A stretch of DNA of 64,000 nt from Candidatus Omnitrophota bacterium (lineage in GTDB: Bacteria; Omnitrophota; Gorgyraeia; Zapsychrales; Zapsychraceae): NCBI GenBank assembly GCA_035292445.1, contig DATDQB010000013.1, forward strand, positions 82,132-146,131. Direction: 5' to 3'. Position numbers and translations under genes: made by a program. The notes under the pieces are model-generated. The model did not search any database and had not been told where the DNA came from. It was given only the letters and a program-made list of their open reading frames with translations. Shown here one piece after another: positions 1-64,000 of the stretch. Position 1 is the stretch's first letter. Every line of letters begins with the position of its first letter.

Positions 1-3000
1 AGCATCCACACCTTTGACTTGCCTGTAGCTTCATCATACACAACGGTAAATTCCATATCCTGAACGTCGCGCCTGTTTTCCTCCAAATAAGCACCGATAA
101 GCCGGATATGTTTGGCCACCTCCAATAAACGTTCCATCAACCGATCGAAATTCAGGATTTCTTCCTTCCCTAAACTGCCATCGACAACTGCCTCTCCTTG
201 GGCATTGAAAGCAAAATCGATATTAAACTCTTTTGTCCCATCCCCCATGTCTCTGGTATGGGCAACACCTGTACCGGAATAATCGTTCAGATTTCCCAAA
301 ACCATTGATTGAATAGTAACGGCCGAACGTCCTTGTTCCGCCGTTAAGGGCGGATCCTGATTTGCTCTATAAACAATGGCCCGTTCATTATTGCTTGATC
401 TCATAACGGCCACAACCGCCCCTACCACCTGCTCATCAATATCCTGTGGAAACTCCAAACCTCTATCAGCCAATATCTGCTTAAACGTTCTAATAAGTTC
501 TTTTTGGGCTTCGACAGAAAGTCGGCTCTGATTCGATACCCCTTCTCTTTCAAGCATCCTTTCTTTCACCAACTTAAAATTGACCGGACTATTATCAACT
601 TCTTCTTCGATACCTAAGACCGTTTGACCGTACATTTCAATAGCGCGGGCATAACTTCCCCAGGCGCTTCTCTCATTGGTCGCTTCAACCAAAGCTTCAA
701 CCGTTTCATCGTTAAGACCTAAATTTAAGACCGTTTCCATCATGCCCGGCATGGACTCTGGGGCCCCGGAACGGACAGAAACGAGATGAGGAATGCCTTC
801 TCCCTTTCTAGCCCCCCACACCGTTCCCATGGACTGCGCTTGAACTCGAACAAGTTGTTTAATACGTTCTACAAGTTCGGATGATAATTTTCCTGTCTCA
901 CCCTCCTCAAAATGTAGCGTCTGCTCTGTGGCTACCGTCCCGGCCAGAGGAACGCTAATCGGATATTTACCGGCTAAAACATCTTCTCTTGTAATGCCAA
1001 ATCTTGCTAACCATGCCGGATCATCGGCATGGGCCTTTTGCCACTCTAAAAATGCTCTTGCATCATCATGGGCCATTTCAGCTAAATTGGCGCCCTTTCC
1101 TCCCAATACCATCTTCATTTTCACATTCCCTTTAGGCAGCTGGCGATCGATATCGGCGCCATAGTTGCCAACAAAATAAATCGGCGGATGCTCATCCCCC
1201 TCGAACGCCTCGGTGCCGGCGAGCATAGCGGAATCTTCCGGAACAAAAGCGCTCAAGCTCACCCCAATGGGCAACCCCCGCTTGTTCGGCCAAAGCATGG
1301 GTTCTCTGGTGGTCTTCAAACCGGCAAGAACAACTGCCAAATGATATTCTTCGTAAGGCAATATATACTGACCAGGCCAATGCGTTCCCTGATAGGCCGG
1401 AGCCAGCGTCTGCTCCAGCGCCATGGGTTGATTGATATCATTAGGAACCTCCTCAACCAATTGGTTAGCGCGCGGCTTGTGCAGCTCCAAAAGCCGCATG
1501 TGGTAATTCGGCCTGCCGGGTTCTTTTTCTATCCATCGCCTGAGGAAATTAATGAAATCAGCGGCAACCACATAACCAGGGAGCAAACGTCCCTGCGGTT
1601 CATCATCGCTGTACGAACCCTCAAATTGGGAAATGACCAACTGTGTCAACATCTCTTCATCGGAAGGAATATCATTTTCTTTTATGCCCAACTTTAATAA
1701 CGCTGCCGTTAAACGCGAGCGATCAACGGATTGAACGGCGCGACGAATAATTTCTCTGGCCTGATCTCTATCCTTTATTTTTAAACGTCTTTCATGAGGA
1801 ATAAACTCCTCGGTGTGGACAAAATCATCTTTGTCATAACCGCTAAGACCTATGGCATCCAATCGAGCCTTTAAATCCTCATTAAAATCTTCCGGGTCCG
1901 TAACATCGGCCCACATCACAATAACATGCAGCCCCTCAATGCCATCAAACTCCGCCATGGTGTCACGTTCCCGCCCCAAGGCCGCTTCATTGAAATCGGA
2001 AACCACAACCACCAACGGATGCGTTTTCAGATTCTTTCCGCGATCGGTGTACTTAAGAATATAACGGGTAACATCCCTTGCCAATTGAGCATCTCCGGAT
2101 CCCATATTGAAGAACCCGACAGACTGTTTATTTAAAGGTGTATTGTGATAAAGGTCGCGCACAAAGGTAAGAATACCGTCTTTAGTAATCTCTCCCGTCT
2201 CTTCATCAAATTCTCCCATATACGCATGATGCGCGCCGGAGGAACCCCAGATATCTTTGACCCGCCCGAATCGTCCCATGTGTTCATCGCTGTTTAGATT
2301 CAGCCGATTGGGATCACCGAACAAAAAATCCTCGAGATGAGCATCAATCAATGAATAAGCATCTGTCACGCCGTAAGAAGTGACTTTATCAAAAAAGGCT
2401 CTTCCCTTGTCTGTCAGGCTTACGAGTTGTTTATCAGCTTTAACAAGACCCTGCGCGTGCAGAAGCCGGAAAGCCTCATAAATAAAACCTTTGTTAAACT
2501 GTGCCGGCAGACGATCAAAAAAGAGATACCCGTTTTCATCAAACAACTCAAGAATGGAAGGGCCGATCTTGCTGATGATCCGATTTTCTATATTAAAAAA
2601 AGGCATCCCTAAAGAAACCATGACAGGGCTCATGAGCATTCCAATAAAATAGGAATGGATATGAATCAGGCCGCGCTGCAGGACAGGCATGGGCAACTGC
2701 GAAGAAAGCTTGGGTAAAACGATTTTGACCATTTCTAAATCTTGTTGATCCAACTCACTGGCAAGAATATTAAATATTTCAGAATATTCACTGTAATTTT
2801 TCTTCTTTAAGCGTTCAATAACACGTGTATATCTTTCGACCTTATCAACCAACTCTATAAATTCATCGTACGCCTTATGCACATCATCGCCTTTCCTTAT
2901 TGGCGGCCCCCGGCGAAAATAATCATGATATTCCAAAGCATTGGCTATGGCCCCATCAAAGGTTTCTAAATAACCCACTTTCGCCAGCTCGACCATCAAC

Positions 3001-4793
3001 CATCCCAAGTCCGTCAAGGCGACCTGTGTATCTTCATAGGCTGGTTTCATGCGCACAAGCCCCAAATGGGCCATATTCTCAAAAGCGCCGTAGATGTAAG
3101 CAAGATTTTCCTCACGGCCCTGGACCACTTCTTTGATCGAAACAAATCGGGAAGATCCGGGTTGGCCAAAACGGCTATCAAAGATTCCTTGTTGAGCCAG
3201 CGTATGCACGATGGGAACGCCTTTTTGCCCGTTGATATGCCGGAATAACGGATAAAGAACGTCCCTGGCCTGACTGATATTAACCCTGCCATCCAGGGCA
3301 ATACCCAGGCGGTCATGACGGCGTTGGGCCTCCCGAAGAGACATCAGTATGCCATCGATCTGGCGCTGTAAACGATCCCAATCTTCTCTTTCGCTTTCTT
3401 TATCAACTGTTGAAATGTCTCGTTGTAATCGAGTCAACCGACCACTTAACTCTCGAACCTCTCGTCCCATCCGCTCATGTTCCGCGACTAAAGTTACATA
3501 GGGCGCTGTCCTTAAGTTTTCATCGGCCGTCGCTTGAACCGTCATGGCATTGTCCAATTGAATATAAGGACCCGCCCTCAACGCTTCATACTCAGTCAAG
3601 TCTGGACGTACGCCTAAGAGCCCTACCGTAATACTATGAATGGACCCGTGGGCCAGCTGAGCGGCATCTGCCGGTGTCAGCTCTTCCACGCCAATAGGCG
3701 TGATTTCAGGCACAATCTTTGCCCCACCGGAGAAATACTTTCTGGGAATGATCTCTTGAGTGGCCGGGTCGTAATCTTCTTTGATAAAATCGTACACGCC
3801 TTTTTGGAAGGCCTGGAGATACTGCTCGTAAATTTTCTGCTTGGCCTGCGGGTCATCCGTATCAACGCCTTTGGTCTTGTTCTGATCGACATAAACTTTG
3901 GAAAGAATACTTTCTTTGAGAGTTTCCTTGTACCACGTGGCCAGAATGACGGCGTTATAGATCTGGCGCAAACCGGCGAAGGTCTTGCCCTCATTGATCT
4001 CTTTCTCGATCTCAGGAAGAACAATTTCTCGCATAATTTGAGTCATCAGTCGTCGGTCATCAGTCGTCAGATTTTCATGCGTTGACTGAAGACTGATGTC
4101 TGATGTCTGATGACTGATAGCTAAATAATCCTCTTCCAACATGACCTTCAGATGGCTGGCAACGATATAAGCGCTGCCTTGATGCTCCAAGACAACAGCC
4201 TTGTCCGGCACGATCCACACCTTGTTAAAAGTATTCATCGGGATGTCGGTCGTGCCGAATTTCTCAAAAGCTTTTTTGTGGACGCGTTTCCAGAATTCTT
4301 TGCCTAAATCATCTTCCGGATAGATCAGGGAAGCCGTCAGCTGTTTTAAAAGATAATCCTGACTCAAAAGATCGCGGCCCATTTCGGTGACACCGAAGGA
4401 TTCCGGAACAATACGACCTTTTTCGTAAGGTGAGAGATTAACCCAAAGCTCATCTTCCGGAACCGTTAAGGAGGCCAGAAAATATTTAATCAATCTGCTC
4501 GCTTCAACCCGCAAGGCTTCGCCCTCCAGGTTTTCATCGCCTGTATCAACAATAAAATCGAATTCAAGAGGATTGGTAGGATTCGGCGTGATGCCTTTAA
4601 TCAGAGCGGGCGTAAATCCGGGGCTTAGGGCGACCATGGTTCCGGGTGCTGGCAAGCTGAACATCCCCGGCGCGGGTAGAGATTGCGCAAAGGCCGTTGG
4701 CGGCGGAATAATAGCGCTTAAAAGAAAGCTGGCGCAAATGAAAGCGCAGAAAAGACGGTAAGCTAAAGATTTTTTGTATTGTGGATGAAACAT
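1..4793 (-). CDS. Giant multi-module secreted protein, paralog A. Start codon at 4793; ORF leaves the window at nt 1 (more than 1597 aa here). Signal peptide, conserved N-module, unknown middle module, then a pyruvate,phosphate dikinase-like module (nt ~1245 to 1 and beyond).
   Basis: Hand translation of the minus strand from ATG at 4793 gives MFHPQYKKSLAYRLFCAFICASFLLSAIIPPPTAFAQ-SLPAPGMFSLPAPGTMVAL..., then a block closely matching the N-termini of the 5097..12530, 14589..27587 and 27900..31268 ORFs (TVPEDELWVNLSPYEK, TEMGRDLLSQDYLLKQLTASLIYPE, NTFNKVWIVPDKA, PEIEKEINEGKTFAGLRQIYNAVILATWYK, IPRKYFSGG). I saw no in-frame stop down to nt 1. The ORF track omits it because its stop lies outside the window. 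The downstream module carries PPDK hallmarks: MVLGGKGANLAEM, HLVSVRSGAPESMPGMMETVLNLGLND, AIVYRANQDPPLTAEQ, GTGVAHTRDMGDG, DMEFTVVYDE. A Shine-Dalgarno-like AAGGGCAGGA lies upstream of the ATG. Confidence 0.75.
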   Translation of the reverse strand, partial: MFHPQYKKSLAYRLFCAFICASFLLSAIIPPPTAFAQSLPAPGMFSLPAPGTMVALSPGFTPALIKGITPNPTNPLEFDFIVDTGDENLEGEALRVEASRLIKYFLASLTVPEDELWVNLSPYEKGRIVPESFGVTEMGRDLLSQDYLLKQLTASLIYPEDDLGKEFWKRVHKKAFEKFGTTDIPMNTFNKVWIVPDKAVVLEHQGSAYIVASHLKVMLEEDYLAISHQTSDISLQSTHENLTTDDRRLMTQIMREIVLPEIEKEINEGKTFAGLRQIYNAVILATWYKETLKESILSKVYVDQNKTKGVDTDDPQAKQKIYEQYLQAFQKGVYDFIKEDYDPATQEIIPRKYFSGGAKIVPEITPIGVEELTPADAAQLAHGSIHSITVGLLGVRPDLTEYEALRAGPYIQLDNAMTVQATADENLRTAPYVTLVAEHERMGREVRELSGRLTRLQRDISTVDKESEREDWDRLQRQIDGILMSLREAQRRHDRLGIALDGRVNISQARDVLYPLFRHINGQKGVPIVHTLAQQGIFDSRFGQPGSSRFVSIKEVVQGREENLAYIYGAFENMAHLGLVRMKPAYEDTQVALTDLGWLMVELAKVGYLETFDGAIANALEYHDYFRRGPPIRKGDDVHKAYDEFIELVDKVERYTRVIERLKKKNYSEYSEIFNILASELDQQDLEMVKIVLPKLSSQLPMPVLQRGLIHIHSYFIGMLMSPVMVSLGMPFFNIENRIISKIGPSILELFDENGYLFFDRLPAQFNKGFIYEAFRLLHAQGLVKADKQLVSLTDKGRAFFDKVTSYGVTDAYSLIDAHLEDFLFGDPNRLNLNSDEHMGRFGRVKDIWGSSGAHHAYMGEFDEETGEITKDGILTFVRDLYHNTPLNKQSVGFFNMGSGDAQLARDVTRYILKYTDRGKNLKTHPLVVVVSDFNEAALGRERDTMAEFDGIEGLHVIVMWADVTDPEDFNEDLKARLDAIGLSGYDKDDFVHTEEFIPHERRLKIKDRDQAREIIRRAVQSVDRSRLTAALLKLGIKENDIPSDEEMLTQLVISQFEGSYSDDEPQGRLLPGYVVAADFINFLRRWIEKEPGRPNYHMRLLELHKPRANQLVEEVPNDINQPMALEQTLAPAYQGTHWPGQYILPYEEYHLAVVLAGLKTTREPMLWPNKRGLPIGVSLSAFVPEDSAMLAGTEAFEGDEHPPIYFVGNYGADIDRQLPKGNVKMKMVLGGKGANLAEMAHDDARAFLEWQKAHADDPAWLARFGITREDVLAGKYPISVPLAGTVATEQTLHFEEGETGKLSSELVERIKQLVRVQAQSMGTVWGARKGEGIPHLVSVRSGAPESMPGMMETVLNLGLNDETVEALVEATNERSAWGSYARAIEMYGQTVLGIEEEVDNSPVNFKLVKERMLEREGVSNQSRLSVEAQKELIRTFKQILADRGLEFPQDIDEQVVGAVVAVMRSSNNERAIVYRANQDPPLTAEQGRSAVTIQSMVLGNLNDYSGTGVAHTRDMGDGTKEFNIDFAFNAQGEAVVDGSLGKEEILNFDRLMERLLEVAKHIRLIGAYLEENRRDVQDMEFTVVYDEATGKSKVWM

Positions 4794-4924
4794 AAATCCT
4801 GCCCTTTTGTGAATAGTTAATAGTAAATCGTAAATAGTACAATACACAATTAACTATTGATCATTAACTATAAACGACTATTTCTTTTTGGGATTGAATG
4901 CAGTGCTTCCGGATGGAAATGATT

Positions 4925-4940
4925 ATCCGTTTTACCGTGG
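4925..4940. promoter_or_regulatory. Conserved CCGTGGCAGGAT 12-mer ~135 nt upstream of the gene A start. The same 12-mer lies at 27839..27850 upstream of gene C, and a related CGTGGCAATGAT at ~31327 upstream of gene D.
   Basis: Exact 12-mer shared by two 5' leaders, plus a related 10/12 copy in a third. Function unknown: it could be an operator, a leader-RNA element, or chance. Confidence 0.25.
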
Positions 4941-5096
4941 CAGGATTTTTTGAATAATTATCTATTGATAATTATGACTAAATTATATCACGCGAAAAGG
5001 CAATTGCAAGCCCGGGAAAGGGTTTTCTTTTTATATAACATGTTGATATTAAATAAGTTGTGTGAATGTTGAAAAAAATCAGGATAAATAAAAGAA

Positions 5097-8000
5097 TTAA
5101 TTCAAGAGGCTGACCTTTTCAGGTTCTTTGGCTTGGACGTCAGGATTCAATCCAAATTCGTTTTCCTCTTCTTCCCCGCCCAATCCCAACAATAACGGCA
5201 GGTTCGTGACCGGTGTCACGTTAATGATGATGGGAATAAAGCCTTCGATGTGCATCTGTTGGATGGGCTGCTGGTTCATCGGCAGCGGAATGCCTTTGTC
5301 ATCGCGTTTAATTTGCAAATCTAAAAGTGCGGGGTTCAGATCGATACCACCGACCGGCCCCTGGTCTTGCGCCAACTGGGCGCCATCGGCTGGGCCTATA
5401 GCTCCTTCAACAGCACCTTTTAATTGAACAATAGTAAACGGCTTCGCCAAAATACCCAAATAATCTGAGGAACCCGCTACTTCGGCAGAAGGCGCTCCTT
5501 CATAATAACCGGACATGAGCTGCACCTTGATGCCGGGATGATTCCTGACAACATGGTCTGCCAGACTAAATCCGGTTTCATCCGGCATCACAATATCCGA
5601 TAAGACTAACACAAATTCCTGCTGAGATAATTGCTCTCTTGCTTCGGCGGCACTGGAAACAACCGTTACTTGATAACCAGCTCGCTCCAAAATCCGTCGG
5701 GCTACATTGCCCACAGATGCTTCATCATCCACCACGAGAACCCGCCGTGTTACCATCGCATTATCACCGTGGACGAAATCAGCTTCTATAAACCCACGTA
5801 ACGTTTCGCCGAAGGCTTCATCTTTTGAAATGACCCGCTTGATATCACCGGGCGACGCGGCTTGACGGTACAATTCCTTGGATGCTGTATCCCCAGCCCC
5901 AAAATCTCCAGACATCAAGATGACCGGAATATTGGGGAAATTAACATCCGCGACCCTTAGATCTGCCAGCGCTCTCGTTAATGCTATACCGCTGATCCGC
6001 GGCATGTTCAGATCTGTTAATATACCTGCAAAACGTGTCGGATTAGCTCGAATAATATCTAAGGCTATTTTCCCATCTTGGGCAACAACAACTCGGTAAC
6101 CCAGGCCTTCTAACATCTCTTTAAAATCTTCTCTTAAACCCGCATTGTCCTCGACAAGCAAAATCTCGCCCGTCACCATGGCTTGATCGGCGGATCCGAA
6201 GACTTCAGCGGCCATGGCCGAATCTCCAGAAACACTTCTTTGATTTCCGTCTCGATCAAAATAATAAAAATGCGTTTGTTGCCTCACATCTATTATAAAG
6301 ACAATAGGATAAACAAAAGCCCTGCCGCCAACATGACTGACATAAAATTCCCGCCTCTCGTTCACGGCCCTTAAAACACCCTCGCGTTCAACAAGAATGG
6401 AATCCGGAATCACGGCTTCCTTCAGAGGAAGCTCTTCCCCTAATTGGGCCAATATAACGCCCATTTTCTTGACCATTTCAGAATAAGCTTTAACGATAAA
6501 TCGAATATTGAGTAATTCGACCGGCCTTCTTAAAACAGAAAGATTCGCTTCCGTAACGTTCTGGATATCCATCGACTCTAACTCTCGCGTTGCTTCACTG
6601 ATGGTGGTGAGCAATTCATCGTCCTGAATTTGCGCATCCAGGGCGATATCTGACACTTTAGTGTAAACATTTTCTATCGATGATTTCTGCGCCCCCCTAT
6701 CTCCTCTGGTTTGACCGCGTAAAACTCTATCAGCCGCGATGTATTGTTTCATAATATCCGCGAACCTTAACAATTGTTCTCTTACTTCCGGGACGTCTTG
6801 AACACCGACGCCATAAAATGTAGCGCGAAGCTTCCTCGCCCGCTCAAAATCTTGGTCCCCTATCATCGCCGCGTCAGCCACTTGCGAGTCTGTCGAGACG
6901 TCGCTTGATAAAGCTTCTAATTGTGTTTCGACCATAGGAATATATTTAGTAATATCGGTTGCACTTAATAATAAAACCTGTGCTTGTAAAGCTAACCTTT
7001 CAGCTAATCCAAAATTCTGCGACTTTTGTTCAGCTATCCCTTCTTTCGTGACATTCGATGTGATCTGCGTATAAAATCGGATCGCTTGAGAAGTTCCTGA
7101 AGGGCGGATAGTGATATGATTTCTGCTATTAGTAAACGGGACCCCTGGCTCCAACGCTTCATCATCAAGAAAGAATCTAATGCCTTCATCCGGAAAACCT
7201 TCATAATGCTGAGCGTCATAACGCCCGGATTTGAATTCGACCGCGCCAATAATTCTTTGGCCAGATAAGACCCAAGGATTATCGGTTTGCGCCCGCGCAT
7301 TCGCTTCTTGCATCCATTCTTGAGCCTTCCTTAATAATTTAATTTTCTCCGTAATACCTTCAGCGCCTTCGAACGAGCCCACACGGGGCAAAGGCTTATT
7401 GGCTGTTGCATAATGACCGATCTGCATATAAATATCATCCAATAATTCGAATATCATTGTGCCCCGTTCTTTGGCGTAAGCTGCCACCTCTAACGCCAGG
7501 ATACCCGCAAAAACACCGTCTTTATCATTAACATGCCCGTCATCGGCTAAGATCTCTCCTTCGGCAACTGGCCCCCCCATAATGGAATAACCATTGGACT
7601 CTTCCTGCGATCCCTCATTGGTTAAACCCCGTTCACGCATCCTTTCAGCATACTGAGCTTGATACGTCATTCCCACCCATGCACGACGGCCGCTTAGATA
7701 ATCTCCCCTGTTCTCTTTTCCTGTCACATCCAACATCTCTCCGAGAGCTTGAACCCCGAACAAAGCCGCCACTTCCTCGATAGCATCTGTTGTAACATGG
7801 CTTAAACTAACAAAATGCTGCTGGGGATTCTCTAATAATCCCAGTTCTTTCTTTCTCATAAGCCTATACCATGTTAACAATGTCCAAAGATCATTTGCCG
7901 ACAATAAGCGATATTTGCCGAATAACTGCTGTTGGCTCTCAGGTACTTTGACAATCAGCCCTAAACGATCCGCATCGGGATCCGTTCCGATCAAGACATC

Positions 8001-11000
8001 TAACTGATCGAAAGCTTCCTGGCCATGCTCGGCTATAAATTCTTTTACAGCAATGTCCGCCGAAATCGAATCGCCGGGATCAGGCTGTTCTCCCCAACCA
8101 AAAGCCGGGAACAACCCGTCCAATTCCTGTAATTTTGAAATGACTTTATAATCCGTAAAACCTAACTCGGACAACAATCTGGGAACCGCTTTATTGCCCG
8201 ATCCGTTAAATGCCGAAAAGCCGATTCTTAAATTACCCGCTTGTTTTTGAACAACATCATTATCAATAATAAATTTTTTGACCTGCTCCGCATGCAACGT
8301 ATGCATGTCAATTAAATTGCCCGGCCTGCTGACATCAACTCCTTTATAATCCTTACCGTCAACGGGTGTTGCTCCGCCCAGCCATATTAATCGGCCCTCA
8401 CCAGCTTCTTCTAATGCTTTTAACTTGATATCAGCTACCGTTGTAGCATTGATAGCTTTTAAAACTTCATTCTTCATGCTTTGGGGTAACTGGGCTCCCG
8501 TGTTGTTGGTAATTTTATATCCATTGTACTGGCTTGGATTATGGCTGGCTGAGATAAGAATGCCGATATCCGCCCGAACAGCTTGTGTTGTGACACCAAA
8601 AGATAATTCCGGGAACGGGCTTGCTTCATCAAACAAATAAACAGTAAATGGATAATCCTCGCTAGACTGCCCAATAAAACTTTGTGCGATCATCTCGGCA
8701 AACTGCTCACCGGCGATCCGGCTGTCAAAGCCAATGGCGACTTTATGAAATCCGTTTGCTTTCATGTAATTGATGACACCCGCGGTGTATCGTAAAAGAA
8801 CAATATCATTGATCGTATTCGGCCCCTTCAGGATACCTGCGCCGGGCCCATAGGTTTTAAGCTCACGTAATTCATCCTCCGTTAACGCCGCTAATCCCCG
8901 AATACCAGCGGTTCCGAAGACGATATTTTGCCGAAACACTTCAACTAAATCCTTCCATCGCTCTTCCTGTATCGCTTTCAGTATTGCCACCTGTGTTTGT
9001 GGAGAAATCCTCTCGATATCAGGATTCGTTGCCCAAGCTTGGAGGTTGGGAAATGTTTCAGCAAGGGCTTTATTGAATATTTCATCGGTGATCCTTCCTT
9101 CACTATGTTGTTCTCTTAAGTAGTCCTCAATGCTACCTTTTGCAGAAGCAACCACCGAATTTCGACTCACCAGCATTGCGCGATCGGGTGAAAAGATCTC
9201 AACCTCACCTTGCTGATCAATCTTTAGACTGATATTTCTTAGAATCAATCTCCCATCATCGGTTTTCTCAAAAATACCTGCATATCGAGCATCATTAAGG
9301 TCAACTATTTCTTTAAATTCACTGGCAATCGTGACACTCCCTTCCAAGACCGCTCTTTGTAAATGCACCCGGCCGGCGATGCTTAATTCATCCAAATTCG
9401 TCATATCCGTGCCATCTAAAGCCCGAATGGCATTTTCCACATCCTCATAATACGGATCCATTGCTCCAAACCCCGGAAGATGCGGCGCGGCATTGTTGAC
9501 TAAAACACCGTTTGCGGCATCCACGCTAAAATGACCGGTGTGCGCATAAAGAATATGATCAAACGCGTATTTGGTCGGGGTAAAAAAATTGGTACGGTTT
9601 TGCGGGTCAACATTAACCATATAAAGAAGCCGCTTAAAACCATATTTGTTGTCCTCCAACAAAGCGCGCACCCTCTCGTCATCGGTCGTAGTCACAAAAG
9701 CATTTAAATTTAAAAGAGCCGAACCCATGGCTCCCTCCAACTGTTTAACGCTTCGCCCCTCTTTTATTTTTGAATTACCAATCAAATCAGGCGTAACAAT
9801 CTCATTAAATTTCTCGCGGCCGATAATCTCCAACAAATCTTTTAAGAAAGGCTGAAGCACGCTGTAATTCATAACAGCGACATTGGTATTAAAAAGCTGT
9901 CCGCCAGGCTCTCCTTGCGTTAAACCCATCTCATAAAACAGCTGTTTTTGCTCGTCAGTCACTTGAGCTAATTCAAGGATTTGCGGTGCCGACTTGCCAT
10001 TAGGCAGCACTTGCCGGCCCAATTGTCCTCCCTTTTTATCCAACGGCGTTTTAGTGGTTGTAATCATAACAATAGGGATTTTATTAGTGACCATCCAGCC
10101 AATAATATAATTGTCGGGAACATTGTTGACCCCATCACCGTTATAAACGCTGCGGATTAACGCTTGGCCGTCTGTTGGTAAATCGACCGTTAAAGCGTCC
10201 TGTAAGGCCATTGAACCTAATTGCCCATGCCCGCCCGGTGCCGTAAAATCAGTGGTTAGCTCACCCGTTTCGATATCGATGACGGGTAATGAAGCCTGTT
10301 CAATCATGCGTTGGCCAAGTTCTATGCCCGGCGTTTCCTCAATCACCTGACGATAAGTTCTTCTTTGCGAAGCGGGAATAGATTGGTCGATACGGTCAAA
10401 TAGATAAATCGTTTCACCAAGAAAATGCGTCATTGGGCCGATACTCTCTTCATTAACCAACTCTTGAATAACCAAATTGGCGAATTGACCCTGTTGGGCG
10501 GCTTTAATGGCTCGAATATATTTTAATTCTGTGATGCTGACCAATTCCGTAACTGTTATGGGTTGGCCGCTTTCATCATGTCCTTGCATCTGCACTTCAA
10601 AGAATAAATCCATTGATTTGGCGCCTAACTGAGACCGTCCCGTAAGTCGCAGTAAATAATCTTTGCGTTTAACGCTCGTTCCCAAACCACCATCCATCGG
10701 ATTGGCCAAAACAATTGATTGCGCCGCGGCTTGTGCGTAGGCAGGGTTATCAGCAATTTGCGTCGTATAGCCCATTTCCCCTAATTCTTCTTTTCTTTGA
10801 TCAGAAGTCAATAAAGCAGATGGAAAAAAATTACCGCCAATCTTCAATGATTGCTCTTGTTGTGAAGAGCTTTTCGAGCGGACATATTTAGCGTAAAGAC
10901 CCGCCATATAGGAACGATCGAACCCAGCCAGGCCTAATGGGGCAACAAAGGCTTCAAATTCGGCTAGTGAAAGCATCGCCCGGTCGGTAGGAGCGCTGGC

Positions 11001-12530
11001 CTGCAATCTCTCTCTGGCCCGGCCGAGCCTTAATATATCGTTGGCAAACTGGGTAAGCTTTTCCCTGGCCTGTCTTCTGACCTGGGCATTCCCTTCACGT
11101 GTGTCTCTTTCGGCTAGCAGGGCGGCGGCTTCGATCCTGGCGGTTAATCCATCGATTTCTTCAAGGTTATAACGGTTCTCTCTTAGACCCCGCCGCTCCT
11201 GTTGTGTTAAAGTATTATCTGCCAACATCGACTGGTCGGAACCAATAGTAGCCATAGCTCCCGTTGCCCTTTGTGCCTCGGCAACACCGTTTATTCCGAC
11301 CTCGTTCAAGGCAACCGTTACGCGCTCTGTTTCTCCGTGGTCAACCACGGCGGCAACAAAATCCGTAACTCTGCCGCGCTGCTCTGGCCTTAAAACCTCC
11401 TGGCTTGCTTTAATACTCTCGAAACTCATCATCGCCCGGTCAATAACGTATCCGCCGGAGAAATATTTGCGCGGGATCACCTCTTGGGTGGCGGGGTCGT
11501 AATCTTCCTTGATATATTCATAAACGCCTGTCTTGAACGCTTCCAGATATTGGCTGTAAATCTTCTCTTTAATGGACTTATCCTCAATATCGATGCCGAC
11601 AATTTTGTTCTGGTCGACATACACTTGGCCCAAGAGGGATTCTTTCAGATTCTCCTTGAACCAGATCGCAAGAAGCAACGAATTCGTGATCTGTCTTAAG
11701 GCGGCAAAGGTCTTGCCTTCATTGACTTCCTTTTCAATTTCGGGGATCAAGACCTCGCGAACGACCTGGGAGCTGACCTCATTAATGGCCTCGACATCTT
11801 TGTTGGCCAGCATGTCGGTGCCGAACTTTTCGCTGCCGATATTCTCCTGTAACGCAACGTAATCCTCTTCCAGCATGACGCGCATGTGGCTTTCGATGAC
11901 ATACGCCGTTCCCTGATGTTCATAAATGGTCGCTTTATCCGGCAGGATCCAAACTTTATTGAAGGTGTTAACAGGAATATCTTTTGTCCCGTACAACTCA
12001 AAAGCCTTCTTGTAAACACGATCCCAGAACTCTTTGCCCAAGTCTTTTTCCGGATAGATCAATGAAGCGGTCAATTGTTTCAAGATATAATCTTGGGCCA
12101 AAAGATCGCGGCCCATCTCCGTTTGGCCGAATTTTTCCGAGATGATCCGGTTCTTTTCATAAGGGGAAAGGTTGACCCACAGCTCATCTTCGGGAACCGT
12201 TAAGGAGGCCATGAAATATTTGATGAGCTTGTTGGCCTCCATGCGTAACTCTTCGCCTTCTATCTTGTCATCACCTGTATTGACCAAAAAATCGAATTGC
12301 AAAGGATTTTCGGGATTAAGCGTTAGACCGATGATCATGGCAGGCGTATAACCCGGGCTCACGGAAACCATTGTTCCGGGTGCGGGAAGATTCAAAATGG
12401 TTTGCGGATTGATCTGGGCGAAACTGGCTTGCGGCGGAAGAATGAGGCTTGAAATAAATGAAGCGGAAATAAGAACCGAAAGGAGCTTTCTTAAAAATGA
12501 ATTTTCGCAGGTATGCAGGTACTTAAACAT
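5097..12530 (-). CDS. Giant multi-module secreted protein, paralog B (2477 aa): signal peptide, conserved N-module, UDP-sugar pyrophosphorylase-like module, phosphohexomutase module, unknown module, two CheY-like receiver domains, conserved C-module.
   Basis: A 7.4 kb uninterrupted ORF. The N-terminus MFKYLHTCENSFLRKLLSVLISASFISSLILPPQASFAQ looks like a signal peptide. UDPGP-like motifs: NPMDGGLGTSVKRKDY and ITTTKTPLDKKGGQL. Alpha-D-phosphohexomutase motifs: IVFGTAGIRG and SASHNPSQYNGYK. Two REC domains: EILLVEDNAG...ILTDLNMP...VILMSGD and RRVLVVDDEAS...VLSDIVMPDETG...KVQLMSGY. The C-terminus is VGGIDLNPALLDLQIKRDDKGIPLP...GFIPIIINVTPVTNLPLLLG. Confidence 0.85.
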   Translation of the reverse strand: MFKYLHTCENSFLRKLLSVLISASFISSLILPPQASFAQINPQTILNLPAPGTMVSVSPGYTPAMIIGLTLNPENPLQFDFLVNTGDDKIEGEELRMEANKLIKYFMASLTVPEDELWVNLSPYEKNRIISEKFGQTEMGRDLLAQDYILKQLTASLIYPEKDLGKEFWDRVYKKAFELYGTKDIPVNTFNKVWILPDKATIYEHQGTAYVIESHMRVMLEEDYVALQENIGSEKFGTDMLANKDVEAINEVSSQVVREVLIPEIEKEVNEGKTFAALRQITNSLLLAIWFKENLKESLLGQVYVDQNKIVGIDIEDKSIKEKIYSQYLEAFKTGVYEYIKEDYDPATQEVIPRKYFSGGYVIDRAMMSFESIKASQEVLRPEQRGRVTDFVAAVVDHGETERVTVALNEVGINGVAEAQRATGAMATIGSDQSMLADNTLTQQERRGLRENRYNLEEIDGLTARIEAAALLAERDTREGNAQVRRQAREKLTQFANDILRLGRARERLQASAPTDRAMLSLAEFEAFVAPLGLAGFDRSYMAGLYAKYVRSKSSSQQEQSLKIGGNFFPSALLTSDQRKEELGEMGYTTQIADNPAYAQAAAQSIVLANPMDGGLGTSVKRKDYLLRLTGRSQLGAKSMDLFFEVQMQGHDESGQPITVTELVSITELKYIRAIKAAQQGQFANLVIQELVNEESIGPMTHFLGETIYLFDRIDQSIPASQRRTYRQVIEETPGIELGQRMIEQASLPVIDIETGELTTDFTAPGGHGQLGSMALQDALTVDLPTDGQALIRSVYNGDGVNNVPDNYIIGWMVTNKIPIVMITTTKTPLDKKGGQLGRQVLPNGKSAPQILELAQVTDEQKQLFYEMGLTQGEPGGQLFNTNVAVMNYSVLQPFLKDLLEIIGREKFNEIVTPDLIGNSKIKEGRSVKQLEGAMGSALLNLNAFVTTTDDERVRALLEDNKYGFKRLLYMVNVDPQNRTNFFTPTKYAFDHILYAHTGHFSVDAANGVLVNNAAPHLPGFGAMDPYYEDVENAIRALDGTDMTNLDELSIAGRVHLQRAVLEGSVTIASEFKEIVDLNDARYAGIFEKTDDGRLILRNISLKIDQQGEVEIFSPDRAMLVSRNSVVASAKGSIEDYLREQHSEGRITDEIFNKALAETFPNLQAWATNPDIERISPQTQVAILKAIQEERWKDLVEVFRQNIVFGTAGIRGLAALTEDELRELKTYGPGAGILKGPNTINDIVLLRYTAGVINYMKANGFHKVAIGFDSRIAGEQFAEMIAQSFIGQSSEDYPFTVYLFDEASPFPELSFGVTTQAVRADIGILISASHNPSQYNGYKITNNTGAQLPQSMKNEVLKAINATTVADIKLKALEEAGEGRLIWLGGATPVDGKDYKGVDVSRPGNLIDMHTLHAEQVKKFIIDNDVVQKQAGNLRIGFSAFNGSGNKAVPRLLSELGFTDYKVISKLQELDGLFPAFGWGEQPDPGDSISADIAVKEFIAEHGQEAFDQLDVLIGTDPDADRLGLIVKVPESQQQLFGKYRLLSANDLWTLLTWYRLMRKKELGLLENPQQHFVSLSHVTTDAIEEVAALFGVQALGEMLDVTGKENRGDYLSGRRAWVGMTYQAQYAERMRERGLTNEGSQEESNGYSIMGGPVAEGEILADDGHVNDKDGVFAGILALEVAAYAKERGTMIFELLDDIYMQIGHYATANKPLPRVGSFEGAEGITEKIKLLRKAQEWMQEANARAQTDNPWVLSGQRIIGAVEFKSGRYDAQHYEGFPDEGIRFFLDDEALEPGVPFTNSRNHITIRPSGTSQAIRFYTQITSNVTKEGIAEQKSQNFGLAERLALQAQVLLLSATDITKYIPMVETQLEALSSDVSTDSQVADAAMIGDQDFERARKLRATFYGVGVQDVPEVREQLLRFADIMKQYIAADRVLRGQTRGDRGAQKSSIENVYTKVSDIALDAQIQDDELLTTISEATRELESMDIQNVTEANLSVLRRPVELLNIRFIVKAYSEMVKKMGVILAQLGEELPLKEAVIPDSILVEREGVLRAVNERREFYVSHVGGRAFVYPIVFIIDVRQQTHFYYFDRDGNQRSVSGDSAMAAEVFGSADQAMVTGEILLVEDNAGLREDFKEMLEGLGYRVVVAQDGKIALDIIRANPTRFAGILTDLNMPRISGIALTRALADLRVADVNFPNIPVILMSGDFGAGDTASKELYRQAASPGDIKRVISKDEAFGETLRGFIEADFVHGDNAMVTRRVLVVDDEASVGNVARRILERAGYQVTVVSSAAEAREQLSQQEFVLVLSDIVMPDETGFSLADHVVRNHPGIKVQLMSGYYEGAPSAEVAGSSDYLGILAKPFTIVQLKGAVEGAIGPADGAQLAQDQGPVGGIDLNPALLDLQIKRDDKGIPLPMNQQPIQQMHIEGFIPIIINVTPVTNLPLLLGLGGEEEENEFGLNPDVQAKEPEKVSLLN

Positions 12531-12843
12531 AGATAATCTTTATCTAATATTAATATTAATTAAATTTAGAGGTTAATAAAAGTCTATCATAAGAATATAT
12601 AAAATCAAGCTTGGATAGGCCAATAATTTATTATAAGATATTGATATTAAATGAGTTATGTATTGACTAAAAATTTTTGCCTTAAAAACCTAATTGTCCC
12701 CTGAGCTTGCTTCATGGCACTCCGCTATCATTCAAAGCCGATCTTCGATGCACCTGCAATCCTATGCAAAAAGCAAATCATCCTTTACATCAAAAAAAAT
12801 GTCTGGTAATATGAGTCGCCGTTAAGAAAATTTCGTTAATTAA

Positions 12844-12918
12844 CGTCCCTGTAGCTCAGGTTGGATAGAGCATTTGCCTTCTAAGCAAAGGGTCGCACGT
12901 TCGAATCGTGCCAGGGAC
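12844..12918 (+). tRNA. tRNA-Arg (anticodon TCT)
   Basis: Clean cloverleaf: acceptor GTCCCTG/CAGGGAC, D-arm GCTC-AGGTTGGATA-GAGC, anticodon stem TTTGC/GCAAA with loop CTTCTAA (anticodon TCT), T-arm GCACG-TTCGAAT-CGTGC, discriminator A. CCA is not encoded. Confidence 0.85.
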
Positions 12919-12999
12919 ATTCTTTCTTAGTATATGCTATGCCCTGCCCCGACGCGCTATTACATAGCGGTCGGGGTCCCGACCGAGGTGAAACCGAGC

Positions 13000-13074
13000 G
13001 TCGGGATAGCTCAGGTTGGATAGAGCATTTGCCTTCTAAGCAAAGGGTCGCACGTTCGAATCGTCCCGGGGTCA
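13000..13074 (+). pseudogene. Degenerate tRNA-Arg-like copy. Its 57-nt core (D-arm to T-arm) is identical to the upstream tRNA-Arg, but its acceptor-stem strands (GTCGGGA ... CGGGGTC) cannot pair and its T-stem has one mismatch.
   Basis: The core TAGCTCAGGTTGGATAGAGCATTTGCCTTCTAAGCAAAGGGTCGCACGTTCGAATCGT is repeated exactly. The 5' strand GTCGGGA instead pairs with the upstream TCCCGAC to form a separate hairpin. I could not fold a canonical cloverleaf. Confidence 0.5.
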
Positions 13075-13086
13075 TTTTCTTTAACC

Positions 13087-14058
13087 ATGAAGATAAAACC
13101 CATCTATCGATTCTTTATATGGCTCGCCTTCATCGGCCTCGTTATCCTGGCCTTCCTGGCCTATTACTTCCAGAACCATGAAAAAGACCTCTTCCTTGCC
13201 GCCCTGCGGTCTTCTCTCGACCAAGGCATCAGCGCTTCCGATGTCGATTATGATTTCCCCTTCGGGTTCAGCTTGGATGACTTCCAGATCGAAGGCGTCG
13301 TTCAGGCAAAAAAATTAAGCGCCCAGCTTGACCCGCGTTCTTTCATAGAAAAAAAGATCATCCTTAGCCAGATGACCCTTCACCAGCCTATTATCACCTG
13401 GCGTAAAGAAAAAAAGGCGGCCGCTATCGCGGAAAATCAAAATGTTTCCAACGGGCCTTCGGTTGGCACCCCGAAAACGATCCCCCAGGAGGCATCAAAA
13501 CTTATTATCAAGCAGCTGCGCATAAAAAACGGCCGTTTCCATTTTGCCGATGAATCGGCCATCCCGGCCCTTTCCTTTAAGCTGGATAATCTCCAGATGA
13601 AAATCGAAGACCTTATTTTTCCGCTGTCTCCAACGGCAACCACCTTTCAATTGAAAGCCAATCTGATCAAAGAAAACGCCCCGGTTTCGGGCAGCGTTGT
13701 GCAAAGTAACGGCTGGATCGATCTGGCCAAAAAAGACCTGGATGGAACTCTTCTTATCATTGAATCGGACGGTAAGACCGGCTTAAGCGCCCATGCGATC
13801 TCAAAAAACAACGATTTAAACGTCGAAGGCAAGATCAAGGCGCAAAACTTGTTCAAACAGTCCGGCGAAAATCCATTGGAGACGACTGTGGATAATATCG
13901 TCCTTAACACCTTATCGAATATGGGCATCGAGATCGGTGCAAGTTTTTCCTTTAATACCAAACTCGATGATTTTCGCATCGAACAGATCTCTTTCTCAGG
14001 AAGCGTCTCCACTCATGAGGTTCCCGCAACCGAGCCGATGAATCCTGTTGCGCCGTAG
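13087..14058 (+). CDS. Membrane protein with an AsmA-family-like N-terminal region (323 aa): one N-terminal TM helix, then a periplasmic beta-rich region.
   Basis: The N-terminus MKIKPIYRFFIWLAFIGLVILAFLAYYF is a single TM helix. The architecture resembles the start of the 1033-aa AsmA-like protein at 31606. The gene is on the opposite strand to the giant genes and sits just after the tRNA-Arg pair. Confidence 0.55.
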   Translation: MKIKPIYRFFIWLAFIGLVILAFLAYYFQNHEKDLFLAALRSSLDQGISASDVDYDFPFGFSLDDFQIEGVVQAKKLSAQLDPRSFIEKKIILSQMTLHQPIITWRKEKKAAAIAENQNVSNGPSVGTPKTIPQEASKLIIKQLRIKNGRFHFADESAIPALSFKLDNLQMKIEDLIFPLSPTATTFQLKANLIKENAPVSGSVVQSNGWIDLAKKDLDGTLLIIESDGKTGLSAHAISKNNDLNVEGKIKAQNLFKQSGENPLETTVDNIVLNTLSNMGIEIGASFSFNTKLDDFRIEQISFSGSVSTHEVPATEPMNPVAP

Positions 14059-14172
14059 GGAATTTGTGATAGAATTCTGAACGTTAGTTGGTGGGTGCCC
14101 TGACTTCTCTTTAAAAAAATTATGGTAGTCAGGACTACCACCATTTTCTCTAAAATTTAAATTGTGGTAAAT

Positions 14173-14250
14173 GGTGGGTGTAGCGCAGCTGGTTAGCGCA
14201 CAAGATTGTGGATCTTGTGGTCGCGGGTTCGAATCCCGTCACCCACCCCA
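14173..14250 (+). tRNA. tRNA-His (anticodon GTG) with genomically encoded G-1 and 3' CCA
   Basis: G-1, then acceptor GTGGGTG/CACCCAC, discriminator C, CCA encoded. D-arm GCGC-AGCTGGTTA-GCGC. Anticodon stem CAAGA/TCTTG with loop TTGTGGA (anticodon GTG). T-arm GCGGG-TTCGAAT-CCCGT with one G-U pair. Confidence 0.85.
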
Positions 14251-14386
14251 TATTAAAAATCCCAAGACACAAGATACAAAAAAACCAAACAATATCCAAA
14301 TTTCAATATTCAATTTCCAAACAGTTTGGTCATTTGAATTTGTAATTTTGTATTTGTTTGTATCTTGTTTCTTGTATCTTGGAAAT

Positions 14387-14423
14387 TAAAAAGGCGGTCT
14401 CCTTACGGAAACCGCCTTTTTTG
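14387..14423. terminator. Bidirectional rho-independent terminator serving tRNA-His (plus strand) and giant gene C (minus strand)
   Basis: AAAAAGGCGGTCTCCTTACGGAAACCGCCTTTTTT: a 6-bp GC stem (GGCGGT/ACCGCC) flanked by an A-run upstream and a T-run downstream. Confidence 0.7.
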
Positions 14424-14588
14424 CATTGCTTCTTAACCTACCGTGGCAGAGTTTTAAGGTGCTGCCCCTTGCCACCTTATTACCCACGGAGAATTTAAGA
14501 AGGTGCCCCACATTCGTTTGCGTCCTTCGTCACTCTTCCTTCGTCCATCGTGACACGATTAACGAAGGACGATAGACGAGGGACGAAC

Positions 14589-17500
14589 TTATCCTTTAAA
14601 TATCGCTATCCTATCCAACACATCCCTCAGCGTGAACTTGCGCATCGAAAGCGCTGGCGCTTTCTCTTCCTCATCCTGTGCCTGCTCGATCGGTTCATCC
14701 GGAATAAAATCTGCGATTCCCAACAGCATCGGCATATTATTGATCGGCGCGATGTTAATGATCACGGGAATAAACCCGTCAATATGAATATTTTGCAGCG
14801 GTTGCATCTCAACCGGCAGCGGAATGCCGCGGCCGTCGCGCTTAATTTGCAGGTTAAGAAGCGCCGGGTTCAAATCAATACCGCCGACCGGCGTTGTTTC
14901 TTGAGCTGTTACAGCTCTATCAATGCCGGCCGATGATGAGACGTCCTCTTCCTCTGAAGGAAAGTTGACAATTAATTGACCTTCCAAAAATTCACGGATA
15001 ATCCTTCTAAATTTAATCTCCCGCACCTTAAAATCTCTTGCCGAGTTTATGTGGGTTGCTCTTGTCAGATCTCCTTTTGAATAAAGATCCGGCGCATCTT
15101 CGCTTAGCGGGGTGCTCAATTCTTTACCATCAAGATAATGGATCAACCGGGCGAGGAGCCCGACGCGATCGCCAAATAATTCTTCATCGCCCATTTCTTC
15201 CAGTAAATCCTCGGCGATCTCCCAAGCTTCCGCAGGCGTCAGCATCGCGCCGTCGCCCTGCTCCGTCATGGCGGCATCGATGCTGACAATTGTATGATCG
15301 ACTTCCACCGGGAAGATCTCGGCTTTCAGTTCATTTCCAACGTTATAAATCTTAATCACCACGGATGTTTGGCCGCCTTCCGTTGCCTGCGTTCCAGTTT
15401 GACCAAAAACCCAATCATTGGCTATGACAGTAAAAATACCAACAACATCGCCTTTTACATCTTGTTCCGTAAAAAATTTTTGCCCATTAAGAATTGCTCC
15501 GGCATCACCATAGCTTTCCCGTATAACACGAAGCTCGGATGCCTCAGCTAACTTAAAATTATAGCGTTCGGAAAGGTCAGGCAATTCTTCTCCAGCAGCG
15601 TTTTTATTCATTTTGGCGTTATAAACCCGAACCCCGGCCACAGCGCCGATATATTTTGCGGCACCGGCAATCGCTAAGTTCATAAATCCTTCGGCCGAAC
15701 CGCCAACGGTTATAACTGTTTTGTGGACACCATAAGAACGCCCTGTTGCGGCCTCATAAAGAGCCGGTGTTAACGTCGCCCTTAACCCATGTGCAACAGT
15801 TCCATCCTGAAGCGTCTTTTGAACAACGCTCACACCTTGTATTCCATATTCTTGCTTAACCTCTTCAATGGCTCGTACAAAAGCAGTTTCTCGTTTACGG
15901 TTCATCACGATAATCTCTTCCTGAACTTGCGAGAGTTCTTGTCTACGAATAGCGGCCAAAAACTTAAGGTACGCCAAAATGCCTTCTTTAGGGTGAGCCG
16001 CATATAATTCAGGATCGTAAAGATGGTATTTTTCCCCACCCACTTCAACAGCGGCTGCCCTTAACGCGTCGGCATCTTCACCCACATTCGTAATAAACTG
16101 ATGAACGTATCCATCGGGGACGTTTCCTAAATCGCGCACACCGCGCCCGACAACAATATCGCTATTGGCTCCCGCCTCATTTTCCGGAGCTTCCTCCAAG
16201 GATCTGTTGCCAGAATTGGTGACAAACTGATTAGTCCCTTCGACCACGTCGATAATGGCATCAAGAATCGGATAATACCGGCCATTTTCGCTTAGGTAGA
16301 ATTCATCGCCACGGTCAATGGCCGCTTTAATGGCTTCGACTTCGTGTTGGATCAAGTTAGGCATAATGACTTCATTGGATTTTAAGCTTTCCGCCACTTC
16401 ATCCCGGCCGAAACCTTCGGAAACACGAACCATCATAATGATACCCAGTTCTTTGATAGTCCGTTCAAAAATCCTTTTGGCGAAACCATCGACCACATCT
16501 GTAATGGCCGTTTGCATTCTTTTTAATTCATCTTTGGCAATGGTTCCTTCTTTCCCCAAAACCATTATTGCTACTTCCGCAAATTCGCCCCTTTGCGTCG
16601 TTTGATGAAGTTGAGTAAATAACAATGCGATCTGCGTCCGCTGCTCAGATGTATCAGAGACACTTTTAACAACATCTAAAATTTTTTGATAAGCACCTCG
16701 TAAACCAAGAGCGGTTAATTTGGCGGCCGTGTGTGTTGTCAATATAACAGGCAACTCATCACGAATGGCGCGTAATCTCGTTGCTTCTTCTTTGTTTGGC
16801 TGTGCCGCCATCGCGGCGTCAAAATCCCTAATCATCTGCCCTAACTGTTCATTATCAATGTTGACCTGGACCATCCGGCCATAAACATCAACACGGGCAA
16901 CGAAGGCCTCAACGCCGATGCGCTCAATTAACGCATCGTACTCATCCATGACACCTAAGCTGGCTGCCTGGATCCTGAAGGAGGCGCGGACGAACTCGTT
17001 CTGCGCCGCTTGTTCGTTAACAAAATCCCCATTAAGGACCGTTAAAGCGGTCTCCTTGGAAGCCCTAGAGAAGGAAGCAGCATAGCGCCAAGGCGCTCCC
17101 ACCCGCTTCGCTTCTTTCACAATGGCATTTAAATTGCGGGCCGCCTGATCAGCGGTCTGCCCCCCTGATAAAAAGACAATCGTGCCTAATTCCGGAGGAA
17201 GACTATCCATATGCACGGCAACAGTCGCTCTAGCCACTTCTTCGGGTGTATCTTTAGGCGCTTTATCACCCGAGGTGACCATGCTCACTTTAATCGCGCT
17301 GCCTTTCAAATCAACCCCTAGGCGGCTGGCGGCTTCCGTATAAACCTTAAGAATACGCCTGTTCGCCTCTGCGCTGGCTTCAATATCATGAGAGCCTTTA
17401 ATCAACACCTCTGGCTCAGGCGTTGGGACCCTTCCTAATAACTGAACATCTAAAACATGTTGGGCCAACATCTCCATATTCGCTTCGATATTACGTTGCG

Positions 17501-20500
17501 TCGGAAGACCAGCATCTGTATCAATCGTAAATGTTTGACGGAATTTATCGGCATGAGATGTGGGTATCATATCCATAATCGCACGAAGGTTATCGATCCC
17601 CAAACCTTTTGGTTTAGAGAGCTTCTCGGGATCAAGGCCTTCACGGCTTGGCCGAGGGCTCTGTGTATCATCATCGATACCCCGATCAGTTTTATGGATA
17701 ATGCTTATCCCTCTTCCTTCCACGTGGGTGGCTAAAAGAGGCTTGTCTTCATCATCCACATAGCTGACGGATTCATCCTGGACAATAATGCCGCCAAAGA
17801 CATACTGGATGCCTGGGGCGGTATAGAACATCCTTCTCATTCTTTCGCGAAGAAGATAGTTCGCGCCGTCGACTTTATCAGCATCCGGATAAGCCTTTGC
17901 ATCCACTATCTTAAAACCGTATCTTTTAAGAAGTGCATTGCCTGTTGATGGAGACCCATCCGAAGCAAAGTAGTTACGGCCTCGCCCCGTCAGGCTTTGT
18001 ACTCTTTCACGAAGAAGGGTTTTTTGGACATCCGTCAACATCGCGTGATCTTCGTCTTCCGGGGGGTATTCCGAAATTGGTCTAGGCGGTAACACCTGGG
18101 TAGCGCCTGTGTCTAAATCATCTACTTCTTCCTGTTCTCCATCGACTACGGTGCCTACAGGGTTGGGGTCGCGGTTAATTTCATCCATTACTTGGAGCAA
18201 GCCTAAACCTAAACCTGAATTGACAATCAATGCTATAACGTCATCTTCACTACTCTCTCCCAATGAAAGAAGTCGATCATAGGCATCCTTGACCATGATT
18301 CTTCCAGCTAATAAATCTTCCAGAATTCGGTCAGCCGCCATCATGGCGCTGTCGCCAGAAAGCAATTGCTCACCCTGACCAATAAGACGATTGATTCGAG
18401 CTCTTTTTTCATTAAGCTCGGATGATCCCAATTCATCCGATAATTGGCCTATCTCCAAAAGAATCGCCCTTTGTCCAGCTCTCAATATATAGAGTTCGTT
18501 CTCGATGTCTTGTGCCGGTTCGGGATAAAAGGTTTCAGGTGCAGCGAAGCGCTCCTCAATGTGATCAAGGCTGACATCCTCCAAGGGAAAAGCGACCTCA
18601 TCTGCTCCTTCCAAAGGCCTGATGCGACTGATCGCTCTCTTGAGCAACCCTTCTATCGTATGTCGGTCGGTTGTAAGTTGGGCTATCTGTTGCGCAATTG
18701 AACTTCTTTCCTCTGGTCCATCTTTGAGGCTACGCTCCCTGGTCCTTAATTGTGTAATACGGGTTCTTACGCCTATCAAGGAAATTCGCAATTTGTTGAT
18801 AAGATCCGCCAATTCATTAACAGACAGATCATGTTGTAACGCCGTTTCTTTTTCTGCAATCTGTCTATGTATTTCTCCCATTAAATCATCTTTGGCTTTT
18901 AATCCGGCCCGGTCTTTCATGGTATCGCCTTTACCACCCTCAAATGATATGGCGGCAGTTTCCCCTATAGCAACCGATGTCATGAATTCCAGCCCTCTGT
19001 TGCCGGCAAAAACCTGCGGGTTGATCGACATGCCGCTTTTTTGCTTACGGCCGATCTCTTGCCACTGGGCCAGCCCGTCCATACCGTCCCTTAAATATCC
19101 CCCTTTACCGTCAGTCCCTTGCAAAAACTGCATGGTAGCGGCGTGTAGGAATGTGGATCCGCCGTAGGTGATAAAATTGAACTGGGAATATTTTCCCTGT
19201 TCCGGCAGAAATGCCTTTCTTTCTTCCGGCGTCATTAGACGACTCCCATCCTCGGTTTTGGCAAGCGGCCAATAAAAGGACGGCGACGTGTTATTTGCTT
19301 TTATTCTGGTTGTCGCATCCAGTAAACCCACGGCATCATCATGAGCTAGGTCTAACTCTTGAAGCGCTTTTAAGGCATATGAATAACTGTCCGGATCAAC
19401 TGGCCGGTTATTGTGATATGTTTCGATAATTTTCTCTACCTGAGTTTTAATTCGATCTCGAAAAGCCTGATCAAATCTTTCAAGAATTTCGTCATACCAG
19501 CCTTCGGCAAACAATAAGCGTCTGGCTTCCGCATCCAGGGCGGTTGACCACTGCTTGACTTCGCCAATATGCGGATGGTGCTGCTCAAACCAAGAAATGT
19601 CCGTATATGGCAAGGCTGATTTGGAACGGGCAATGGCCATTTCCATGCCGCTATTGATCATCCAAATGGTACGGCTTCTCTTCTCTACCGAACGGGTGAG
19701 CTGGAAATCCCATAATACGTTGATCGTGCCTGAGAAAGCTTCAGGCGCTTCATCCACCAACTGGATTTGACTGCTGTCGATGAGGCGAATTCCGATCTCT
19801 CTGGCCTTTGCTTTTACCAGATCGAAAAATCTTACGTCTCTTTCATAAGGTATAGCCGCAACAAAAGCTCTCCATTCTTCAACCGTCATACCAATCTTAT
19901 CCTGATTTGCGGCGATAGTTCTTGCCACAATTTCATCGATCGTCAAAAGATTGGCCATGATCTTCCATTGATTATGGACCTTTTGTAATTCGGAAGCCTC
20001 TAGCCCTGATTGATTGGCAGCCGTGATAACATCTTGATAGGTTTGGACCCTACCTTTGCTATCGTGAATCAAAGGTATATACTTCTGCCAGTCAGATCTA
20101 AACCGGGTGATTGTTGCCGCTATCTTTTCAGCCGGCATTTTTTTGGCAACCAGGTCTTTTTCCAATGCTTTGACTGCTTCTTCCAGACGTTCAGCTTCAT
20201 CGGCCTCAGTAACACCAAGAATAAATTTCTGATCACGTCCGTCATCATGGCCCGTGATCCATTCGGCCGATTCGGCATCGGTCCGGGCAACGATCAACGT
20301 ATTAAGACCCATGCGGTCAAACTCAAAACGGGCCTCAAGAAGTGTTTTGATCCAATGATCCGTACTATCGAGGACTTTGCCGCTCATATGCCCGCACATT
20401 TTACATCCGTGAGCTTGATCTTCAATGTGGACTGCGGCGATATGTGTTTCTTCCTCGCCCATTGACAGAACCCTTCGTGCCATCTCCTGGACCTTTAAAT

Positions 20501-23500
20501 GTCCTTCGTCAAAATCAACAAAGATAGGCACGTAGAAATCAACCGGTCTAACAAGAGAACGTTGTTCAGGCGTCATTTGGGCCCTGGCGATCTCCTGATA
20601 AATGGCATGCCATGTATTTAGCTTTGAGATCCTGGCAGCCAGTATACCCAAATAATCATATTGGTCCCGGGCACGGTCTCCTTTGCCTCTGAGCATTTGT
20701 GCATCCCATCCACCCAGATAATAGCCTTCAATATGCTTAAACAAATTCTGTTGCAGAAGAGCGAATATAATGCCGGATCTTTCTTTGAAAGCGTCATCGA
20801 TCCTTTCGTAATATTCCTGCTTTACATTCTCCATCATGGAGAACGAATCCTGAATAACACCCGTTTCAGCATCGATGAAGCCTAATGATGCTAAATGATT
20901 ATACAGGGCATCAACTTCATAATCATAAGCCACATCTAATAATTTTGTCTTTGTGATAGGTTCGGCTTGAAGAATTTCGGATACAGCCATGGCTTCGGCC
21001 ATCAATTCATTGCTAGGGCCGAAGGTATCGATGGATTTTACATCCCTGAAATACCTTCGCAGCTTGCCATTAAATTTCTCGGCCATATGGTTGGCGATCG
21101 ACCATGTTCTTAAAACAGGGCCTTGCGCAGCCGCGACTTTTTCTGCGCTCCAAACACGCTTGATCCAGCGGCCTTCGGCTCTTTGCTGGTTCCATCGCTC
21201 CTGCATGATTTGCGCTCGTTCTTCTAAAGAAGCCACCATCGCCGCATCGCCGCCCATGCGGGCAACCATGCCGCCTTCAGGTCCGGGTATATTCATCTGG
21301 GCAACTAACGCTTCATATCGCGCCAACACTTCAGGGCTAAGCGCCCCTGTGAAACGCTCTTTCCCCACCTCGATCATAGCCCACACGTCTCTTAATCGGC
21401 TTGAAACTGTCCCTTTCACATCTCCAAAGGTCGGCACCTCGTTATAGCGTTCTTCAGGATCTCTGGAACGGGCCCATTCCTCATCATTCTTGTCTTTTAT
21501 TTTTTCCCATCTTTTAATTAATCCCGCCAATTCATCTGGAAGTCTGGCAAGTTGCTCGATAGCCGATTTTCTATCCACACGATTGAGCTTATCGACACTC
21601 ACCTCTTTGCCTAAAAGAGCCGCTAAAAACGCTAATTCTTTCTCAGCCCTATCAAGATCCGCTTCTACTTGCGCTTCATACATCCCGCCTGGAAGCGCTC
21701 TGTCATATTGCGCTTTAAATCCTGCGACGCTCTGTAATAACCAATTAAAATACTCCTCGGCAACGGCCCTAGCATCCACCGCCATCGCCGCGTCACCTTC
21801 TTTGGGAGTTCCCTTCTGATCTCTCTCCCTCAATGACGCTATTATACCTCTCATATGTTTTTCAGAAGCAGCGGGTTCTTCCGGTACTAACTCACCACTT
21901 AAAGGATCTCCCCTGACAAACCTGGGTCCAAGTTCCGGCGCCCTATCTTTATCGCTGGCCGCCATCGCCGCGGCTGAAGTTAGTGAAGTTATCCTTTCCC
22001 GTATCTCTCGAATGGCCAGTTCGGTTTGTTCCTTTTCACCTTCCAGCCCCTCGACAATGACGACCTGATCTTGATATTCCACTAATTCATTTCCAATTTG
22101 TCCTAAACGCTTTTCCAGTTCTGCGATGGCACCTCGAAGCTCATCCGCCGTTCGGTATCCTTCCTCGCTGGTAAGAACGGCTTCTAAAATCCTGACCGCC
22201 CCCATCGCATTATCAATGCTGTCATCCCATTGCGCTCTTGTCCGATCAATTGTTTCCTCAAGCACTCTTTCCTCTTCCAATAAAGACGGTAAATCACCAA
22301 TGTCTCCATCTTCATATTTTGCTTTTTCTATTCTTTCTCTAACTTGAGCAAGTCGATCAATCGCGCGAAACCATTCTTTTTGGGCAGACTCATCCCCCAC
22401 CATCGCCGCGTCGATTGGTTCTTGAGAAGTCCCGCCTCTTTTTCCAAGGTGACCCATTTTTTTACGTTGAGTAAAAAGTATATCCCCTGCCGCGGCGTCA
22501 ACGGCCCGAAACATATTATCAAATGTTTCCCCATAAGCTAATTCGGCGATACGATGAGGATCCATCCGTAATTTATCCAATCTTTCAAATCCAACACTGT
22601 CCAAATTTTGTAGAATACTCGATTCAGGATAGTAGCTTCTTCTTCGCGAGTCATCGAAATCGGCTATTTTACTCAAAATATAACTGTTAGAAGCCTCTTC
22701 ACTTTGTAATCGATCTCTGAATCGGTATAAGACCCTCCTTCGCTCTGGCTCCATTAAACTTAAATAATCTAACGCCCTTGTAACTTTATCTCTTAACTGT
22801 AAATCATCAAACTGGGAAACAAAACGTTTTGCATTCTTCGGAAATTGATTACTAATACGCATAGCCCGAAAGTCTAGGGAAATCATACCTTCAATGACCG
22901 AATAGTCCTCAATCCTATCCAAAAGGATCCGTGTTGAGAAATAATCAGACAGGATCATAGCTTCAAAGATATCGGCATCCCTGTATCTTTCTGTTACCGC
23001 CATCGCCGCGTCGGTTTCCGCCACAGAGACAACCGTCTTTTCAACAAGTCTTTCTAAAGTCTCCGTAACTTCTTTAATTTTGCGTTGCAGGGGTCCTATT
23101 TTATCTTGATCATAAGCGGCAAGGGTTCTGAAGCTCAAAACGTCACCGGAACTGCGAGGTATTAAGATTCGGTAAAAGGTCTGAATCGCTTCTTGGGCTG
23201 TCGTTAAAGGTACATTTTGACCGCCTGAATCTCGAATGGCCCTTTGAAGCGTTTGAATCATCTCCAACAACCCAACCCCTTCTTCTCTGATTCTAGCGTC
23301 TTCAAAAGCTACTACCATTTCTTTAAGTTCTTCCAATTGCGCCGCCACCATCGCCGCGTCACCTTCTTTGGGAGTTCCCTTCTGATCTCTCTCCCTCAAT
23401 GACGCTATCATGTCTGTCATATGTTCTATAGAAGCAGGTTCTTCAGGTACTATCTCACCAGTTAAAGAATCTCTCCTGGCAACCCTGGGCCCCAATTCCG

Positions 23501-26500
23501 GCGCCCTGTCATCTGACTTTCCAGCCGCCATCGCCGTGTCGATATAATTCCCATCACGTAGCGCATTGGCTATTTTTTCAAGCTGCTCTTCAATAATTGA
23601 ATTTGACGCCTCCTCGCCTTGAGGATTAAAAGGAGCATACCCCGCAGCAACCGTTTGTAATCTTTCTTGCAAATTCAAAAGTTCTGCTCTCGTCAACACG
23701 CCGCTTTCCACTCGAATCTCTTCTTCCGGCGTCAACATCGCCGCATCGGCAAGCTGGAACGGAGCAAATAAAATTCGCCGATCATACAGGTTGTCCGCAT
23801 TATCGTGGATAGCAAAAAATCGTTTCAACTTTCTTTTTACATCAATTAATGTTCTGTCATCAAGGGTTGTGTTAAAAACAATGGATTCATGAAGCACCAT
23901 ATTCTTTGAAGTGATAATGCTTTTATTGATTTCTCTGGCAATGGCGATATCTTCATCGCTAAATCCCGATTCCATATATCTGGCCTGGGTATTTCTAGCG
24001 ACTTCATCCATAATTTGGCTTAAATATTCCCATGTAATGATTGTGCCTGTATCTGGGCCTTCCTGCACCTTGGCCCCCGATTTAATCAACGTCCACAGCC
24101 AATATTGGGCTTTCTTGGCCGTAGCTAAATCAAACATGGTTCTTCCGCCATTATGCAAGTTGTCTACGGCAACAGCCGCTCCTTGTTTTCGATAACCTAG
24201 CGTATATGTCAGCAGTTCATATAAGTTCTTATATATTTCAGCTCTCGCTATATTTCCCTCTGGAACATGTAATAAATCGGCATATAACCCTTCATTATAA
24301 ACAGGCGGCGCCACTTCCATTTCTTCAACATCGGCTCGGAAGATTTCGTTTTCTTTGGGAATGGCGATTGGTGTCGCTGCCCAAGCTTGAAGTTTGCCTT
24401 GTTTGCGTTCATCTATTTTGTCACCTATAAATCCTGTGGTAGCTATTTCATCCGCGGCCGGGTCCATCGGCGCTCCATCTGGATATCTGCGTGAGGTCAT
24501 TCCCGTCCACATGCCGCCTTCAGGATGAACACCGCGTTTTTTACTGGCCGATAAATTAAGGCCTGTATAAGGTCTAAACGGTTTGTCTTTCATGCCTATT
24601 TTATCCAATCCCGGCCATACGCGTTTCTTCAAAAACCAAGCGAGTCGTATCGCTGAAGCACCCCAATCCCAACGTCCATCATTCGAAAACTTGATATGAT
24701 GGCGGCCTGCCCAGAACATTAATTCCAGCATTAATGTCGCCTCTTCGACTTCATGCATAAAAATAAGATTGATCTCTTCTTTAAGACCTAAAAACTCCTT
24801 TGTTTCAATGGCCGTCTCCACAAACAATTTTACTTCTTCCCAATGCTCCAATTTCGGCACAACAATATCAATGCCTTGTCTCGGATCGGCTTCTAAAGCC
24901 TCGAAATTAGGTTCAACATAATACGCCAAGTCTCTCATCATCATTGATACCGGCATACCCTTATAGGATTCATGCCGTGACCACAATTGCAATCCGCTTG
25001 GCCTTTTTGTTACTGTCGGCCAATATTTCCTGGGTAATACTCTATAAATTTTATTTTTGTCTCCATGTTTTACGCTCTTGAGTCTTCCGTTAATAATATC
25101 GGCACCGATTTGGTGTTCGGCAAACCTTTTGTCACTATCTATTCCAGCGGCATCTTCATCGTCACCAAAGATTCTTACAGGTCTCATCGCTTCTATATAT
25201 TCAGCTATCGCTGGATTACCCTCAATAATTGCTATGATTTCTTCATCAGTTTTTTCCTTTAAACTTATTCCAAACTTCTTTTCCACTTCATCCAATACAT
25301 TTGACCCAAACGCACTCAAGGCAAAAAATAGATTCCATGGACCTGACAATATGCCGCCTGCTTTTGTTAACCTTTCTGGCGCTTCGTCGACTTTCCAATC
25401 CCCTTCTAATATTTCACGCACGGTCAAAGTATTTCCATACGCATCGCTCACCTTATCATCCATATTAGGAATATAAGAATTTTCTCCGCGCTCAGCCGCG
25501 TTTATTCTTTCCCCGCGTTTCTTTAATAACTCGAGCTGCCGCTCGCCGAACTTCTCCATTAAATGCGCTATTAATGCCTGGCTTCGCGGATTTATGATTT
25601 TTCCACTTCCGACATCTCCTTCAAATTCGCTTAAATCTACGGCCTGTCCTTTTTGATCCAACACCTCTCTAATATCTAAATCCTCTACGCCCGCCACCAT
25701 CGCCGCATCGCTGGTCGTCAGCAGCCGGATGTGATCAGGCTTATCTGAATAGTCATCGAATAGTAATGCCTCATTGCGGATGAACGGAACAATATAGGCG
25801 TGAGACGATTGGAACTGCACTTTCGGTTTAACGAGCATGATCTGGCCTTGATTCGCGGGGACATCTTCCCGGCGGAACACGGGCAGCTTATCAAAGTCAG
25901 GATGGACAACAATTCTTGATGCCAGAGAGCGCGCGACCCTTTCAATGATATCCTGGTATCCTTTTAAACGTTTATAGTCATCCGATATGGTTGGTATCCT
26001 GCCCAGAACAACATCTAATATGCTCCAGTAAATTTGATAATCAATAAGGTCTTGAGCTTCTCTGTAAACGGAATTAAACCTACCATTGACTTGACTGATG
26101 GCAGAGTGAACTCTTCGACGGACTATGGTAATGGTATTTAAATGGCCTTCCGTAATGGGAGTGATCCCGTGGCGTTCCGCCACCTCCAATAACTCCTTTA
26201 GATCATCCGCATTCGGCGGTTCTTCTCGCCATATTTCCGGCCTGCGCGCAAGACGCTGCTGGCGCTCAGCATCCGTTGCGGTGGACGGATCTGTAATGAC
26301 CGCCTGGTCGGCCAACCGGCTGCTAGCCTCATCGACCGCCAATTGGGCGCTGTCACCGGCAATTGTTTCTAATAAATCAACATCCGTATCAAAAAAACGG
26401 CCCGTGGGGGAAGAAGCATTGATAACCTGCTGTTGGACAGCCTCAGGAAATTGGCCTAAATCGCCTTCTATTTCGGCTACCAACATCGCCATGTCCCTGC

Positions 26501-27587
26501 CATCAACGCCCCCTGAGAAATATTTACGCGGGATGATGTCTTTTGTCGCCGGGTCATAGTCTTCCCTAATAAAGTTATAGACGCCTTTCTTGAAGGCATC
26601 GAGGTATTGCTCATAGATCTTATTCTTGGCGTCCTTATCTTCAATATCAATGCCGCGGATCTTGTTTTTGTCCACGTAAACCTGGCCTAAAAGAGAATTT
26701 TTCAGGTTCATCTTGTACCACGTCGCCAAGATCATGGAACTGTAGATCTGGCGTAAACTGGCAAACGTCTTGCCTTCATTGACTTCCTTTTCGATCTCGG
26801 GGATAACAACATCCTTAAGAATCTGGGATTGGATGGAGCTCATTTCAGTCGTCAGTCGTCGGTCGTCAGTCGTCAGTAACTGATGACTGACGTCTGATGT
26901 CTGATGACTTAATGCCAAATAGTCTTCCTCCAGCATGACCTTCAAATGGCTTTCAACGACAAAAGCGGTGCCGTTATTTTCATACACCAGCGCGCGGTCA
27001 GGGACGATCCATACCTTATTAAAGGTATTCATCGGGATGTTGGTCGTGCCGAATTTCTCGTAGGCCTTATCTTTGACGCGTTGCCAGAATTCTTTGCCCA
27101 GCTCCTGATCGGGGTGGATCAAAGACGCCGTCAATTGTTTGAGGATATAATCCTGCGCTAAAAGGTCGCGGCCCATTTCGGTCGTACCAAAAGCTTGGGG
27201 AATGATACGGTCTTTCTCATAAGGGGAAAGATTTACCCAGAGTTCTTTTTCGGGAACGGTCAGGGAAGCCAAGAAGTATTTAACTAATCTATTCGCTTCT
27301 TCGCGAAGCTCTTCGCCCTCGAGGCTCGTATGGCCAGTATCAACAATAAAATTAAAATGTAGGGGATTAACGGGATCGATCGTGATGCCTTTGACCATGG
27401 CCGGCATAAAGCCAGGGCTTGGGGAAACCATCACCCCCGGAGCCGGTAAATTAAGATATGTGGGTACGCCTTGGGCGTAAACGGATGCAGGCGGCGTGAC
27501 AGAGCTAAAGATAAAGGTAAAGGCGATAAAAGCGGATAAACCTTTGTGGAATCGGGTATTTCTTCTTCGCTCGAGAAAGCTTATCAT
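14589..27587 (-). CDS. Giant multi-module secreted protein, paralog C (4332 aa): signal peptide, conserved N-module, unknown modules, malate synthase-like module, repeated linker modules, isocitrate lyase module, unknown and coiled-coil region, class I fructose-bisphosphate aldolase module, possible GlpX-like module, conserved C-module.
   Basis: A 13 kb uninterrupted ORF with AGGGGGA upstream of the ATG at 27587 and signal peptide MISFLERRRNTRFHKGLSAFIAFTFIFSSVTPPASVYAQ. Malate synthase motif: HHIKFSNDGRWDWGASAIRLAW. ICL signature: HIEDQAHGCKMCGHMSGKVL plus LIVARTDAESAEWITG and YYLGGWDAQ. Class I FBA motifs: GRGRNYFASDGSPSTG, LKGSAIKVSMVTSGD (Schiff-base Lys context) and IVFLSGGQTADQAARNLNAIVKEAKRVGAPWRYAASFSRA. 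The C-terminus is VGGIDLNPALLNLQIKRDGRGIPLP...GFIPVIINIAPINNMPMLLGI. Confidence 0.85.
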   Translation of the reverse strand: MISFLERRRNTRFHKGLSAFIAFTFIFSSVTPPASVYAQGVPTYLNLPAPGVMVSPSPGFMPAMVKGITIDPVNPLHFNFIVDTGHTSLEGEELREEANRLVKYFLASLTVPEKELWVNLSPYEKDRIIPQAFGTTEMGRDLLAQDYILKQLTASLIHPDQELGKEFWQRVKDKAYEKFGTTNIPMNTFNKVWIVPDRALVYENNGTAFVVESHLKVMLEEDYLALSHQTSDVSHQLLTTDDRRLTTEMSSIQSQILKDVVIPEIEKEVNEGKTFASLRQIYSSMILATWYKMNLKNSLLGQVYVDKNKIRGIDIEDKDAKNKIYEQYLDAFKKGVYNFIREDYDPATKDIIPRKYFSGGVDGRDMAMLVAEIEGDLGQFPEAVQQQVINASSPTGRFFDTDVDLLETIAGDSAQLAVDEASSRLADQAVITDPSTATDAERQQRLARRPEIWREEPPNADDLKELLEVAERHGITPITEGHLNTITIVRRRVHSAISQVNGRFNSVYREAQDLIDYQIYWSILDVVLGRIPTISDDYKRLKGYQDIIERVARSLASRIVVHPDFDKLPVFRREDVPANQGQIMLVKPKVQFQSSHAYIVPFIRNEALLFDDYSDKPDHIRLLTTSDAAMVAGVEDLDIREVLDQKGQAVDLSEFEGDVGSGKIINPRSQALIAHLMEKFGERQLELLKKRGERINAAERGENSYIPNMDDKVSDAYGNTLTVREILEGDWKVDEAPERLTKAGGILSGPWNLFFALSAFGSNVLDEVEKKFGISLKEKTDEEIIAIIEGNPAIAEYIEAMRPVRIFGDDEDAAGIDSDKRFAEHQIGADIINGRLKSVKHGDKNKIYRVLPRKYWPTVTKRPSGLQLWSRHESYKGMPVSMMMRDLAYYVEPNFEALEADPRQGIDIVVPKLEHWEEVKLFVETAIETKEFLGLKEEINLIFMHEVEEATLMLELMFWAGRHHIKFSNDGRWDWGASAIRLAWFLKKRVWPGLDKIGMKDKPFRPYTGLNLSASKKRGVHPEGGMWTGMTSRRYPDGAPMDPAADEIATTGFIGDKIDERKQGKLQAWAATPIAIPKENEIFRADVEEMEVAPPVYNEGLYADLLHVPEGNIARAEIYKNLYELLTYTLGYRKQGAAVAVDNLHNGGRTMFDLATAKKAQYWLWTLIKSGAKVQEGPDTGTIITWEYLSQIMDEVARNTQARYMESGFSDEDIAIAREINKSIITSKNMVLHESIVFNTTLDDRTLIDVKRKLKRFFAIHDNADNLYDRRILFAPFQLADAAMLTPEEEIRVESGVLTRAELLNLQERLQTVAAGYAPFNPQGEEASNSIIEEQLEKIANALRDGNYIDTAMAAGKSDDRAPELGPRVARRDSLTGEIVPEEPASIEHMTDMIASLRERDQKGTPKEGDAAMVAAQLEELKEMVVAFEDARIREEGVGLLEMIQTLQRAIRDSGGQNVPLTTAQEAIQTFYRILIPRSSGDVLSFRTLAAYDQDKIGPLQRKIKEVTETLERLVEKTVVSVAETDAAMAVTERYRDADIFEAMILSDYFSTRILLDRIEDYSVIEGMISLDFRAMRISNQFPKNAKRFVSQFDDLQLRDKVTRALDYLSLMEPERRRVLYRFRDRLQSEEASNSYILSKIADFDDSRRRSYYPESSILQNLDSVGFERLDKLRMDPHRIAELAYGETFDNMFRAVDAAAGDILFTQRKKMGHLGKRGGTSQEPIDAAMVGDESAQKEWFRAIDRLAQVRERIEKAKYEDGDIGDLPSLLEEERVLEETIDRTRAQWDDSIDNAMGAVRILEAVLTSEEGYRTADELRGAIAELEKRLGQIGNELVEYQDQVVIVEGLEGEKEQTELAIREIRERITSLTSAAAMAASDKDRAPELGPRFVRGDPLSGELVPEEPAASEKHMRGIIASLRERDQKGTPKEGDAAMAVDARAVAEEYFNWLLQSVAGFKAQYDRALPGGMYEAQVEADLDRAEKELAFLAALLGKEVSVDKLNRVDRKSAIEQLARLPDELAGLIKRWEKIKDKNDEEWARSRDPEERYNEVPTFGDVKGTVSSRLRDVWAMIEVGKERFTGALSPEVLARYEALVAQMNIPGPEGGMVARMGGDAAMVASLEERAQIMQERWNQQRAEGRWIKRVWSAEKVAAAQGPVLRTWSIANHMAEKFNGKLRRYFRDVKSIDTFGPSNELMAEAMAVSEILQAEPITKTKLLDVAYDYEVDALYNHLASLGFIDAETGVIQDSFSMMENVKQEYYERIDDAFKERSGIIFALLQQNLFKHIEGYYLGGWDAQMLRGKGDRARDQYDYLGILAARISKLNTWHAIYQEIARAQMTPEQRSLVRPVDFYVPIFVDFDEGHLKVQEMARRVLSMGEEETHIAAVHIEDQAHGCKMCGHMSGKVLDSTDHWIKTLLEARFEFDRMGLNTLIVARTDAESAEWITGHDDGRDQKFILGVTEADEAERLEEAVKALEKDLVAKKMPAEKIAATITRFRSDWQKYIPLIHDSKGRVQTYQDVITAANQSGLEASELQKVHNQWKIMANLLTIDEIVARTIAANQDKIGMTVEEWRAFVAAIPYERDVRFFDLVKAKAREIGIRLIDSSQIQLVDEAPEAFSGTINVLWDFQLTRSVEKRSRTIWMINSGMEMAIARSKSALPYTDISWFEQHHPHIGEVKQWSTALDAEARRLLFAEGWYDEILERFDQAFRDRIKTQVEKIIETYHNNRPVDPDSYSYALKALQELDLAHDDAVGLLDATTRIKANNTSPSFYWPLAKTEDGSRLMTPEERKAFLPEQGKYSQFNFITYGGSTFLHAATMQFLQGTDGKGGYLRDGMDGLAQWQEIGRKQKSGMSINPQVFAGNRGLEFMTSVAIGETAAISFEGGKGDTMKDRAGLKAKDDLMGEIHRQIAEKETALQHDLSVNELADLINKLRISLIGVRTRITQLRTRERSLKDGPEERSSIAQQIAQLTTDRHTIEGLLKRAISRIRPLEGADEVAFPLEDVSLDHIEERFAAPETFYPEPAQDIENELYILRAGQRAILLEIGQLSDELGSSELNEKRARINRLIGQGEQLLSGDSAMMAADRILEDLLAGRIMVKDAYDRLLSLGESSEDDVIALIVNSGLGLGLLQVMDEINRDPNPVGTVVDGEQEEVDDLDTGATQVLPPRPISEYPPEDEDHAMLTDVQKTLLRERVQSLTGRGRNYFASDGSPSTGNALLKRYGFKIVDAKAYPDADKVDGANYLLRERMRRMFYTAPGIQYVFGGIIVQDESVSYVDDEDKPLLATHVEGRGISIIHKTDRGIDDDTQSPRPSREGLDPEKLSKPKGLGIDNLRAIMDMIPTSHADKFRQTFTIDTDAGLPTQRNIEANMEMLAQHVLDVQLLGRVPTPEPEVLIKGSHDIEASAEANRRILKVYTEAASRLGVDLKGSAIKVSMVTSGDKAPKDTPEEVARATVAVHMDSLPPELGTIVFLSGGQTADQAARNLNAIVKEAKRVGAPWRYAASFSRASKETALTVLNGDFVNEQAAQNEFVRASFRIQAASLGVMDEYDALIERIGVEAFVARVDVYGRMVQVNIDNEQLGQMIRDFDAAMAAQPNKEEATRLRAIRDELPVILTTHTAAKLTALGLRGAYQKILDVVKSVSDTSEQRTQIALLFTQLHQTTQRGEFAEVAIMVLGKEGTIAKDELKRMQTAITDVVDGFAKRIFERTIKELGIIMMVRVSEGFGRDEVAESLKSNEVIMPNLIQHEVEAIKAAIDRGDEFYLSENGRYYPILDAIIDVVEGTNQFVTNSGNRSLEEAPENEAGANSDIVVGRGVRDLGNVPDGYVHQFITNVGEDADALRAAAVEVGGEKYHLYDPELYAAHPKEGILAYLKFLAAIRRQELSQVQEEIIVMNRKRETAFVRAIEEVKQEYGIQGVSVVQKTLQDGTVAHGLRATLTPALYEAATGRSYGVHKTVITVGGSAEGFMNLAIAGAAKYIGAVAGVRVYNAKMNKNAAGEELPDLSERYNFKLAEASELRVIRESYGDAGAILNGQKFFTEQDVKGDVVGIFTVIANDWVFGQTGTQATEGGQTSVVIKIYNVGNELKAEIFPVEVDHTIVSIDAAMTEQGDGAMLTPAEAWEIAEDLLEEMGDEELFGDRVGLLARLIHYLDGKELSTPLSEDAPDLYSKGDLTRATHINSARDFKVREIKFRRIIREFLEGQLIVNFPSEEEDVSSSAGIDRAVTAQETTPVGGIDLNPALLNLQIKRDGRGIPLPVEMQPLQNIHIDGFIPVIINIAPINNMPMLLGIADFIPDEPIEQAQDEEEKAPALSMRKFTLRDVLDRIAIFKG
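21780..21985 (-). repeat. Internal ~200-nt direct repeat within giant gene C, copy 1; the other copy is at 23340..23550 (~88% identical). Each encodes a duplicated ~65-aa linker segment.
   Basis: CCATCGCCGCGTCACCTTCTTTGGGAGTTCCCTTCTGATCTCTCTCCCTCAATGACGCTAT... occurs at both loci. The protein copies are AAMAASDKDRAPELGPRFVRGDPLSGELVPEEPAASEKHMRGIIASLRERDQKGTPKEGDAAMAVD and TAMAAGKSDDRAPELGPRVARRDSLTGEIVPEEPASIEHMTDMIASLRERDQKGTPKEGDAAMVAA. Confidence 0.8.
26845..26925 (-). repeat. Hairpin-forming short tandem repeat (TCAGTCGTCAG/CTGATGTCTGATG units) inside the N-module of gene C; a homologous insertion sits at 4050..4125 in gene A.
   Basis: Gene C has CAGTCGTCAGTCGTCGGTCGTCAGTCGTCAGTAACTGATGACTGACGTCTGATGTCTGATGACT. 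Gene A has GTCATCAGTCGTCGGTCATCAGTCGTCAG...CTGAAGACTGATGTCTGATGTCTGATGACTGAT. Both are imperfect inverted repeats built from 8-11-nt units. They encode SDVSHQLLTTDDRRLTTEMSS and SDISLQSTHENLTTDDRRLMTQ, which are absent from paralogs B and D at the same position. Confidence 0.7.
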
Positions 27588-27899
27588 TTTTTATTCCCCC
27601 TAAGATTTAAAAATTGTTCCCGCAATTGTATTTTCATCGTTACCAGTGATTTGAACCATCGAAAGCGTTTTCCCGCATCAGTTTAAAAAATGGCCGCACA
27701 AAATAAAGGACCGTGCAACCAAACAAGCGAAGGCACACGAAAAGCCTCAATGCTCGTCGAGAATTAAAAATAAACTGTGATATTAGGAAAACAACTTTTC
27801 AGGAGGACATTTACATCGGGTCAGATCGACCCCCGTGGCAGGATAAATAAACGTCTCTCAACAACTCTTATTGTTGCCACAAATATAACACAACAAAAT

Positions 27900-30800
27900 T
27901 TACCTGTCAAGCCCTAATTCTTGCTGCATGTTCAGATCGCGTTCCACCCGCGTGATCACCGGCTCAAAGCCACCAAGGTTTAAATTTTCAATGGTGGAGG
28001 CTGCAATCGTCATTTGGACGCCGTTCCCCTCCCGCTGAACGACCAAATTCAACATAGCCATATTCAAATCAATACCACCCCTACTATCCCTGTTACCCGT
28101 ATCAAGCTGGGCCATGCCGCGCCCTATAACCTGAGCCATATTAGAAATTAGCCTCTGCTCTCTGATACGAGCCAATGAATCGGCAGAGATATTCGGTCTT
28201 TGCTGTAATACTGATAACAACCTTTCTTCTCCCCCATCAAAGGCTTGGGGATTATTTCTAGCTAAATCGCCAAAAGCGGTCACGATAGGTTCAAAATCAA
28301 TCGATTGAATACCACTGGCACTCATAACTTGTTCAGCCATGGGTCTAAAGACATCTTGGAAGACTTGGGGATTGGCTATATTTTGCGGCATCAATCTTAA
28401 GAGGGTATCCGACTGCTGCCTCGCGCTGGAAACCTCTCCAAATTGCCGAACCACAAAAGCGTTCGAAGCCTTTTCCGCGGTTTCAGGAGCGGCTCCTACT
28501 TCACGTAGGCCTGCTTGAAATTCGCTTAACGAACGTAGCGCTGCTGGATTTCTTTCGGCTAGTTGCGCAACCTGGCCGGGCAATGCCTGGATTTCCTCAG
28601 ATGTAAATCGAAGACCGAATTGAGACACCTCTGGCGCCCGTAAAGAGTCCCTATAATCATCTTCAAAGGCCTGCCCCATAGCCGCCTCTACAACAACACG
28701 GGCAAGTGTAGGGTTATAGCTCATCCGATCCCCAGCAGAAGAGGATTCAGCAACCGCCTGGTAAATCCGCCCAGACAGCCCTTCGCTATTATCTATAACA
28801 ATACCTGCCATTCTTTGGGCAAGCGGCTCAGCCACGTTCAAACTCCGTAATTCGGTCAAATAAGTGCTTCTTAAGCCATCGCGGTCTCCCAAGAGCTCAG
28901 GCTTGGCAAGGACATTCACTAATGCCTGCGCCGCCGGCTGGGCTTCCGATGGGTTAAGAGGGGTTGTCCGATTAAGCGCCTCGGCTACATTAATAACATT
29001 CGTTCGTTGATCTCCAACCAACGCAAATCGCGTCGAAGAACTGGCCAAATGGCTATCAACACCTTTGAATTCCTCCGCTTGCCCGGCCAAATTATTAATC
29101 CGGTCAATAACTTCTTTGGTAGCGACCCGGCTCGCCAAATTACGGACAGAATCTTCAGGCATCTGCGGCTGCGCGATCCTTAAGCCTTCGGTTATTTTTT
29201 GCTCGAGTTGATCCAATGACCCATATTCGCGTAAATTTTGCATTACAGGTGTAACAGCTGCAATTTCATCTTCATTAAAATTATCCGTCTGCAAAGCGGA
29301 CGTCACAATGCTTTGCATACGCGGCTGATTGACGGCGTAAAGAACAGGCATAACGGATATTTGCATATTGAATTGATAACGGCCCTGGGTTTGGTCGGCC
29401 ACTTCGCGCATGGTATCCAAATCCGAGGCAATTCTTGCGGCAGTAACAGCCGTCGGCCGGTCGATGCCCTCCCTTTCCAAGCCAGCGGTAATGGCCGCTT
29501 CGTATTGAATAGGCGTTGAGAAAGCTTCCGGTGATTGCGTCCTAAGGCGTGTTATGACTTGAGCTGTTGTTGCCGCTACAGATCGGGCTTGGGCAGGTTC
29601 GATTTCTCCTTCTCCTATTAATCTATTCGCTACGCTCGCGCTATACGCATTGCCGGCTAATTGTTGATTGGCAGCAATACCGCTGGCGACATCAACTAAT
29701 ACCGGCTGAGGCGTTGAGCGTTCAAAAACCGTTTGGGCTAAAGATGGCAGGCTCTTTTCGACCGTAGGGAGTGTTTGTTGGGAGATCCCTCGAGAGCTTA
29801 AAACACTCATAATCTCTTGAGTGGTACTTCGCGGCGCCCGGCGTAACGTGTCCCCCACTATACCCACCACTAAACTAATTTCTTCCTGCGGCACTCCTTG
29901 CTGCCCTAAAGAACGCCCAAGCTCGGCATTAAAAGAAGGAGCGTTTGTCCTAAGAACGGCAGCCATATTAGGCAAAGTGATGCCCATGTCTTGTGCGGCG
30001 TTTGGTTCCCGGTTTCCCAAGGCGAAAGAGACTCTTGCAACCCTTTCAGGGTTAGTCGTGGCTCTTTCCAACAGCCTATTGACCGAAGTCATCATAGCCT
30101 CATCAAGGCCGGCTTGGGCCAAGGGTACTTCTGCGGAAACCTGCGTTGTCCCTGCCCGAACGACTTGAGCCGCTCGATCCCCCGCAAAACCTCCCGAATA
30201 ATACCGCTTCGGCACCAAAGAAAATGTCTCCAAATCAAATTCTTTTGTCGTATACTCATAAGCTCCCTGCTGGAATGTCTCCAGATATTTATCAAAAATC
30301 TTTTCTTTAACCGCCCTGTCTTGTGTGTCTACGCCTTCAATTTTATTCTTATCGACATACACTTGGCTTAAAAAACTCTCTTTCAAATTTTGTTTATACC
30401 ACGTTGCCAGAATCATGGCATTGTAAATCTGCCTTAAATTGGCGAAATTCTCCCCTTCATTGACTTCTTTTTCAATTTCCGGAACAATGACTTCCCTGAC
30501 AACATTACTGGCAATAGCATTGATCTTCTTGACGTCATCTTCCTGCATCCGGTCCGTGCCGAATTTCTTATTATCCATATTTTCCTTTAATCCCAAATAA
30601 TCTTCCTCTAGCATCACTTTTAAATGGCTGTCCAAAACAATGGCGTTGTTACCTCTTTCTAAAACAACCGCTTGATCAGGGACAATCCAAATCTTGTTAA
30701 ATGTGTTCATCGGTATGTCAGAAGCGCCGTAGAGCTCGTTGGCTTTGCTTTGGACTTTTTGCCAGAACTCTTTTCCTAACTGATTTTCGGGATACATTAA

Positions 30801-31268
30801 AGATGCGGTGAGCTGCTTGAGAATATAATCCTGGGCTAAAAGGTCGCGCCCCATTTCTGTATACCCGAGATTTCTGGGAATAATCCGATCTTCTTCATAG
30901 GGAGAAAGATTAACCCATAACTCCTCTGAAGGAACGGTAAGAGCTGCCAGAAAATATTTGACAAGCTTATCAGCCTCTTCTTTCAGGGCATCTCCATCAA
31001 TATTCACATCACCCGTATCGATAATAAAATCGAATTTTAATGCATCGTCGGAGTTGACGGTTATCGCCTTAATAAGAGGTGGCGTGAATATTGGACTTTG
31101 GGTAAGCAATGTCCCCGGCGTGGGTAGCTGCAGGGCGCTGGAACCGACGGTTTGAGCGGAACTAAGATAGGGAGTTAAAACAAGGTGGCAGGAGAAACAA
31201 AGCACTGTTAAACAGCTTAAAAATCGAAAGCCTGGTTTGCTTCTTTTTCTTCGGGATAAAACTTCCAT
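27900..31268 (-). CDS. Giant-family paralog D (1122 aa), the minimal member: signal peptide, conserved N-module, ~700-aa low-complexity Ala/Gln/Ser/Thr-rich region, conserved C-module.
   Basis: GAGGA/GGTGGA lies upstream of the ATG at 31268. Signal peptide: MEVLSRRKRSKPGFRFLSCLTVLCFSCHLVLTPYLSSAQ. The N-module shares TVPSEELWVNLSPYEEDRIIP, TEMGRDLLAQDYILKQLTASLMYPE and PEIEKEVNEGENFANLRQIYNAMILATWYK with the other paralogs. The C-terminus is GGIDLNMAMLNLVVQREGNGVQMT...GGFEPVITRVERDL. Confidence 0.8.
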   Translation of the reverse strand: MEVLSRRKRSKPGFRFLSCLTVLCFSCHLVLTPYLSSAQTVGSSALQLPTPGTLLTQSPIFTPPLIKAITVNSDDALKFDFIIDTGDVNIDGDALKEEADKLVKYFLAALTVPSEELWVNLSPYEEDRIIPRNLGYTEMGRDLLAQDYILKQLTASLMYPENQLGKEFWQKVQSKANELYGASDIPMNTFNKIWIVPDQAVVLERGNNAIVLDSHLKVMLEEDYLGLKENMDNKKFGTDRMQEDDVKKINAIASNVVREVIVPEIEKEVNEGENFANLRQIYNAMILATWYKQNLKESFLSQVYVDKNKIEGVDTQDRAVKEKIFDKYLETFQQGAYEYTTKEFDLETFSLVPKRYYSGGFAGDRAAQVVRAGTTQVSAEVPLAQAGLDEAMMTSVNRLLERATTNPERVARVSFALGNREPNAAQDMGITLPNMAAVLRTNAPSFNAELGRSLGQQGVPQEEISLVVGIVGDTLRRAPRSTTQEIMSVLSSRGISQQTLPTVEKSLPSLAQTVFERSTPQPVLVDVASGIAANQQLAGNAYSASVANRLIGEGEIEPAQARSVAATTAQVITRLRTQSPEAFSTPIQYEAAITAGLEREGIDRPTAVTAARIASDLDTMREVADQTQGRYQFNMQISVMPVLYAVNQPRMQSIVTSALQTDNFNEDEIAAVTPVMQNLREYGSLDQLEQKITEGLRIAQPQMPEDSVRNLASRVATKEVIDRINNLAGQAEEFKGVDSHLASSSTRFALVGDQRTNVINVAEALNRTTPLNPSEAQPAAQALVNVLAKPELLGDRDGLRSTYLTELRSLNVAEPLAQRMAGIVIDNSEGLSGRIYQAVAESSSAGDRMSYNPTLARVVVEAAMGQAFEDDYRDSLRAPEVSQFGLRFTSEEIQALPGQVAQLAERNPAALRSLSEFQAGLREVGAAPETAEKASNAFVVRQFGEVSSARQQSDTLLRLMPQNIANPQVFQDVFRPMAEQVMSASGIQSIDFEPIVTAFGDLARNNPQAFDGGEERLLSVLQQRPNISADSLARIREQRLISNMAQVIGRGMAQLDTGNRDSRGGIDLNMAMLNLVVQREGNGVQMTIAASTIENLNLGGFEPVITRVERDLNMQQELGLDR

Positions 31269-31440
31269 TCCACCAGTCCTCGTTTATAGAAAACAATTCT
31301 TTTTTCTGGGAGGATTCACAAGAACCTTATCGTGGCAATGATTTTCTATGGTGTAAATATAACATTATTAATAATTACTGTCAATGAGGCCATCAGAGGC
31401 GGCGCCATAGAAAGATCGAGGACGAATATTATTTAAATGG

Positions 31441-31514
31441 TCGGGGCGGGGGGATTCGAACCCACGACCCCTTGCTCCCAAAGCAAGTGCGCTAGCCAGC
31501 TGCGCTACGCCCCG
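31441..31514 (-). tRNA. tRNA-Pro (anticodon TGG)
   Basis: The reverse complement folds with acceptor CGGGGCG/CGCCCCG, D-arm GCGC-AGCTGGCTA-GCGC, anticodon stem CTTGC/GCAAG with loop TTTGGGA (anticodon TGG) and a T-loop TTCGAAT. The T-stem has one non-Watson-Crick pair. Confidence 0.8.
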
Positions 31515-31605
31515 TTATATTTTTTGAATAGTGGCGCTTAGTATATCATTGGGTTTTGAAATTTGCAATTACTGTAAAATTACCCACTTATGCTATAATA
31601 CCGCC

Positions 31606-34600
31606 ATGCGAAAACGGATTATATTTATCTTATTGTCCCTGTTAATGTTAGGCACCATCGCCTTCTTCTACGTCCAAAACATCCTCATCCCCATTAAAGT
31701 AAAACAGTTTATCGAAGAAAAGGCCCAAGATTACTTAAAAAGAAAGATCGAAATCGCCGACATCCAATTCAAGCCCTTCCAGGGCTTTCGATTCATCAAT
31801 ATAAAGATCTATGAAAAAGACGCCCCTGAGACACTGTTTTTCTTCGCGGATGAAGTGCGTTTTCAGATCCTCTTCGCGGCCTTCTTTCAACATAAGACGT
31901 TGATCGTACCTTCCCTCCAGTTGGTCAAACCCACCCTGCATTTGACGCGCGATGAAACCGGCGCCTGGAACATCGCTGACCTTCTCAATCTTAAACAAGC
32001 CAAAGACGAGCGGATGGAGTACACCTTCTTCGTACGAAAATTCATCCTGGAGAAGGCAACCGCCGACTATGCCGATCACAGCAAGGATACAAAATTCTTT
32101 GAATCGTACGAAAACATTGATCTTGATGCGGCCATTTCTTTCGACCGCTCCATCCATTACGAAATAGCCGTTGACCTTCCCATAAGAAAGGCCCGCCTTA
32201 AATCAACAGGAACCATTGCCGCGGCAACCAAAAAGATATCTGCACAGCTGGCGCTTGATAATTTCCCGCTTTCCGATTACGTCAGTTTATTGACAAACGA
32301 CCAAAACCTCACCATGAAAGACACTTTTGTGACAACGCCCGATCTCACCATGAACTATCAAAACAATAGCCTGGACATCAAAGCAAGCCTTAAATTCCCC
32401 TCCTTCTTCCTTAAATATGCCGACGGACAGATCTCCGGCCCCTTTGATATTACCAACGCAAACTTTAAACATGAAAATAACGTACTGTATCTCTCGGGGA
32501 CCTTCAGCTCAGCGCAAGCTGTCTTCAAAAAATCCAATCTGTTTTTGTCCTCCCCCCTGTCATTAACGCTTAAAGCCTTAAGCTTGAAAAATAAAGAAAT
32601 AAAAATGTTGGCGGATTTGACCCTCAACAACGCCCAATTCTCGTGGTCGGAAAATAAATCCGTGCGCGGCCAGCTGATGATCCAGGACATCCGGCTCGAT
32701 AAAGCGCAAAGCAGCTCTCTCACGTGGCAGAAAGCGGTCTTGGAATCGGCTGAATTGATCTACGAAGACCGGTTAACTTTCAAGGGAAACCTTCTCATGG
32801 ATAAGCTCTCCTTGACCCATCAAAGCGATGACTTATCCATTGACGTACCTTTCCGTATTACAAAAGCGGATTGTGCGGTCGGCGAAGATAAGATCATCCA
32901 TTCCGACGTCTTGGCAAGAAAATTCCAGGGCCGCATCAAAGGCCGAAAATTGTACATCGATACCCTTGTTGACCTGCCCAACATGGAAATCCTCTTTGGC
33001 CAATTCCAGCGATTCCTCGGCAGCCCCAACATCGAGCTTCATACGATATTGGACCTTGGGCAAATAACGCCGCCTCTTTATAAAGGAAGCGTTACACTTA
33101 GCGATGTTTTGTTGGAAGGCATGAAGCCGGTCGGTGACATCACTCGGCTCACGGGAAAAGTATCTTTCGACAATGACGTCTTCTCCAGCGAGCAGCTGAG
33201 TTTCCGCGCCTTGGATAGCGATTTTCATGCTTCGGGCCAATGGTTCAATTCACAAAACCCAACAGCCGATATTCAACTTTCAACCGATAAAATTGATCTG
33301 TCACAACTGGCAAAGGTGTATCCGCCGCTAAAAGAAGATTATCAACTGATTCCTTCCGGGCCCGCTGCCATCGCCGCTAGTTATCAGGGACCTTTGTCTC
33401 CTTTCTCCGCAGGGTATCTTATGTTGGAATCACAATTGACAGGGGCCCATCTGGTATGGCAAAAGGGAAATAAAAAATTTTCCGACGTTTCAGGCCGGTT
33501 AACCCTTGGCAACGACCAGTTGATCTGGAAAAACCTCACCTTTGCCGTCGATGGCCAAACGTATAAAATGGAGGGCTCATTGAGCCGGCTGAAAACGCCT
33601 ATCATAGAAACCACCATTCAAAACGAACAGCTTGATGCCAAAACCATCCTTGCCTACATGGACCAAAGCTTTCGCGTTGATTCACTTAAGGGGCGGTATT
33701 TATCGTCAAGCTTTAATTTGAGCGGGGAATTCGGTTTCAATCGAAACGTCCGTTTGGAAGGAGACGGTGTTTTGAACCTGGAAGACCTGGCGGCATCACC
33801 GGGGCCGCTATCTCAACACATAAAAACGCTCCATCCGTTGGGCAGCCTGATGTGGAAAGGCTCATTCCTGGGCAATGCCGGTGATTGGAAAACCTCCGCA
33901 GTTAATGTGTCCGCTCAAACAAAGGCCATGAGATTATTCCATTACCCGATCGATAACGTAAACATCAATTTCAAACAAAAAAATCAATCCGTGCATGCGC
34001 TTTTAATGACGGCCAGCGTGTATGAGGGGCCGTTGAATATCGAGGCCAATATCGATCTCTCCAAAGACGGCGCGCCTTTCCAATCCACCACCAGCCTGGC
34101 GGACATGAACCTGACCGCTTATCGAAAGGATAAAAAGACAAAAAATGTGCATCTTTCCGGAAAATTGACGTGCGAATTCAATCTAAAAGGTGAACTGCTC
34201 GATCAGCCCAGCTACCAGGGAATAGGTTATTTCGCCATTACGGAAGCTTATCTGGGACAGCTTGTCCCACAGCTGAATGAAGCCATTTACACCGAGGCCA
34301 ACGCGGATTTTGTGATTAAGAACCGAAAAATAATCACCGAAAATGCCATGATCATTAGCAAAACCGTCGATCTTCTTGCCCAGGGATGGGTCGATTTTGA
34401 TAAAAATATCGACCTCGACATCACACCCGCCTTAAAACAAATCCAAAGAATCGATACCGGTTCCATCAAGATCGATCCCGCCACGTTTTTGACGCAGGCC
34501 GTCAGCCTTAAAATGACTGGAACTCTGGATAACCCAATCAAAAAAATCAACACCTCTGCCAGTAAGGTGTTCAAAAACACAACCGGTGTGATAAAGGAAG

Positions 34601-34632
34601 GGATTGGGAGTATTTTGGAGGAAATATTTTAG
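31606..34632 (+). CDS. AsmA-family outer-membrane biogenesis protein (TamB/YhdP-like): N-terminal TM anchor plus a long periplasmic beta-rich domain.
   Basis: The 1033-aa ORF at 31531..34632 likely starts at the internal ATG 31606 (MRKRIIFILLSLLMLGTIAFFYVQNILIPIK), because 31531 abuts tRNA-Pro. It has a single N-terminal TM helix, then the repetitive Ser/Thr/Asn/Gly-rich beta-strand pattern typical of the AsmA family. Confidence 0.6.
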   Translation: MRKRIIFILLSLLMLGTIAFFYVQNILIPIKVKQFIEEKAQDYLKRKIEIADIQFKPFQGFRFINIKIYEKDAPETLFFFADEVRFQILFAAFFQHKTLIVPSLQLVKPTLHLTRDETGAWNIADLLNLKQAKDERMEYTFFVRKFILEKATADYADHSKDTKFFESYENIDLDAAISFDRSIHYEIAVDLPIRKARLKSTGTIAAATKKISAQLALDNFPLSDYVSLLTNDQNLTMKDTFVTTPDLTMNYQNNSLDIKASLKFPSFFLKYADGQISGPFDITNANFKHENNVLYLSGTFSSAQAVFKKSNLFLSSPLSLTLKALSLKNKEIKMLADLTLNNAQFSWSENKSVRGQLMIQDIRLDKAQSSSLTWQKAVLESAELIYEDRLTFKGNLLMDKLSLTHQSDDLSIDVPFRITKADCAVGEDKIIHSDVLARKFQGRIKGRKLYIDTLVDLPNMEILFGQFQRFLGSPNIELHTILDLGQITPPLYKGSVTLSDVLLEGMKPVGDITRLTGKVSFDNDVFSSEQLSFRALDSDFHASGQWFNSQNPTADIQLSTDKIDLSQLAKVYPPLKEDYQLIPSGPAAIAASYQGPLSPFSAGYLMLESQLTGAHLVWQKGNKKFSDVSGRLTLGNDQLIWKNLTFAVDGQTYKMEGSLSRLKTPIIETTIQNEQLDAKTILAYMDQSFRVDSLKGRYLSSSFNLSGEFGFNRNVRLEGDGVLNLEDLAASPGPLSQHIKTLHPLGSLMWKGSFLGNAGDWKTSAVNVSAQTKAMRLFHYPIDNVNINFKQKNQSVHALLMTASVYEGPLNIEANIDLSKDGAPFQSTTSLADMNLTAYRKDKKTKNVHLSGKLTCEFNLKGELLDQPSYQGIGYFAITEAYLGQLVPQLNEAIYTEANADFVIKNRKIITENAMIISKTVDLLAQGWVDFDKNIDLDITPALKQIQRIDTGSIKIDPATFLTQAVSLKMTGTLDNPIKKINTSASKVFKNTTGVIKEGIGSILEEIF

Positions 34633-34668
34633 GGAAATACAAATGTAGGGGCAACCCTTGCGGTTGCC

Positions 34669-35307
34669 CTATAAAGGGCGGGTGCGAGACCCGCCCCTAC
34701 AAAAATATTCATTCAATATTTTTTTAATTTTCCTAAACGCGCGGGCCCGATGGCTTATCTTGGTTTTAATGGAAGGGTCCAACTGGCCGAAAGTCTTGTT
34801 ATATTGGGGAAGGTAAAATAAGGGGTCGTAGCCAAAACCGTTTTTCCCCTTGGAACGAAGATCGATCAATCCGCTACAACTGCCACTGACAACATCAATG
34901 ATCCGGTTCCCGTCCACCAAAGCGGCGAAGCAGCGGTAACGCGCGTTTCTTTTCTTAAGCGGGACTCTTTTAAGGCAGCGAAGAAGCTTCAGGTTATTCT
35001 TCCGGTCGGTCGCATTCTCCCCCGAGAAGCGGGCGGAATAGATGCCTGGTTTGTTGCCGAGGGCCTTGACCTCAAGCCCTGAATCCTCACCGAGGGTTAA
35101 TTTCTTCGTATAAAACGCGATTGTTGCCGCTTTTTTGAGCGCGTTCTGGGCAAATGTTTTTCCGTCTTCATCGACCCTTGGAGCGCTGGGGTAATCGACA
35201 AGAGAGGTGATCTTTATGCCTAAATCGGCAAGCAATTCTTTGATCTCACGCAGCTTCCCCTTGTTTGTCGTCGCCACAACCAGTTCTTGCACGTTAGAAC
35301 TCCACAC
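34669..35307 (-). CDS. rdgB: Non-canonical purine NTP pyrophosphatase (RdgB/Ham1 family)
   Basis: [17 protein letters not shown]...[19 protein letters not shown]...FGYDPLFY are Ham1-family motifs. The gene is 3'-adjacent to rph, which is the usual gene order. Confidence 0.8.
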
Positions 35308-36016
35308 CCTTCAAGTGCTTTTTCTGCAACGTGATAAGCCGCTTGATCCCTTTTTTGGCCAACGCAAGCAGCTGGTCCAATTCTTTCTTGGAAAATGAGC
35401 TCTTTTCCGCTGTTCCCTGGACCTCAATGAAATTGCCCTGCCCCACCATGACGACATTCATATCCATATCGGCTTTGGAGTCTTCCTCATAATTCAGATC
35501 GAGCGCCATTTGGCCCTTAATAATGCCGACGCTGACAGCGGCGACATAATCTTTAAGAGGGATGGTCGCGATCAAACCGTCTTTTTTCATCTTTCTAAAC
35601 GCCAAAGCCAAGGCGATAAACCCTCCCGTGATGGCGGCGGTCCGGGTACCTCCGTCGGCCTGGATAACATCACAGTCAATATTTATCGTGCGCTCCCCCA
35701 ACTGGTCCAAGGCCACCACCCCTCTTAACGAACGGCCAATCAGCCTTTGGATCTCGAACGTCCGCCCCGATTGAAAAATTTTTTCCCGGCGCATACGTGT
35801 ATTGGTCGAGCGCGGGAGCATGCCGTATTCGGCAGTCACCCAGCCTGTGCCCGATCCCTTCAAAAAAGGCGGCACACTTTCTTCCACCGAGGCGGTGCAG
35901 ATCACGCGCGTTTCCCCAAAACTGATCAAACAAGAGCCTTCGGCATGTTTATTATAATCTTTCACAACCGCAATCTTGCGCAACTGCTTATGATTGCGGC
36001 CATCATGTCTTGACAT
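35294..36016 (-). CDS. rph: Ribonuclease PH
   Basis: [41 protein letters not shown]...[11 protein letters not shown]. Length ~240 aa. Confidence 0.85.
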
Positions 36017-36030
36017 TGAAAGCCTTTCTT

Positions 36031-36435
36031 TTATCGTTTCCTTCTTTTATATTCCGCCGTAACGGTTGTCCCTATCCCCCCGCGCGGGTTCATCACCACT
36101 TCGATCTTCGCCCACCGCGGCTGGCACGCCTTGACAAAATCTTCCAGGATCTTATTGGTCAGATGCTCATGAAATATCCCGACGTTTCGGTAAGCCACCA
36201 GGTATAATTTGAACGATTTTAATTCGATGCACAGCTTATGGGGGCCATACGTCAGATTAATGATCGCAAAATCTGGCAGCCCTGTTTTGGGGCAGATGCA
36301 GGTAAACTCGGACGTGTTCAGATGAACGGCATAATCTTTATGCGGATATTTGTTACTGAACACTTCCATGTCGGGAAGTATTAACGAATTAATATTTTCC
36401 TGCAAGCCTTCATAACTCGACTGGTGTTTCGGCAT
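36031..36435 (-). CDS. queF: NADPH-dependent 7-cyano-7-deazaguanine (preQ0) reductase, unimodular type
   Basis: The [19 protein letters not shown]...[10 protein letters not shown] QueF motif (Cys plus E-x-K-S-F-K-L-Y). 134 aa. Confidence 0.8.
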
Positions 36436-36492
36436 TTATTCTCCTTGCTATTTAATATAAAAGTACGGGCGACCCGCCGGGTCGCCCCTACA

Positions 36493-37182
36493 TCATCTTA
36501 ATTTCATAAATTTATGGACCTGTGGCAAAATGCGGACATTATTTAATCGTTTTAAACAAAGATCCTGAAATTCCAAACATTTTTTCATGACGCCGTTTTT
36601 CAACTCATAAGTGTTAGGCTGCAAAATAAAAAGGACATCGGGGTCTATACCGGCAACCAGTTGAACGCAGCGTCCAATATCTTCCTTATCGGTGTCGCTA
36701 CTGATGACTGTTTTGATAAAAACATCTTTTTGGCGGGCCAATTTCAGAAAAGATTCGTGCTCTTTCCAGAAAGGCTGGCATTTGGTTGAGCTCGGCAACT
36801 TTATATCCATGGCGATGGTGTCAATGCCGTCTATGACCATGCCCAGCGCCTGTGGCAAGACGCCGTTGGTTTCTAGGTAGGACTTTAACCCTTCTTTTTT
36901 AAGCGCGGGCAACATACCCTTAATAAACTCCGCCTGAAGAAGCGGCTCACCCCCGGTCAAACTGACCGACTCACAGCCCGCTTTAAGTGCGCGCACACGA
37001 TCCATGATCTCATCCAGCGTCATTTCTTTGAAATTTCTGACGGTATCCCCGATAGAGTTGGGTGTGTCGCACCAAACGCAGTGCATATTGCATTCAAAAA
37101 AACGCACAAACACCTGTTTGATGCCGGCGTATTTGCCTTCACCCTGGATGGACTGGAATATTTCAAGAACCTTGGCTTTCAT
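36493..37182 (-). CDS. queE: 7-carboxy-7-deazaguanine synthase (radical SAM)
   Basis: FFECNMHCVWCDTP radical-SAM cluster motif with the QueE N-terminus (KVLEIFQSIQGEG). Overlaps queC by 4 nt. Confidence 0.8.
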   Translation of the reverse strand: MKAKVLEIFQSIQGEGKYAGIKQVFVRFFECNMHCVWCDTPNSIGDTVRNFKEMTLDEIMDRVRALKAGCESVSLTGGEPLLQAEFIKGMLPALKKEGLKSYLETNGVLPQALGMVIDGIDTIAMDIKLPSSTKCQPFWKEHESFLKLARQKDVFIKTVISSDTDKEDIGRCVQLVAGIDPDVLFILQPNTYELKNGVMKKCLEFQDLCLKRLNNVRILPQVHKFMKLR

Positions 37183-37844
37183 TTTAAGATCGGGTCTTTG
37201 GACCCCGCTTCCTCAAATCCTTTTTGCCTCAACCGGCAGCTTTCACAAACTCCGCACGGAGTTTTGCCACCCTGATAACAGGACCATGTTCTTTCATAAG
37301 GCACTTTCAACCGTTTCCCCAACCGAACGATCTGCGCTTTCGTTTTACGGACCAACGGGGCGATGATCTTGATGGGGCTTCCCTCCACCCCTGATTTCAT
37401 CCCCGAGCGGACAACTTGCTCAAAAGATCTAAAAAATTGCGGCCGGCAATCCGGATAACCCGAGTAATCAATGGCATTGGCCCCGATAAAAACGGCCCTA
37501 GCACCGATCGCCTCCGCGTAGGATACGGCAAAACTCAAAAAAATGATATTGCGCGCCGGCACATAGGTCGACGGGATCTTTTGAGGGTCGATCTTCTTTC
37601 GCGTGGGAAGCCGCATCCTTTTATCCAACAACGATGAACCCCGCCACGGCAGTGAAATGCCAACCAGCCGATAATCACAGCCTGCTTGGGCGGCGATCCG
37701 CTTGGCCGCCTCGATCTCCTTACGGTGGCGCTGGCCGTAATTAAATATCAAACAATGCGGCGTATAACCCGAATGTTTCGCGTAATAAAGGATCGTTGCT
37801 GAATCCAATCCTCCGGAAAGTAATACGACCGCTTTCTTACTCAT
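37179..37844 (-). CDS. queC: 7-cyano-7-deazaguanine synthase
   Basis: KKAVVLLSGGLDSAT PP-loop and a C-terminal Zn-binding Cys cluster, CYQGGKTPCGVCESC. Confidence 0.85.
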   Translation of the reverse strand: MSKKAVVLLSGGLDSATILYYAKHSGYTPHCLIFNYGQRHRKEIEAAKRIAAQAGCDYRLVGISLPWRGSSLLDKRMRLPTRKKIDPQKIPSTYVPARNIIFLSFAVSYAEAIGARAVFIGANAIDYSGYPDCRPQFFRSFEQVVRSGMKSGVEGSPIKIIAPLVRKTKAQIVRLGKRLKVPYERTWSCYQGGKTPCGVCESCRLRQKGFEEAGSKDPILK

Positions 37845-38199
37845 AATACGTCACGCTCGATGTATCGGATTCCCAAACCCTGACCTTACTGATCTTAAGC
37901 GGCACGATTTCTTTGGCAAAATGCTTATAAACGTATTTGGCTATATTTTCCGTCGTGGGGTTATCCCTCTTAAAATACTCCAGGTCATTCAAGCAAACAT
38001 GGTCCAATGGCTTTAAGAATGCCTTTAACTTCTTTTTTATATCTTGAAAATCGATCACCATTCCGATTTTATCCAACGACCCGCTCAAAACCGTTACCTC
38101 GATCTTCCAGGTATGGCCGTGCAGGTTCTTGCACGGGCCCTCATAACCGGGAAGAAAATGGGCAGAGGCGATATGGTCGCAAACGGATAACTCAAACAT
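37837..38199 (-). CDS. queD: 6-carboxy-5,6,7,8-tetrahydropterin synthase (PTPS family)
   Basis: CDHIASAHFLPGYEGPCKNLHGHTWKIEV is the PTPS/QueD motif (Cys and His-x-His). 120 aa. Confidence 0.8.
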   Translation of the reverse strand: MFELSVCDHIASAHFLPGYEGPCKNLHGHTWKIEVTVLSGSLDKIGMVIDFQDIKKKLKAFLKPLDHVCLNDLEYFKRDNPTTENIAKYVYKHFAKEIVPLKISKVRVWESDTSSVTYYE

Positions 38200-38200
38200 C

Positions 38201-39043
38201 TTAGACTCCCTTTATCGTCTGAACATGGTCGATATCAAAGCCGAGAAAAGTACGGGCGATCTTTTTGAATTGCTGGGGCTTATCGCTGATGAGGAACTTA
38301 ACCTTTCCCCTGCTATGTTTGCGGTTCACCAATCCGAGCCGGCTTAAGGTATCTTTGACTTCACTGGCGACCTCTTTGGCCGAATCGATCAACGTGACTT
38401 TCTGCCCCATTGTCTTTCTTAATGTGTTCTTTAAAAGAGGATAATGCGTACAACCCAAAATCAACGTATCCACCTTACGCTTCTTTAACGCCTGCAGATA
38501 ACTGTCGGCGACATCAAGAGCGATTCTTTTGTTGAACCATCCTTCCTCGACCAAAGGGACGAACATGGGGCACGCCTGGGTGAACACCTGGGCGCTTTTT
38601 CTAAAGCGCTTGATGGTTTTAGGGTACTGGCCGCTGGCGATGGTTGCGGAAGTCGCGATAACGCCTACTCTATTATTACGCGTCTGGCTCGTCGCTTTTT
38701 TGGCGCTGGGGACAAGCACGCCGAGAATAGGAAGGGAAAAATTCCTCTTTAAAATGGGCATCGCATAACTCGAGCAGGAATTACAGGCCACCACCACGCA
38801 CTTGACTTTATGCTTTAAAAGGATCCTCGTATTTTCTTTTGAGAAACGGATAATGGTCTCTTTGGATTTGGTCCCGTAAGGCACGCGGGCGGTATCGCCG
38901 AAGTAAACGATATTCTCAAAAGGAAGTTGCCGGCGCAGTTCCTTGACGACCGTTAACCCTCCGAGGCCTGAATCAAAAACGCCGATGGCAAAGTTGCGCT
39001 TATTGGCTGTTGATATAATCAAGGATACCCCTGGCCAAGGCAT
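38201..39043 (-). CDS. murI: Glutamate racemase
   Basis: IGVFDSGLGGLTVVKEL...VVACNSCSS...LGCTHYP. The start codon is uncertain; the ORF overlaps the upstream amidase end. Confidence 0.8.
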   Translation of the reverse strand: MPWPGVSLIISTANKRNFAIGVFDSGLGGLTVVKELRRQLPFENIVYFGDTARVPYGTKSKETIIRFSKENTRILLKHKVKCVVVACNSCSSYAMPILKRNFSLPILGVLVPSAKKATSQTRNNRVGVIATSATIASGQYPKTIKRFRKSAQVFTQACPMFVPLVEEGWFNKRIALDVADSYLQALKKRKVDTLILGCTHYPLLKNTLRKTMGQKVTLIDSAKEVASEVKDTLSRLGLVNRKHSRGKVKFLISDKPQQFKKIARTFLGFDIDHVQTIKGV

Positions 39044-40043
39044 GCGCCAACTTTTGGCGATAGCCTTTATCTTTTAAAAGTTTCTCCTCTTTGGGATTGC
39101 TCAAATAACCCACTTCCACCAGAATGGCTGGGATTAACGTATTGCGCAAAACAAAAAAACGGCTCGTCTTAGCGCCGAGATTCTTTGCCTTTACATAACC
39201 AGCCGCCTGTTGTGATAACTCCTGGGCCAATTGGACTGATTGCCCCTGTTTATATGTATAGAGCATATCCCCGACAATGCTTTTTAAATTTTCATCGCTT
39301 TGATGCATCGATAACTGCCGATACAGCGTTTCTTGGTTTTCCTGCCGCTGGAGATCGTTGAGCTCAAAAAAATCCAAATCCTTCAAAGAATAGACCTCGA
39401 TGCCATTGACGCTTCTTCTGTCGTGAGCATTGGCATGGATACTCACAAAAAGATCGGCCTTCGACTCGCTGGCTAAAACCGTCCGGTCCTTCAAGGAAAT
39501 AAACTCATCCGTACGCCTGGTCATAACCACCTTGATGCCATGGCGCTCCAAGATCTGTTTGAATTTCTGCGCAATGTCCAAAACAACCGTCTTTTCGTAT
39601 AACCGGGAAGCGCCGATCGCACCGGGATCCTTTCCCCCATGGCCCGCATCAACGACCACCTTTCTAATCTTTCTTATGGAAAAATCTTCTTTACGGGAAA
39701 TCTGTTGCAGTAGCCGGTCCGTCACTTTTTCTTTAAAATCCGCCGGAACAATGACGGCACCGCGCTGAAGCTTTAAAGGCGCGCTTAAGACCACCTTTTC
39801 GTCATCGACCAGAACAATATCACTGCCGACCATCGCGTTGGCTGTCCCCGCCCCCCCATAAAGAAAGATCGCCTGAGAAACGGAATCCAGGCTGAAACTA
39901 ATATTATGTCGGTCGCACAGCTCTTTTAAAGACAGCTCTGCGGAAACAGCAGGCACCTTCTTGGAAGGCCGCGCCGTCGCACATCCTGCCAACAGGCACA
40001 CGCACAGAATAACGACGACATGCTTGAACGAATCTTTTCTCAT
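39000..40043 (-). CDS. N-acetylmuramoyl-L-alanine amidase (AmiC-like, Amidase_3) with an N-terminal lipoprotein-type signal and a possible AMIN domain
   Basis: VVVDAGHGGKDPGA...DLFVSIHANA...GIEVYS are Amidase_3 motifs. The N-terminus is VVILCVCLLAGC. Confidence 0.75.
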   Translation of the reverse strand: MRKDSFKHVVVILCVCLLAGCATARPSKKVPAVSAELSLKELCDRHNISFSLDSVSQAIFLYGGAGTANAMVGSDIVLVDDEKVVLSAPLKLQRGAVIVPADFKEKVTDRLLQQISRKEDFSIRKIRKVVVDAGHGGKDPGAIGASRLYEKTVVLDIAQKFKQILERHGIKVVMTRRTDEFISLKDRTVLASESKADLFVSIHANAHDRRSVNGIEVYSLKDLDFFELNDLQRQENQETLYRQLSMHQSDENLKSIVGDMLYTYKQGQSVQLAQELSQQAAGYVKAKNLGAKTSRFFVLRNTLIPAILVEVGYLSNPKEEKLLKDKGYRQKLAHALARGILDYINSQ

Positions 40044-40048
40044 ACCTT

Positions 40049-41608
40049 TTATGGTGAAATCGTATTGACCGTCAGAAACACGATGATTTCCGTATTACGT
40101 AATTGCTCTCCCTCGCTTTGAAACGCAAAGCCCAGTATCGGTAAATCGCCCAATAAGGGAATTTTCCGCAAGGACTTGACAAATACTTCCTTTAGCATAC
40201 TTCCGATAACGATCGTCGCCCCGTTTTCCACCTCCATGATAACCGGTTCCTGGGCTTTTTCCTCGGCCAGGAGCCCTCGCTCTCTTTCCTCGCCATCGCC
40301 AATACCGGGTAAAACACGAGTTGCGCTTTTGATAATATCGGCCCCCATGGCAACGCTTCGTATAAGAATATTTTTTCTCGGTTTCTGCTGGCCATTTTCA
40401 TCGACAACGACATAAACGGAAGGCTGGATTTCAACGGTAATCGCGTTATCCTCCTGCCATTGGGGGCTCAAAACAAATTTAACATCCCCCTCTCTTAATT
40501 CAAATCCTACCTGCGTATGATCCTCTTCTACGCGCGCAATCTCCTGCACGGGAATAAGAAATTGGGCCTTACCGTTACTTTGGGTCATTAATTCATCGAC
40601 AAAAACCGTCTTAATGGCTCCGACGGTTTCCAGTGCCTCCGTTAAAATAACCAGATCTTCGGCCGAGATGGTCCCCATGCTGATTTTGTTCTCTTCCACG
40701 GCCAAGCGAGGGGTATCAAAGACATCGAAAGGCAGGCTTTGATAGGTGGAAACGATCGCTTCCCAATCGACTCCCGTTTCATGCTCGTCGCTTAAGATAA
40801 TCTGAATCACTTTGACATCGATCTGGATTTCTTTGACAGTATCCAAGATCCTGATCAATCGTTCGATCTCCTGGACATTCGAGAGCCTGTCAGTCACCAG
40901 CAAGCTATTTTTTTCCGCATTGACTTCCACCCTGCCGACTTTGGCCGTCAATTTCTCGGTGACCTTCTTGGCCACCTCGGCGGCGTCCGCATTTTGAAGA
41001 GCGATCTCTTTACTTTCCATAGGCACATCCAGCTCTTTAATGACCTTTTCCATCGATGCCAACGTGTCCGGGTGGTCTATCAGAATGAATGAATTGGTTT
41101 CTTCGTTATAGATAATCTTGCCAGAAGGGGTTTTCAGCTGATTTAAAGTGTCCATCAAATCCTGCGCTTTAAGATAGACCAGCGGGATAATACGTGTCTG
41201 GATTTTTTTACCGAATGCCTGACCGTACTGTTGCTCAAAAACGCTTTCAGGCATGACACGGATGCTTTTTTGCTCTTTGCCGTCAATCATCTCTGTTCCC
41301 TCGCTAAAAGCCAGATCGAGCTTCTCTAAGATAATTCTTAAGGCACTGAGCACATCAATATCTGTCAGGAAAATGTCCACCCGGCCCCGGATCTCTCCCT
41401 CAACCTTTATGGGATAAGAGCTCTTTTGGGAAATCTTTTGTAATACCTCGCTGATGTCGGCCCCTTCCGCTTCCAGGATTTCAATATAACCTCCGTCCCT
41501 TAACTCCAGCGTGACGGAAGGATCCTTCAGCTCTTGAGCTTTAAGAGGCCCTGGGCACCAGATAAAAACATTCATCAACAAAAATGTAACTAGATAAATA
41601 TTTCTCAT
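40049..41608 (-). CDS. Secretin-family outer-membrane channel (GspD/PilQ/CpaC-like), 519 aa from the internal Met
   Basis: Two Secretin_N-like repeats (IIPLVYLKAQDLMDTLNQL...NSFILIDHPDTLASMEKVIKELD and IALQNADAAEVAKKV...NSLLVTDRLSNVQEIERLIRILD) and a secretin C-domain ending KIPLLGDLPILGFAFQSEGEQLRNTEIIVFLTVNTI. The start is likely the internal MRNIYLVTFLLMNVF signal peptide. Confidence 0.7.
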   Translation of the reverse strand: MRNIYLVTFLLMNVFIWCPGPLKAQELKDPSVTLELRDGGYIEILEAEGADISEVLQKISQKSSYPIKVEGEIRGRVDIFLTDIDVLSALRIILEKLDLAFSEGTEMIDGKEQKSIRVMPESVFEQQYGQAFGKKIQTRIIPLVYLKAQDLMDTLNQLKTPSGKIIYNEETNSFILIDHPDTLASMEKVIKELDVPMESKEIALQNADAAEVAKKVTEKLTAKVGRVEVNAEKNSLLVTDRLSNVQEIERLIRILDTVKEIQIDVKVIQIILSDEHETGVDWEAIVSTYQSLPFDVFDTPRLAVEENKISMGTISAEDLVILTEALETVGAIKTVFVDELMTQSNGKAQFLIPVQEIARVEEDHTQVGFELREGDVKFVLSPQWQEDNAITVEIQPSVYVVVDENGQQKPRKNILIRSVAMGADIIKSATRVLPGIGDGEERERGLLAEEKAQEPVIMEVENGATIVIGSMLKEVFVKSLRKIPLLGDLPILGFAFQSEGEQLRNTEIIVFLTVNTISP

Positions 41609-41726
41609 AATAGTACTATTCAAATTAATATTTATGGAAAGTAGTGCCCCTATTTTTATACAAGGAAAGAAAACTGTCAAGCTTCATTTAAGAATCCCCC
41701 TTTAAAACGCCTTTAATCCGAGCGGT

Positions 41727-43001
41727 TCATCTGTTTTCTCTATTTTGCAGGAGTTTTTGCCTGATTGGGAGGGCTTCCCGGTAACGGCCTAATTTCTCTA
41801 AGACCGCGGCCTTCGTGTCCAGAAAGATCTTATCGTCCGGAAAATAAGATAGCGCCTCGTTAATGGCTTCCAGCGCGGCATCGATATTCTGGTTTTCCTC
41901 CAAATAAAGATGCGCCAGCTCGTGGTGCGCATCGGCCAAATCCGGCTCTTTTTCGATAGCTTGATGCAATAATTCCACCTTTTGGACGAAGTTTAATTGA
42001 TCAAAATTCGCCTGGTATCGAACATACGCCGGGTTGGAGACCATCATCATAATGGCAGGAATAAAGGTCACGGCGGCGTTATAAACATAATGCATCACGC
42101 AACTGGCGATCGTGGATCGGGTCCACGCCCGCATGAGCGTCAACGTAAACCCGATAAGCGCGATCATCACAAGTGCGAGCCAATCCCCCCAATATTGCCC
42201 CACATGCAAAACAGCGAAAGACAAAGAAATAACGATGATGGTGAATTTGCTTCCCTTTAGCTGCCGCAACACATGGAAAAGATATCCGCGGAAAATGATC
42301 TCCTCGACCAGCGGGGCCACGCCAACGGCCATCAAGAGAAAGACCAAAAGAATGTACGAAGACTGCGTTTCACTGATGATCTCGCCAAGAGGCGTTGAGG
42401 GCGTTATTTCCCGGGCAAAAACGATAAAAACGGATAAAACGGCGAACCCCAACCCCGCCAAAGACGGCAAAACAAATAATTTTAAGAAACCGTTGGGCCC
42501 TCTGATGAAACCCACATTATAAAAGAATCCCTTGTCAGAAAATCTGCGACTGGCCTCATAAACCAATACCAAAAGAAGGATCGAAGAGCCGACCGCGGAA
42601 AATATCATCTCGCCTAACAACGAGTCGAAATCAAGGACGGATTCGAAATAAACCCCCACCAACGTGGATATGATCCCACCGCCGAGAATCCACATCAAAA
42701 CCACGCCGAAAGCGTCAGCCGCCAGATGAAACCGCTGTTGTCTTTGGCCCAGGGCTGCCACAAACTTGAATCGCTTGATAAGATAATACGGCAAGAAAAC
42801 AAAGAAAACCACGATAGCCAACGCCTGCGCTTTTTCTTGGGCCAAAATCAATACAAGGACAATAAAAAACGCCAGCAAGGCAAGATAAGCATTTCTCAAA
42901 TAAAAATTCTCTGTGAATAAACGCTCATCTTCTTTTTTTAAAAAACGCGCATCAAAGAAAACGACCAAAAGAAGCAGGCTTAAGGCTAAGATAAGCATCA
43001 T
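41727..43001 (-). CDS. CPBP-family intramembrane metalloprotease (CAAX protease/Abi-like) with a C-terminal TPR-like tail
   Basis: A multi-TM protein with the EEIIFRGYLF motif and downstream His. The start at 43001 gives an ATGA overlap with the upstream rsm gene's stop. The C-terminal ~70 aa (LHQAIEKEPDLADAHHELAHLYLEEN...) look TPR-like. Confidence 0.65.
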   Translation of the reverse strand: MMLILALSLLLLVVFFDARFLKKEDERLFTENFYLRNAYLALLAFFIVLVLILAQEKAQALAIVVFFVFLPYYLIKRFKFVAALGQRQQRFHLAADAFGVVLMWILGGGIISTLVGVYFESVLDFDSLLGEMIFSAVGSSILLLVLVYEASRRFSDKGFFYNVGFIRGPNGFLKLFVLPSLAGLGFAVLSVFIVFAREITPSTPLGEIISETQSSYILLVFLLMAVGVAPLVEEIIFRGYLFHVLRQLKGSKFTIIVISLSFAVLHVGQYWGDWLALVMIALIGFTLTLMRAWTRSTIASCVMHYVYNAAVTFIPAIMMMVSNPAYVRYQANFDQLNFVQKVELLHQAIEKEPDLADAHHELAHLYLEENQNIDAALEAINEALSYFPDDKIFLDTKAAVLEKLGRYREALPIRQKLLQNRENR

Positions 43002-43933
43002 AACCTCTGTAGTTTGGCGATAAAAAACGCGTCCCAAAGCCTGTCGGGCCGGATACGGGCACAGGCGCTCACCAAGGAGTTATATTTTTTATTTTTCCAC
43101 TCCTTAAGGGCGGGATAAACCGGTGCGCCGGTAATTTGAATATGTTCCGGATGGACAGCGCCGTCCATTTTACGCAGGACCCAATCGATGACCCCTTCGT
43201 TTTCCTCCGGAGCAAAGGTACACGTGGAATAAACCAACGTCCCGCCCGGCTTCAACAATTGACACCCGCGCAATAAAAGGCCTTTTTGCTTCTTCTGCAT
43301 TTCCTTTATCTTTCGCAGGCTCCAATAAGCGAATGTTTCGGGATCATTGGTATCGAAACGGCCCTCGCTGCTGCAGGGGGCGTCCACGAGCACCTTGTCA
43401 AATAGCAAGTCCTTGGGCCGATAGCGCCTGCCGTCGAAACGCTTGCACTCAACGTTTATAACCCCTAAAATCCCTAGAACTGACTTTAATTTGTAAAAAC
43501 GCGATGGGACGGGCTCGATAGCAACGATGCGGCCCTGACTGTTCATCATCGCCGCTATCAGGCTCGTCTTGCTTCCCGGCGCCGCGCACAGATCCAAAAC
43601 AGCCTCCCCCGGCTTAGGGTCCAGGATCTTCACGGCCGCTATGCTGGATAAATTCTGAAAATATACCTTCCCCTCTTTGATCAAATCCGATTGAAGAAGC
43701 CTTTGCCGTTCTTGAGCGGAAACCGTCAAGACCTCATCAAAAACAGGATGTTCCTGAAAAGGAATTTGATTCTTTCTTAAAATATCCAAAACGGTTGATT
43801 TGGCTGCCTTTAACAGATTGATACGAACGGACCATTGTTCCTTTGGGGAAAGGCTGGCCAACACATCCTTTCCATCTTCGGCAGGAATAATAGCGTCTAA
43901 GCGTTGCAAAAACTGTTCGGGGAATAAAGACAT
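42998..43933 (-). CDS. NOL1/NOP2/Sun-family RNA cytosine-C5 methyltransferase (RsmB/RsmF-like)
   Basis: LDLCAAPGSKTSLIAAMM (SAM-binding), DKVLVDAPCSSEG and TLVYSTCT (catalytic Cys motifs). Confidence 0.75.
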   Translation of the reverse strand: MSLFPEQFLQRLDAIIPAEDGKDVLASLSPKEQWSVRINLLKAAKSTVLDILRKNQIPFQEHPVFDEVLTVSAQERQRLLQSDLIKEGKVYFQNLSSIAAVKILDPKPGEAVLDLCAAPGSKTSLIAAMMNSQGRIVAIEPVPSRFYKLKSVLGILGVINVECKRFDGRRYRPKDLLFDKVLVDAPCSSEGRFDTNDPETFAYWSLRKIKEMQKKQKGLLLRGCQLLKPGGTLVYSTCTFAPEENEGVIDWVLRKMDGAVHPEHIQITGAPVYPALKEWKNKKYNSLVSACARIRPDRLWDAFFIAKLQRL

Positions 43934-44015
43934 TTTTAAAAATCGAGAATATTAATAGTTCTAGATTGAATGTCCATTATATATAGATTATACTTAATTC
44001 ACCAGAGGGATTTTC

Positions 44016-45263
44016 ATGCCCAACCCACTCCAAAAGATGACAAACCGCCGTGGCCAGCACGTCATGGAATATTCGATTGTTCTTATTATCACCATGGTGG
44101 CCATGATGATCGCCCTTCCTCATGTCATGCGAGGCTGGAACGCCAACATGAAAGGATGGGAAGACTCCGCCATTGATTCTCTCGAAGACCCCCTCTTGGA
44201 AGCGCCTGTTGTCACCTCATTGCCCGGTTGCGCCTGCAACTGGTCTATGCCCCTTGGTTGCGGCAATGGCTCTTGTTCTCGACAACAAATGGCTAGTCAA
44301 TGTATTTGTAATCCTCCTGGTTGCGGCTCAACAAATCTTACACTAAATTGCACGGAAGGAACTTATCAATGCCCTTGCGATTCGACATGCTGCGAACCTT
44401 GGCAGCCGACGGGCCTTTGCGGTGCCGCTGCCAATCCTCCTTGCCTGACCGGAGAGATGCGAAAAACACGCCTTTGTGGTTGCAACCCCACACCCCAATC
44501 GCAATGCCTGCCCGATCCGGCATGTACATTCGCCTGCCAAGGCATTAACGGAAATCCTCCCGGGATAGACCAGCCACTGAATTCGCAAGAATGCCCAAAC
44601 TATGAGAGTTGTCTGAGCCAAAATAGGAGGAATGTTTTGGTGGACGCTTGTAGCGGAGGGTGCGACCATTGCGAATATATTTGTACTGCTCCCTTTTTTG
44701 CCAATAATAACCAGTGCACAACCTGCCCCATCGGTAAAGTTTTTCAAGGGGTTTGTACTACCGGCCAATGCCAATACACGACAGCCTGTTCCGGAGGGAC
44801 GTGTCAAACAGTCGGCGCTCCGCCGCCGCTACCGCCACCTACATGCGGCACAAATGGCTTACCCTGTTGTACAGGTAACGTTTGCAATGCCGGTCTACTT
44901 TGCAGCAATGGGACTTGTATACCATGCGGCAATCCGAGTGAAGCCTGTTGTACTGGGAGCGTTTGTTTTTCTAGCACATGCATTAATGGTACCTGTGTAT
45001 GCGGCGATCCCGGCCAGTCGTGTTGTGCGGGCGGCGTTTGCAATAGCGGCTTAAGTTGTAATAGCAGTTATCTTTGTTCATGCGGCGACATTGATGAAGA
45101 TTGTTGTAGCGGTGGTACTTGTAACGGAGCTCTTCAATGTAACGGCGTTGGTAAATGCTGCCCCATCACTTATACCGGTTACTGCAGTATAAGCAGAAAT
45201 TGTTGCGAGGTCGATCTCGACTGCCCTCCATCCGAATCCTGCGTATATATCCCCCTTCCATAA
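44016..45263 (+). CDS. Secreted Cys-rich repeat protein with an Flp-type (class III) prepilin-like leader
   Basis: AGAGGGA lies 8 nt upstream of the ATG. The N-terminus RRGQHVMEYSIVLIITMVAMMIAL fits the Flp G/XXXXEY motif plus a hydrophobic helix. The remainder is ~15% Cys, with ~25-aa repeats (CCTGNVCNAGLLCSNGTCIPCG, CCTGSVCFSSTCINGTCVCG, CCAGGVCNSGLSCNSSYLCSCG, CCSGGTCNGALQCNGVGKCC) and a PPPLPPP linker. Confidence 0.7.
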   Translation: MPNPLQKMTNRRGQHVMEYSIVLIITMVAMMIALPHVMRGWNANMKGWEDSAIDSLEDPLLEAPVVTSLPGCACNWSMPLGCGNGSCSRQQMASQCICNPPGCGSTNLTLNCTEGTYQCPCDSTCCEPWQPTGLCGAAANPPCLTGEMRKTRLCGCNPTPQSQCLPDPACTFACQGINGNPPGIDQPLNSQECPNYESCLSQNRRNVLVDACSGGCDHCEYICTAPFFANNNQCTTCPIGKVFQGVCTTGQCQYTTACSGGTCQTVGAPPPLPPPTCGTNGLPCCTGNVCNAGLLCSNGTCIPCGNPSEACCTGSVCFSSTCINGTCVCGDPGQSCCAGGVCNSGLSCNSSYLCSCGDIDEDCCSGGTCNGALQCNGVGKCCPITYTGYCSISRNCCEVDLDCPPSESCVYIPLP

Positions 45264-45360
45264 CTCTAATTAAATATTCCTGATAAGAACGCCTGTCTTT
45301 TAAGGTAAAAAATTATAGCTGGCGGGGCGGTGTTCTGGATAGAAAACAGTTTAATGTTAA

Positions 45361-45810
45361 TTATTGTGCCGGCCAAGCGCCGACCGTATACCAATATTCA
45401 TAACCCCATGGGTCGTCGCCATTCGTGTCACGAAAACACACTTCAACCTGAAACACTACCCTTCTGGAGGAGGAATCCATACCTGCGGAACCCATAATCC
45501 TTATACTTCCAAGGTCATAATGGTGGTCACCGTTATTAAACCTGAAATGCCACGCCCGTAATGCGACAATAGGTTCGCCAACCAAGGCTTGATTAAAATC
45601 CACTATCTCGGGCTGAGTAATACACGGCGTGTTGGACCCAACATTGGTCCAGGGACGATGCAGCTCTTTTACTACGGGCGCATAAGGGATGCAAACCGGT
45701 TGTTGGGCGCATGTTTCGCGGGGAATTAAATAATCTCCTATGGAGCACAAAATGGAGATGATCAAACAGGAAAGGATAATATAATAAACATTTTTATTCA
45801 ACTTCTTCAT
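45361..45810 (-). CDS. Small secreted protein, paralog 1 of a 3-gene tandem family
   Basis: Starts at the internal MKKLNKNVYYIILSCLIISILC signal. Shares C-x-x-A-Q-x-C after the signal, a central DHHYDLGSIRIMGSAG-type block and a C-terminal W-x-A-Q with the two neighbouring ORFs. Confidence 0.55.
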   Translation of the reverse strand: MKKLNKNVYYIILSCLIISILCSIGDYLIPRETCAQQPVCIPYAPVVKELHRPWTNVGSNTPCITQPEIVDFNQALVGEPIVALRAWHFRFNNGDHHYDLGSIRIMGSAGMDSSSRRVVFQVEVCFRDTNGDDPWGYEYWYTVGAWPAQ

Positions 45811-45817
45811 ATCCACT

Positions 45818-46243
45818 TTATTGCCACCTTGCGATAACATAATGGGAACTAAACGCCATATTATCGTCATCATTACCGTCGTTAAGGCAACCTTGGGAAG
45901 TAAAATATACCTGAGATTGGTTAGAACCGGGAGCGGACATAAAGACTCTCATCTCATCTAGGTGATGGTCATTGCTCGTCGAATACCTTACTTCAAATCC
46001 CGCAGATGCCAACCACACATCAAGGCCGATACCTCCGCCTGCGGACACATAGGTCGGATTTGGATTTGGGGAGGCACAGCCCCCACCACTGCTCCCGCCC
46101 ACTACGCCATATGTGGCCGTAGGTCGAATCGTTGTGCAAGATTGGGCTTGTACACAATCAGGGACCTGAAGCTCATAGGCAAGGCTTATGGCAAAGATTA
46201 AAAATAATGATAAGAGTAATATACCCAATTTACGAATTTTCAT
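45818..46243 (-). CDS. Small secreted protein, paralog 2
   Basis: MKIRKLGILLLSLFLIFAISLA signal; CVQAQSC; DHHLDEMRVFMSAPGS; C-terminal ARWQ. Confidence 0.55.
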   Translation of the reverse strand: MKIRKLGILLLSLFLIFAISLAYELQVPDCVQAQSCTTIRPTATYGVVGGSSGGGCASPNPNPTYVSAGGGIGLDVWLASAGFEVRYSTSNDHHLDEMRVFMSAPGSNQSQVYFTSQGCLNDGNDDDNMAFSSHYVIARWQ

Positions 46244-46288
46244 TCTTTATCGATCCTTCTTTACCTAAAAAAATACTTACCATTCATG

Positions 46289-46750
46289 TTATTGCCAAGC
46301 ATAAAGAACAAAATAGACCTGATATTCGTGCGCATTATCGACGTTATCGTCATGTAAACAAACGTCAATATTAAACATGATGGTGCTCCCAGACGCCCGC
46401 AAAGTGCTATAATCTATCATCGTCCTTGCCCTTTTTAAATGTTCATCACCGGAAGCGGTATAATGCAAATACCAGCCTGTTAATGCCAAAACATAATTTC
46501 TCGGATTATCGGTAAACGTGAATCCGGGCCAACTTTTGTTGACCGACGCAACGACGCAGGCCTGAGAAGAGTTCCAGGACGTCCGGCCCGTCCACCAGTA
46601 TTCCACATAAGGATACACGTTATAACACGTTTGGGCATTGACACAGCGCGGGGTTTTAAAATCATAGAAAAAATAGACGGCAGCGATGACAAGAATCGAC
46701 AAAACAAAAAAAAGAAAGGATTGCTTTTTTTGTTTTTTATTTATATCCAT
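46289..46750 (-). CDS. Small secreted protein, paralog 3
   Basis: N-terminal TM/signal (FLFFVLSILVIAAVYFF); CVNAQTC; DEHLKRARTMIDYSTLRASGS; C-terminal YAWQ. Confidence 0.55.
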   Translation of the reverse strand: MDINKKQKKQSFLFFVLSILVIAAVYFFYDFKTPRCVNAQTCYNVYPYVEYWWTGRTSWNSSQACVVASVNKSWPGFTFTDNPRNYVLALTGWYLHYTASGDEHLKRARTMIDYSTLRASGSTIMFNIDVCLHDDNVDNAHEYQVYFVLYAWQ

Positions 46751-46819
46751 ATGATTATAATAGTCTTTGTATAAGTATAAATCATCTCTTTATATAATAC
46801 AATAACATCAACCCCTCAC

Positions 46820-47987
46820 ATGAAAAAGCATAACTTCAATTATTTAAACCAGTTGCAAGAAATTCTATTTCGACCCGTTGATCCTTCTTCCTTATCTCTT
46901 TTCAGGCTTTTTTTCGGTCTTATATTAGGCTGGTACGCTTTTCACCATATTGGGGCAAACTTGATCCACATCAAATATATCGATACCCATTTCCACTTTT
47001 CTTTATGGGGGCGGAGCATTTTGTGTCCCTGGATTGCCTGCGCAACCCCCAGCTGCGCCTTAAACCGATCCCTTTCTGGAACATCCTGATTCTCAGGGCC
47101 CAAATTGTCATTGTTTATTTCTTTGCCGGGATAGCCAAAATAAGCAAGGATTATTTGGACGGGCGCCAACTGCGCAGCCTTCTAATCAGCGATGATAGAT
47201 TGCCATTTCTGCAGTCCTTTGTATCGACAGAGTGGGGCATAACCTTATTTGTTTATAGCGGATTATTCATCGACTTACTCATCGGTTTTTTCTTGTGCTA
47301 CAAACCCACAAGGCCTTTAGCATTTTTTGTTGCCGTTATTTTTCATATAACCAACAAGTTGTTTTTCGACATCGATATTTTCCATCATTTCATGATCGCC
47401 ACCCTCATTCTTTTTGTCAAACCCGATGAACCCAGAAGGCTTTTGTATAAAATATTAAACTTTTTTAAAAAAACGGCTTGAAACCGCCCGTGTTTGAGGC
47501 CGGCTCGAAGAGCCCCCACAGATTATCCCGCCCTTTAATCAGCGCCTTCTTATTTTTATACCTGATGATCCAAGTCCTTCTGCCGTGGCGACATTTGCTC
47601 TATAAAGGCGATGTGAACTGGACGCGGGAGGGGCATCGCTTTGCATGGCGTTTAAAATCCAACGTTGTCGGCGGCGTCATGAGCATTATCGCCGTAGATC
47701 CTTCGACCGGTCAAATCACTCCCATTATTCCGTTCGATGACATCAGCCCGGAACAATACGTCCTCATGATTTATACCCCAGATATGTTATTGCAATATGT
47801 GCATTATCTTAAGGAAAAATTGGAAAAGCAGGGCATGAAAAATCCCATTATTAAAGTCGACGGCAAAATATCGGTCAACCGCAGGCCTTTCCATCCCTAC
47901 ATTGATAGAAATGTGAATCTTGCGGAAGAAAAATACAGGCTTTTTTCTTCCGCCGACTGGATCCTCCCCCCGCCGCCTGATCTTTAA
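46820..47987 (+). pseudogene. HTTM-domain (vitamin K-dependent gamma-carboxylase-like) membrane protein, split over three reading frames by two frameshifts at homopolymer runs
   Basis: The pieces 46820..47089, 47005..47481 and 47478..47987 lie in three different frames. Together they carry HTTM hallmarks: FRLFFGLILGWYAFHHI and NWTREGHRFAWRLKS. The frame changes coincide with GGGGG (~47018) and TTTTTTAAAAAAA (~47461-47473). Confidence 0.5.
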
Positions 47988-47989
47988 AT

Positions 47990-48024
47990 AAAAAAGGCAA
48001 CCTTTTTGGGGTTGCCTTTTTTAC
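47990..48024. terminator. Bidirectional rho-independent terminator between the convergent HTTM gene and the inositol-lipid operon
   Basis: AAAAAAGGCAACCTTTTTGGGGTTGCCTTTTTT: a GGCAACC/GGTTGCC stem with an A-run and a T-run. Confidence 0.65.
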
Positions 48025-48043
48025 TGTTAATATCACAAACGCT

Positions 48044-48268
48044 TTACGTCTGTTCGCTTTTCAAGACGCCTCTCAATTTTGTCGCAATCTTCGCATAGCC
48101 ATAACCCATAATAAAAATGAGCAAACCGATGAGGACCTGTGTGAAATCCTGATTAACCACATGAATGAATAACACCAGTACCCCTAAGAAAATGATAAAG
48201 ACACCGCTGCGGTAACAGGTACGACTTAAATTATCCAGCGCTTTGGCATTTTGCTCTTTCATAAACAT
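48044..48268 (-). CDS. Small membrane protein (74 aa, 2 predicted TM helices), last gene of the MIPS operon
   Basis: The ORF has hydrophobic helices FIIFLGVLVLFIHVV and LIGLLIFIMGYGYA. Confidence 0.35.
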   Translation of the reverse strand: MFMKEQNAKALDNLSRTCYRSGVFIIFLGVLVLFIHVVNQDFTQVLIGLLIFIMGYGYAKIATKLRGVLKSEQT

Positions 48269-48306
48269 CCTCCCTTGTTAATAACATTCAGTATAACATC
48301 AATCAC

Positions 48307-48516
48307 TTATTTCTTCCTCATATATTTAAAAAAACTCCACAGGCAAATAAGCTGGGACGCAACAATGACGATGGCCACATATCCATGGAACCAAGAAACG
48401 AACGTTATAGTGGAGGCCATATGAACGACGAACAAAAAGGAAAAGAAAGCAAAGCACAAACCCCACAGCTCGGCTCGGGTGACAGGGTTGGGTGAGGGGT
48501 CCTGCGGTTTAGTCAT
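48307..48516 (-). CDS. Small membrane protein (69 aa, 2 TM helices)
   Basis: The ORF overlaps the MIPS stop by 8 nt. Helices: LWGLCFAFFSFLFVV and VAIVIVASQLICLWSFF. Confidence 0.35.
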   Translation of the reverse strand: MTKPQDPSPNPVTRAELWGLCFAFFSFLFVVHMASTITFVSWFHGYVAIVIVASQLICLWSFFKYMRKK

Positions 48517-49825
48517 AATACTCCATGCCTAAATGGGTAATGAGGTCTTCCCCCCGTAAATAACGCAGGGTGTTTTTAAGTTTCATCAGCTGAATGAAAA
48601 GGTCATGCTCCGGATAAAGCTGCGGTGCTGTCATAGGGCTTTTGAAATAAAACGACAGCCATTCCTGGATACCGCGCATACGAGCGCGCTGGGCCAAGTC
48701 CATAAAAAGGACCAAATCCAAAACAATGGGAGCCGCCAAAATACTGTCGCGGCAAAGAAAATTCATTTTTATCTGCATCGGATAACCGAGCCAGCCGCGG
48801 ATATCGATATTATCCCAGCTTTCTTTGTTATCCCCACGCGGCGGATAATAATTGATGCGCACTTTATGGTAATAGTCTTTGTAAAGCTGCGGATAAAGCT
48901 TGGGCTGCAGGATATAATCCAACACGGAAAGCTTGCTCTCCTCCTTGGTCTTAAATGACATCGGGTCATCAAGGACCTCTCCGTCTCGATTGCCGAGGAT
49001 ATTGGAGGAATACCAGCCGTCCAAGCCTAACATCCTTGCCTTAAGCATGGGAGCAATGGCTGTCTTGAGCATCGTTTGCCCGCTTTTAAAATCTTTACCA
49101 GAGACCGGAACATTCTTTTTTCTGGCCAAATCAACAAGCGCGGGAATATCAACGGTCAGATTCGGTGCGCCGTTGGCAAAAGGAACGCCACACTTAATAG
49201 CGGCATACGCATAAATCATGCTGGGGGCGATGGCTTCGTGATTGTTCTCCATTGCTTTTTCAAAGGCCTTGAGCGTTTCATGCACCGGCTGACGCTCCAG
49301 GTAGATTTCCGTCGAACCGCACCAAACCATGACCATCCGTTCCAGCTTGTTCTGCTTTTTGAATTTCTCGATATCATCAATCAGGGCTTCGGCCTGTTCA
49401 CGCTTGCTCTTTTCTTTCTTGACATGCGTTCCATGGATACGGCTGACATACTTTTGACTGAAAACCGCCTTCCAGGGCTTGATCGCCTCCAGCTGAGGGC
49501 GCAGTTTATCGATCAGGCCGATCTCCAACACACCGGCCTTGACCGCGGAAATATACGCATCGTCGGGGATCGGATCCCAAGAACCGAAGACCATATCCGA
49601 CAAATCAGCTAACGGAACAAATTCTTTGATGGGAACAACGCGGTTGTCCGTACGTTTTCCTAGCCGGACGGTACTTAATTGGGTCAAGGAACCTATCGGC
49701 AGGGCCAACCCTCTTTTGATAGCTTCAACTCCGGCGATAAAAGTCGTTGAAACCGCCCCTAACCCGGGAAGCAAAACGCCCAGCTTGCCTTTAGGCTCAA
49801 GGATCTTAATCTTCGTCTCTTTCAC
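48509..49825 (-). CDS. myo-Inositol-1-phosphate synthase (MIPS/Ino1 family)
   Basis: GKDFKSGQTMLKTAIAPMLKARMLGLDGWYSSNILGNRDGEVL matches the conserved MIPS core (SGQTK...SYNHLGNNDG region). NGAPNLTVDIPALVDLA. 438 aa. Confidence 0.75.
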   Translation of the reverse strand: MKETKIKILEPKGKLGVLLPGLGAVSTTFIAGVEAIKRGLALPIGSLTQLSTVRLGKRTDNRVVPIKEFVPLADLSDMVFGSWDPIPDDAYISAVKAGVLEIGLIDKLRPQLEAIKPWKAVFSQKYVSRIHGTHVKKEKSKREQAEALIDDIEKFKKQNKLERMVMVWCGSTEIYLERQPVHETLKAFEKAMENNHEAIAPSMIYAYAAIKCGVPFANGAPNLTVDIPALVDLARKKNVPVSGKDFKSGQTMLKTAIAPMLKARMLGLDGWYSSNILGNRDGEVLDDPMSFKTKEESKLSVLDYILQPKLYPQLYKDYYHKVRINYYPPRGDNKESWDNIDIRGWLGYPMQIKMNFLCRDSILAAPIVLDLVLFMDLAQRARMRGIQEWLSFYFKSPMTAPQLYPEHDLFIQLMKLKNTLRYLRGEDLITHLGMEYYD

Positions 49826-50420
49826 TTAAGTTTCCTTCCGTTCGTTTCCATGTGTAGTAAATTCGGTCCAATGCCGTGAAGTGTGTGGCGAAAGCGAGGA
49901 TCCACAGCGCCGGGACAATTGCTCCAAACAATCCGCCGATGCAAATTATGAGAATCCTCTCCGGCCGCTCGATCATGCCGACATCACAATGCCTGATGAG
50001 GCTCTCGGCCCGGGCCTTGGTATAACTGGTCAAAAAAGAACCGGCAATCACCGCCAGTGTCAGTAGGACATAATCGGCCTGATTGGCCTTGGCGAAATGG
50101 ACCGTCAGGCCACCAAAGATCAGAAAATCGGAATAACGGTCGATCACCGAATCAATAAAAGCGCCGAATTTGGAAGTTTTATTGGAGCTTCTGGCCAGGG
50201 AGCCGTCCAGCATATCGAAAATCCCGGCAAACAAAATGACCAAAGAACCGCTGGAGAAGTGGCCATGGGCGTACAAGATACAGCCTAAAATATTCACCAA
50301 AAACCCCGTCATGGTCAACTGATGGGGGGTCACGTTATAGCGGTCCAAGCCTACCCCAATTTCGTTGACAACCGCTTTGACGGGCTGATAAATAAGATCC
50401 CTTAGCCTTGCCTTTGTCAT
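49806..50420 (-). CDS. CDP-alcohol phosphatidyltransferase family protein; from context a phosphatidylinositol-phosphate or archaetidylinositol-phosphate synthase-like enzyme
   Basis: DMLDGSLARSSNKTSKFGAFIDSVIDRYSD fits the CDP-OH_P_transf motif D-G-x2-A-R-x8-G-x3-D-x3-D. A multi-TM protein that overlaps the MIPS start. Confidence 0.7.
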   Translation of the reverse strand: MTKARLRDLIYQPVKAVVNEIGVGLDRYNVTPHQLTMTGFLVNILGCILYAHGHFSSGSLVILFAGIFDMLDGSLARSSNKTSKFGAFIDSVIDRYSDFLIFGGLTVHFAKANQADYVLLTLAVIAGSFLTSYTKARAESLIRHCDVGMIERPERILIICIGGLFGAIVPALWILAFATHFTALDRIYYTWKRTEGNLSERDED

Positions 50421-50544
50421 AACCTCTTAACCTTTAAAGAATAATGAAGCATTTTAGTATGAGTTACCGCAAAAAACAAGCAAATAAAAAGGCCTGCCCG
50501 AGATAAATCGGACAAGCCTTTTGAGCCATGAGAAAAGGCAGATT

Positions 50545-50808
50545 TTATTTTTTGGCTTTTGAGGTTTCTTCTTGTTGTTGGACTAATTCTTCAGCATGGC
50601 GTAAATACTCCTTGCTGGGTTCATAGCCTTTTTCCTCAGCCTCTTCTTTGCTAATACGCTCCACTCCTTCCACTTGAGAAAAACGGCTATTTTCCGGATG
50701 GTACTTCTTGCCGTTTTTCGTGACGTAGACCCATTCAGCAAAACACACGCTCGTAAGCATGGCCGAGGTGATAAGCCCCAAAAACAGAACTTTCAACGCT
50801 CTTTTCAT
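50545..50808 (-). CDS. Small secreted protein (87 aa), unknown function
   Basis: Signal peptide MKRALKVLFLGLITSAMLTSVCFA, then a charged Lys/Glu-rich tail. Confidence 0.4.
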   Translation of the reverse strand: MKRALKVLFLGLITSAMLTSVCFAEWVYVTKNGKKYHPENSRFSQVEGVERISKEEAEEKGYEPSKEYLRHAEELVQQQEETSKAKK

Positions 50809-50922
50809 ACGATCGCCTCCTTTCTATTCAACGCACTATTTTTGGGGAAATAACGGCTATTCGGGGGGATGATACAGTATAGACAAGGTACCACATATTT
50901 GATTTTTTGTCAAATATTTTGA

Positions 50923-51921
50923 TTATTGTGAAATAAGCGCTTTGGTCGCTTCTTTGGCAAAATAAGTGAAGATGATCCCTGCCCCGGCTCTTTTAATAGC
51001 AACCAACACCTCAAGCATGGCCGCCTTTTCATCCACCCATTTCATCTTGGCAGCCGCCTTGATCATGGCGTATTCGCCGCTGACATTGTAGGCGGCAACG
51101 GGTACATGGACTGCTTCACGGACGGCACGGATCACATCCAAATATGGCAATGCAGGTTTCACCATCACGATATCCGCCCCTTCTTCGACATCCAGCTTAG
51201 CTTCGCGGATGGCCTCCTGGATATTGGCAGGGTCCATTTGGTAAGTTTTTTTATCACCGGCTTTAGGTGCCGAATTGAGCGCATCGCGAAAAGGGCCATA
51301 AAAGGCTGAGCAATATTTTGCCGCGTAAGAAAGGATTCCCACATCTTCAAATCCATTTTGATCAAGTGCTTGACGGATAAATCCTACGCGCCCGTCCATC
51401 ATATCCGATGGAGCGACAATATCGGCCCCGGCTTTGGCCTGGGCGAGTGCCATGTCGGCCAAAATGGGAAGCGTTTCATCGTTAAGTATTTTGCCGTCTT
51501 TGACCAACCCATCGTGCCCATCGCTGGAATAAGGGTCCATCGCCACATCCGTGATGACCAACAACTCCGGCAATTTATCCTTCAACGCTTTTATAGCCTG
51601 CTGCAGCAACCCATTAGGATTTTTACTTTCGGTTGCCCTTTTGTCCTTTAATTTCTCATCAATGGCCGGGAATAACGCGACCGCAGGGATCCCTAAAGAA
51701 AACGCCTCTTTGGCCTCTTTCACAAGTTGATCAATACTAAGCCGGTAATACTCCGGCATCGAAGAAATGGCGATCCTTTTATCCTTTCCATCGACAACAA
51801 ACAACGGATAAACAAAATTATCCGGTGCAAGAACCGTTTCACGGACAAGCCGGCGCATTGATTCGCTTTTACGGTTTCTTCTGGGCCGCTGGGGTAATGT
51901 CACGTTATTTTTTGAAGCCAT
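50923..51921 (-). CDS. hemB: Porphobilinogen synthase (delta-aminolevulinate dehydratase)
   Basis: RPRRNRKSESMRRLVRE...YPLFV...VMVKPALPYLDVIRAVRE...SGEYAM. 332 aa. Confidence 0.85.
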   Translation of the reverse strand: MASKNNVTLPQRPRRNRKSESMRRLVRETVLAPDNFVYPLFVVDGKDKRIAISSMPEYYRLSIDQLVKEAKEAFSLGIPAVALFPAIDEKLKDKRATESKNPNGLLQQAIKALKDKLPELLVITDVAMDPYSSDGHDGLVKDGKILNDETLPILADMALAQAKAGADIVAPSDMMDGRVGFIRQALDQNGFEDVGILSYAAKYCSAFYGPFRDALNSAPKAGDKKTYQMDPANIQEAIREAKLDVEEGADIVMVKPALPYLDVIRAVREAVHVPVAAYNVSGEYAMIKAAAKMKWVDEKAAMLEVLVAIKRAGAGIIFTYFAKEATKALISQ

Positions 51922-52372
51922 GGCTTAATGCTTTCATCCGTTCATTAAAATCCGTGTTGAGTTTCCGGCATTCTTCGTCCAAGACACCGAAGCGCACATG
52001 AACTCCGGCTTGTTTGAGGATCTCAATGCCGCGGCCTTGATGCTGCGGATTCGGGTCAATGGTACCGACGATCACTTCCTTGATCCCGGAGGTGATGATG
52101 GCCTTGGTGCAAGGGCCTGTTTTTCCCACGCTCGAGCAAGGCTCAAGGGTGACATAAAGCCGCGCCCCTTCTTTGGGGATGCGGCCTAAATGGCTAAGGG
52201 CATTCACTTCCGCATGCGCAGCGCCCGCCTTTTCATGAAAACCTTTGGCGACGATTCCTTCGCCTTCAACGATGACGCAGCCGACGATAGGATTGGGGAA
52301 CGTTTTTCCCTCACCCTTTATCGCCTCTTCGATGGCAAGGCGCATCCATTGCGCGTCGTTTGTTTGAGGCAT
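51905..52372 (-). CDS. CMP/dCMP-type zinc deaminase; matches the RibD deaminase domain but lacks the reductase domain
   Basis: NPIVGCVIVEGEGIVAKGFH...AHAEVNAL...TLEPCSSVGKTGPC. Only 155 aa. Confidence 0.65.
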   Translation of the reverse strand: MPQTNDAQWMRLAIEEAIKGEGKTFPNPIVGCVIVEGEGIVAKGFHEKAGAAHAEVNALSHLGRIPKEGARLYVTLEPCSSVGKTGPCTKAIITSGIKEVIVGTIDPNPQHQGRGIEILKQAGVHVRFGVLDEECRKLNTDFNERMKALSHGFKK

Positions 52373-52374
52373 GG

Positions 52375-52995
52375 TTAGAAAAGTACGTCTTGGTTAGCTT
52401 CGGCGATCTTAAAGTTCGGCTTCGTCACACCGAACTCTTTAAAAATATCTTGAGGAGTGGTGAATCCCTGCTTAATAGCCAAATCCAACAAACGAGTGAT
52501 GACCGTCACCGTTAATTTGACATCCGCGAGCGCGCGGTGCGTTTCCTGGACATTAGCGCCAAAGTATTGGGCCAGATTCTGCAGCCGATACGTGCTTAAT
52601 TGAGGCAAGAGCCGTTTGGCCATCTTGATCGTATCAATGGCGGGGGTCGTGTCTTTTAATTTACGCCCTATCAAAGAAAGCTCGTAGCATAAAAAATCCA
52701 GATCGAATTTGATATTATGGCCGGCCAAAGGGGTCCCACCGATAAAATCGATCATTTTAGGAAGGAATTCCTGGGCCGTCGGAGCATCGATGAGCATGTC
52801 ATCGCTTATGTGATTGATGCGCTGCGCCTCAAGCGGGATGGACCGTTGAGGATTGATCAAAGACTCGATGGTGGCAACGACCTTCCCTTCTTTGACCTTG
52901 ATGGCAGCGATTTCGATGACCCTATCGCCCTCCAGCGGTGAGAGGCCCGTTGTTTCCACGTCAAAAACAACGCATTCGATCTGATCGACTCTCAT
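52375..52995 (-). CDS. DnaQ-like 3'-5' exonuclease (DEDDh family)
   Basis: CVVFDVETTGL (Exo I), LAGHNIKFDLDFL (Exo II), HRALADV (Exo III). The start was moved to the internal ATG at 52995, directly after the metE stop. Confidence 0.7.
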   Translation of the reverse strand: MRVDQIECVVFDVETTGLSPLEGDRVIEIAAIKVKEGKVVATIESLINPQRSIPLEAQRINHISDDMLIDAPTAQEFLPKMIDFIGGTPLAGHNIKFDLDFLCYELSLIGRKLKDTTPAIDTIKMAKRLLPQLSTYRLQNLAQYFGANVQETHRALADVKLTVTVITRLLDLAIKQGFTTPQDIFKEFGVTKPNFKIAEANQDVLF

Positions 52996-55316
52996 CTGGT
53001 TGCGCCTACTTTTTCCCTCATGGTCTTGGCGGATTCCACCATGTTCTTGAGCGATGGGATAACCTCGTCCCACTGGCGTGTCTTTAGCCCGCAGTCAGGG
53101 TTGACCCAAATATTCTCGACCGGCAAGACCTCCTCGGCCTTATCGAGCAATTCATCGATCTCTTTCTTGGTAGGGACGCGCGGTGAATGGATGTCATAAA
53201 CACCGGGGCCGATCTCGTTGGGGTATTTGAAATTGACGAAAGCATCCAGCAATTCCATTTTGGAACGCGAGGTTTCAATGGAGATAACATCCGCGTCCAT
53301 AGCTGCGATGGATTTAATGATGTCGTTGAACTCCGAGTAACACATATGGGTGTGTATTTGCGTTTCATCCTTAACGCCGCTGGAACTTAACCGGAAAGAA
53401 TCCACCGCCCATTTCAAATAATCGTTCCAGTCGGAACGCCGCAATGGTAACCCCTCTCGGATGGCTGGCTCATCGATTTGAATAGCGGCGATACCCGCCC
53501 TTTCCAGATCGACCACTTCATCGCGGATGGCTAAGGCGATCTGTTTGACGGTTGCCTCCCGCGGTTGGTCATCGCGCACAAAACTCCATTGGGAGATCGT
53601 CACAGGGCCGGTCAACATGCCCTTCATCGGTTTTTTCGTCAATGACTGGGCGAATTTCGACCAGCGCACCGTCATCGGTTGGGGCCGTGAAACATCGCCG
53701 TATATAAAAGGCGGTTTCACATATCGCGAGCCGTAGCTTTGGACCCAGCCGTTTTGCGTGAAGGCAAAACCGTCCAGTTGTTCCCCGAAATATTCCACCA
53801 TGTCATTGCGTTCAAATTCGCCATGGACGTACATATCAATGTCAATCTCATCCTGGACCTTGATGGCGTTTTTGATCTCGTCTTCCATGTATTTTTCATA
53901 CTGCTTTTGGGTGATGTCGCCTTTTTTCAGCTTGGCCCTCATGGCGCGTACCTCAACCGTCTGAGGGAACGAACCGATCGTTGTCGTCGGAAAAAGAGGC
54001 AGGTTAAGTTTTTCGTGCTGGACCCTCTTGCGCTTGACGAAAGATGATTTTCGCTGCAGGTCTTTTGTCTTAACGGCGCTCAGGCGCTTTTTGACCGCCT
54101 GATTATGGATGCGTTTGCTTTCCCGCCTGGATTGCAGGGCCTTTTTGTTCTTTTCCAAAACCGATTTGTCGGCTTTACCGGCCAGAATGTCGGCCAGATC
54201 TTTGATCTCTCTAAGTTTTTCTTCGGCAAAGCTGAGCCAGCTCTTCAATTCTTCATCCAATTCATTCTCATTCCTTAAAGTGTTCGGCGAATGGATCAAG
54301 GAACAGGAGCTCGCCACGATCAATAAAGCATTGCCCAACTTTTCCTGGGCTCTCTTTAGAAACTTCAATGACTTCTCATGATCATTCTTCCAAATGTTCC
54401 TTCCATCAACGACACCCAACGAAAGCGCCTTTCCTTTGGGGAATTTGGAGAGGACCCCTTCCAGATCGTTGCCCGCGCGCACGCAATCGATGTGGAACCC
54501 TTCGACCGGAAGGCTTAAGAACGTTTCCAGATTATCTCTTAGATCCCCGAAATACGTCGTGATGATGACCTTTAAGGACGGAACGCTTTCTTTGATCTTC
54601 GCGTAAGATTTCTTTAAAGCCTGCTTTTGTTCGTCGGTCAGATCCAACGCAAAAATAGGCTCATCGATCTGCGCCCATTCAGCGCCCAAGGAAGCCAGCT
54701 TTTTAAGGACCTCGATATAAACGGGAAGGACCTTATCCAATAACGTAAAGCGGTTAAAATCAGGATTCTTTTCATCATGCACCTTACCGAGGGTCAGGTA
54801 TGTCACCGGCCCGATGAGAATCGGCCGCGTCTTAATGCCCGACTCCAGCGCTTCTTTGAATTCATCAAAAACCTTTGCGGCCGAAAGTTTGAATTTCGTC
54901 TGGGAAGTGAACTCGGGGACAATGTAATGGTAGTTGGTGTCGAACCATTTGGTCATCTCGCAGGCGGTCGCGTCAACCTTATCCGCCCCGCTTTCGCGCG
55001 GGCCGCGAGCCATCAAAAATAAAGTCTCAAGGTTAATATCGGCGCCGTCCCATTTGAACCGTGCGGGGACATTGCCCAGTAAACAGCTCATGTCCAATAC
55101 TTGATCGTAGAGGCTGAAATCATTTGATGGGATGATATCAATGCCGAGGCTTTTTTGTAAATTCCAATTCTTCTTGCGTATGTCCCGGCCCGTTGCCAGA
55201 AGGTCGTTCTTGGAGATCTCGCCTTTCCAAAAACTCTCCGTGGCTTTTTTAAGCTCTCTTTTTTCGCCTATGCGCGGGTATCCTAAAACGGCTGTCTTTA
55301 TCGTGTTGGTTGCCAT
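52992..55316 (-). CDS. metE: Cobalamin-independent methionine synthase
   Basis: LGYPRIGEKRELKKATESFW at the N-terminus, then UroD-like N- and C-terminal halves with TTIGSFPQT and HTHMCYSEFN. The start is likely MATNTIKT (55316), which has a GGGAGA SD; an upstream ATG at 55343 is also possible. Confidence 0.85.
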   Translation of the reverse strand: MATNTIKTAVLGYPRIGEKRELKKATESFWKGEISKNDLLATGRDIRKKNWNLQKSLGIDIIPSNDFSLYDQVLDMSCLLGNVPARFKWDGADINLETLFLMARGPRESGADKVDATACEMTKWFDTNYHYIVPEFTSQTKFKLSAAKVFDEFKEALESGIKTRPILIGPVTYLTLGKVHDEKNPDFNRFTLLDKVLPVYIEVLKKLASLGAEWAQIDEPIFALDLTDEQKQALKKSYAKIKESVPSLKVIITTYFGDLRDNLETFLSLPVEGFHIDCVRAGNDLEGVLSKFPKGKALSLGVVDGRNIWKNDHEKSLKFLKRAQEKLGNALLIVASSCSLIHSPNTLRNENELDEELKSWLSFAEEKLREIKDLADILAGKADKSVLEKNKKALQSRRESKRIHNQAVKKRLSAVKTKDLQRKSSFVKRKRVQHEKLNLPLFPTTTIGSFPQTVEVRAMRAKLKKGDITQKQYEKYMEDEIKNAIKVQDEIDIDMYVHGEFERNDMVEYFGEQLDGFAFTQNGWVQSYGSRYVKPPFIYGDVSRPQPMTVRWSKFAQSLTKKPMKGMLTGPVTISQWSFVRDDQPREATVKQIALAIRDEVVDLERAGIAAIQIDEPAIREGLPLRRSDWNDYLKWAVDSFRLSSSGVKDETQIHTHMCYSEFNDIIKSIAAMDADVISIETSRSKMELLDAFVNFKYPNEIGPGVYDIHSPRVPTKKEIDELLDKAEEVLPVENIWVNPDCGLKTRQWDEVIPSLKNMVESAKTMREKVGATR

Positions 55317-55469
55317 CTTGTTTCTCCCGTTCATTTTCTTCATTTTCTCTCAAGGAGAAAATGAACGAGGCTCGCCCGCCTTAGGCGGGCGGCCTTACAC
55401 TATTATTAAAATTTATTATAAAAGTCTATCAGGTTATATCAATAAATCAAGTCCCTTTTCTATAGGAAA

Positions 55470-56930
55470 TTATCCTTTTTTGACCTGCCAGCTTGACCCA
55501 CCTAACGCATCCTGGATCTCGATCCCCAGCTCGGCCAATTCTTGACGCAGCTGATCGGCTTTGGAAAAATCTTTCCCGGCACGGGCCTGGTTGCGCTCAT
55601 TGAATTTTTTCTCGATCTCCTTCACATCAAGCCCCTTTTGCTTGAGCAACATGCCATCCAGTTTCCTTAAAAATTCCTGAAATGATTCTTGAAACAATGA
55701 CATCATGGCCCCATAGGGAAGGATCCAGTCCTTAAAGGCTTTTGCGACGGCTTTCATGGACGGGTTTGGTTTGGGGTTCTTCAGCAAAAGTGCATTAAAA
55801 GCGCGCACCACATCGAATATCTTGGCGAAAACGGCCGGCGTGTTAAAATCATCATCCATCGCCTCTTCCAGTTGTTGAGTTGATTCCTTAAGAGCTTTGA
55901 CGAACGAGCTGTCGAGGCTCCCCTCTTTGACATCCGCTCCGATCAAGCTTTCAGCGGCAGCTAACGCCGAATAGATCCTTGCCAACGCAGCGACAGCCTG
56001 CTGGATCTGCGCATCCGCCAGGCTCAAGGGTGAGCGATAATGGACACTCAACATCATATACTTGAAAATCTCAGCGTTATATTTATTCAAAAATTCGCGC
56101 GCCGTCACGACGTTACCCAACGACTTGGACATCTTGGTATCACCGAAATTAACAAAGTTATTATGCATCCAATAGCGTACAAACGGCTTATCCGTTGCCC
56201 CTTCGCTTTGGGCAACCTCATTTTCATGATGAGGGAAAATAAGATCGATCCCGCCGCCATGAATATCGATCGTGTCGCCTAAAAGCGTTTTGGCCATAAC
56301 GGAACATTCGATGTGCCATCCCGGACGGCCGCGCCCCCAAGGTGAATCCCACGAAGGCTCATTCTCTTTGGAAGGCTTCCATAACACGAAATCCAATGGA
56401 TTCTTCTTGCGCGGGTCCACTTCGACGCGCTGACCGATCTGCAGTTCATCCAGATTTTTATGGCTTAACTTGCCGTATTCTTTAAAACTGTCCACCGAAT
56501 AGAAAACCTCCCCGCCTATCACATACGCTTTCTTCTTATCAATTAACGTCTTGATAACCTCGATCATTTGCTGGATATAGTCGGTCGCCCGGGGGTTGTG
56601 ATCATGCGCTCTCAGCTTTAACGCCTTAAAGTCCCTCTCATATTCCCTGATATACATCGCACTGATTTCCTGGGCGCTTTTGCCTTCCTGATTGGCGCGG
56701 TTGATGATCTTATCATCAATATCGGTATAGTTATAAGCGAAATTGGCCTTGTAGCCACCGTGCTCCAGCCAGTTGCGCACCAGATTGAAGAAAACGGCCC
56801 CGCGGAAATTGCCGACATGAAGGACGTCATAAACGGTGGGCCCGCAGACGTACATCGTCACTTTGCCCGCCTTCAAAGGTTTAAATTCCTCTTCTTTGCG
56901 TTTTAAGGTATTGTAGATCTTAAGGGCCAT
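55470..56930 (-). CDS. cysS: Cysteinyl-tRNA synthetase
   Basis: MYVCGPTVYDVLHVGNFRG (HIGH region), KMSKSLGN, and the Zn-binding CxxC...H context. Confidence 0.85.
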   Translation of the reverse strand: MALKIYNTLKRKEEEFKPLKAGKVTMYVCGPTVYDVLHVGNFRGAVFFNLVRNWLEHGGYKANFAYNYTDIDDKIINRANQEGKSAQEISAMYIREYERDFKALKLRAHDHNPRATDYIQQMIEVIKTLIDKKKAYVIGGEVFYSVDSFKEYGKLSHKNLDELQIGQRVEVDPRKKNPLDFVLWKPSKENEPSWDSPWGRGRPGWHIECSVMAKTLLGDTIDIHGGGIDLIFPHHENEVAQSEGATDKPFVRYWMHNNFVNFGDTKMSKSLGNVVTAREFLNKYNAEIFKYMMLSVHYRSPLSLADAQIQQAVAALARIYSALAAAESLIGADVKEGSLDSSFVKALKESTQQLEEAMDDDFNTPAVFAKIFDVVRAFNALLLKNPKPNPSMKAVAKAFKDWILPYGAMMSLFQESFQEFLRKLDGMLLKQKGLDVKEIEKKFNERNQARAGKDFSKADQLRQELAELGIEIQDALGGSSWQVKKG

Positions 56931-57771
56931 TTTTTACTTTCGCTTGATTCTTCGTTGTTATAAAAAATCCTATGCCGAAAACGATCATCACAAGGCACAA
57001 CAATTGCCCCAGGCTCAAAGCTTGGATGACAAAACCGATATGCTCATCCGGCTGGCGGAAGAATTCGATGGCAAACCGTACGATGCCGTAACCCATGATG
57101 TAAATGCTGAACATCGCCCCATCGAACAGCTTTTTCTTACGAAGCGGCCAGAGGATCAAGAACAGAACAATGCCTTCGAAAAAAGCTTCATAAAGCTGCG
57201 AGGGGTGCCTTAATTCATAGCTGGGGGCGTACGGAAAATACATGCCCCACCACTTCTGGGTCAGCCGCCCGTACAATTCGCCGTTCAAGAAATTACCGAG
57301 CCGCCCGAAGGTGTATCCCAACGGGAACGCCGGAACTATAAATTCGATCAACTTCATACCGTTCAACCCGTGGCGACGGCAAAAAAGCATTGTCGCGGCA
57401 ACGCCGCCGATCAACCCGCCGTGATACGACATGCCGCTGATGCCGAAATAAGCCTGGCCATCGATCGTCTGAACCGGCCAGAAGACCTCCAAAGGATGAA
57501 TCATGAAATAAGCGGCATTATAAAAGAACGCGTAGCCTAAACGCGCGCCCAGCAAGACGCCGATGATCGCCCACGTCGTGTAATCATCAATGATCTTCTT
57601 TGTGAACGGCCCTTCCTGATTTTTGAGGCGATAAAGAATGAGCGCGTAGACGGCCAGGAAGGAAAATAAATACATGAGCCCGTAATAACGGATCTGCACG
57701 ACCCCCAACTGTAAAAAAACCGGATCGATATCTTCCGGTAAATGCTGCCACCAATTAATGAATTGTTCCAT
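56920..57771 (-). CDS. lgt: Prolipoprotein diacylglyceryl transferase
   Basis: YGLMYLFSFLAVYALI...HGGLIGG...GRLGNFLNGELYGR. Confidence 0.85.
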   Translation of the reverse strand: MEQFINWWQHLPEDIDPVFLQLGVVQIRYYGLMYLFSFLAVYALILYRLKNQEGPFTKKIIDDYTTWAIIGVLLGARLGYAFFYNAAYFMIHPLEVFWPVQTIDGQAYFGISGMSYHGGLIGGVAATMLFCRRHGLNGMKLIEFIVPAFPLGYTFGRLGNFLNGELYGRLTQKWWGMYFPYAPSYELRHPSQLYEAFFEGIVLFLILWPLRKKKLFDGAMFSIYIMGYGIVRFAIEFFRQPDEHIGFVIQALSLGQLLCLVMIVFGIGFFITTKNQAKVKNGP

Positions 57772-57780
57772 ATGAATTGA

Positions 57781-58014
57781 TTATTTCTTTTGTTCCGGAA
57801 CAGGGTCAAATCCGTAACTGCCCCACGGGTGGCACCGGCCGATCCTTTTAACAGACATCCAACCGCCATTGATGATGCCGTGAGCGTCAATGGCTTCTTT
57901 CGCGTATTGAGAGCATGATGGGATATGCCGGCAGTTCATGGGGAATAAAGGGGAAATCAACCTTTGATAGATCCCGATAATACAAAAAATAAAAGATTTA
58001 AGAACTTTTCTCAT
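57781..58014 (-). CDS. yidD: Membrane protein insertion efficiency factor YidD
   Basis: YQRLISPLFPMNCRHIPSCSQYAKEAIDAHGIINGGWMSVKRIGRCHPW. Confidence 0.8.
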   Translation of the reverse strand: MRKVLKSFIFCIIGIYQRLISPLFPMNCRHIPSCSQYAKEAIDAHGIINGGWMSVKRIGRCHPWGSYGFDPVPEQKK

Positions 58015-58261
58015 TTAGCAAGATCAATTCATCGATTAATAAAATCGGGATGTTGTCCCGGATAGGATAAAGGCAGCTGCGGTCGCCTTTGCGGAACAAT
58101 CCTCCATCGATATTCTTGGAAACGCGCTCCTTGGCCCTGTTGAGCAACTTTCCTTGCCGGATCAGATCGTTCACCTGAGCGACCGTTTGCTTATCGGCCA
58201 ACTCCAAATCCTTTTTTGTCTCGGGACAAGCAAGAATGCTTAATAACGTTTTATCGATCAT
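57998..58261 (-). CDS. Trm112-like small protein (UPF0434/YcaR family)
   Basis: LLSILACPETKKDL...ELILLNE. 87 aa. Confidence 0.6.
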   Translation of the reverse strand: MIDKTLLSILACPETKKDLELADKQTVAQVNDLIRQGKLLNRAKERVSKNIDGGLFRKGDRSCLYPIRDNIPILLIDELILLNEKSS

Positions 58262-58270
58262 ATCAAGCTC

Positions 58271-58621
58271 CTAGGGTTCCAATGGGATCAATTTTACGCC
58301 TGTTTCCGGGTCATATTCCAGATCGCCGCTATAACGCTTTCCTGTTGCCGGCGAATATTTGATGTTGATGTTTTTCCCTTCCAGCGACTCGCTGATGGCT
58401 TCAACGGCCGTCTGCGCTTCCTCATCCGATTGAAGCTTCTTGGCGACCTCTCTCATCTTTTCCTCATCCATATCCTGCTGGGAAATGGACCCGGCCACCG
58501 CCCCCAACGCGCTTACCGCTTCCTGGGGCGTTTCTTTTTCCGATATTTTTATTGAAGCGCATCCAGCCAGTAACGCCAACACTAATATTACACCGCTAAA
58601 GTTTTGTCGGGTTAGGCGCAT
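58271..58621 (-). CDS. Lipoprotein, unknown function
   Basis: Lipobox [11 protein letters not shown] after the [12 protein letters not shown] signal. The start was moved to the internal Met. Confidence 0.5.
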
Positions 58622-59069
58622 CGCCGTAGACTTTCTTCGGATCGAAAACTTTCTCGGTCTCTTCAAACTTTAATTTGACGGCTCCCTTATCTTTCTTGAC
58701 GCTGCGATAAAAACAAGAACGGTAACCCACATGGCAACTGGCGCCGCCTTGAACGTCCACTCTTAACCAGACACAATCCTGGTCGTCGTCAATCCTTAAT
58801 TCCTTGACCTTCTGCACCAAACCGCTGGTCGCCCCCTTGTGCCAGAGGGTCTTGCGGCTGCGGCTGTAATAGACCGCTTCATTCAATTCAATGGTTTTCG
58901 CTAAAGCCTCCGCGTTCATATACGCGTGCATGAGAAGCTCGCCCGACTTATAATCCGTCGTGACGACCGGGATCAATCCGTCTTTATCGAACTTGGGGGC
59001 AAGCTCATTGCCCTCTTCGACCTGCTCCACCGTTTTTCGCTGCGCAAAAATATCTTCAGGTTTCGTCAT
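58596..59069 (-). CDS. hisI: Phosphoribosyl-AMP cyclohydrolase
   Basis: [26 protein letters not shown]...[17 protein letters not shown]...[24 protein letters not shown]. Confidence 0.8.
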
Positions 59070-59082
59070 GACAATCTCCCAT

Positions 59083-59634
59083 CTATTTTTTTCTGGCTTC
59101 TACCGCCGTCTTTTCCTCTTCAAAATCTTTGTAAAGCAAGCTCGGTTGTACGCCTTTGTTATTCTGATACTTGCTGCTTTTATATTCGACATAATCGCCT
59201 TCGATCGTGTGATAAAAGATCTGGCAGATCTCAACGCCCGGATAGATCCGGATAGGTTTGACGCAGAACATCTCAAGCGTCCAATAACCGCAAAACCCGA
59301 CGTCCCCGAATCCGGCGGTCACGTGCACGAACAAGCCCAACCGTCCGATCGAGGAACGGCCTTCCAGCATGGGAACGGTCGTATGCGTGCGCGTGTATTC
59401 CACGGTGCGGCCAAGGTACAATTTACCGGTCTCAAGCAATAACCCCTCATCGGGGATGGTGATCATATGCGCCCTGTTGGGCTTTTTCATATCCAGCACG
59501 TCCTCATCGTAAATAAGGACCTCGTTATGCAAACGCAAGTTATAACTGTTGGTATTAAGCTGTTTTTCATTAAAGGGATCAATATATATTTCTTTGTTAA
59601 GCCTTTTTTTGATTTCCATTCCAGAGAGGATCAT
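59083..59634 (-). CDS. dcd: dCTP deaminase
   Basis: [12 protein letters not shown]...NTNSYNLRL...[14 protein letters not shown]. 183 aa. Confidence 0.75.
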
Positions 59635-59649
59635 GCGTTTAATCCTTTG

Positions 59650-60165
59650 TTAACGAGTTAATTCCCAGGCCAAATGCTGCAATTCCGGCTCGATCAATTT
59701 CTTCCAGGCCAGCTCGACCGCTTGCGGCGAGCCCGGGATTAAGATGACCACTTTATCTTTATAAATACCCGCGGCCGCGCGCGAAAGCATCGCCGCCGCC
59801 CCGACCTGTTCGAAGCTCAACATCCGAAAGATCTCGCCGAAGCCGGGAAGGACTTTCTCAAACCTTTTATGAAGAACATCAAAAGTGCGGTCACGCCGGC
59901 TGATACCCGTCCCGCCGTTAAAAATAATGATCCTTGCCGGCGTCTTGGCAAATTCCTCAAGAACACCTTCGACTTGGGAAGCTTCATCCTTGACGATACG
60001 GTAGGCCACCACTTCATGGCGGGCTTTTTGGATCTGGCGCTTGAGGTATTGCCCGTTTTCATCCGTCTCTTCGCGGCGGGAATCGCTCACCGTCACCAGC
60101 GCGATGGGGATCGTGCCCAGCTGAAGCGCTTTCTTTCTGTGTTCTTCGGAGGAGATTTTAACCAT
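59650..60165 (-). CDS. Molybdenum cofactor biosynthesis protein (MoaB/MogA family)
   Basis: [18 protein letters not shown]...[15 protein letters not shown]. Confidence 0.75.
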
Positions 60166-60179
60166 GAAGACTTATTTAG

Positions 60180-61121
60180 TTATGATAGTCCGCCGGGAAT
60201 GCCTTTACGGATGACCGCAACCGCATTATGGCTGTGCAGGGACTCCCAATGCTCTACCGAAACCACCCAATCCAAAACGCGTTTATCGGCGTTTAAAACC
60301 CTGCTCAAGCGCCGGGTGGCGTGCTCGACGAACATGGGGTTTTGGGCGTTCAAGACCGCAAAGGCCTGCTCATCGACGCGTTTGGCAAAACTTTGCGTCT
60401 CGGTAGGGATCGCTTTTCGGATCAACTCCACCAGATCTTCAACAAAAAATTCCGTGCCGAAGGGAATTTCGACCGTGACCTTCGCTTGCGAACGCTGGCT
60501 GTGCGGTACCGCCATGCCGTTACCTTCACTCGTTAAATTAAGCGCATGTTCCGTTTCATATTGTTTGGACATGCTTAAACTGCATGGGCAGGTGGACGAA
60601 TATTCGTAGTGAGTCGTCAAAAACATGCGGATCTTTCCCTGGCTGTCTTTACGCCCTTCCATTTCGCAGACATAATATTGCCAGCCCTCTTTTGGGCTTT
60701 TAAGAGCCGGTTGCTTAAGGGCATAATTGAACTTAAATTTCAAATAAGCGGCCTTAAAAAGGGATTCATCGTCATTGTCGCGCATATCCCGGCGATAACG
60801 GGTCAGTATCTTCTTAAACAACTGATGACTGACAAACGATTGGTCCGCTTCTTCCTGCAGGATCTCATAAAGGCGGCTCATGTTGATGCCGGCTTTCCCT
60901 TTCGGGAAATGGATATACATGCTGGCGATGCCGTCATGGTTCATGACAGTGCCGTCTTTGTGGCGGAATTTAAGCGGGATGCGGAAACGGTTGATGCCGA
61001 CTTTATCGATATCAAAGCCATAGATATCCGGCATCTTGTGAAAGTCGCTTAATCCACTTCCATCTTTTTCCACTTCTTCTACATCAAACATTCGATCTTC
61101 TGGTGTCATAATGGGCCCCAT
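60180..61121 (-). CDS. folE2: GTP cyclohydrolase I type 2 (FolE2/MptA family)
   Basis: KGKAGINMSRLYEIL and CPCSLSMS...GMAVPHSQRSQAKVTVEIP fit the FolE2 family pattern. Confidence 0.6.
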   Translation of the reverse strand: MGPIMTPEDRMFDVEEVEKDGSGLSDFHKMPDIYGFDIDKVGINRFRIPLKFRHKDGTVMNHDGIASMYIHFPKGKAGINMSRLYEILQEEADQSFVSHQLFKKILTRYRRDMRDNDDESLFKAAYLKFKFNYALKQPALKSPKEGWQYYVCEMEGRKDSQGKIRMFLTTHYEYSSTCPCSLSMSKQYETEHALNLTSEGNGMAVPHSQRSQAKVTVEIPFGTEFFVEDLVELIRKAIPTETQSFAKRVDEQAFAVLNAQNPMFVEHATRRLSRVLNADKRVLDWVVSVEHWESLHSHNAVAVIRKGIPGGLS

Positions 61122-61157
61122 TCGACCTCCCTAAAGACGGCCCGTAAACACGACGCG

Positions 61158-61619
61158 TTATGGATAAAACGTAACACGGTGATCTACAAGCCGTTTATTT
61201 TTGTACACAAACTTGGCTGAGAAAAACTTATCGACTTTCAGCCATTGAAGGAAAAACTTATCGCCTTCCCACAAATTCAAATCCAGCAACTTACCGTCCT
61301 CGACCCACTCAAGATGACCCTCGCTCGATTCGATGAGCGTTCCCGCAAATTTATTCACCGTAAACAAAAATACCAGCCAATCCTCGTTATCCTTAAAAGC
61401 CGGGAACATCATCACCCCACGCAGCCTGGGGTTCCTGATCTTAAGCCCCGATTCCTCTTCGACCTCACGAACGACACATTCTTCAGGCGTTTCCCCCGTC
61501 AGCAACTTTCCGCCCAAACCGTTATACTTTCCCTCATGGACATCGTCTTTTTTCTTGACGCGATGAAGCATCAGCGTTTTTTCGTCGCGCTGGATATAGC
61601 AGAGTGTCGATACATGCAT
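61158..61619 (-). CDS. NUDIX hydrolase (MutT-like)
   Basis: Nudix box GLGGKLLTGETPEECVVREVEEESGL. Confidence 0.75.
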   Translation of the reverse strand: MHVSTLCYIQRDEKTLMLHRVKKKDDVHEGKYNGLGGKLLTGETPEECVVREVEEESGLKIRNPRLRGVMMFPAFKDNEDWLVFLFTVNKFAGTLIESSEGHLEWVEDGKLLDLNLWEGDKFFLQWLKVDKFFSAKFVYKNKRLVDHRVTFYP

Positions 61620-61621
61620 GA

Positions 61622-62797
61622 CTACGAGCGTGCTCGCTTGAGGACAGCGGCAATCGCTTCCTTCGTAAAATAAGGGGCTTGTCTTTTAACCCTGATCATG
61701 TCGTTGATGATAAAGAGCAGCTTGCCCGCGGCATTCTCCAAGCCGGGGATAAAATGTTTCTTTAAGGTGCTTTGTGCAACAGAGGCGTTTTCTTCTTCAA
61801 CCAAAAATGAACGCCCGAATCCAACTTCTTTGAAACCATCCATATCGTTCCCGTTTGGGTGCCCGTCATTTCCGATATAAATCATATCCAGCTGCCGCTT
61901 TTTGTTCGCCGCGCGAGCCAACCGTAACGCATTCAACCGATAATCTTCGATCTCAATTAATTGGCCGTTTTTTCCGAAGACCGCCATGCTTGCCCCGCCG
62001 TTACCGACCAAAATAAAACGATTTTTCAACAGATCTTCAATGCCTTCTTTAACCCTCACGACCGTGCGCTCAAGATTATTGCCCGAGATGAGCATAAACA
62101 CGCCACCCATCCGTAAATATTTATTAAGAGGCTCTTTCGTTGGGCTTTCCTGAAGGGTCGGCATGGTTGTCAATGTCGGGCCGCCATACATCGTGCTGTC
62201 GCCATCCGCCGCAATGATCGTCTTCGATCGAGCCGCATCTATTAAACTACCAGACGTATACCCCATCACTTTCAGCACATGGGCCAGATTCTTCTCAAGA
62301 TATTTGAACGGAAGCGCTTTGTTCACGCCGGCCACATTAAATTCTATGCTGGATCTTCCGGCAAACTTGATGGTAAGCTCGCTTTTCCTGAACCCTTTTT
62401 TAGCCCTTAACCGTTTCAAAGCAGCCATGCGGAAATCTCCCTCAATACCTTTAGAAACTACCTGAGCAGCCCCACCAATTGCTGGAGTACGCCTTATTTC
62501 AATGCGCACAAAATTTTTGATGGCCTCCTCTACACCCTCTCCCATTTCAACCATCCGCTGATCGCTAAAAAAGGAAGGATTCTGCCGAAAATTTTCGGCG
62601 CATTGGCGCATATCGGCGCTTAAATGAGCTAAAACGGCTTTGACGTTTTTCAAAGAACTGTACGGAGATTTCTTCTTGGGGTACCCTAAAAAATCCAAAA
62701 ATAAGCGAATTTCCTCACCAGATGCTTGAATAATCCGTTCAACAGCTTCATCGCTCAAGTAAGTGGAATGGGTTCCCATCTCAGTGCCTCGTTTCAA
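61622..62797 (-). CDS. Hypothetical protein (391 aa), possibly a HAD-like phosphatase fold; function unknown
   Basis: Long intact ORF. IIAADGDSTMYGG and IYIGNDGHPNGNDMDGF weakly resemble HAD motifs I and III. No confident family call. Confidence 0.4.
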   Translation of the reverse strand: MKRGTEMGTHSTYLSDEAVERIIQASGEEIRLFLDFLGYPKKKSPYSSLKNVKAVLAHLSADMRQCAENFRQNPSFFSDQRMVEMGEGVEEAIKNFVRIEIRRTPAIGGAAQVVSKGIEGDFRMAALKRLRAKKGFRKSELTIKFAGRSSIEFNVAGVNKALPFKYLEKNLAHVLKVMGYTSGSLIDAARSKTIIAADGDSTMYGGPTLTTMPTLQESPTKEPLNKYLRMGGVFMLISGNNLERTVVRVKEGIEDLLKNRFILVGNGGASMAVFGKNGQLIEIEDYRLNALRLARAANKKRQLDMIYIGNDGHPNGNDMDGFKEVGFGRSFLVEEENASVAQSTLKKHFIPGLENAAGKLLFIINDMIRVKRQAPYFTKEAIAAVLKRARS

Positions 62798-63055
62798 AAA
62801 TTCATAGAATCTGTCTTTAGAAATAGAGAAGGTTTAAGCGAGAAACTCGGCACTGTTATACCGAGTCCCATTCTTAAAAAAATTTTGGAACGAGGTATCA
62901 GTAAGTACAAAATAGTATCAGTTTCGTTTGGGGTTGTCAATACAATTCACGGGGCGGGCCGAATAGAACAAATCTACTTGAAAACAAAGAGGTTATATCA
63001 ATTTTATAAAATAGACCCTCATCAATTTAAGGGCCTATAAGTAATAATAATTAGA

Positions 63056-63604
63056 TTATTGTAGCGGTATCTCTAAAGAAAGGTCGGCTTTGGCATGGCT
63101 TTCGATTTCCACTTTGACGGTTTCGATCGGCCTTTCTTCATATAACTTTTTGATGAGTTTCGCGTATTTTTCGTTGGGCAACGCTTCTAAAGGACGTCCG
63201 TAACCGGCCTTGACAACGGTCGTATTAAGAAGCACAAAGAAGTCCCCTTCGCCTTCTGAATCAACAACATAATGGACGTCAAAATCATTTGGGAAAATAA
63301 CCTGGTCATTACTGTAACGCGGCTCGAACTTAAACCATACATAGGCAAGGATATTGCCATCGGCATCTGTCTTTTCGACATCATACTCTAAAGCGACCAC
63401 GCTGCCGCTGACCAAAGAGCGTACAAACTCGGCTGCCTCGGCGGCCTTTTCAGGGGGTACGTCAATACCGATCAAACGCACATATTCCCCGTTTAAAGTC
63501 TTTAGCGTCTGCCCATCAACGACCTTTTGGATAAACTGGCCTTCCGCCCAGACAAACGGCGTCAACAAAAAAAATACCCCTATAACCATCAATAATCGCT
63601 TCAT
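63056..63604 (-). CDS. Secreted staphylococcal-nuclease-like (thermonuclease/SNase) protein
   Basis: Signal peptide MKRLLMVIGVFFLLTPFVWA, then VVDGQTLKTLNGEYVRLIGIDVPPE (SNase-like). Confidence 0.55.
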   Translation of the reverse strand: MKRLLMVIGVFFLLTPFVWAEGQFIQKVVDGQTLKTLNGEYVRLIGIDVPPEKAAEAAEFVRSLVSGSVVALEYDVEKTDADGNILAYVWFKFEPRYSNDQVIFPNDFDVHYVVDSEGEGDFFVLLNTTVVKAGYGRPLEALPNEKYAKLIKKLYEERPIETVKVEIESHAKADLSLEIPLQ

Positions 63605-63776
63605 TTTAACCTCTTTTAAGCTCTCTATTTGATACAGAGTAAGTATAAAATAAATACGGGGGTAAAACGGGGATTGGCACCCTCAAAAGGAAAGCGTTTT
63701 CTTCAGATTGGTTACTTAAGGGTGGCTTGCTGAAAGGCTGCCGGAAGGATTGATGTTAAGATGAATGCTTCTATTA

Positions 63777-64000
63777 TTAAATCCATCGTTTGCGCTTAAA
63801 ATAAATGAGCATGGAGGTCCCCATAATCGCCATCAGGCCTAAAATCGAAAAATATCCCCACTCCCACTCCAACTCCGGCATATTCTTAAAATTCATCCCA
63901 TAAATGCCGACGACAAAATTAAGGGGAATAAAGACCGATGTAAAAATGGTAAGAAATTTCATGACCTCGTTCATATGATGGCTGAGGCTCGATAAATAAA
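63777..64000 (-). CDS. corA: Magnesium/cobalt transporter CorA, C-terminal part (the gene continues past the window end)
   Basis: FIPLNFVVGIYGMNFKNMPELEW contains the CorA GMN motif with its two C-terminal TM helices. The reading frame stays open to nt 64000 (…YLSSLSHHMNEVMKF). Confidence 0.8.
   Translation of the reverse strand, partial: YLSSLSHHMNEVMKFLTIFTSVFIPLNFVVGIYGMNFKNMPELEWEWGYFSILGLMAIMGTSMLIYFKRKRWI

Follow-up and report, generated by a model that had tools for sequence, protein, structure and literature searches.

Four giant genes in tandem on one strand of a Candidatus Omnitrophota MAG (A to D; Table 1) encode proteins in which conserved terminal modules, here called the N-cap and the C-cap, enclose strings of metabolic enzymes, and these caps define a phylum-wide, multi-copy family in which nearly every member carries different cargo. 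We tentatively propose, at a probability of roughly 0.45, that the family represents Omnitrophota-specific, Sec-exported modular carriers in which short marks between the cassettes are cut by a protease and the cargo acts outside the cytoplasm of the producer. If this is true, the producer would export a metabolic pathway, probably to a host, and C2/C3 carbon of that host would be redirected into activated sugar.

The array lies in a stretch of 64,000 nucleotides (the window), in which the ORF calls reproduce, in position and length, the four genes described in an earlier note made from the sequence alone. Gene A begins at 4793 and runs off the window start, with 1597 aa inside the window, and reaches 4030 aa on the source contig (L080). 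The tRNA genes reported within the array are tRNA-Arg, tRNA-His and tRNA-Pro. The trio of tRNA-Arg, a DUF748 gene and tRNA-His also adjoins a family member elsewhere (L005), and we regard it as genomic context. The AsmA-family genes noted as flanks are present here but, as a family trait, hold at 1 of 78 loci; comparison of the neighbourhoods of these 78 loci found no gene kept beside family members. A secretin gene lies ~9 kb away from D.

Table 1. Features of the array and its surroundings (positions in the window)
Feature	Position	Strand	Residues (aa)	Details
Gene A	3..4793	-	first 1597 of 4030	signal peptide, N-cap, AprA-like methyltransferase module, PPDK start
A signal peptide	4686..4793	-	1-36	ends PPPTAFA/Q; read from translation; heuristics
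A N-cap	3699..4685	-	37-365	
A AprA_N / winged helix / Methyltransf_36-like module	1236..3545	-		between D-x-A-M 414 and 1187; Pfam
A PPDK cassette, N-terminal part	3..1226	-	1190-1597	PF01326; runs off window
Gene B	5097..12530	-	2477	HLF18319.1 (NCBI)
B signal peptide	12417..12530	-		
B N-cap	11442..12416	-	39-363	
B UGPase cassette	9186..10976	-	519-1115	UDPGP family; GGLGT at 614-618; PF01704 E 1.4e-13
B alpha-D-phosphohexomutase cassette	6876..9176	-	1119-1885	PF02878/PF02879
B cassette	6225..6866	-	1889-2102	no Pfam match at E<=5
B two receiver (CheY-like) cassettes	5391..6179	-	2118-2255, 2259-2380	PF00072 E 1.7e-31, 2 stretches
B C-cap	5178..5351	-	2394-2451	then acidic tail with SLLN end
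Gene C	14589..27587	-	4332	HLF18321.1 (NCBI)
C signal peptide	27474..27587	-		
C N-cap	26496..27473	-	39-364	
C malate synthase A-like cassette	23748..25700	-	630-1280	PF01274; TIGR01344; 3cux/3cuz
C eight short unassigned modules in a row	21249..23738	-	1284-2113	D-x-A-M between them
C isocitrate lyase cassette	18354..21239	-	2117-3078	PF00463; ICL2-like long form with coiled-coil tail
C class I fructose-bisphosphate aldolase cassette	16821..18041	-	3183-3589	PF00274 E 2e-36
C divergent class II (GlpX-like) FBPase cassette	15279..16811	-	3593-4103	profile comparisons
C C-cap	14712..14885	-	4235-4292	
Gene D	27900..31268	-	1122	HLF18322.1 (NCBI); begins with signal peptide
D N-cap	30171..31154	-		
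D middle, Ala/Gln/Ser-rich	28089..30095	-		
D divergent C-cap	27909..28079	-		
tRNA-Arg(tct), DUF748 gene, tRNA-His(gtg)	12845..14250	+		between B and C
DUF748 gene	13087..14058	+		flank
AsmA/DUF748/YhdP-like gene	31531..34632	+		flank
tRNA-Pro(tgg) and AsmA/DUF748/YhdP-like gene	31438..34632	tRNA -, gene +		context

As the earlier note had proposed, all four proteins share an N-terminal module of ~330 aa (50–66% identity) behind a Sec-type signal peptide predicted by sequence heuristics, and B, C and D share a C-terminal module of ~55–60 aa (37–64% identity); the paralogues have nothing else in common. The N-cap gives a confident predicted model (pLDDT 84) for which no solved structural relative was found, the C-cap matches no Pfam family, and neither Pfam nor further domain searches returned a recognisable peptidase in the caps. 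When the n-, h- and c-regions of 71 family members were scored by heuristics, the n-region was net positive in all 71, the h-region strongly hydrophobic in 70 and the c-region of the form A-Q or A-G in 60; the members examined lacked a Tat consensus and internal TM segments, and a lipobox was virtually absent. A positive n-region followed by a PP..A-x-A/Q c-region predicts an N-in orientation with the remainder of the protein exported. At E<=1e-3 the family comprises at least 1310 proteins, nearly all named Omnitrophica or Omnitrophota (many of the database matches being labelled partial), and species-representative genomes contain 584 matches or more, a single MAG having as many as 7 loci. 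The architecture of caps around variable cargo recurs in hundreds of MAGs. Same-strand tandem arrays occur at 16 of the 78 loci, the C-cap stands at the end of 36 of 55 complete members, and a minimal member (P0108) consists of N-cap and C-cap. Almost no cassette is common to several of the 78 members and cargo differs between syntenic loci; other members carry, for example, PGK, HMGL-like, CofD, ROK, SNF2 helicase, PRTase, MTase, GNAT and SMODS-NUDIX domains.

The enzyme assignments of the earlier note proved correct, and most of the Pfam families that it predicted for the array were recovered. PPDK in A has the GGKGANLAEM motif (TIGR01828, E 7e-70) and PF01326 in the window; PF00391 and PF02896 follow past the window edge, as do the His-domain GGMASHAAVVARG and the PEP-binding domain, and the enzyme is complete on the source contig. 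For B, PF01704, PF02878, PF02879 and two copies of PF00072 were found, whereas PF02880 gave no match at E<=0.01; its UGPase cassette has an orthologous, 54% identical cassette in another family member (L019), and its phosphohexomutase keeps SASHNP (Ser1329), DPDADR (1517-1522), EES (1643-1645) and RPSGT (1809-1813). All three enzyme families expected in C (PF01274, PF00463 and PF00274) were present, with PKLE, GRWD and MFDLATA kept in malate synthase, KMCGH, DFDEGH, EDQ, ARTDA and NTSPSF kept in isocitrate lyase relative to Mtb ICL2 (at most 38% identity to any other ICL), and the Schiff-base Lys in IKVSMVT together with EPE, KFR, LSGGQT and FSR kept in the aldolase. The run of short modules in C repeats a ~60-aa unit at 74% identity. 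Two cassettes were absent from the earlier note: the methyltransferase module of A (PF23525, E 5e-21; PF23589; PF23526) and the FBPase of C, which has the DVVEGT metal motif and whose profile matches E. coli GlpX (hhalign probability 92.5%, E 4.9e-7) and, in the PDB, has class II FBPase/SBPase as its nine best matches (E 3e-7 to 3e-4). D, expected to lack domain matches, gave nothing in Pfam.

The recurring D-x-A-M motif occurs 25 times in the array proteins against 1.56 expected (maximum of 7 in 1000 shuffles), and none of the 25 falls inside a domain envelope although envelopes make up 46% of residues (P = 2e-7). Family-wide it occurs 119 times against 11.8 expected, with Met strictly preferred. 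This Met lies near the native N termini of the aldolase and isocitrate lyase and 5 residues ahead of each receiver core of B. Three variants (DxAM, DxA[VIL]L and [SA]SP[VIL]) are each enriched in the family, and DxAM and SSPV are anticorrelated. The two junctions around the orthologous UGPase cassettes occupy the same alignment columns and read DRAML/DRAML in B, DNATL/DIATA in L019 and SSSPV/VSSPV in L001; such lineage-specific sequences in equivalent columns suggest a trans-acting reader, probably a protease. Against this reading, no cognate protease was found for D-x-A-M, and all three variants are missing from 13 of the 61 long members.

In the carrier model, the Sec signal peptide would be cleaved and the highly conserved N-cap would lead the chain, followed by a variable string of apparently complete, normally cytoplasmic proteins, whose catalytic competence is predicted from their motifs, and usually closed by the ~60-aa C-cap and an acidic tail. 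The short mark ahead of every cassette (D-x-A-M here), its Met roughly at the N terminus of the free enzyme, would be recognised by a factor acting in trans. Most likely this is a protease, which would cut the string into native-like enzymes; the caps may serve export or targeting. A host or prey cell, as a source of ATP, UTP and acetyl-CoA, would be the most plausible site of action for the cargo, and in gluconeogenic order the array could run from isocitrate lyase and malate synthase through PPDK, class I aldolase, class II FBPase and phosphohexomutase to UGPase, with UDP-glucose as the end product. We count the host-dependent traits of Omnitrophota (PMC10066038) in favour of this carrier model. 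Given that isocitrate lyase and aceB are absent from all 176 complete Omnitrophota genomes surveyed and that the TCA cycle is fragmentary (Nielsen & Lui 2026, bioRxiv 10.64898/2026.06.07.730766), the cargo does not appear to be housekeeping. Against the model, the pathway is incomplete in A–D, where PGI, PEPCK, malic enzyme and all steps from PEP to triose phosphate were missing, and we identified no machinery that would carry chains of 1000–4000 aa over the outer membrane into another cell.

Alternatively, the proteins may stay in the periplasm or at the surface as a metabolon that pre-processes sugars or phosphosugars scavenged from lysed hosts before import, D-x-A-M being a flexible-linker or docking element. 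Such a metabolon was proposed for similar domains by West-Roberts et al. (2023, bioRxiv 10.1101/2023.11.21.568195), sugar-metabolism domains dominate the Omnitrophota giants (Nielsen & Lui 2026), and the signal peptide, the absence of TM segments and the secretin gene ~9 kb from D agree with it. We nevertheless hold it to be unlikely: SNF2 helicase, PRTase and PGK cargo has no obvious extracellular substrate, and a purely structural linker would not exchange DxAM for SSPV in concert at homologous junctions. Moreover, PPDK, UGPase, malate synthase and receivers require ATP, UTP, acetyl-CoA and a kinase phosphodonor, for which we know of no supply in the periplasm or outside the cell. It is rather improbable that the hydrophobic N terminus is an uncleaved anchor, or is unused for export, and that the proteins scaffold the central metabolism of the producer in its cytoplasm. 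The enzymes are of cytoplasmic types with intact catalytic motifs, an inner-membrane-anchored cytoplasmic reading was considered for the TM-only half of the catalogue of Nielsen & Lui (2026), and KEGG-style annotation could overlook embedded domains that perhaps fill part of the pathway gaps; however, a glyoxylate shunt needs citrate synthase and succinate dehydrogenase, both of which most Omnitrophota lack (same source). In addition, the n-region (positive in 71 of 71) and c-region predict export, the cargo is, unlike housekeeping enzymes, nearly unshared among genomes and syntenic loci, and no role is left for a 330-aa N-cap with 50–70% identity.

The enzyme folds might also be displayed as surface binding modules or adhesins for which catalysis is irrelevant. 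Aldolase, enolase and GAPDH are displayed at the surface of many pathogens, and an enzymatic signature is missing from D and from many short modules. A role in attachment is the general view of giant Omnitrophota ORFs (PMC10066038). We consider display improbable for this cargo, as catalytic and metal-binding residues persist where identity to the closest free enzymes is 25–38%, a retention that implies selection for catalysis, and the enzyme set makes up one pathway and no random draw of abundant proteins. There is a slim chance that the junctions act at the DNA level, a captured gene having contributed its start codon as the ATG of D-x-A-M and the conserved junction serving recombination between paralogues. 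The coincidence of Met with native N termini, the extreme cargo turnover, the tandem arrays and a codon skew in D-x-A-M that favours GAC and GCG, within the window as well as in other genomes (p = 0.003 and 0.02), agree with this; yet the skew is modest, no Shine-Dalgarno-like sequence precedes the motif, the conserved unit is only 12 nt, and equivalent junctions elsewhere (SSSPV or DNATL) have no ATG, which places the constraint on the peptide. The skew hints at an extra nucleotide-level constraint outside the carrier model. Joining of separate enzyme genes by misassembly or by stop-removing sequencing errors is extremely improbable. The sequence does come from a MAG, paralogous N-caps are repeats of the assembly-breaking type and many matches are labelled partial; but four contigs, drawn from three independent assemblies, carry an identical protein B with its neighbours unchanged, C has two further near-identical cluster members, the architecture is repeated in hundreds of MAGs, and a stop-free 13-kb frame is impossible by chance.

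The earlier claim that no protein family of this architecture had been described appears to stand for the caps and the linker motif but was too strong as a claim that nothing similar is known, because exported Omnitrophota giants with metabolic domains are catalogued in two preprints: FBA, FBPase, PGM/PMM, TPI, GPI and PPDK in predicted extracellular regions (West-Roberts et al. 2023), and a ‘multi-enzyme metabolic cluster’ class, with PGM and receivers among its domains (Nielsen & Lui 2026). These clusters and Archaeovorins share with A–D the phylum, an exported or membrane-associated location, many distinct metabolic Pfam domains and, among these, PGM/PMM, FBA, FBPase, PPDK, receivers and methyltransferases. 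The catalogues cover proteins of at least 10,000 aa or, in West-Roberts et al., giant genes, mostly with numerous TM helices, HEAT repeats, GT5/GT1 or dockerins, whereas the proteins of the array have 1.1–4.3 kaa and a signal peptide only, and are defined by N-cap, C-cap and D-x-A-M; isocitrate lyase and malate synthase, both in the array, are not reported there as cargo. The terms ‘linker’, ‘cleavage’ and ‘polyprotein’, the caps and D-x-A-M are absent from both preprints, and the searchable literature appears to contain no description of the caps, of the punctuation or of the coherent gluconeogenic cargo.

A precedent for the carrier model is Chlamydia, a host-dependent bacterium of the PVC superphylum, which secretes glycogen enzymes and the PGM CT295 (PMC4829429; PMC9251005) and so runs a UDP-glucose/glycogen pathway outside its own cytoplasm. 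Its enzymes differ in being single proteins with type III signals in the inclusion lumen, rather than Sec-exported, capped and punctuated strings. MARTX toxins of Vibrio and relatives are also secreted and very large; both their ends are conserved and enclose effector cassettes that vary by strain and are freed by inter-domain-linker proteolysis inside the target cell. They use type I secretion without a Sec signal, glycine-rich repeat caps and their own cysteine protease cutting after Leu, features undetected by Pfam in A–D, whose cargo is metabolic enzymes instead of toxins. Polymorphic toxins (CdiA with VENN, Rhs with PxxxxDPxGL) also form multi-copy families in which a short conserved motif divides the conserved delivery part from cargo that is exchanged rapidly, but carry one C-terminal toxin and an adjacent immunity gene, whereas the cap family has many internal cassettes, a C-cap, no toxin domains and no immunity-like neighbour. 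In viral polyproteins and the gingipain/adhesin polyproteins of Porphyromonas gingivalis, short sites are read by a protease that releases the units, and site and protease co-evolve; A–D share with them one long product punctuated by short sites, with processing putative in A–D.

Four giant minus-strand open reading frames (ORFs), A–D, make up the array exactly as the earlier note had read them from the sequence, and that observation is fully confirmed (coordinates are collected in the table). Gene A is open at the window edge; on the source contig its product has 4030 aa, and the part of that contig fetched to read further into A reaches aa 3232 of 4030. The array is also interrupted by tRNA genes and flanked by AsmA-type genes, as described: B and C are separated by a DUF748 gene that has tRNA-Arg(tct) on one side and tRNA-His(gtg) on the other, and D is followed by tRNA-Pro(tgg) and an AsmA/DUF748/YhdP-like gene. 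The remaining window is ordinary chromosome (that is, genes for RNase PH, Ham1, QueC/QueE, Glu racemase, amidase, a secretin, an Rce1-like protease with TPR repeats, RsmB, inositol-1-P synthase, HemB, MetE and CysS); GC is uniform along the window, and the array has the same GC as its flanks. B, C and D are deposited at NCBI, all from a Candidatus Omnitrophota MAG, as HLF18319.1 (‘UTP--glucose-1-phosphate uridylyltransferase’), HLF18321.1 (‘class I fructose-bisphosphate aldolase’) and HLF18322.1 (hypothetical). Such single-enzyme names on proteins of 2477 and 4332 aa hide the multi-enzyme architecture and would mislead automated pathway reconstruction. Four contigs, drawn from three assemblies, carry identical copies of B, and this is evidence against a chimera.

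Positions of the four giant genes and of the module duplicated in C
Feature	Window coordinates	Strand	Protein
Gene A	4793 to window edge, open	-	1597 aa in window
Gene B	5097..12530	-	2477 aa
Gene C	14589..27587	-	4332 aa
Gene D	27900..31268	-	1122 aa
Duplicated ~60-aa module of C	21786..21980 and 23352..23537	-	C aa 1351-1412 and 1870-1934

Shared sequence among the paralogues is confined to ~365 aa at the N-terminus (50-66% identity) plus, in B, C and D, ~57-70 aa at the C-terminus (37-64%), and the cargo of A–D is mutually unrelated. In all four, a signal peptide ending in A-x-A|Q precedes an N-terminal module (N-cap) carrying WVNLSPYE, DYxLKQLTASL, NTFNKVWIVP and RKYFSGG; the C-terminal module (C-cap), GGIDLN..KRD..G.PLP..GF.PVIINI.P..NLPLLLG, is present in B, C and D and matches no family in Pfam. 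By sequence heuristics, the proposed Sec-type signal peptide appears genuine, with a positive n-region, a hydrophobic h-region and small residues at -1/-3. Among the 71 scorable members of the wider family, the n-region is net-positive in 71, the h-region strongly hydrophobic in 70 and the c-region A-Q/A-G after a PP motif in 60. Tat export of folded enzymes is rejected (Tat consensus in 0/71), as is lipoprotein anchoring (lipobox in 1/71), and no internal transmembrane (TM)-like segments were found in the window proteins.

Caps with variable cargo do recur: the N-cap finds 1310 proteins at E<=1e-3, and almost all of those that carry a name are from Omnitrophica/Omnitrophota. Species-representative genomes give at least 584 matches, and a single MAG can have up to seven loci. 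The 78 loci that we fetched hold 55 complete ORFs with a median of 1545 aa and a maximum of 3340 aa (some ORFs longer than 3700 aa run past the locus end and are outside these 55); the C-cap closes 36 of the 55, same-strand tandem copies occur in 16 of the 78 loci, and a minimal member of 500 aa (P0108) consists of N-cap and C-cap alone. A C-cap profile search of a large database returned only short contig-end fragments and no cargo census. Cargo is hardly ever common to two members of the fetched loci, and the types found elsewhere are cytoplasmic (PGK at 343 bits, HMGL-like, CofD, ROK, SNF2 helicase, PRTase, methyltransferases, GNAT, SMODS-associated NUDIX and PGM). Even loci syntenic with the window (L005 and L049) bear other cargo. 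A phage-borne or mobile family is rejected on the basis of only 3 matches in 2.9 million viral contigs and a GC equal to that of the flanks.

Behind the C-cap runs an acidic low-complexity tail (in B, window 5100..5177), which ends in (S/I/F)-L-L-N-COOH in 7 of 39 complete members (B, L023, L029, L043, L049, L078 and P0029), often with DP(L)D(R)K before it; judged from these sequences, the tail could form a third conserved part of these proteins or act as a recognition signal at the C-terminus.

Between the caps, Pfam and NCBIfam bear out every enzyme that the earlier note had named by eye: PPDK in A; a UDPGP-type UGPase, phosphohexomutase domains I and II and two receivers in B; and malate synthase, isocitrate lyase (ICL) and class I aldolase in C. 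D has no Pfam or NCBIfam domain, again as predicted. All cassettes score below the NCBIfam equivalog cut-offs and are therefore divergent members of their families. On full-length A, the PPDK comprises the ATP-grasp (PF01326), mobile His (PF00391) and PEP-binding TIM-barrel (PF02896) domains that had been expected, including the phospho-His loop GGMASHAAVVARG. The aldolase keeps the Schiff-base Lys (Lys229, rabbit numbering) and the equivalents of Glu187, Lys146/Arg148, Ser271 and Arg303 (E 5e-29 when aligned with 6rng and others), and is a divergent member on its score of 150.6 against an equivalog cut-off of 250. The malate synthase A-like cassette (~25% identity; 108.6 bits versus a cut-off of 594.5) retains the catalytic Asp (MFDLATA) and the Mg ligands PKLE and GRWD, with the catalytic-Arg motif RPRG reading RPSG. 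All four signature loops of the phosphohexomutase, for phosphoserine (SASHNP), metal (DPDADR), sugar (EES) and phosphate (RPSGT), are present; Pfam matches PF02878/PF02879 and reports no domain III or IV. The second receiver of B has the canonical DD...D...S...KP pattern. The UGPase cassette has no match among PDB sequences at 1e-5, so that its assignment rests on PF01704 and the GGLGT motif. The ICL cassette, which is below the equivalog cut-off, carries KMCGH (the second Lys of K-K-C-G-H replaced by Met), DFDEGH, EDQ and NTSPSF; among 5.8 billion proteins, no ICL is more than 38% identical to it, and its closest relatives are stand-alone enzymes of Acidobacteriota and Chloroflexota, followed by ICL2-type enzymes. 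Judging from this pattern of conservation, we regard it as an old, diverged cargo under selection for catalysis.

Two modules had been overlooked in the earlier note: an AprA-like winged-helix/methyltransferase module in A and, directly behind the aldolase in C, a 511-aa cassette that is class II FBPase-like. The latter has 71 relatives among 1.84 billion representative proteins, nearly all embedded in proteins of 1000-4400 aa. With C 3593-4103 as query, BLASTP gave no significant pairwise alignment to E. coli GlpX and phmmer against PDB gave no match, the assignment being resolved solely by a profile built from 14 relatives. In hhalign this profile pairs with E. coli GlpX at a probability of 92.5% (E 4.9e-7), and class II FBPase/SBPase structures take the first nine places in its PDB search (E 3e-7 to 3e-4; including 3roj, 6ayy and 1ni9), with a match that spans only the central ~140 residues and keeps the D-x-x-E-G-T metal motif. 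Pfam at E<=5 gives no credible match for B 365-515 and 1889-2102, C 368-626, 1529-1725, 1935-2113 and 4115-4222, or D 392-1060. Within a run of eight short modules, C also holds a ~60-aa module (…DRAPELGPR…SLRERDQKGTPKEGDAAM) twice, at 74% identity.

The cassettes are punctuated by the motif D-x-A-M, which occurs 25 times in the window against 1.56 expected and never inside a domain envelope (0/25), though envelopes make up 46% of residues (P = 2e-7). Its Met precedes each receiver core by 5 residues and is ~6-11 residues from where the aldolase and ICL alignments meet free-enzyme N-termini, a placement that identifies the cassettes as whole proteins, each beginning with Met. Family-wide, D-x-A-M is enriched 10-fold (119 versus 11.8 expected), with a strict preference for Met and then Leu and Ala/Thr/Ser. 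Enrichment is also seen for two other junction motifs, D-x-A-[VIL]-L (42 versus 11.1) and [SA]-S-P-[VIL] (42 versus 7.4); 13 of 61 long members have none of the three. Proteins with more D-x-A-M tend to have less SSPV, and vice versa (rho -0.31, p 0.017), and orthologous UGPase cassettes carry, in the same columns at their two flanking junctions, DRAML/DRAML in B, DNATL/DIATA in L019 and SSSPV/VSSPV in L001. The position of the site is thus fixed and its sequence switches in concert across the junctions of a lineage, as co-evolution with a sequence-specific reader predicts. This suggests that the junction motif is read in trans, the simplest reader being a putative processing protease. That D-x-A-M serves as an internal translation start, or marks a ribosome-binding site that has been kept, is contradicted by the absence of a Shine-Dalgarno-like sequence upstream and by the same junctions in other lineages, which read SSSPV or DNATL and have no ATG. 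The motif is also skewed in its codons, with Asp as GAC in 13/25 and Ala as GCG in 17/25 cases in the window (versus ~26% each gene-wide); the skew is weaker yet significant in other genomes (p = 0.02 and 0.003 across the 78 loci; GCG 41/103 versus 27.5 expected), and could be due to shared descent of the linkers or to a nucleotide-level signal.

The array's enzymes combine into a single gluconeogenic route that comprises ICL, malate synthase, PPDK, the class I aldolase, the class II FBPase, the phosphohexomutase and the UGPase, and in which the direction-specific FBPase and PPDK are present instead of their glycolytic counterparts; no PGI, PEPCK, malic enzyme or lower glycolysis was found in B, C, D and A to aa 3232 of 4030. 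PPDK, UGPase, malate synthase and receivers require ATP, UTP, acetyl-CoA and a kinase, respectively, and we know of no supply of these in the periplasm; the cargo therefore probably acts elsewhere. ICL and aceB occur in 0/176 complete Omnitrophota genomes, most of which also lack citrate synthase and succinate dehydrogenase (Nielsen & Lui, bioRxiv 10.64898/2026.06.07.730766), so that the producer’s own metabolism could not feed a glyoxylate shunt. Omnitrophota have host-dependent, possibly predatory traits (PMC10066038), and Chlamydia, of the same superphylum, secretes glycogen enzymes and PGM and conducts sugar metabolism outside its cytoplasm (PMC4829429, PMC9251005).

We propose that these genes belong to an Omnitrophota-specific family of exported cargo-carrier polyproteins, here with gluconeogenic cargo. 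The architecture of the family is a direct observation; for the full explanation, which includes presumed processing and delivery to a host, we estimate a probability of about 0.45. In a hitherto unrecognised effector-delivery system of this kind, the new-fold N-cap and the C-cap would guide Sec-exported polyproteins, with complete metabolic enzymes as cargo, into host or prey cells, a lineage-specific protease in the target cell would cut at D-x-A|M (SSPV elsewhere) and restore native Met N-termini, and the cargo would install a glyoxylate-shunt and gluconeogenesis route from host acetyl-CoA and pyruvate to UDP-glucose for the parasite; that all of these hold jointly we consider unlikely. Were processing and delivery true, this would be the first bacterial case of an entire anabolic route exported as a polyprotein, would explain the recurrent metabolic domains in ‘extracellular’ Omnitrophota proteins, and would change how pathway gaps are read, given that ICL and malate synthase are scored absent in 176/176 complete genomes (Nielsen & Lui). 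Omnitrophota are widespread, uncultured, host-dependent and ultra-small, and their giant proteins have been hard to interpret; the family offers a handle on these proteins and on how the hosts are exploited, as it is searchable by a conserved cap pair, its short punctuation motif predicts exact cleavage products, and its cargo looks like a pathway, not adhesion repeats.

The architecture read by the earlier note stands, whereas its claim that no comparable protein family had been described was overstated. FBA, FBPase, PGM/PMM, TPI, GPI and PPDK domains have been reported in predicted extracellular parts of Omnitrophota giants, for which the suggestion was either pre-processing of sugars outside the cell or a TM helix that had been missed (West-Roberts et al., bioRxiv 10.1101/2023.11.21.568195), and the general phenomenon is thus already known. 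In the two Omnitrophota giant-protein papers and full-text searches, we found no cap-defined, signal-peptide-only family of 1-4 kaa, no new-fold N-cap or C-cap, no inter-cassette motif or lineage variants, no whole-enzyme cassettes with intact catalytic sites and no glyoxylate-shunt cargo. Class 1 multi-enzyme giants of Nielsen & Lui are alike in their Omnitrophota host (shared by the window proteins and nearly all family matches) and in the many distinct Pfam families that tile one polypeptide, none dominating, but that catalogue starts at >=10,000 aa, compared with 1122-4332 aa here. The signal peptide and/or TM segment of that class is represented here by a signal peptide alone, with no internal TM segment, and ‘SP-only’ topology is a minority class of ~9% of the catalogue (Nielsen & Lui). 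The Archaeovorins of West-Roberts et al. differ in their dominant HEAT repeats, GT5/GT1 glycosyltransferases and TPR, none of which is found here at E<=0.01. Archaeovorin genes have a T2SS/T4P-like secretion locus before and pilZ genes after them; here there is one secretin (40049..41680), ~9 kb from D. No gspE/F or pilZ was found in the window ORFs scanned, and no conserved neighbours recur across the 78 family loci. As defined here, the cap family has cassettes bounded by D-x-A-M or a lineage variant, which never falls inside domains.

MARTX toxins have glycine-rich A/B/C repeat caps, a cysteine protease domain (CPD; Peptidase_C80) and a type I secretion signal without a Sec leader. Membership in that group fails because the leader here is of the Sec type and Pfam finds no RTX-type repeats or CPD; functionally, they are nevertheless the closest analogue, with caps, exchangeable effector cassettes and inter-domain processing (the last presumed here).

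A dedicated partner encoded next to the array (protease, AsmA or secretin) is rejected, as no window gene recurs by family members beyond the local synteny with L005 and L049. In the former (MAG JAUIER01), the trio tRNA-Arg(tct), DUF748 gene and tRNA-His(gtg) of window 12845..14250 is kept beside a family member at 7462..8734, with its orientation relative to the family gene inverted and with different cargo; in the latter, 5153..9404 is syntenic with the block QueC, small ORF, Glu racemase, amidase and secretin (window 34669..41680) and adjoins a 1219-aa family member with unrelated cargo. The Rce1-like (CPBP) intramembrane protease with TPR repeats (41727..43037, minus strand) adjoins the secretin; it is the sole protease-like gene seen near the array and is not kept beside other family members.

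Among other members, L035 (JGI/ENA MAG CAYJXI01) has at residues ~370-420, directly behind the N-cap, a second hydrophobic segment ending in AYAQ that resembles a duplicated signal-peptide-like or TM element, and its cargo shows JAMM-like HxH..D and HExxH motifs by eye, with nothing from Pfam. In L021 (CAZIRV01), the cargo at aa ~900-2500 includes a Pfam-supported SNF2-family helicase as well as regions that look sigma-70-like by eye; nucleic-acid-directed cargo in an exported carrier does not fit easily with a role outside the cell. In the window itself, a 158-aa HTTM-domain ORF within 47005..47987 (plus strand) matches only profile positions 119-258 of 259 and overlaps the next ORF, of 169 aa, by 4 nt, and may represent a split or truncated HTTM gene.

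Follow-up and report, generated by a model that had tools for sequence, protein, structure and literature searches.

A pyruvate,phosphate dikinase-type module embedded in a predicted exported protein of a Candidatus Omnitrophota bacterium

Giant proteins of the Omnitrophota that carry pyruvate,phosphate dikinase (PPDK) and glycolytic-enzyme domains have been described as 'Archaeovorins' (West-Roberts et al. 2023, bioRxiv 10.1101/2023.11.21.568195), and a class of giant Omnitrophota proteins has been termed 'multi-enzyme metabolic clusters' (Nielsen & Lui 2026, bioRxiv 10.64898/2026.06.07.730766). That PPDK domains occur in giant Omnitrophota proteins is already known from the 2023 preprint. 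These reports name PPDK_N, PGM, aldolase, TPI, PGI and FBPase explicitly among the domains and raise the predicted extracellular location as a puzzle, and West-Roberts et al. proposed post-translational cleavage of the giant proteins. The window that we analysed, a 64,000-nucleotide stretch of a Candidatus Omnitrophota contig, begins within a gene (gene A) whose product resembles these proteins in its Omnitrophota origin, in having a signal peptide at the N-terminus and in the presence of several unrelated metabolic-enzyme domains in one ORF. Whereas the described proteins are at least 10,000 aa long, with many transmembrane helices (catalogued by Nielsen & Lui), HEAT/TPR repeats or dockerin/TSP3 content, gene A encodes 4,030 aa with one hydrophobic segment at the N-terminus (the only clearly hydrophobic segment by hydropathy), and Pfam searches found no dockerin, HEAT or TPR family in it. 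The traits described below, namely shared N- and C-terminal domains, the short motifs DxAM and SSP[VI], a purge of cysteine, and a cassette of PPDK followed by a second barrel (TIM2), were not found in either preprint.

The enzyme itself is best compared with the PPDK of C. symbiosum (1DIK, 1KBL, 1KC7, 1GGO) and with the plant and trypanosome PPDKs (5JVJ, 1VBG, 2X0S), whose three domains recur in gene A in the same order. All of the ATP-site, carrier-His and pyruvate/PEP-site residues that we checked against the C. symbiosum enzyme are conserved. Gene A differs from it in being only ~40% identical, in carrying insertions of ~40 and ~100 aa, in the substitutions Thr453 to Ala and CGEH to CGEQ, in lacking almost all non-catalytic cysteines in the module, and in having an extra, degenerate PEP barrel behind it. 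Unlike the free homodimeric enzyme of ~875 aa, the module is embedded in a 4,030-aa protein with a signal peptide, of which it forms aa 1205-2275. PEP synthase (PpsA, TIGR01418) and PTS Enzyme I belong to the same superfamily, combine a His-carrier domain with a PEP-binding TIM barrel, and are dimers through the PEP domain, but their models score far more weakly against the module (110-122 and 75-90 bits, versus 781 for PPDK). By analogy only, the layout recalls MARTX-type modular toxins and viral polyproteins, which are Cys-poor and exported and have conserved ends with variable cassettes between short junction motifs; in gene A and its relatives the cassettes are instead housekeeping metabolic enzymes, with no sequence or fold relationship to those systems and no processing protease domain found.

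Gene A lies on the minus strand, in a frame that runs from nt 4853 to nt 3 without a stop, whereas each of the remaining five frames contains 52-124 stops. It contributes 1,597 codons to the window, counted from the start ATG at 4793, which has AGGA 3 nt ahead of it. The full product, deposited at NCBI as HLF18318.1, 'putative PEP-binding protein', in a Candidatus Omnitrophota MAG, was taken from the public contig, whose sequence matches the window exactly over 12,530 nt. The main features are these:

4982-5009, minus strand: promoter-like site 5' of gene A (TTGCAA, 16 nt, TATAAT, with TG before the second hexamer), a consensus match only
3-4793, minus strand: in-window part of gene A, an open frame, codons 1-1597 of the 4,030-aa HLF18318.1
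4683-4793, minus strand: predicted Sec-type signal peptide, aa 1-37, with a K/R-rich start, a hydrophobic core (hydropathy peak 2.01, aa 11-29) and the end PPPTAFA, after which QS follows
3708-4664, minus strand: conserved N-terminal family domain, aa 44-362, ending in IPRKYFSGG, 55-67% identical to more than 100 Omnitrophota giant proteins
3543-3554, minus strand: DNAM, aa 414-417, the first punctuation motif (motif scan)
1746-3248, minus strand: AprA-like N / winged-helix / MT2-like methyltransferase region, aa 516-1016 (PF23525, E = 5e-21)
1224-1235, minus strand: DSAM, aa 1187-1190, punctuation motif (motif scan) and N-terminal limit of the PPDK cassette
3-1181, minus strand: PPDK N-terminal ATP-grasp (nucleotide-binding) domain, aa 1205-1597 (PF01326), aligning to C. 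symbiosum PPDK residues 8-330
954-1073, minus strand: clade-specific insertion of ~40 aa after GGKGANLAEM, aa 1241-1280, which standalone PPDKs lack

Within aa 516-1016, matches to PF23589 and PF23526 were weak and under their own cut-offs. The unannotated segments of gene A and an antisense plus-strand ORF (1188-1697) gave nothing over the Pfam cut-offs and one weak HD match (E = 0.01); the ORF, which had no Pfam family match, was taken as a shadow ORF.

A sequence-only reading had recognized a PPDK nucleotide-binding domain at the truncated end of gene A from a series of peptides that begins at the D-S-A-M boundary. Each of these peptides is real and occurs exactly once, on the minus strand between nt 1235 and 30, within the frame of gene A. 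They are listed here with the active-site segments that fall in the window:

1235-1224, minus strand: DSAM, aa 1187-1190, single occurrence
1121-1074, minus strand: KMKMVLGGKGANLAEM, aa 1225-1240, single occurrence
1074-1103, minus strand: GGKGANLAEM, aa 1231-1240, in which Lys1233 corresponds to Lys22 of C. symbiosum PPDK
788-708, minus strand: a 27-residue peptide (letters not shown), aa 1336-1362, single occurrence
732-779, minus strand: a 16-residue peptide (letters not shown), aa 1339-1354, in which Arg1341 corresponds to Arg92, and Gly1350 and Met1352 to Gly101 and Met103
380-333, minus strand: AIVYRANQDPPLTAEQ, aa 1472-1487, single occurrence
275-237, minus strand: GTGVAHTRDMGDG, aa 1507-1519, single occurrence
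59-30, minus strand: DMEFTVVYDE, aa 1579-1588, single occurrence
45-59, minus strand: DMEFT, aa 1579-1583, in which Asp1579 corresponds to Asp321 and Glu1581 to Glu323

The in-window fragment alone matched PF01326 (PPDK_N) with E = 7.4e-23 and 81.8 bits, against a Pfam cut-off of 27 bits, a match far beyond chance that bears out the domain assignment. The module had also been said to continue past the window, and it does: the contig extension encodes PF00391 (PEP-utilizers mobile domain, aa 1692-1774) and PF02896 (PEP-utilizers_C, aa 1926-2270), and the carrier histidine is present as His1724 in GGMASHAAVVARG, 127 codons beyond the edge. The PPDK_N match and the His and PEP/pyruvate-binding domains on which that reading had staked its assignment are thus all in place. 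In the full-length protein the domain order PF01326, PF00391, PF02896 is that of PPDK (PF01326 at aa 1302-1552, E = 1e-27; PF00391, E = 1e-15; PF02896, E = 5e-59). The window holds the first domain only, and its edge cuts the ATP-grasp domain 2-4 residues short of the positions of Gln335/Arg337.

Among family models the PPDK equivalog TIGR01828 (EC 2.7.9.1) scored highest, with 781 bits when a 3,232-aa query was used and 714 bits with the 1,100-aa module; the rivals gave 110-122 bits (PEP synthase), 75-90 (PtsI) and 17.6 (rifamycin phosphotransferase), a lead of more than 600 bits over the PEP synthase models. The curated TIGR01828 cut-off of 843.45 was not reached, because two insertions split the match into 2-3 stretches, and we therefore describe the module as a divergent PPDK. 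The C. symbiosum structures 1GGO, 1KBL and 1DIK aligned collinearly over residues 8-871/873 (E ~1e-155 to 1e-156), identity to characterised PPDKs was ~40% at best, and the nearest standalone homologues were all PPDKs of 875-940 aa.

For the active site we used a list of C. symbiosum ATP-grasp positions that we take to be Lys22, Arg92, the Gly101/Met103 loop, Arg135, Asp321, Glu323, Gln335 and Arg337, and we confirmed the residue types at these positions in the 1GGO alignment. The equivalents in gene A are K1233, R1341, G1350/M1352, R1383, D1579, E1581, Q1599 and R1601. The pyruvate/PEP-site residues R561, R617, E745, N768, D769 and C831 are matched by R1957, R2017, E2146, N2169, D2170 and C2231, and the carrier His455 of the C. 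symbiosum GGMTSHAAVVARG motif by His1724, so that 16 of 16 catalytic or binding positions checked are kept. Substitutions occur close by: Thr453, the regulatory and mechanistically relevant threonine of PPDK, is Ala1722; NPMLGHRGCRL around Arg617 reads NPMFSFRGARL, with His and Cys replaced; and CGEH reads CGEQ. The changes near Arg617 and after Cys831 are seen across the embedded clade.

Judged by these residues, the enzyme is apparently active. From their conservation and established PPDK chemistry, the N-terminal domain would, at the expense of ATP and Pi, first pyrophosphorylate His1724 and then phosphorylate it, with release of AMP and PPi; the swivelling central His domain would carry the phosphate to the C-terminal TIM barrel; and there Arg1957, Arg2017, Glu2146, Asn2169/Asp2170 (Mg2+) and Cys2231 would convert pyruvate to PEP. 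A swivelling-domain mechanism is expected because the same three domains are present, the alignment is collinear and the site residues are conserved. PPDK is reversible, and the supply of PEP from pyruvate, the role suggested by the sequence-only reading, is one of two directions; both the activity and the direction of flux in the embedded enzyme are predictions of this kind.

The PPDK module is followed by TIM2, a second PEP-utilizers_C barrel at aa 2382-2722 that maps to profile positions 578-901 of the HMM and is degenerate, with R561, N768/D769 and C831 lost. Nine further proteins have an embedded PPDK+TIM2 layout like that of gene A. We define the embedded clade here as P0001-P0008 and P0121; P0009 and P0010 carry canonical-type PPDKs and fall outside it in alignments and in an NJ tree. 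In this Omnitrophota clade every PPDK has a degenerate second PEP barrel behind it. Across P0002-P0008 and P0121, most have the insertion after GGKGANLAEM, at varying length (absent in P0007, not assessable in P0006). In the clade as a whole, the linker from the His domain to the PEP domain carries a helical insertion of 55-100 aa (~100 aa in gene A). The PPDK modules of relatives are fused to enolase, iPGM, PGK, TPI or aldolase. A genome-contig search with the PPDK+TIM2 cassette returned, among the matches listed, no close relative and ordinary PPDKs only, at 35-41% identity, from many phyla and via the shared word DVQDMEFT; a search with TIM2 alone gave 4 weak matches and missed the parent protein itself, the index being word-based. 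We consider it highly probable, as a joint reading, that nt 3-1181 on the minus strand code for the ATP-grasp part of an enzyme of PPDK type that is complete and spans aa ~1205-2275 of gene A, and that PPDK and TIM2 make up a single cassette (aa 1191-2725) with DxAM motifs on both sides. Ordinary PPDK, which interconverts ATP + pyruvate and AMP + PEP in a Pi/PPi-dependent way, is a homodimer through its PEP domain, and TIM2 may serve as a stand-in for the partner subunit of that dimer.

Gene A belongs to a larger family, for which we required an N-domain at ~aa 40-360 directly after the signal peptide and a tail with GG[IV][DN][LFM] within the last 170 aa. Gene A has both, its tail (GGIDLNP type) being aa 3947-4030. 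The N-domain (LNLPxPG...IPRKYFSGG) is matched by 8,245 cluster representatives at 50% identity, and neither Pfam nor NCBIfam has a match to it; an AF2 model from a 22-sequence alignment (pLDDT 68.7, pTM 0.61) found nothing below E = 0.05 in a Foldseek search of the PDB. Of 124 members, 112 have the tail, which AF2 modelled mostly as coil (pLDDT 64.7, pTM 0.27). Three more members lie beside gene A:

5097-12530, minus strand: gene B, 2,477 aa, with signal peptide, N-domain, 7 DxAM, UDPGP, PGM, two receiver domains and a C-terminal GGIDLNP domain
14589-27587, minus strand: gene C, 4,332 aa, with 15 DxAM, malate synthase, isocitrate lyase and class I aldolase
27900-31268, minus strand: gene D, 1,122 aa, with the N- and C-terminal domains and no enzyme Pfam

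The earlier suggestion of aldolase and FBPase modules in gene C held for the class I aldolase; FBPase was absent from the Pfam and NCBIfam results.

The signal-peptide layout of gene A was repeated in 67 of 76 family members scanned. Cysteine content was 0.072% in family proteins, versus 1.58% in the other ORFs of the window and 1.06% in standalone PPDKs, a ~20-fold depletion relative to neighbouring genes, and the catalytic cysteine is the sole one left in most of the clade's embedded modules. Its retention despite the purge argues for selection on catalysis. Signal peptide and cysteine depletion together argue for a location outside the cytoplasm, and the gene A protein is accordingly a candidate for export. 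ATP, AMP and PPi are not expected outside the cytoplasm, and the predicted site is therefore hard to square with ordinary PPDK function.

The D-S-A-M boundary is also real, DSAM being one copy of a recurrent motif, DxAM, that is present 10 times in gene A, 7 in gene B and 15 in gene C, with none of these copies inside a Pfam domain match. Family-wide, 331 copies were observed against 38 expected, a ~9-fold excess. In other lineages SSP[VI] takes the equivalent places, following the N-domain and preceding both the PPDK start and the C-terminal domain; the two motifs exclude each other, and motif type tracks N-domain relatedness. In proteins that use a motif, it flanks the PPDK cassette and never splits it. 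Internal translation starts at the Met of DxAM were rejected generally, as no Shine-Dalgarno-like signal lies upstream and SSP[VI] has no Met. The DTG in FDFIVDTGD was likewise rejected as an aspartic-protease motif, its Asp being Asn in gene B and the column not invariant.

The reading as a complete, embedded PPDK was weighed against other accounts of the same data. Since the source contig was assembled from short metagenomic reads and the gene runs off the window edge, an ordinary ppdK might have been joined to its neighbours through misassembly, a frameshift or a gene-calling error. We regard this as extremely improbable: 12 kb of gene A frame are uninterrupted, the 4,030-aa product is encoded by an intact ORF in no fewer than three assemblies plus one NCBI MAG (with 1 of 4,030 residues different in the copy P0001), the layout recurs in the nine further proteins, and the N-domain has thousands of family members in which it always sits at ~aa 40-360. 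It is also very unlikely that the module is another PEP-utilising enzyme, either a PEP synthase (pyruvate, water dikinase) or a dikinase/phosphotransferase with another acceptor. PEP synthase and related dikinases do have the same three Pfam domains, the PPDK equivalog cut-off was missed, and residues around Arg617 and after Cys831 are altered clade-wide, but TIGR01828 gave 781 bits versus 110-122 for PEP synthase and 17.6 for rifamycin phosphotransferase, the alignment to PPDK structures is collinear from end to end, and PPDKs of 875-940 aa make up all of the nearest standalone homologues. We see little likelihood that the module is a pseudoenzyme, scaffold or adhesin, without phosphotransfer and with a structural or binding role at the surface like that of 'moonlighting' glycolytic enzymes. 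The predicted site outside the cytoplasm, the clearly degenerate adjoining paralogue TIM2, the divergence below the curated cut-off and the T453A substitution would all suit such a role, yet all 16 checked residues are intact, the catalytic cysteine has outlasted the ~20-fold purge, and decay looks otherwise in the same protein, where TIM2 has lost R561, N768/D769 and C831.

To the preferred reading of a complete, embedded PPDK a further step may be added, which we put forward only tentatively and judge rather doubtful: the giant protein would be a precursor, and after export, cuts at DxAM would free the PPDK+TIM2 enzyme, of ~170 kDa, and the other cassettes. The ~9-fold motif excess, the position of the DxAM copies outside all Pfam domain matches and the SSP[VI] motifs at equivalent positions in other lineages are in its favour, motif exclusivity and N-domain tracking would fit a co-evolving trans-acting factor, and cleavage of such proteins was proposed by West-Roberts et al. 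(10.1101/2023.11.21.568195). Against it, no protease domain was found in genes A-D, in 47 of the 121 family members neither motif reaches three copies, and the alanine codon of the motif is GCG in 24 of 32 copies (versus 3 of 19 other Ala-Met pairs), a synonymous bias that hints instead at recent common descent or at a cause on the nucleic-acid level.

The PPDK enzyme is ordinary, and its packaging is unusual. For annotation the result is secure, in that a product recorded at NCBI as 'putative PEP-binding protein' holds a full PPDK with its active site intact, and genome-scale metabolic calls for the Omnitrophota can miss such embedded, divergent modules. A published survey of 176 genomes reports neither isocitrate lyase nor malate synthase in any of them; both domains are carried by gene C. 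The DxAM and SSP[VI] motifs offer a handle, testable by proteomics, on the processing of giant bacterial proteins. More speculatively, and in our estimation improbably, genes A-D could represent a very large Omnitrophota family of exported 'enzyme trains', each with a Sec signal and N-domain, catalytically intact central-metabolism cassettes purged of cysteine (in gene A, PPDK with a pseudo-dimer barrel) and a conserved tail, in which the lineage-specific punctuation marks processing or recognition sites and the enzymes act beyond the producer's cytoplasm, for instance within an attached cell, host or prey, or a specialised compartment of the envelope. If true, this would be a bacterial polyprotein or effector system made of housekeeping enzymes. 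An ATP/PPi-dependent activity and export are not easily both true, and the answer bears on how the ultra-small, host-dependent Omnitrophota feed.

Gene A, the minus-strand giant gene cut by the left edge of the window, reads as a single open frame with 0 stops over nt 3-4853, against 52-124 stops in the other five frames. Its start is likely the ATG at 4793, which is preceded by AGGA and, farther upstream, by a promoter-like TTGCAA-16-TATAAT; counted from this ATG, the in-window part comprises codons 1-1597. All of the peptides from which a sequence-only reading had called the N-terminal domain of pyruvate,phosphate dikinase (PPDK) at nt 1-1245 were found, each exactly once, from DSAM at nt 1235 to DMEFTVVYDE at nt 30. 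A plus-strand ORF at 1188-1697 that overlaps this region had no family match, and we took it to be a shadow ORF of gene A.

We extended gene A by looking up the complete protein of neighbouring gene B (2,477 aa) in public assemblies. Gene B was found on a 149.2-kb ENA contig that is identical to the window across all 12,530 bases compared, and the gene A product on this contig is 4,030 aa long. In another assembly, a 60.5-kb contig encodes this protein with a single difference among its 4,030 residues, and a Logan contig, cut inside gene A, contains its start and the same called 4,030-aa product. The NCBI entry is HLF18318.1, [quoted passage not shown], and the window's housekeeping proteins CysRS, HemB, QueC and inositol-3-phosphate synthase are listed under the same organism. 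The remainder of the window is ordinary bacterial chromosome, and a polysaccharide-synthesis cluster comes after gene A.

Features of gene A and its relatives in genes B-D (window coordinates; aa numbers refer to the 4,030-aa gene A product; L001 and L004 are sequences that cover gene A beyond the window)
3-31268, minus strand: genes A-D
3708-4664, minus strand (aa 44-362): N-domain, LNLPxPG...WVNLSPYEKDRIIP...TEMGRDLLAQDY.LKQLTASL...IPRKYFSGG; also in genes B, C and D
3543-3554 and 1224-1235, minus strand: DxAM sites of gene A; also in gene B (5097-12530) and gene C (14589-27587)
aa 1302-1552: PPDK_N (Pfam)
aa 1692-1774: mobile His domain (Pfam)
aa 1926-2270: PEP-binding barrel (Pfam)
aa 2382-2722 (L001:24881-25903, beyond the window): TIM2, a degenerate PEP-utilizers_C barrel that follows the PPDK
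aa 3947-4030 (L004): C-terminal tail; also in genes B (~5097-5400), C (~14589-14900) and D (~27900-28200), minus strand

The in-window fragment alone matched PPDK_N in Pfam (E = 7.4e-23), and in the full product the three Pfam domains of the module stand in canonical order. The best model was the PPDK equivalog TIGR01828 at 781 bits, which narrowly misses the curated cut-off of 843.45; PEP synthase models scored 110-122 bits and Enzyme I models 75-90. The module aligns to residues 8-871 of the 873-residue Clostridium symbiosum enzyme (E ~1e-155 to 1e-156 against solved structures), and we mapped its residues through this alignment to C. symbiosum numbering. The positions compared are those that we take from the PPDK literature to be functional, and their expected residue types were confirmed in the solved-enzyme alignment. 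Kept are the ATP-grasp site (K22, R92, G101, M103, R135, D321, E323, Q335 and R337), the carrier histidine H455 (His1724 of gene A, within GGMASHAAVVARG) and the pyruvate/PEP site (R561, R617, E745, N768, D769 and C831, the last being Cys2231), so that gene A has the expected residue at every position compared. His1724, the catalytic histidine that the sequence-only reading had proposed to look for upstream, lies 127 codons past the window edge. Thr453 is replaced by Ala, a change that is structurally tolerated, since the solved chain 1GGO has the same GGMASH sequence. PPDK regulatory proteins act at Thr453, and its replacement would deprive them of that site. Taken together, the domain order, the best model, the nearly full-length alignment and the kept catalytic residues support the identification as PPDK, and the module is apparently a divergent, competent one.

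Identity between the module and standalone PPDKs, which are 875-940 aa long and come from many phyla, is ~40%. When an HMM made from standalone PPDKs was mapped to the giant homologues, nine of them (P0001-P0008 and P0121, of which P0001 is a copy of the gene A product) showed a complete PPDK and, after it, a second match, to the profile's PEP-domain half. An NJ tree and alignments place eight of these in one group and P0007 separately, beside the standalone PPDKs. Derived characters are common to all nine, P0007 included, namely a helical insertion of ~55-100 aa between the His and PEP domains and NPMFGTRG instead of NPMLGHRG; an insertion after GGKGANLAEM and CGEQ instead of CGEH occur in most. 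The second match, TIM2, is conserved as a barrel in all nine and retains the Arg617 and Glu745 equivalents; because Arg561, Asn768/Asp769 and Cys831 are lost in every member, we regard it as a pseudo-enzyme domain that has been conserved. Dimers of PPDK and of Enzyme I form via the PEP-domain barrel, and TIM2 may therefore supply the dimer-partner surface in cis for a PPDK tethered in a long chain. In two further giant members, P0009 and P0010, the PPDKs are of canonical type (scores of up to 1,247 bits with the standalone HMM) and lack the linker insertion and TIM2; PPDK was therefore captured by this protein family at least twice.

The proteins that host these modules share their ends. Genes A-D each encode a predicted Sec-type signal peptide (K/R-rich start, hydrophobic core, PP..[YFA]-A|Q), a layout seen in 67 of 76 relatives scanned, and then the ~320-aa N-domain, which is 55-67% identical over more than 100 proteins. 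The N-domain profile found 8,245 cluster representatives in a 50%-identity library (6,609 at E ≤ 1e-30), with the domain in every case at ~aa 40-360; among relatives, all source names are Candidatus Omnitrophica or Omnitrophota except one "hydrothermal vent metagenome". The C-terminal tail, present in 112 of 124 family members, reads GGIDLNPALLDLQIKRD..G.PLP..QP....I.GF.PVIINITP..NLPLLLG followed by an acidic stretch; it is mostly coil by AF2 prediction and may be a sorting or secretion signal. Neither the N-domain nor the tail matched a family in Pfam or NCBIfam, and the N-domain model (pLDDT 68.7) had no fold match in the PDB. Interspersed with the four giant genes, but on the other strand, are DUF748/AsmA/YhdP-like genes of an envelope lipid-transport family (13087-14058 and 31531-34632, plus strand). 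A secretin (Secretin_N + Secretin; 40049-41680) and a TPR-containing, Rce1-like CPBP intramembrane protease (41727-43037), both on the minus strand, are ~9-12 kb from gene D.

The segments of these proteins are punctuated. The D-S-A-M boundary of the sequence-only reading is real: it belongs to a set of 10 DxAM motifs in gene A (7 in gene B, 15 in gene C), none of which falls inside a Pfam domain match; across 120 family members, 331 were observed against 38 expected. Members from other lineages use [AS]SSP[VI] instead: 41 members have at least three DxAM, 33 at least three SSP[VI], and none both. The two motifs occupy equivalent places, right after ...KYFSGG, right before the PPDK start (...DLASSPI-EHPPVYYFG in P0002, ...PEDSAM-LAGTEAFEGDEHPPIYFVG in gene A) and right before GGIDLNP, and motif type tracks N-domain relatedness (nearest neighbour of the same type in 58 of 71; permutation mean 35.5, maximum 51). 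In members using a motif, the PPDK+TIM2 pair is flanked by it and never split, the gene A cassette being aa 1191-2725. Synonymous codon use is biased at the DxAM sites of genes A-C (window and L004): GCG encodes the Ala that precedes Met in 24 of 32 motifs versus 3 of 19 other Ala-Met pairs, and in 25 of 32 the codon following the ATG has G as its last base; no Shine-Dalgarno-like signal was seen upstream of these sites. Seven further DxAM-delimited segments of 81-433 aa at aa 2730-3926 (L004) had no significant hit in Pfam. One is similar to an HD domain (E = 0.01, with HH at the HD position), and visual inspection suggests receiver domains in two.

Cysteine is nearly absent from the family. 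In genes A-D and 121 relatives it makes up 0.072% of residues (median 2 per protein), versus 1.58% in the 31 other window ORFs and 1.06% in standalone PPDKs. Among the 4,030 residues of gene A there are four: the signal peptide has two, and the other two, one of them catalytic, lie in ...LDCSGCGEQ...; gene B has 1 in 2,477 aa and gene C 2 in 4,332 aa. The catalytic cysteine is the sole one in five of the nine PPDK+TIM2 modules, and that precisely this one has been kept suggests selection on catalysis. Combined with the signal peptide, the purge would point to proteins that cross or reside in an extracytoplasmic environment; that they form an exported, processed "enzyme train" we consider unlikely.

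The variable middles hold central-carbon enzymes. Among the best 120 hits these are PGM (16 proteins), PPDK (14), PGK (10), PGI, isocitrate lyase, malate synthase and UDPGP (7 each), TPI and class I aldolase (4 each), enolase and starch synthase (3 each), GAPDH and FBPase (2 each) and PEPCK (1), with no phosphofructokinase (PF00365) or pyruvate kinase (PF00224). PPDK is reversible, and its direction is not readable from sequence. The gluconeogenic direction, pyruvate to PEP, that had been proposed for gene A draws support from the FBPase, PEPCK, glyoxylate-shunt enzymes, UDPGP, PGM and starch synthase in this set and from the two absences; however, PPDK in PPi-dependent anaerobes commonly runs toward ATP, and Omnitrophota are described in the literature as fermentative and glycolytic, and we place the odds as roughly even. 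The FBPase module proposed for gene C was not detected with Pfam or NCBIfam; gene C (14589-27587) has malate synthase A, isocitrate lyase and class I aldolase domains.

PPDK itself is a textbook enzyme, and that of gene A is ordinary as an annotation and unusual as a variant: embedded, purged of cysteine, paired with a pseudo-dimer barrel and carried in an exported-type modular protein. In the searchable literature we found no description of a ~2-5.6 kaa family with shared termini, of the DxAM and SSP[VI] punctuation motifs, of a cysteine purge in these Omnitrophota proteins or of a PPDK+TIM2 cassette; a 2026 preprint (10.64898/2026.06.07.730766) describes a class of "multi-enzyme metabolic clusters" among proteins of 10,000 aa or more. 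The same survey, using KO thresholds, reports isocitrate lyase and malate synthase from none of 176 complete genomes of Omnitrophota, whereas gene C has both domains; embedded modules can thus escape standard metabolic calling, and divergent ones such as these may be missed. PPDK domains had already been reported from giant Omnitrophota proteins in the 2023 preprint of West-Roberts et al. (10.1101/2023.11.21.568195), who wrote of such domains that they are [quoted passage not shown], and the cysteine purge sharpens the puzzle of location that they raised.

Follow-up and report, generated by a model that had tools for sequence, protein, structure and literature searches.

Within a 64,000-nucleotide stretch of a Candidatus Omnitrophota genome (the window), we found a tandem array of four paralogous genes, A–D, of which A–C encode homologues of gluconeogenic and related enzymes strung together behind predicted signal peptides. 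We put at about even the likelihood that this is a secreted array carrying a selected gluconeogenic enzyme set, and at somewhat less than even the likelihood that it acts outside the producer's cytoplasm.

A tandem array of four paralogues

All four genes lie on the minus strand, as do all the features described below. Gene A (1..4793) extends past the start of the window onto the source contig, such that the first 1597 of its 4030 residues are encoded here. It is followed by gene B (5097..12530; 2477 aa), gene C (14589..27587; 4332 aa; database entry P0259) and the fourth paralogue, gene D (27900..31268; 1122 aa). A–C were delineated by open reading frame and Pfam analysis, and D by its open reading frame. 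A, B and C are three intact open reading frames. They are not assembly artefacts, because the B protein is identical on four independent contigs and A and C are present in the protein database with four and three member sequences, respectively.

Across A–C the encoded modules are malate synthase (MS), isocitrate lyase (ICL), class I aldolase (FBA), a GlpX-fold FBPase-like module, UDP-sugar pyrophosphorylase (UDPGP), phosphohexomutase (PGM) and a complete PPDK; searches of Pfam and the PDB, together with the reading frames themselves, place every module of the original prediction where it had been predicted. Judged from their sequences, the seven enzyme homologues are complete, with almost all of the predicted catalytic residues conserved. 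They do not form the contiguous route from acetyl-CoA to UDP-hexose that had been envisaged: of its steps seven are covered and roughly as many are lacking, the window containing no MDH/PEPCK or malic enzyme (the malate-to-PEP link), enolase, PGAM, PGK, GAPDH, TPI or PGI. The claim that few unrelated enzymes are interspersed was also too strong. About 46% of A–C residues belong to pathway modules, and among the remainder are a methyltransferase, approximately four receiver-type domains, a weak HD domain and a second PEP-utilizers_C-like stretch, as well as long helical spacers and uncharacterised segments.

A conserved N- and C-terminal frame seen in Omnitrophota

Genes A–D belong to a very large family found only in Omnitrophota, in which a cleavable Sec-type signal peptide is followed by an N-module of ~330 aa without a known fold, variable cargo and a C-module of ~60 aa. 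A search with the N-module returned 1142 matches, and family matches at E<=1e-10 numbered 2506. Species-representative genomes contain at least 592 family loci; their phylum label, where given, is Omnitrophota, and many others carry the generic label 'uncultured Planctomycetales'. The predicted signal peptide, called by inspection and simple statistics, is conserved across the family and consists of a basic n-region, a hydrophobic core of ~16 residues and a Pro-rich c-region ending in A-x-A|Q. There are no transmembrane helices in A–D beyond this N-terminal hydrophobic segment.

Of 119 full-length family proteins, 118 carry the N-module motif WVNLSPYE and 116 carry, close to the C-terminus, the C-module pattern GGIDLN...GF.PVIIN. 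For the C-module, which is followed by an acidic tail, the consensus reads GGIDLNPALL.LQIKRDG.G.PLP...QP......I.GF.PVIINI.P..N.P.LLG. Both modules are present in all of A–D, the C-module being common to B, C, D and full-length A. The smallest arrangement is seen in P0021, in which the N-module and C-module enclose no cargo at all. Gene D encodes the signal peptide and N-module common to A–C, cargo in which Pfam detects no recognisable domain or enzyme, and a divergent C-module.

Enzyme modules of gene C

The gene C protein opens with the signal peptide and N-module (26496..27587; aa 1–364), in which a basic n-region and a ~16-aa hydrophobic core lead to PP..VYA|Q. These are followed in order by an uncharacterised segment, malate synthase, a helical spacer, isocitrate lyase, class I aldolase, the GlpX-like module and the C-module (14712..14894; aa 4232–4292).

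The malate synthase module (23748..25700; aa 630–1280) comprises a TIM barrel and a C-terminal plug. It matches Pfam MS_TIM-barrel (E=1.4e-22; 80 bits against a cut-off of 26.4), with a weak match to MS_C, and malate synthase A in the PDB (E=2.5e-15). All of the active-site residues expected of the family (PF01274/PF20659) are in place: a catalytic Arg, the two Mg ligands (a Glu and the Asp within GRWD) and, in the plug, a catalytic Asp. The Arg of T.R and the motifs PK.E, N.GRWD and M.D.AT are invariant in five Omnitrophota MS modules whose mutual identity is 31–35%; the mapping of these residues onto E. coli residue numbers is one that we assume. The adjoining helical spacer (21249..23738; aa 1284–2113), for which Pfam gives no family match, contains an internal repeat of ~60 aa (aa 1350–1413 and 1872–1935) and eight copies of the junction motif described below.

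The isocitrate lyase module (18354..21239; aa 2117–3078) is of the long ICL2/eukaryote-like type. Pfam ICL (PF00463) is matched at E=8e-37 (127 bits against a cut-off of 26), plus one further stretch, and M. tuberculosis ICL2 in the PDB is matched over four collinear stretches (E=4e-37). The module keeps DxDxGH, HIEDQ (Mg2+ ligands), ARTDA, SPSF and FNFITYGG. Its catalytic loop reads KMCGH, as opposed to the canonical KKCGH found in the ICL modules of relatives L058, L024 and L054, such that the second Lys is replaced by Met while the first Lys, the Cys and the His are retained.

The class I fructose-bisphosphate aldolase module (16821..18041; aa 3183–3589) matches Pfam Glycolytic (PF00274; E=2e-36) and aldolases in the PDB (best E 4.6e-29). 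Alignment to plant and animal aldolases shows that the equivalents of D33, K107, K146, R148, E187, K229 (Schiff base), S271 and R303 are all kept, with one deviation at E34, which is Gly.

The last enzyme-like module (15279..16811; aa 3593–4103), which has an extra N-terminal helical bundle, gave no Pfam match at E<=1 and, by single sequence, none in the PDB. A profile built from a 24-sequence alignment matched only class II FBPase/GlpX and FBP/SBPase entries in the PDB (E=2e-6 to 4e-5). In the AlphaFold (AF2) model (pLDDT 94.5), this region, bounded by two junctions, folds as one complete domain, and each of the 16 best Foldseek matches in the PDB is a class II FBPase (probability 1.00, E=5e-14 to 6e-10; target-normalised TM 0.62–0.71). 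The 'possible FBPase' of the original prediction is thus a putative FBPase that has, in the model, a class II FBPase (GlpX) fold. SEGFGRDE, DVxEGT and GGSAEG are kept, and DGD is changed to DGT throughout the module family, whose 71 homologues lie almost all within long multidomain proteins.

Enzyme modules of genes B and A

In the gene B protein, the signal peptide and N-module are followed by an uncharacterised segment, UDP-sugar pyrophosphorylase, phosphohexomutase, a second uncharacterised segment, two receiver domains and the C-module. The UDPGP-family (PF01704) nucleotidyltransferase module (9186..10976; aa 519–1115) matches its Pfam profile at E=1.4e-13 (50.8 bits against a cut-off of 22) and PDB UGPases weakly (E~7e-5), and is 54–56% identical to the corresponding modules of L047, L054, L058 and L068. 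Retention of GGLGTS and KT..DKKGG points to a UTP-sugar-1-phosphate uridylyltransferase, with GHGD altered to GHGQ. The alpha-D-phosphohexomutase (PGM/PMM) module (6876..9176; aa 1119–1885) matches PGM_PMM_I (E=1e-22) and PGM_PMM_II (E=1.5e-10), both above cut-off, and domain IV weakly; of the loops that typify this family it keeps those for phosphoserine (SASHNP), metal (DPDADR) and phosphate (RPSGT), and a sugar-binding loop was not picked out. The two response-regulator receiver domains (5391..6179; aa 2118–2380) account for two stretches of Pfam Response_reg (E=1.7e-31).

The portion of gene A in the window encodes the signal peptide and N-module, an AprA-like methyltransferase (1746-3248; aa 516–1016) and the start of PPDK (3-1226; aa 1190 onward). 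Only the first ~400 aa of the PPDK module fall within the window, and the remainder was read from L004 and L087. In the full 4030-aa protein, PPDK_N, PEP-utilizers and PEP-utilizers_C make up a complete PPDK, with the C-module at the end. The N-domain matches the PDB at E=3e-48, the phosphohistidine domain carries GGMASHAAVVARG, and the PEP domain carries RTEH, LLDPP, IETP, GTND and GCGE. The three-domain architecture (ATP-grasp, phosphohistidine and PEP/pyruvate TIM barrel) is therefore present together with the catalytic His and Cys.

Nearly all catalytic motifs of the modules are thus retained, with the deviations noted above in the ICL, GlpX-like, UDPGP and aldolase modules. The Pfam bit scores of the window modules are about half those of their orthologues in L058 and L024, suggesting that constraint on the window modules may be relaxed.

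A short motif marks the module junctions

The short motif D-x-A-M, picked out in the original prediction, proved to be real: the four window proteins contain 25 sites against 1.5 expected from shuffled sequences (maximum of 6 in 500 shuffles), and 33 when full-length A is counted. Enrichment is also evident in relatives, with 128 sites against 13 expected (93 relatives) and 247 against 28.6 expected (119 relatives). Most modules start at D-x-A-M, with the Met at the native N-terminus of the free-standing enzyme. For example, the Met of the D-H-A-M junction at 18039..18050 (gene C, aa 3180–3183) lines up with the N-terminal end of native class I aldolase, and both gene B receiver domains begin directly after such a site. 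The extended form of the junction is linker-D-x-A-M-[LVIM]-[TAS]. At the 25 window sites Asp is encoded by 13 GAC and 12 GAT codons, and no Shine-Dalgarno-like sequence lies upstream of the sites, which together indicate that D-x-A-M is selected as a peptide. In other lineages the motif is replaced by [AS]SSP[VI], and the two almost never occur together.

On the simplest reading, the junction motifs are places where the string may be cut or otherwise recognised, which would free native-like enzymes; alternatively, they could be structural caps or modification sites. The original proposal of a polyprotein cut at D-x-A-M thus gains circumstantial support from the exact module starts, the selection at peptide level and the second motif elsewhere, but our neighbourhood survey found no conserved partner gene (protease or secretion system) adjoining family members.

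Central-carbon enzymes recur as cargo, and ICL and MS travel together

A census of 105 relatives matched through the N-module alone found central-carbon or sugar enzymes in 50 (PGM 15, UDPGP 15, PGI 7, PGK 7, starch/glycogen synthase GT5 5, ICL 5, MS 4, FBA 3, and GAPDH, TPI, enolase, PEPCK and PPDK 2 each), and 24 relatives without any recognisable domain. With a second, independent survey, about half of the family carries enzymes of glycolysis, gluconeogenesis, glycogen or sugar-nucleotide metabolism. The other cargo includes SNF2, WD40, acyl-CoA dehydrogenase, enoyl-CoA hydratase, glutamate dehydrogenase, GGDEF, CheR, HATPase_c, LysM and M48, among others. This diversity argues that the family as a whole is not a dedicated gluconeogenesis system.

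Within this variety, one combination is constant. Every MS-bearing relative found (P0273, P0312, P0313, P0322, L058 and L054) has ICL on the same polypeptide; the pair recurs in at least five Omnitrophota proteins besides that of gene C. All four of the MS-bearing members of the census carry ICL, which is present in only 5 of the 105, a coincidence with a hypergeometric chance of ~1e-6. The partners of the pair are PEPCK, TPI, class I aldolase or the GlpX-like module, arranged variously as N-PEPCK-MS-FBA-ICL, N-TPI-MS-ICL, N-ICL-MS, N-MS-FBA-ICL or ..FBA-TPI-ICL-GlpX. In L054 a UDPGP+PGM gene adjoins the ICL/MS gene; in L058 the ICL/MS gene is followed by UDPGP, the locus ending inside this module with PGM outside the view. 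Constant pairing in varied order with gluconeogenic partners suggests that the set is held together by selection as opposed to an accident of shuffling, and selection thus appears to act on the enzyme set itself. Of the toolkit originally proposed, then, the theme is genuine (ICL and MS with gluconeogenic partners and conserved catalytic residues), but its contiguity and its freedom from unrelated modules are not.

Where the enzyme set might act

Among 176 complete Omnitrophota genomes, ICL and aceB were detected in none (0 of 176), and only fragments of the TCA cycle are present (10.64898/2026.06.07.730766). A phylum that reportedly lacks its own glyoxylate shunt and a closed TCA cycle, export signals on the proteins and the dependence of the enzymes on ATP, UTP and acetyl-CoA together point to a site of action beyond the producer's cytoplasm, although we hold this view of location and purpose only tentatively and with less than even confidence. 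The recurrence of the enzyme set across the phylum also suggests a metabolic toolkit deployed beyond the cytoplasm of the cell that makes it. The kit would act on the surface or in the interior of a host or prey cell, or in the lysate thereof, where it could convert C2/C3 units to hexose phosphates and UDP-hexose, the string being cut or recognised at its junction motifs to release native-like enzymes. Omnitrophota have been proposed to live as predators or parasites (PMC10066038). A delivered effector package, as one of the original hypotheses had it, would fit both the predicted signal peptides and the cytoplasm-type cargo.

The same cargo can be explained by a membrane-tethered cytoplasmic metabolon, in which the N-terminal segment only anchors the protein or is unused and the producer's own enzymes are fused for co-regulation and channelling. 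We consider this unlikely but worth serious attention. Every cargo enzyme is of a cytoplasmic type requiring ATP, UTP or CoA, the receiver, HATPase_c, GGDEF and CheR domains make sense only in the cytoplasm, and the catalytic residues are conserved. PGI is frequent as cargo while stand-alone PGI and hexokinase are reportedly absent from most complete Omnitrophota genomes (10.64898/2026.06.07.730766); the cargo copies could therefore be housekeeping enzymes, which argues for a cytoplasmic location. West-Roberts et al. 2023 also doubt the extracellular prediction for such enzyme domains (bioRxiv 10.1101/2023.11.21.568195). Against this, the N-terminus is a textbook Sec signal complete with helix-breaking prolines, and the positive-inside rule would place the bulk of the protein outside. 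ICL and MS would be without obvious use given the fragmentary TCA cycle, GAPDH, PGK and enolase are ordinary genes in 176/176 genomes (10.64898/2026.06.07.730766) and yet also appear as cargo, the modules have diverged more than is usual among housekeeping enzymes, and the LysM and M48 cargo indicates an extracytoplasmic setting.

Literature on giant Omnitrophota proteins leans to adhesion and cell-wall attack (10.1101/2023.11.21.568195, PMC10066038), and this, with the export signals, the motif deviations and the strong divergence, would suit non-catalytic modules that bind ligands, adhere or act as scaffolds at the cell surface, comparable to the 'moonlighting' glycolytic enzymes of pathogens. 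The invariance of MS catalytic residues at such low mutual identity, and the retention of the aldolase residues and of the PPDK His, Cys and Mg sites, make this very improbable, as does the co-occurrence of enzymes of one pathway, which binding roles do not predict.

We think it more improbable still that the array is a surface-tethered or periplasmic supply of precursors for envelope or extracellular polysaccharide, another of the original hypotheses. The route does terminate in UDP-hexose, GT5, GT1 and UDP-glucose dehydrogenase occur among the cargo of relatives, and directly 3' of gene A lies a gene cluster for making polysaccharide (GFO/IDH/MocA oxidoreductase, DegT aminotransferase, GT2, deacetylase and GT4). 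However, ATP, UTP and acetyl-CoA are not known to be supplied outside the cytoplasm, the glycosyltransferases of the cluster are ordinary stand-alone genes whose products are presumably cytoplasmic or membrane-bound, and, since the family has no conserved neighbourhood, the adjacency may be coincidence. Random domain shuffling in a fast-evolving family, such that the set in the window has no pathway logic, is disfavoured and can be largely dismissed: it would account for the diverse cargo, the members without recognisable domains and the unconserved module order, but not for the unfailing ICL–MS pairing with gluconeogenic partners, the neighbouring UDPGP module in L054 and L058 (joined by PGM in L054), or a share of central-carbon enzymes (about half of members) far above that of such genes in the genome.

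An extension of the secreted-kit reading, which we regard as improbable, is that Sec-exported polyproteins across the phylum, cut at lineage-specific junctions (D-x-A|M or [AS]SSP[VI]), deliver to a host or prey cell, inside it or on its surface, whole blocks of central metabolism: the glyoxylate shunt, gluconeogenesis, the activation of hexoses and the synthesis of glycogen. The freed enzymes would draw on acetyl-CoA and the C3 pool of the victim to make sugars for uptake by an ultra-small predator. If true, such polyprotein delivery would amount to an effector system for metabolic reprogramming, a type as yet undescribed in bacteria.

Comparison with known systems

Two classes of giant protein from the same phylum likewise tile many enzyme domains along a single polypeptide. 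[quoted passage not shown] The domains listed for giant proteins include TPI, GPI, FBPase, PGM/PMM, aldolase, PPDK, receiver, methyltransferase and NUDIX; there too, a signal peptide and enzyme domains outside the cytoplasm are predicted, the paradox is discussed and cleavage is suspected. The N-terminal regions 'generally lack identifiable domains', and the cleavage points are not known (West-Roberts et al. 2023, 10.1101/2023.11.21.568195). Enzyme domains in giant Omnitrophota proteins are therefore already described, whereas ICL, MS and PEPCK are unmentioned in the 2023 and 2026 giant-protein preprints, and neither the ICL/MS set, the frame of N- and C-modules nor the junction motifs were found there. 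At 1122–4332 aa, A–D are below the size of either class. They differ from Archaeovorins further in that their sole hydrophobic segment is N-terminal and in the absence of a SecA domain (Pfam finds no SecA_DEAD, C39, S8 or dockerin domains in A–D), and resemble the multi-enzyme clusters in their tiling, with three to five distinct enzyme families per protein.

In the type IX secretion CTD and autotransporter barrel systems, known from other phyla, proteins are sorted by a C-terminal domain. A–D share with them an N-terminal Sec signal, variable cargo and a short conserved C-terminal domain, but have no Pfam match to a CTD or barrel, and their ~60-aa C-module with its acidic tail is accompanied by a large N-module. 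Fusion of enzymes of one pathway ('Rosetta stone') is a classical sign of functional linkage. The modules of A–C are homologous to free-standing ICL, MS, FBA, GlpX, PPDK, PGM and UGPase, with most catalytic residues in place; unlike ordinary fusions they lie behind a secretion signal and within the N/C frame, are separated by long helical spacers, represent non-adjacent steps and are strongly divergent.

Viral and bacterial polyproteins are cut at short consensus junctions. In A–D, similarly, a short positioned motif precedes each module and the next residue is the native N-terminus, and the use of two alternative motifs by different lineages is what co-evolution of the motif with its own protease would predict; cleavage is known in the former, while the junctions of A–D are read from sequence. 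MARTX toxins are secreted effector arrays between conserved termini, with modules freed by cleavage at short junctions after delivery. Their RTX repeats, inositol-hexakisphosphate-activated cysteine protease domain and type I secretion signature are absent from A–D by Pfam, which places A–D outside this class, and A–D differ also in having an N-terminal Sec signal and cargo made up of central-metabolism enzymes as opposed to toxins. Nevertheless, both are arrays of unrelated modules held between conserved termini, and the logic of the MARTX design matches the reading of A–D as processed, and possibly delivered, effectors.

Four tandem paralogues share an export-type N-terminus and conserved end modules

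Four minus-strand open reading frames, encoding the paralogues A to D, lie within the leftmost 31 kb of the window. Gene A (1–4793) has its N-terminus at 4793 and its C-terminus beyond the window edge; two contigs, the source contig (ENA ERZ27254861 k141_2268053, 149 kb) and another, carry the whole gene, which encodes 4030 aa. Genes B (5097–12530), C (14589–27587) and D (27900–31268), all likewise on the minus strand, encode 2477, 4332 and 1122 aa. All four proteins begin with a run of basic residues and a hydrophobic core about 16 residues long, followed by prolines and an A-x-A|Q-like site. Every feature expected of a cleavable Sec signal is present at the sequence level and conserved family-wide, and A–D have no transmembrane helices beyond the N-terminus. 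The ~330-aa region after the signal (N-module) is 50–65% identical among A–D, while a 60–70-aa C-terminal region (C-module) is common to B, C and D and also forms the C-terminus of full-length A.

The paralogues are separated by genes for tRNA-Arg, tRNA-His and tRNA-Pro and by a small opposite-strand gene for a 323-aa DUF748 protein (13087–14058, plus, between B and C). The tRNA-Arg(TCT), tRNA-His(GTG) and tRNA-Pro(TGG) genes, together with a tRNA-like match, lie between or flank the paralogues at 12845–12919 (+), 13007–13066 (+), 14174–14250 (+) and 31438–31514 (−). The tRNA-like match, weak and truncated (33.5 bits), sits 90 bp past tRNA-Arg and may have been left behind by recombination at tRNA genes. 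D is followed by a 1033-aa AsmA/DUF748/YhdP-like protein (31531–34632, plus) which, like the DUF748 protein, belongs to envelope-spanning lipid-transfer families. Some 9–12 kb from D are a secretin gene (Secretin_N + Secretin) and one for a TPR-fused Rce1-like (CPBP) intramembrane protease (40049–43037, minus). Elsewhere the window contains ordinary chromosomal genes (RNase PH, QueC, radical-SAM protein, amidase, secretin, RsmB, inositol-1-phosphate synthase, HemB, MetE, CysRS, Lgt and FolE2). The DUF748, AsmA-like, secretin, Rce1-like protease and amidase genes were each considered as conserved neighbours and rejected, since none is present in more than 3 of the 83 related loci; the family thus has no conserved partner gene among these candidates. 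A DUF748 homologue does adjoin the orthologous loci L024, L047 and L054, with no general link to the family. Directly downstream of A, outside the window (L087:13720–23556), is a polysaccharide biosynthesis cluster (GFO/IDH/MocA oxidoreductase, DegT-type aminotransferase, GT2, polysaccharide deacetylase, DUF354, GT4/GT1 and asparagine-synthase-like genes). Our view of the source genome comprises one contig.

The frame defines a large Omnitrophota family with varied cargo

A search with the first 200 aa of the N-module gave 1142 database matches; such short-query searches returned proteins of similar length only, namely fragments and stand-alone N-modules. Species-representative genomes contain at least 592 N-module loci, a single genome having several, frequently in tandem. 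With B as query, 2506 proteins were found at E≤1e-10. Database relatives are named Candidatus Omnitrophica/Omnitrophota, and the phylum in genome record titles, where given, is Omnitrophota, many other titles being the generic 'uncultured Planctomycetales'; in these searches we found the family only in Omnitrophota. Among 119 full-length relatives the N-module motif is present in 118 and the C-module motif in 116. A model of the N-module (pLDDT 76.5) had no fold match in the PDB. An invariant Ser (in WVNLSPYE) and an invariant Lys (in LKQ) mark the N-module, a pair that might conceivably serve a Ser/Lys-type protease. The idea that the C-module is a copy of the N-module's N-terminal hairpin, hinted at by a MAFFT misalignment, was discarded (hhalign probability 4.9%, 10 columns). 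The minimal member, P0021 (322 aa, L001:10001–10969), consists of N-module and C-module with no cargo; its neighbours are toxin-antitoxin genes, a 2529-aa member (NDK, GT5, GT1) and a 14,390-aa protein. P0010 (243 aa, L002/L003) is an N-module alone.

We surveyed cargo in the best 120 of the 2506 matches and in 83 genome loci. The count was limited to the 105 relatives whose match ran through the N-module alone; central-carbon enzymes occur in 50 of them: PGM (phosphohexomutase) 15, UDPGP (UDP-sugar pyrophosphorylase) 15, PGI 7, PGK 7, starch-synthase GT5 5, isocitrate lyase (ICL) 5, malate synthase (MS) 4, class I aldolase (FBA) 3, GAPDH, TPI, enolase, PEPCK and PPDK 2 each, and class I FBPase and hexokinase 1 each. 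The PGM and UDPGP counts are probably inflated, because B itself contains both modules, which biases the top ranks and can lift the rank even of N-module matches. Of the other relatives, 11 have receiver domains only, 20 have other families and 24 have no match. The independent survey of the 83 loci agrees on a varied, central-carbon-leaning cargo.

The enzyme modules are identifiable and mostly retain catalytic residues

The enzymes named in the original prediction are present. Above its curated cut-offs, Pfam assigns MS_TIM-barrel, ICL and class I aldolase to C, and UDPGP, PGM_PMM_I/II and a pair of receiver domains to B. To A it assigns an AprA-like methyltransferase as well as PPDK_N, and PEP-utilizers and PEP-utilizers_C beyond the window complete the PPDK. 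The cargo of D has no recognisable domain. The prediction's 'possible FBPase', C aa 3593–4103, had no match in Pfam or in a single-sequence PDB search. A search of 1.84 billion representative proteins gave 71 homologues, nearly all inside long multidomain proteins, and the profile of these matched only class II FBPase/GlpX structures in the PDB (E=2e-6 to 4e-5). An AlphaFold model of the segment (pLDDT 94.5) likewise matched class II FBPases only (16 structures, E=5e-14 to 6e-10), bearing out its identification as a GlpX-like module. Elsewhere, P0274 (aa 911–1383) combines a GlpX-like module with a four-domain PGM, and P0250 contains a GlpX-like fragment (aa 1725–1793) alongside a class II aldolase and GAPDH.

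Past the PPDK, A (L087:1464–13556) contains a second PEP-utilizers_C-like stretch (aa ~2270–2725), a weak HD domain whose dyad is changed from HD to HH (aa ~3490–3610) and an additional receiver-like segment (aa ~3795–3920). Searches of unannotated stretches for extra enzymes (Pfam E≤1; 10 segments, then 7) yielded, besides one weak HD and chance-level matches, only the tails of modules already identified.

As far as sequence can tell, the modules are mostly not catalytically dead. In the aldolase, equivalents of D33, K107, K146, R148, E187, Schiff-base K229, S271 and R303 were all found, residues with established roles in class I aldolases. In ICL the Mg ligands, HIEDQ, ARTDA, SPSF and FITYGG are intact; the catalytic loop of C reads KMCGH against the canonical KKCGH, which is kept at loci L058, L024 and L054. 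The T.R, PK.E, GRWD and M.D.AT motifs of MS are invariant across five Omnitrophota modules only 31–35% identical. PPDK retains its phosphohistidine loop, RTEH, LLDPP, IETP, GTND and GCGE; a change from 'VSCSP' to 'VSGSP' was ruled out as loss of the catalytic Cys, which is presumably that of the 'CGE' motif and is kept as GCGEQ. PGM has intact phosphoserine, metal and phosphate loops. UDPGP retains GGLGTS and KT..DKKGG, with GHGD changed to GHGQ, and the GlpX-like module has three of four metal motifs intact, DGD being DGT across its whole family. Constraint may be partly relaxed in this genome, since the Pfam bit scores of the window's modules are about half those of the orthologues.

Recurrent peptides mark the module junctions

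In the four window proteins we count 25 copies of the motif D-x-A-M where 1.5 would be expected, and the count rises to 33 with full-length A; in C an example lies at 18039–18050 (minus). Relatives contain 128 against 13 expected, and the 119 full-length relatives 247 against 28.6. For the receiver domains, the aldolase and ICL, the Met falls exactly at the native start, and the GlpX-like module, modelled as a complete fold, is bounded exactly by two sites. The extended motif reads D-x-A-M-[LVIM]-[TAS], preceded by a small/polar linker. Within C, the helical spacer contains a ~60-aa internal repeat (23349–23540 and 21783–21974, minus), both copies ending in a D-A-A-M junction (...DRAPELGPR..R.D.L.GE.VPEEPA....HM...IASLRERDQKGTPKEGDAAM). 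We considered D-x-A-M as an internal translation start (Shine-Dalgarno + ATG) or a DNA-level recombination scar and rejected both. Its Asp codons are 13 GAC and 12 GAT and the x codon varies freely, so the motif is under selection as a peptide rather than as an internal ribosome-binding site; sequence upstream is GC-rich with nothing resembling a Shine-Dalgarno element, and real gene starts differ.

In other members [AS]SSP[VI] takes the place of D-x-A-M, enriched 44- to 80-fold. Of the 119 relatives, 41 use D-x-A-M (at least two sites), 29 use [AS]SSP[VI], one uses both and 48 neither (sample P0206–P0324 and L007–L086). D-x-A-M directly follows the N-module in 26 of 31 users and directly precedes the C-module in 19 of 31; for [AS]SSP[VI] the figures are 17 and 11 of 22. 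The two are nearly mutually exclusive junction peptides and candidate processing sites. For giant Omnitrophota proteins, West-Roberts et al. (10.1101/2023.11.21.568195) report a lack of known cleavage points, the gap that earlier authors named as keeping them from dissecting such proteins; the junction motifs supply candidates.

A glyoxylate-shunt and gluconeogenic set recurs in shuffled order

The original prediction saw in A–C a contiguous route from acetyl-CoA to UDP-hexose with few unrelated enzymes interspersed, and both points are overstated. Seven steps are present (ICL, MS, PPDK, aldolase, the FBPase-like module, PGM and UGPase), while the malate to pyruvate/PEP link, enolase, PGAM, PGK, GAPDH, TPI and PGI are absent from the window. 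Pathway modules make up only ~46% of A–C residues; interspersed with them are the N and C regions, the methyltransferase, ~4 receiver-type domains, the weak HD domain, the second PEP-utilizers_C-like stretch, long helical spacers and segments without assignment.

The set nevertheless recurs. All four MS-bearing relatives also carry ICL, present in 5 of the 105 N-module-only matches overall (hypergeometric chance ~1e-6, less extreme if the close homologues P0312/P0313 are counted once). Module order is N-?-MS-spacer-ICL-FBA-GlpX-C in C, N-PEPCK-MS-FBA-ICL-C in P0312/P0313, N-TPI-MS-ICL-C in P0322, N-ICL-MS-C in P0273, N-MS-FBA-ICL-C at locus L058 (and in L054, on a fragment that the contig end truncates) and ...FBA-TPI-ICL-GlpX-C at L024. 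The PEPCK of P0312/P0313 is the malate/oxaloacetate to PEP link that the window lacks. At L054, as in the window, a UDPGP+PGM gene lies next to the ICL/MS gene; at L058 a UDPGP gene does, the locus stopping inside the UDPGP module with any PGM beyond view. Conserved composition with shuffled order argues for functional coupling of the ICL/MS-centred set rather than chance assembly. The notion of a deliberate toolkit therefore stands in so far as ICL and MS recur with gluconeogenic partners, and is weakened by the gaps and interspersed modules. Pure domain shuffling, at odds with the ICL/MS co-occurrence, is very improbable.

Discussion

The Omnitrophota, ultra-small bacteria that are abundant and uncultivated, are suspected of living as predators or parasites (PMC10066038). 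Our data support well an exported-type framed family whose cargo at this locus is a selected glyoxylate/gluconeogenic/hexose-activation block between junction peptides. This presents a paradox, in that an export-type signal precedes cargo dependent on ATP, UTP and acetyl-CoA; the same puzzle is on record for giant Omnitrophota relatives (10.1101/2023.11.21.568195). In 176 complete Omnitrophota genomes ICL and malate synthase were scored in none and the TCA cycle is fragmentary, and stand-alone GAPDH, PGK and enolase are present in all 176 (10.64898/2026.06.07.730766). Both observations speak for a function beyond the metabolism of the producer itself. We tentatively propose that the enzyme block would be processed at the junctions and act at the host or prey cell or within it, a combination to which we give somewhat less than even chances.

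The strongest rival, a membrane-tethered cytoplasmic metabolon, fits the cytoplasmic type of the cargo and the frequent lack of stand-alone PGI and hexokinase genes; PGI occurs in only 67 of the 176 genomes, leaving room for cargo copies as housekeeping enzymes (10.64898/2026.06.07.730766). We regard it as unlikely, if a serious contender. That the modules merely bind, without catalysis, is improbable given their conserved catalytic residues, and a supply line for envelope polysaccharide, to which only the cluster downstream of A points, seems a shade less probable still. Were the enzymes to act outside the producer, as we propose, this would be a new form of host exploitation, with metabolism exported where other bacteria export toxins. 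Were they to act inside, reconstructions of the phylum's metabolism would have to be revised, because key enzymes hidden in multi-domain proteins are missed by orthology-based (KO) scans.

The literature searched contained no N-module/C-module frame, no recurring ICL+MS block with PEPCK, TPI, FBA or GlpX-like partners, and neither the D-x-A-M nor the [AS]SSP[VI] junction motif. The kind of protein is already known, since strings of enzyme domains like those of A–D have been described in giant Omnitrophota proteins (10.1101/2023.11.21.568195; 10.64898/2026.06.07.730766), although A–D differ from the described giant classes in size, transmembrane and SecA features. The puzzle of what those giants do can be approached at this locus in a tractable form of medium size: a defined frame of signal peptide, N-module and C-module, clear module borders, one confidently predicted GlpX fold, and a recurring glyoxylate-shunt and gluconeogenic block that the 176-genome survey scored as absent from the phylum.
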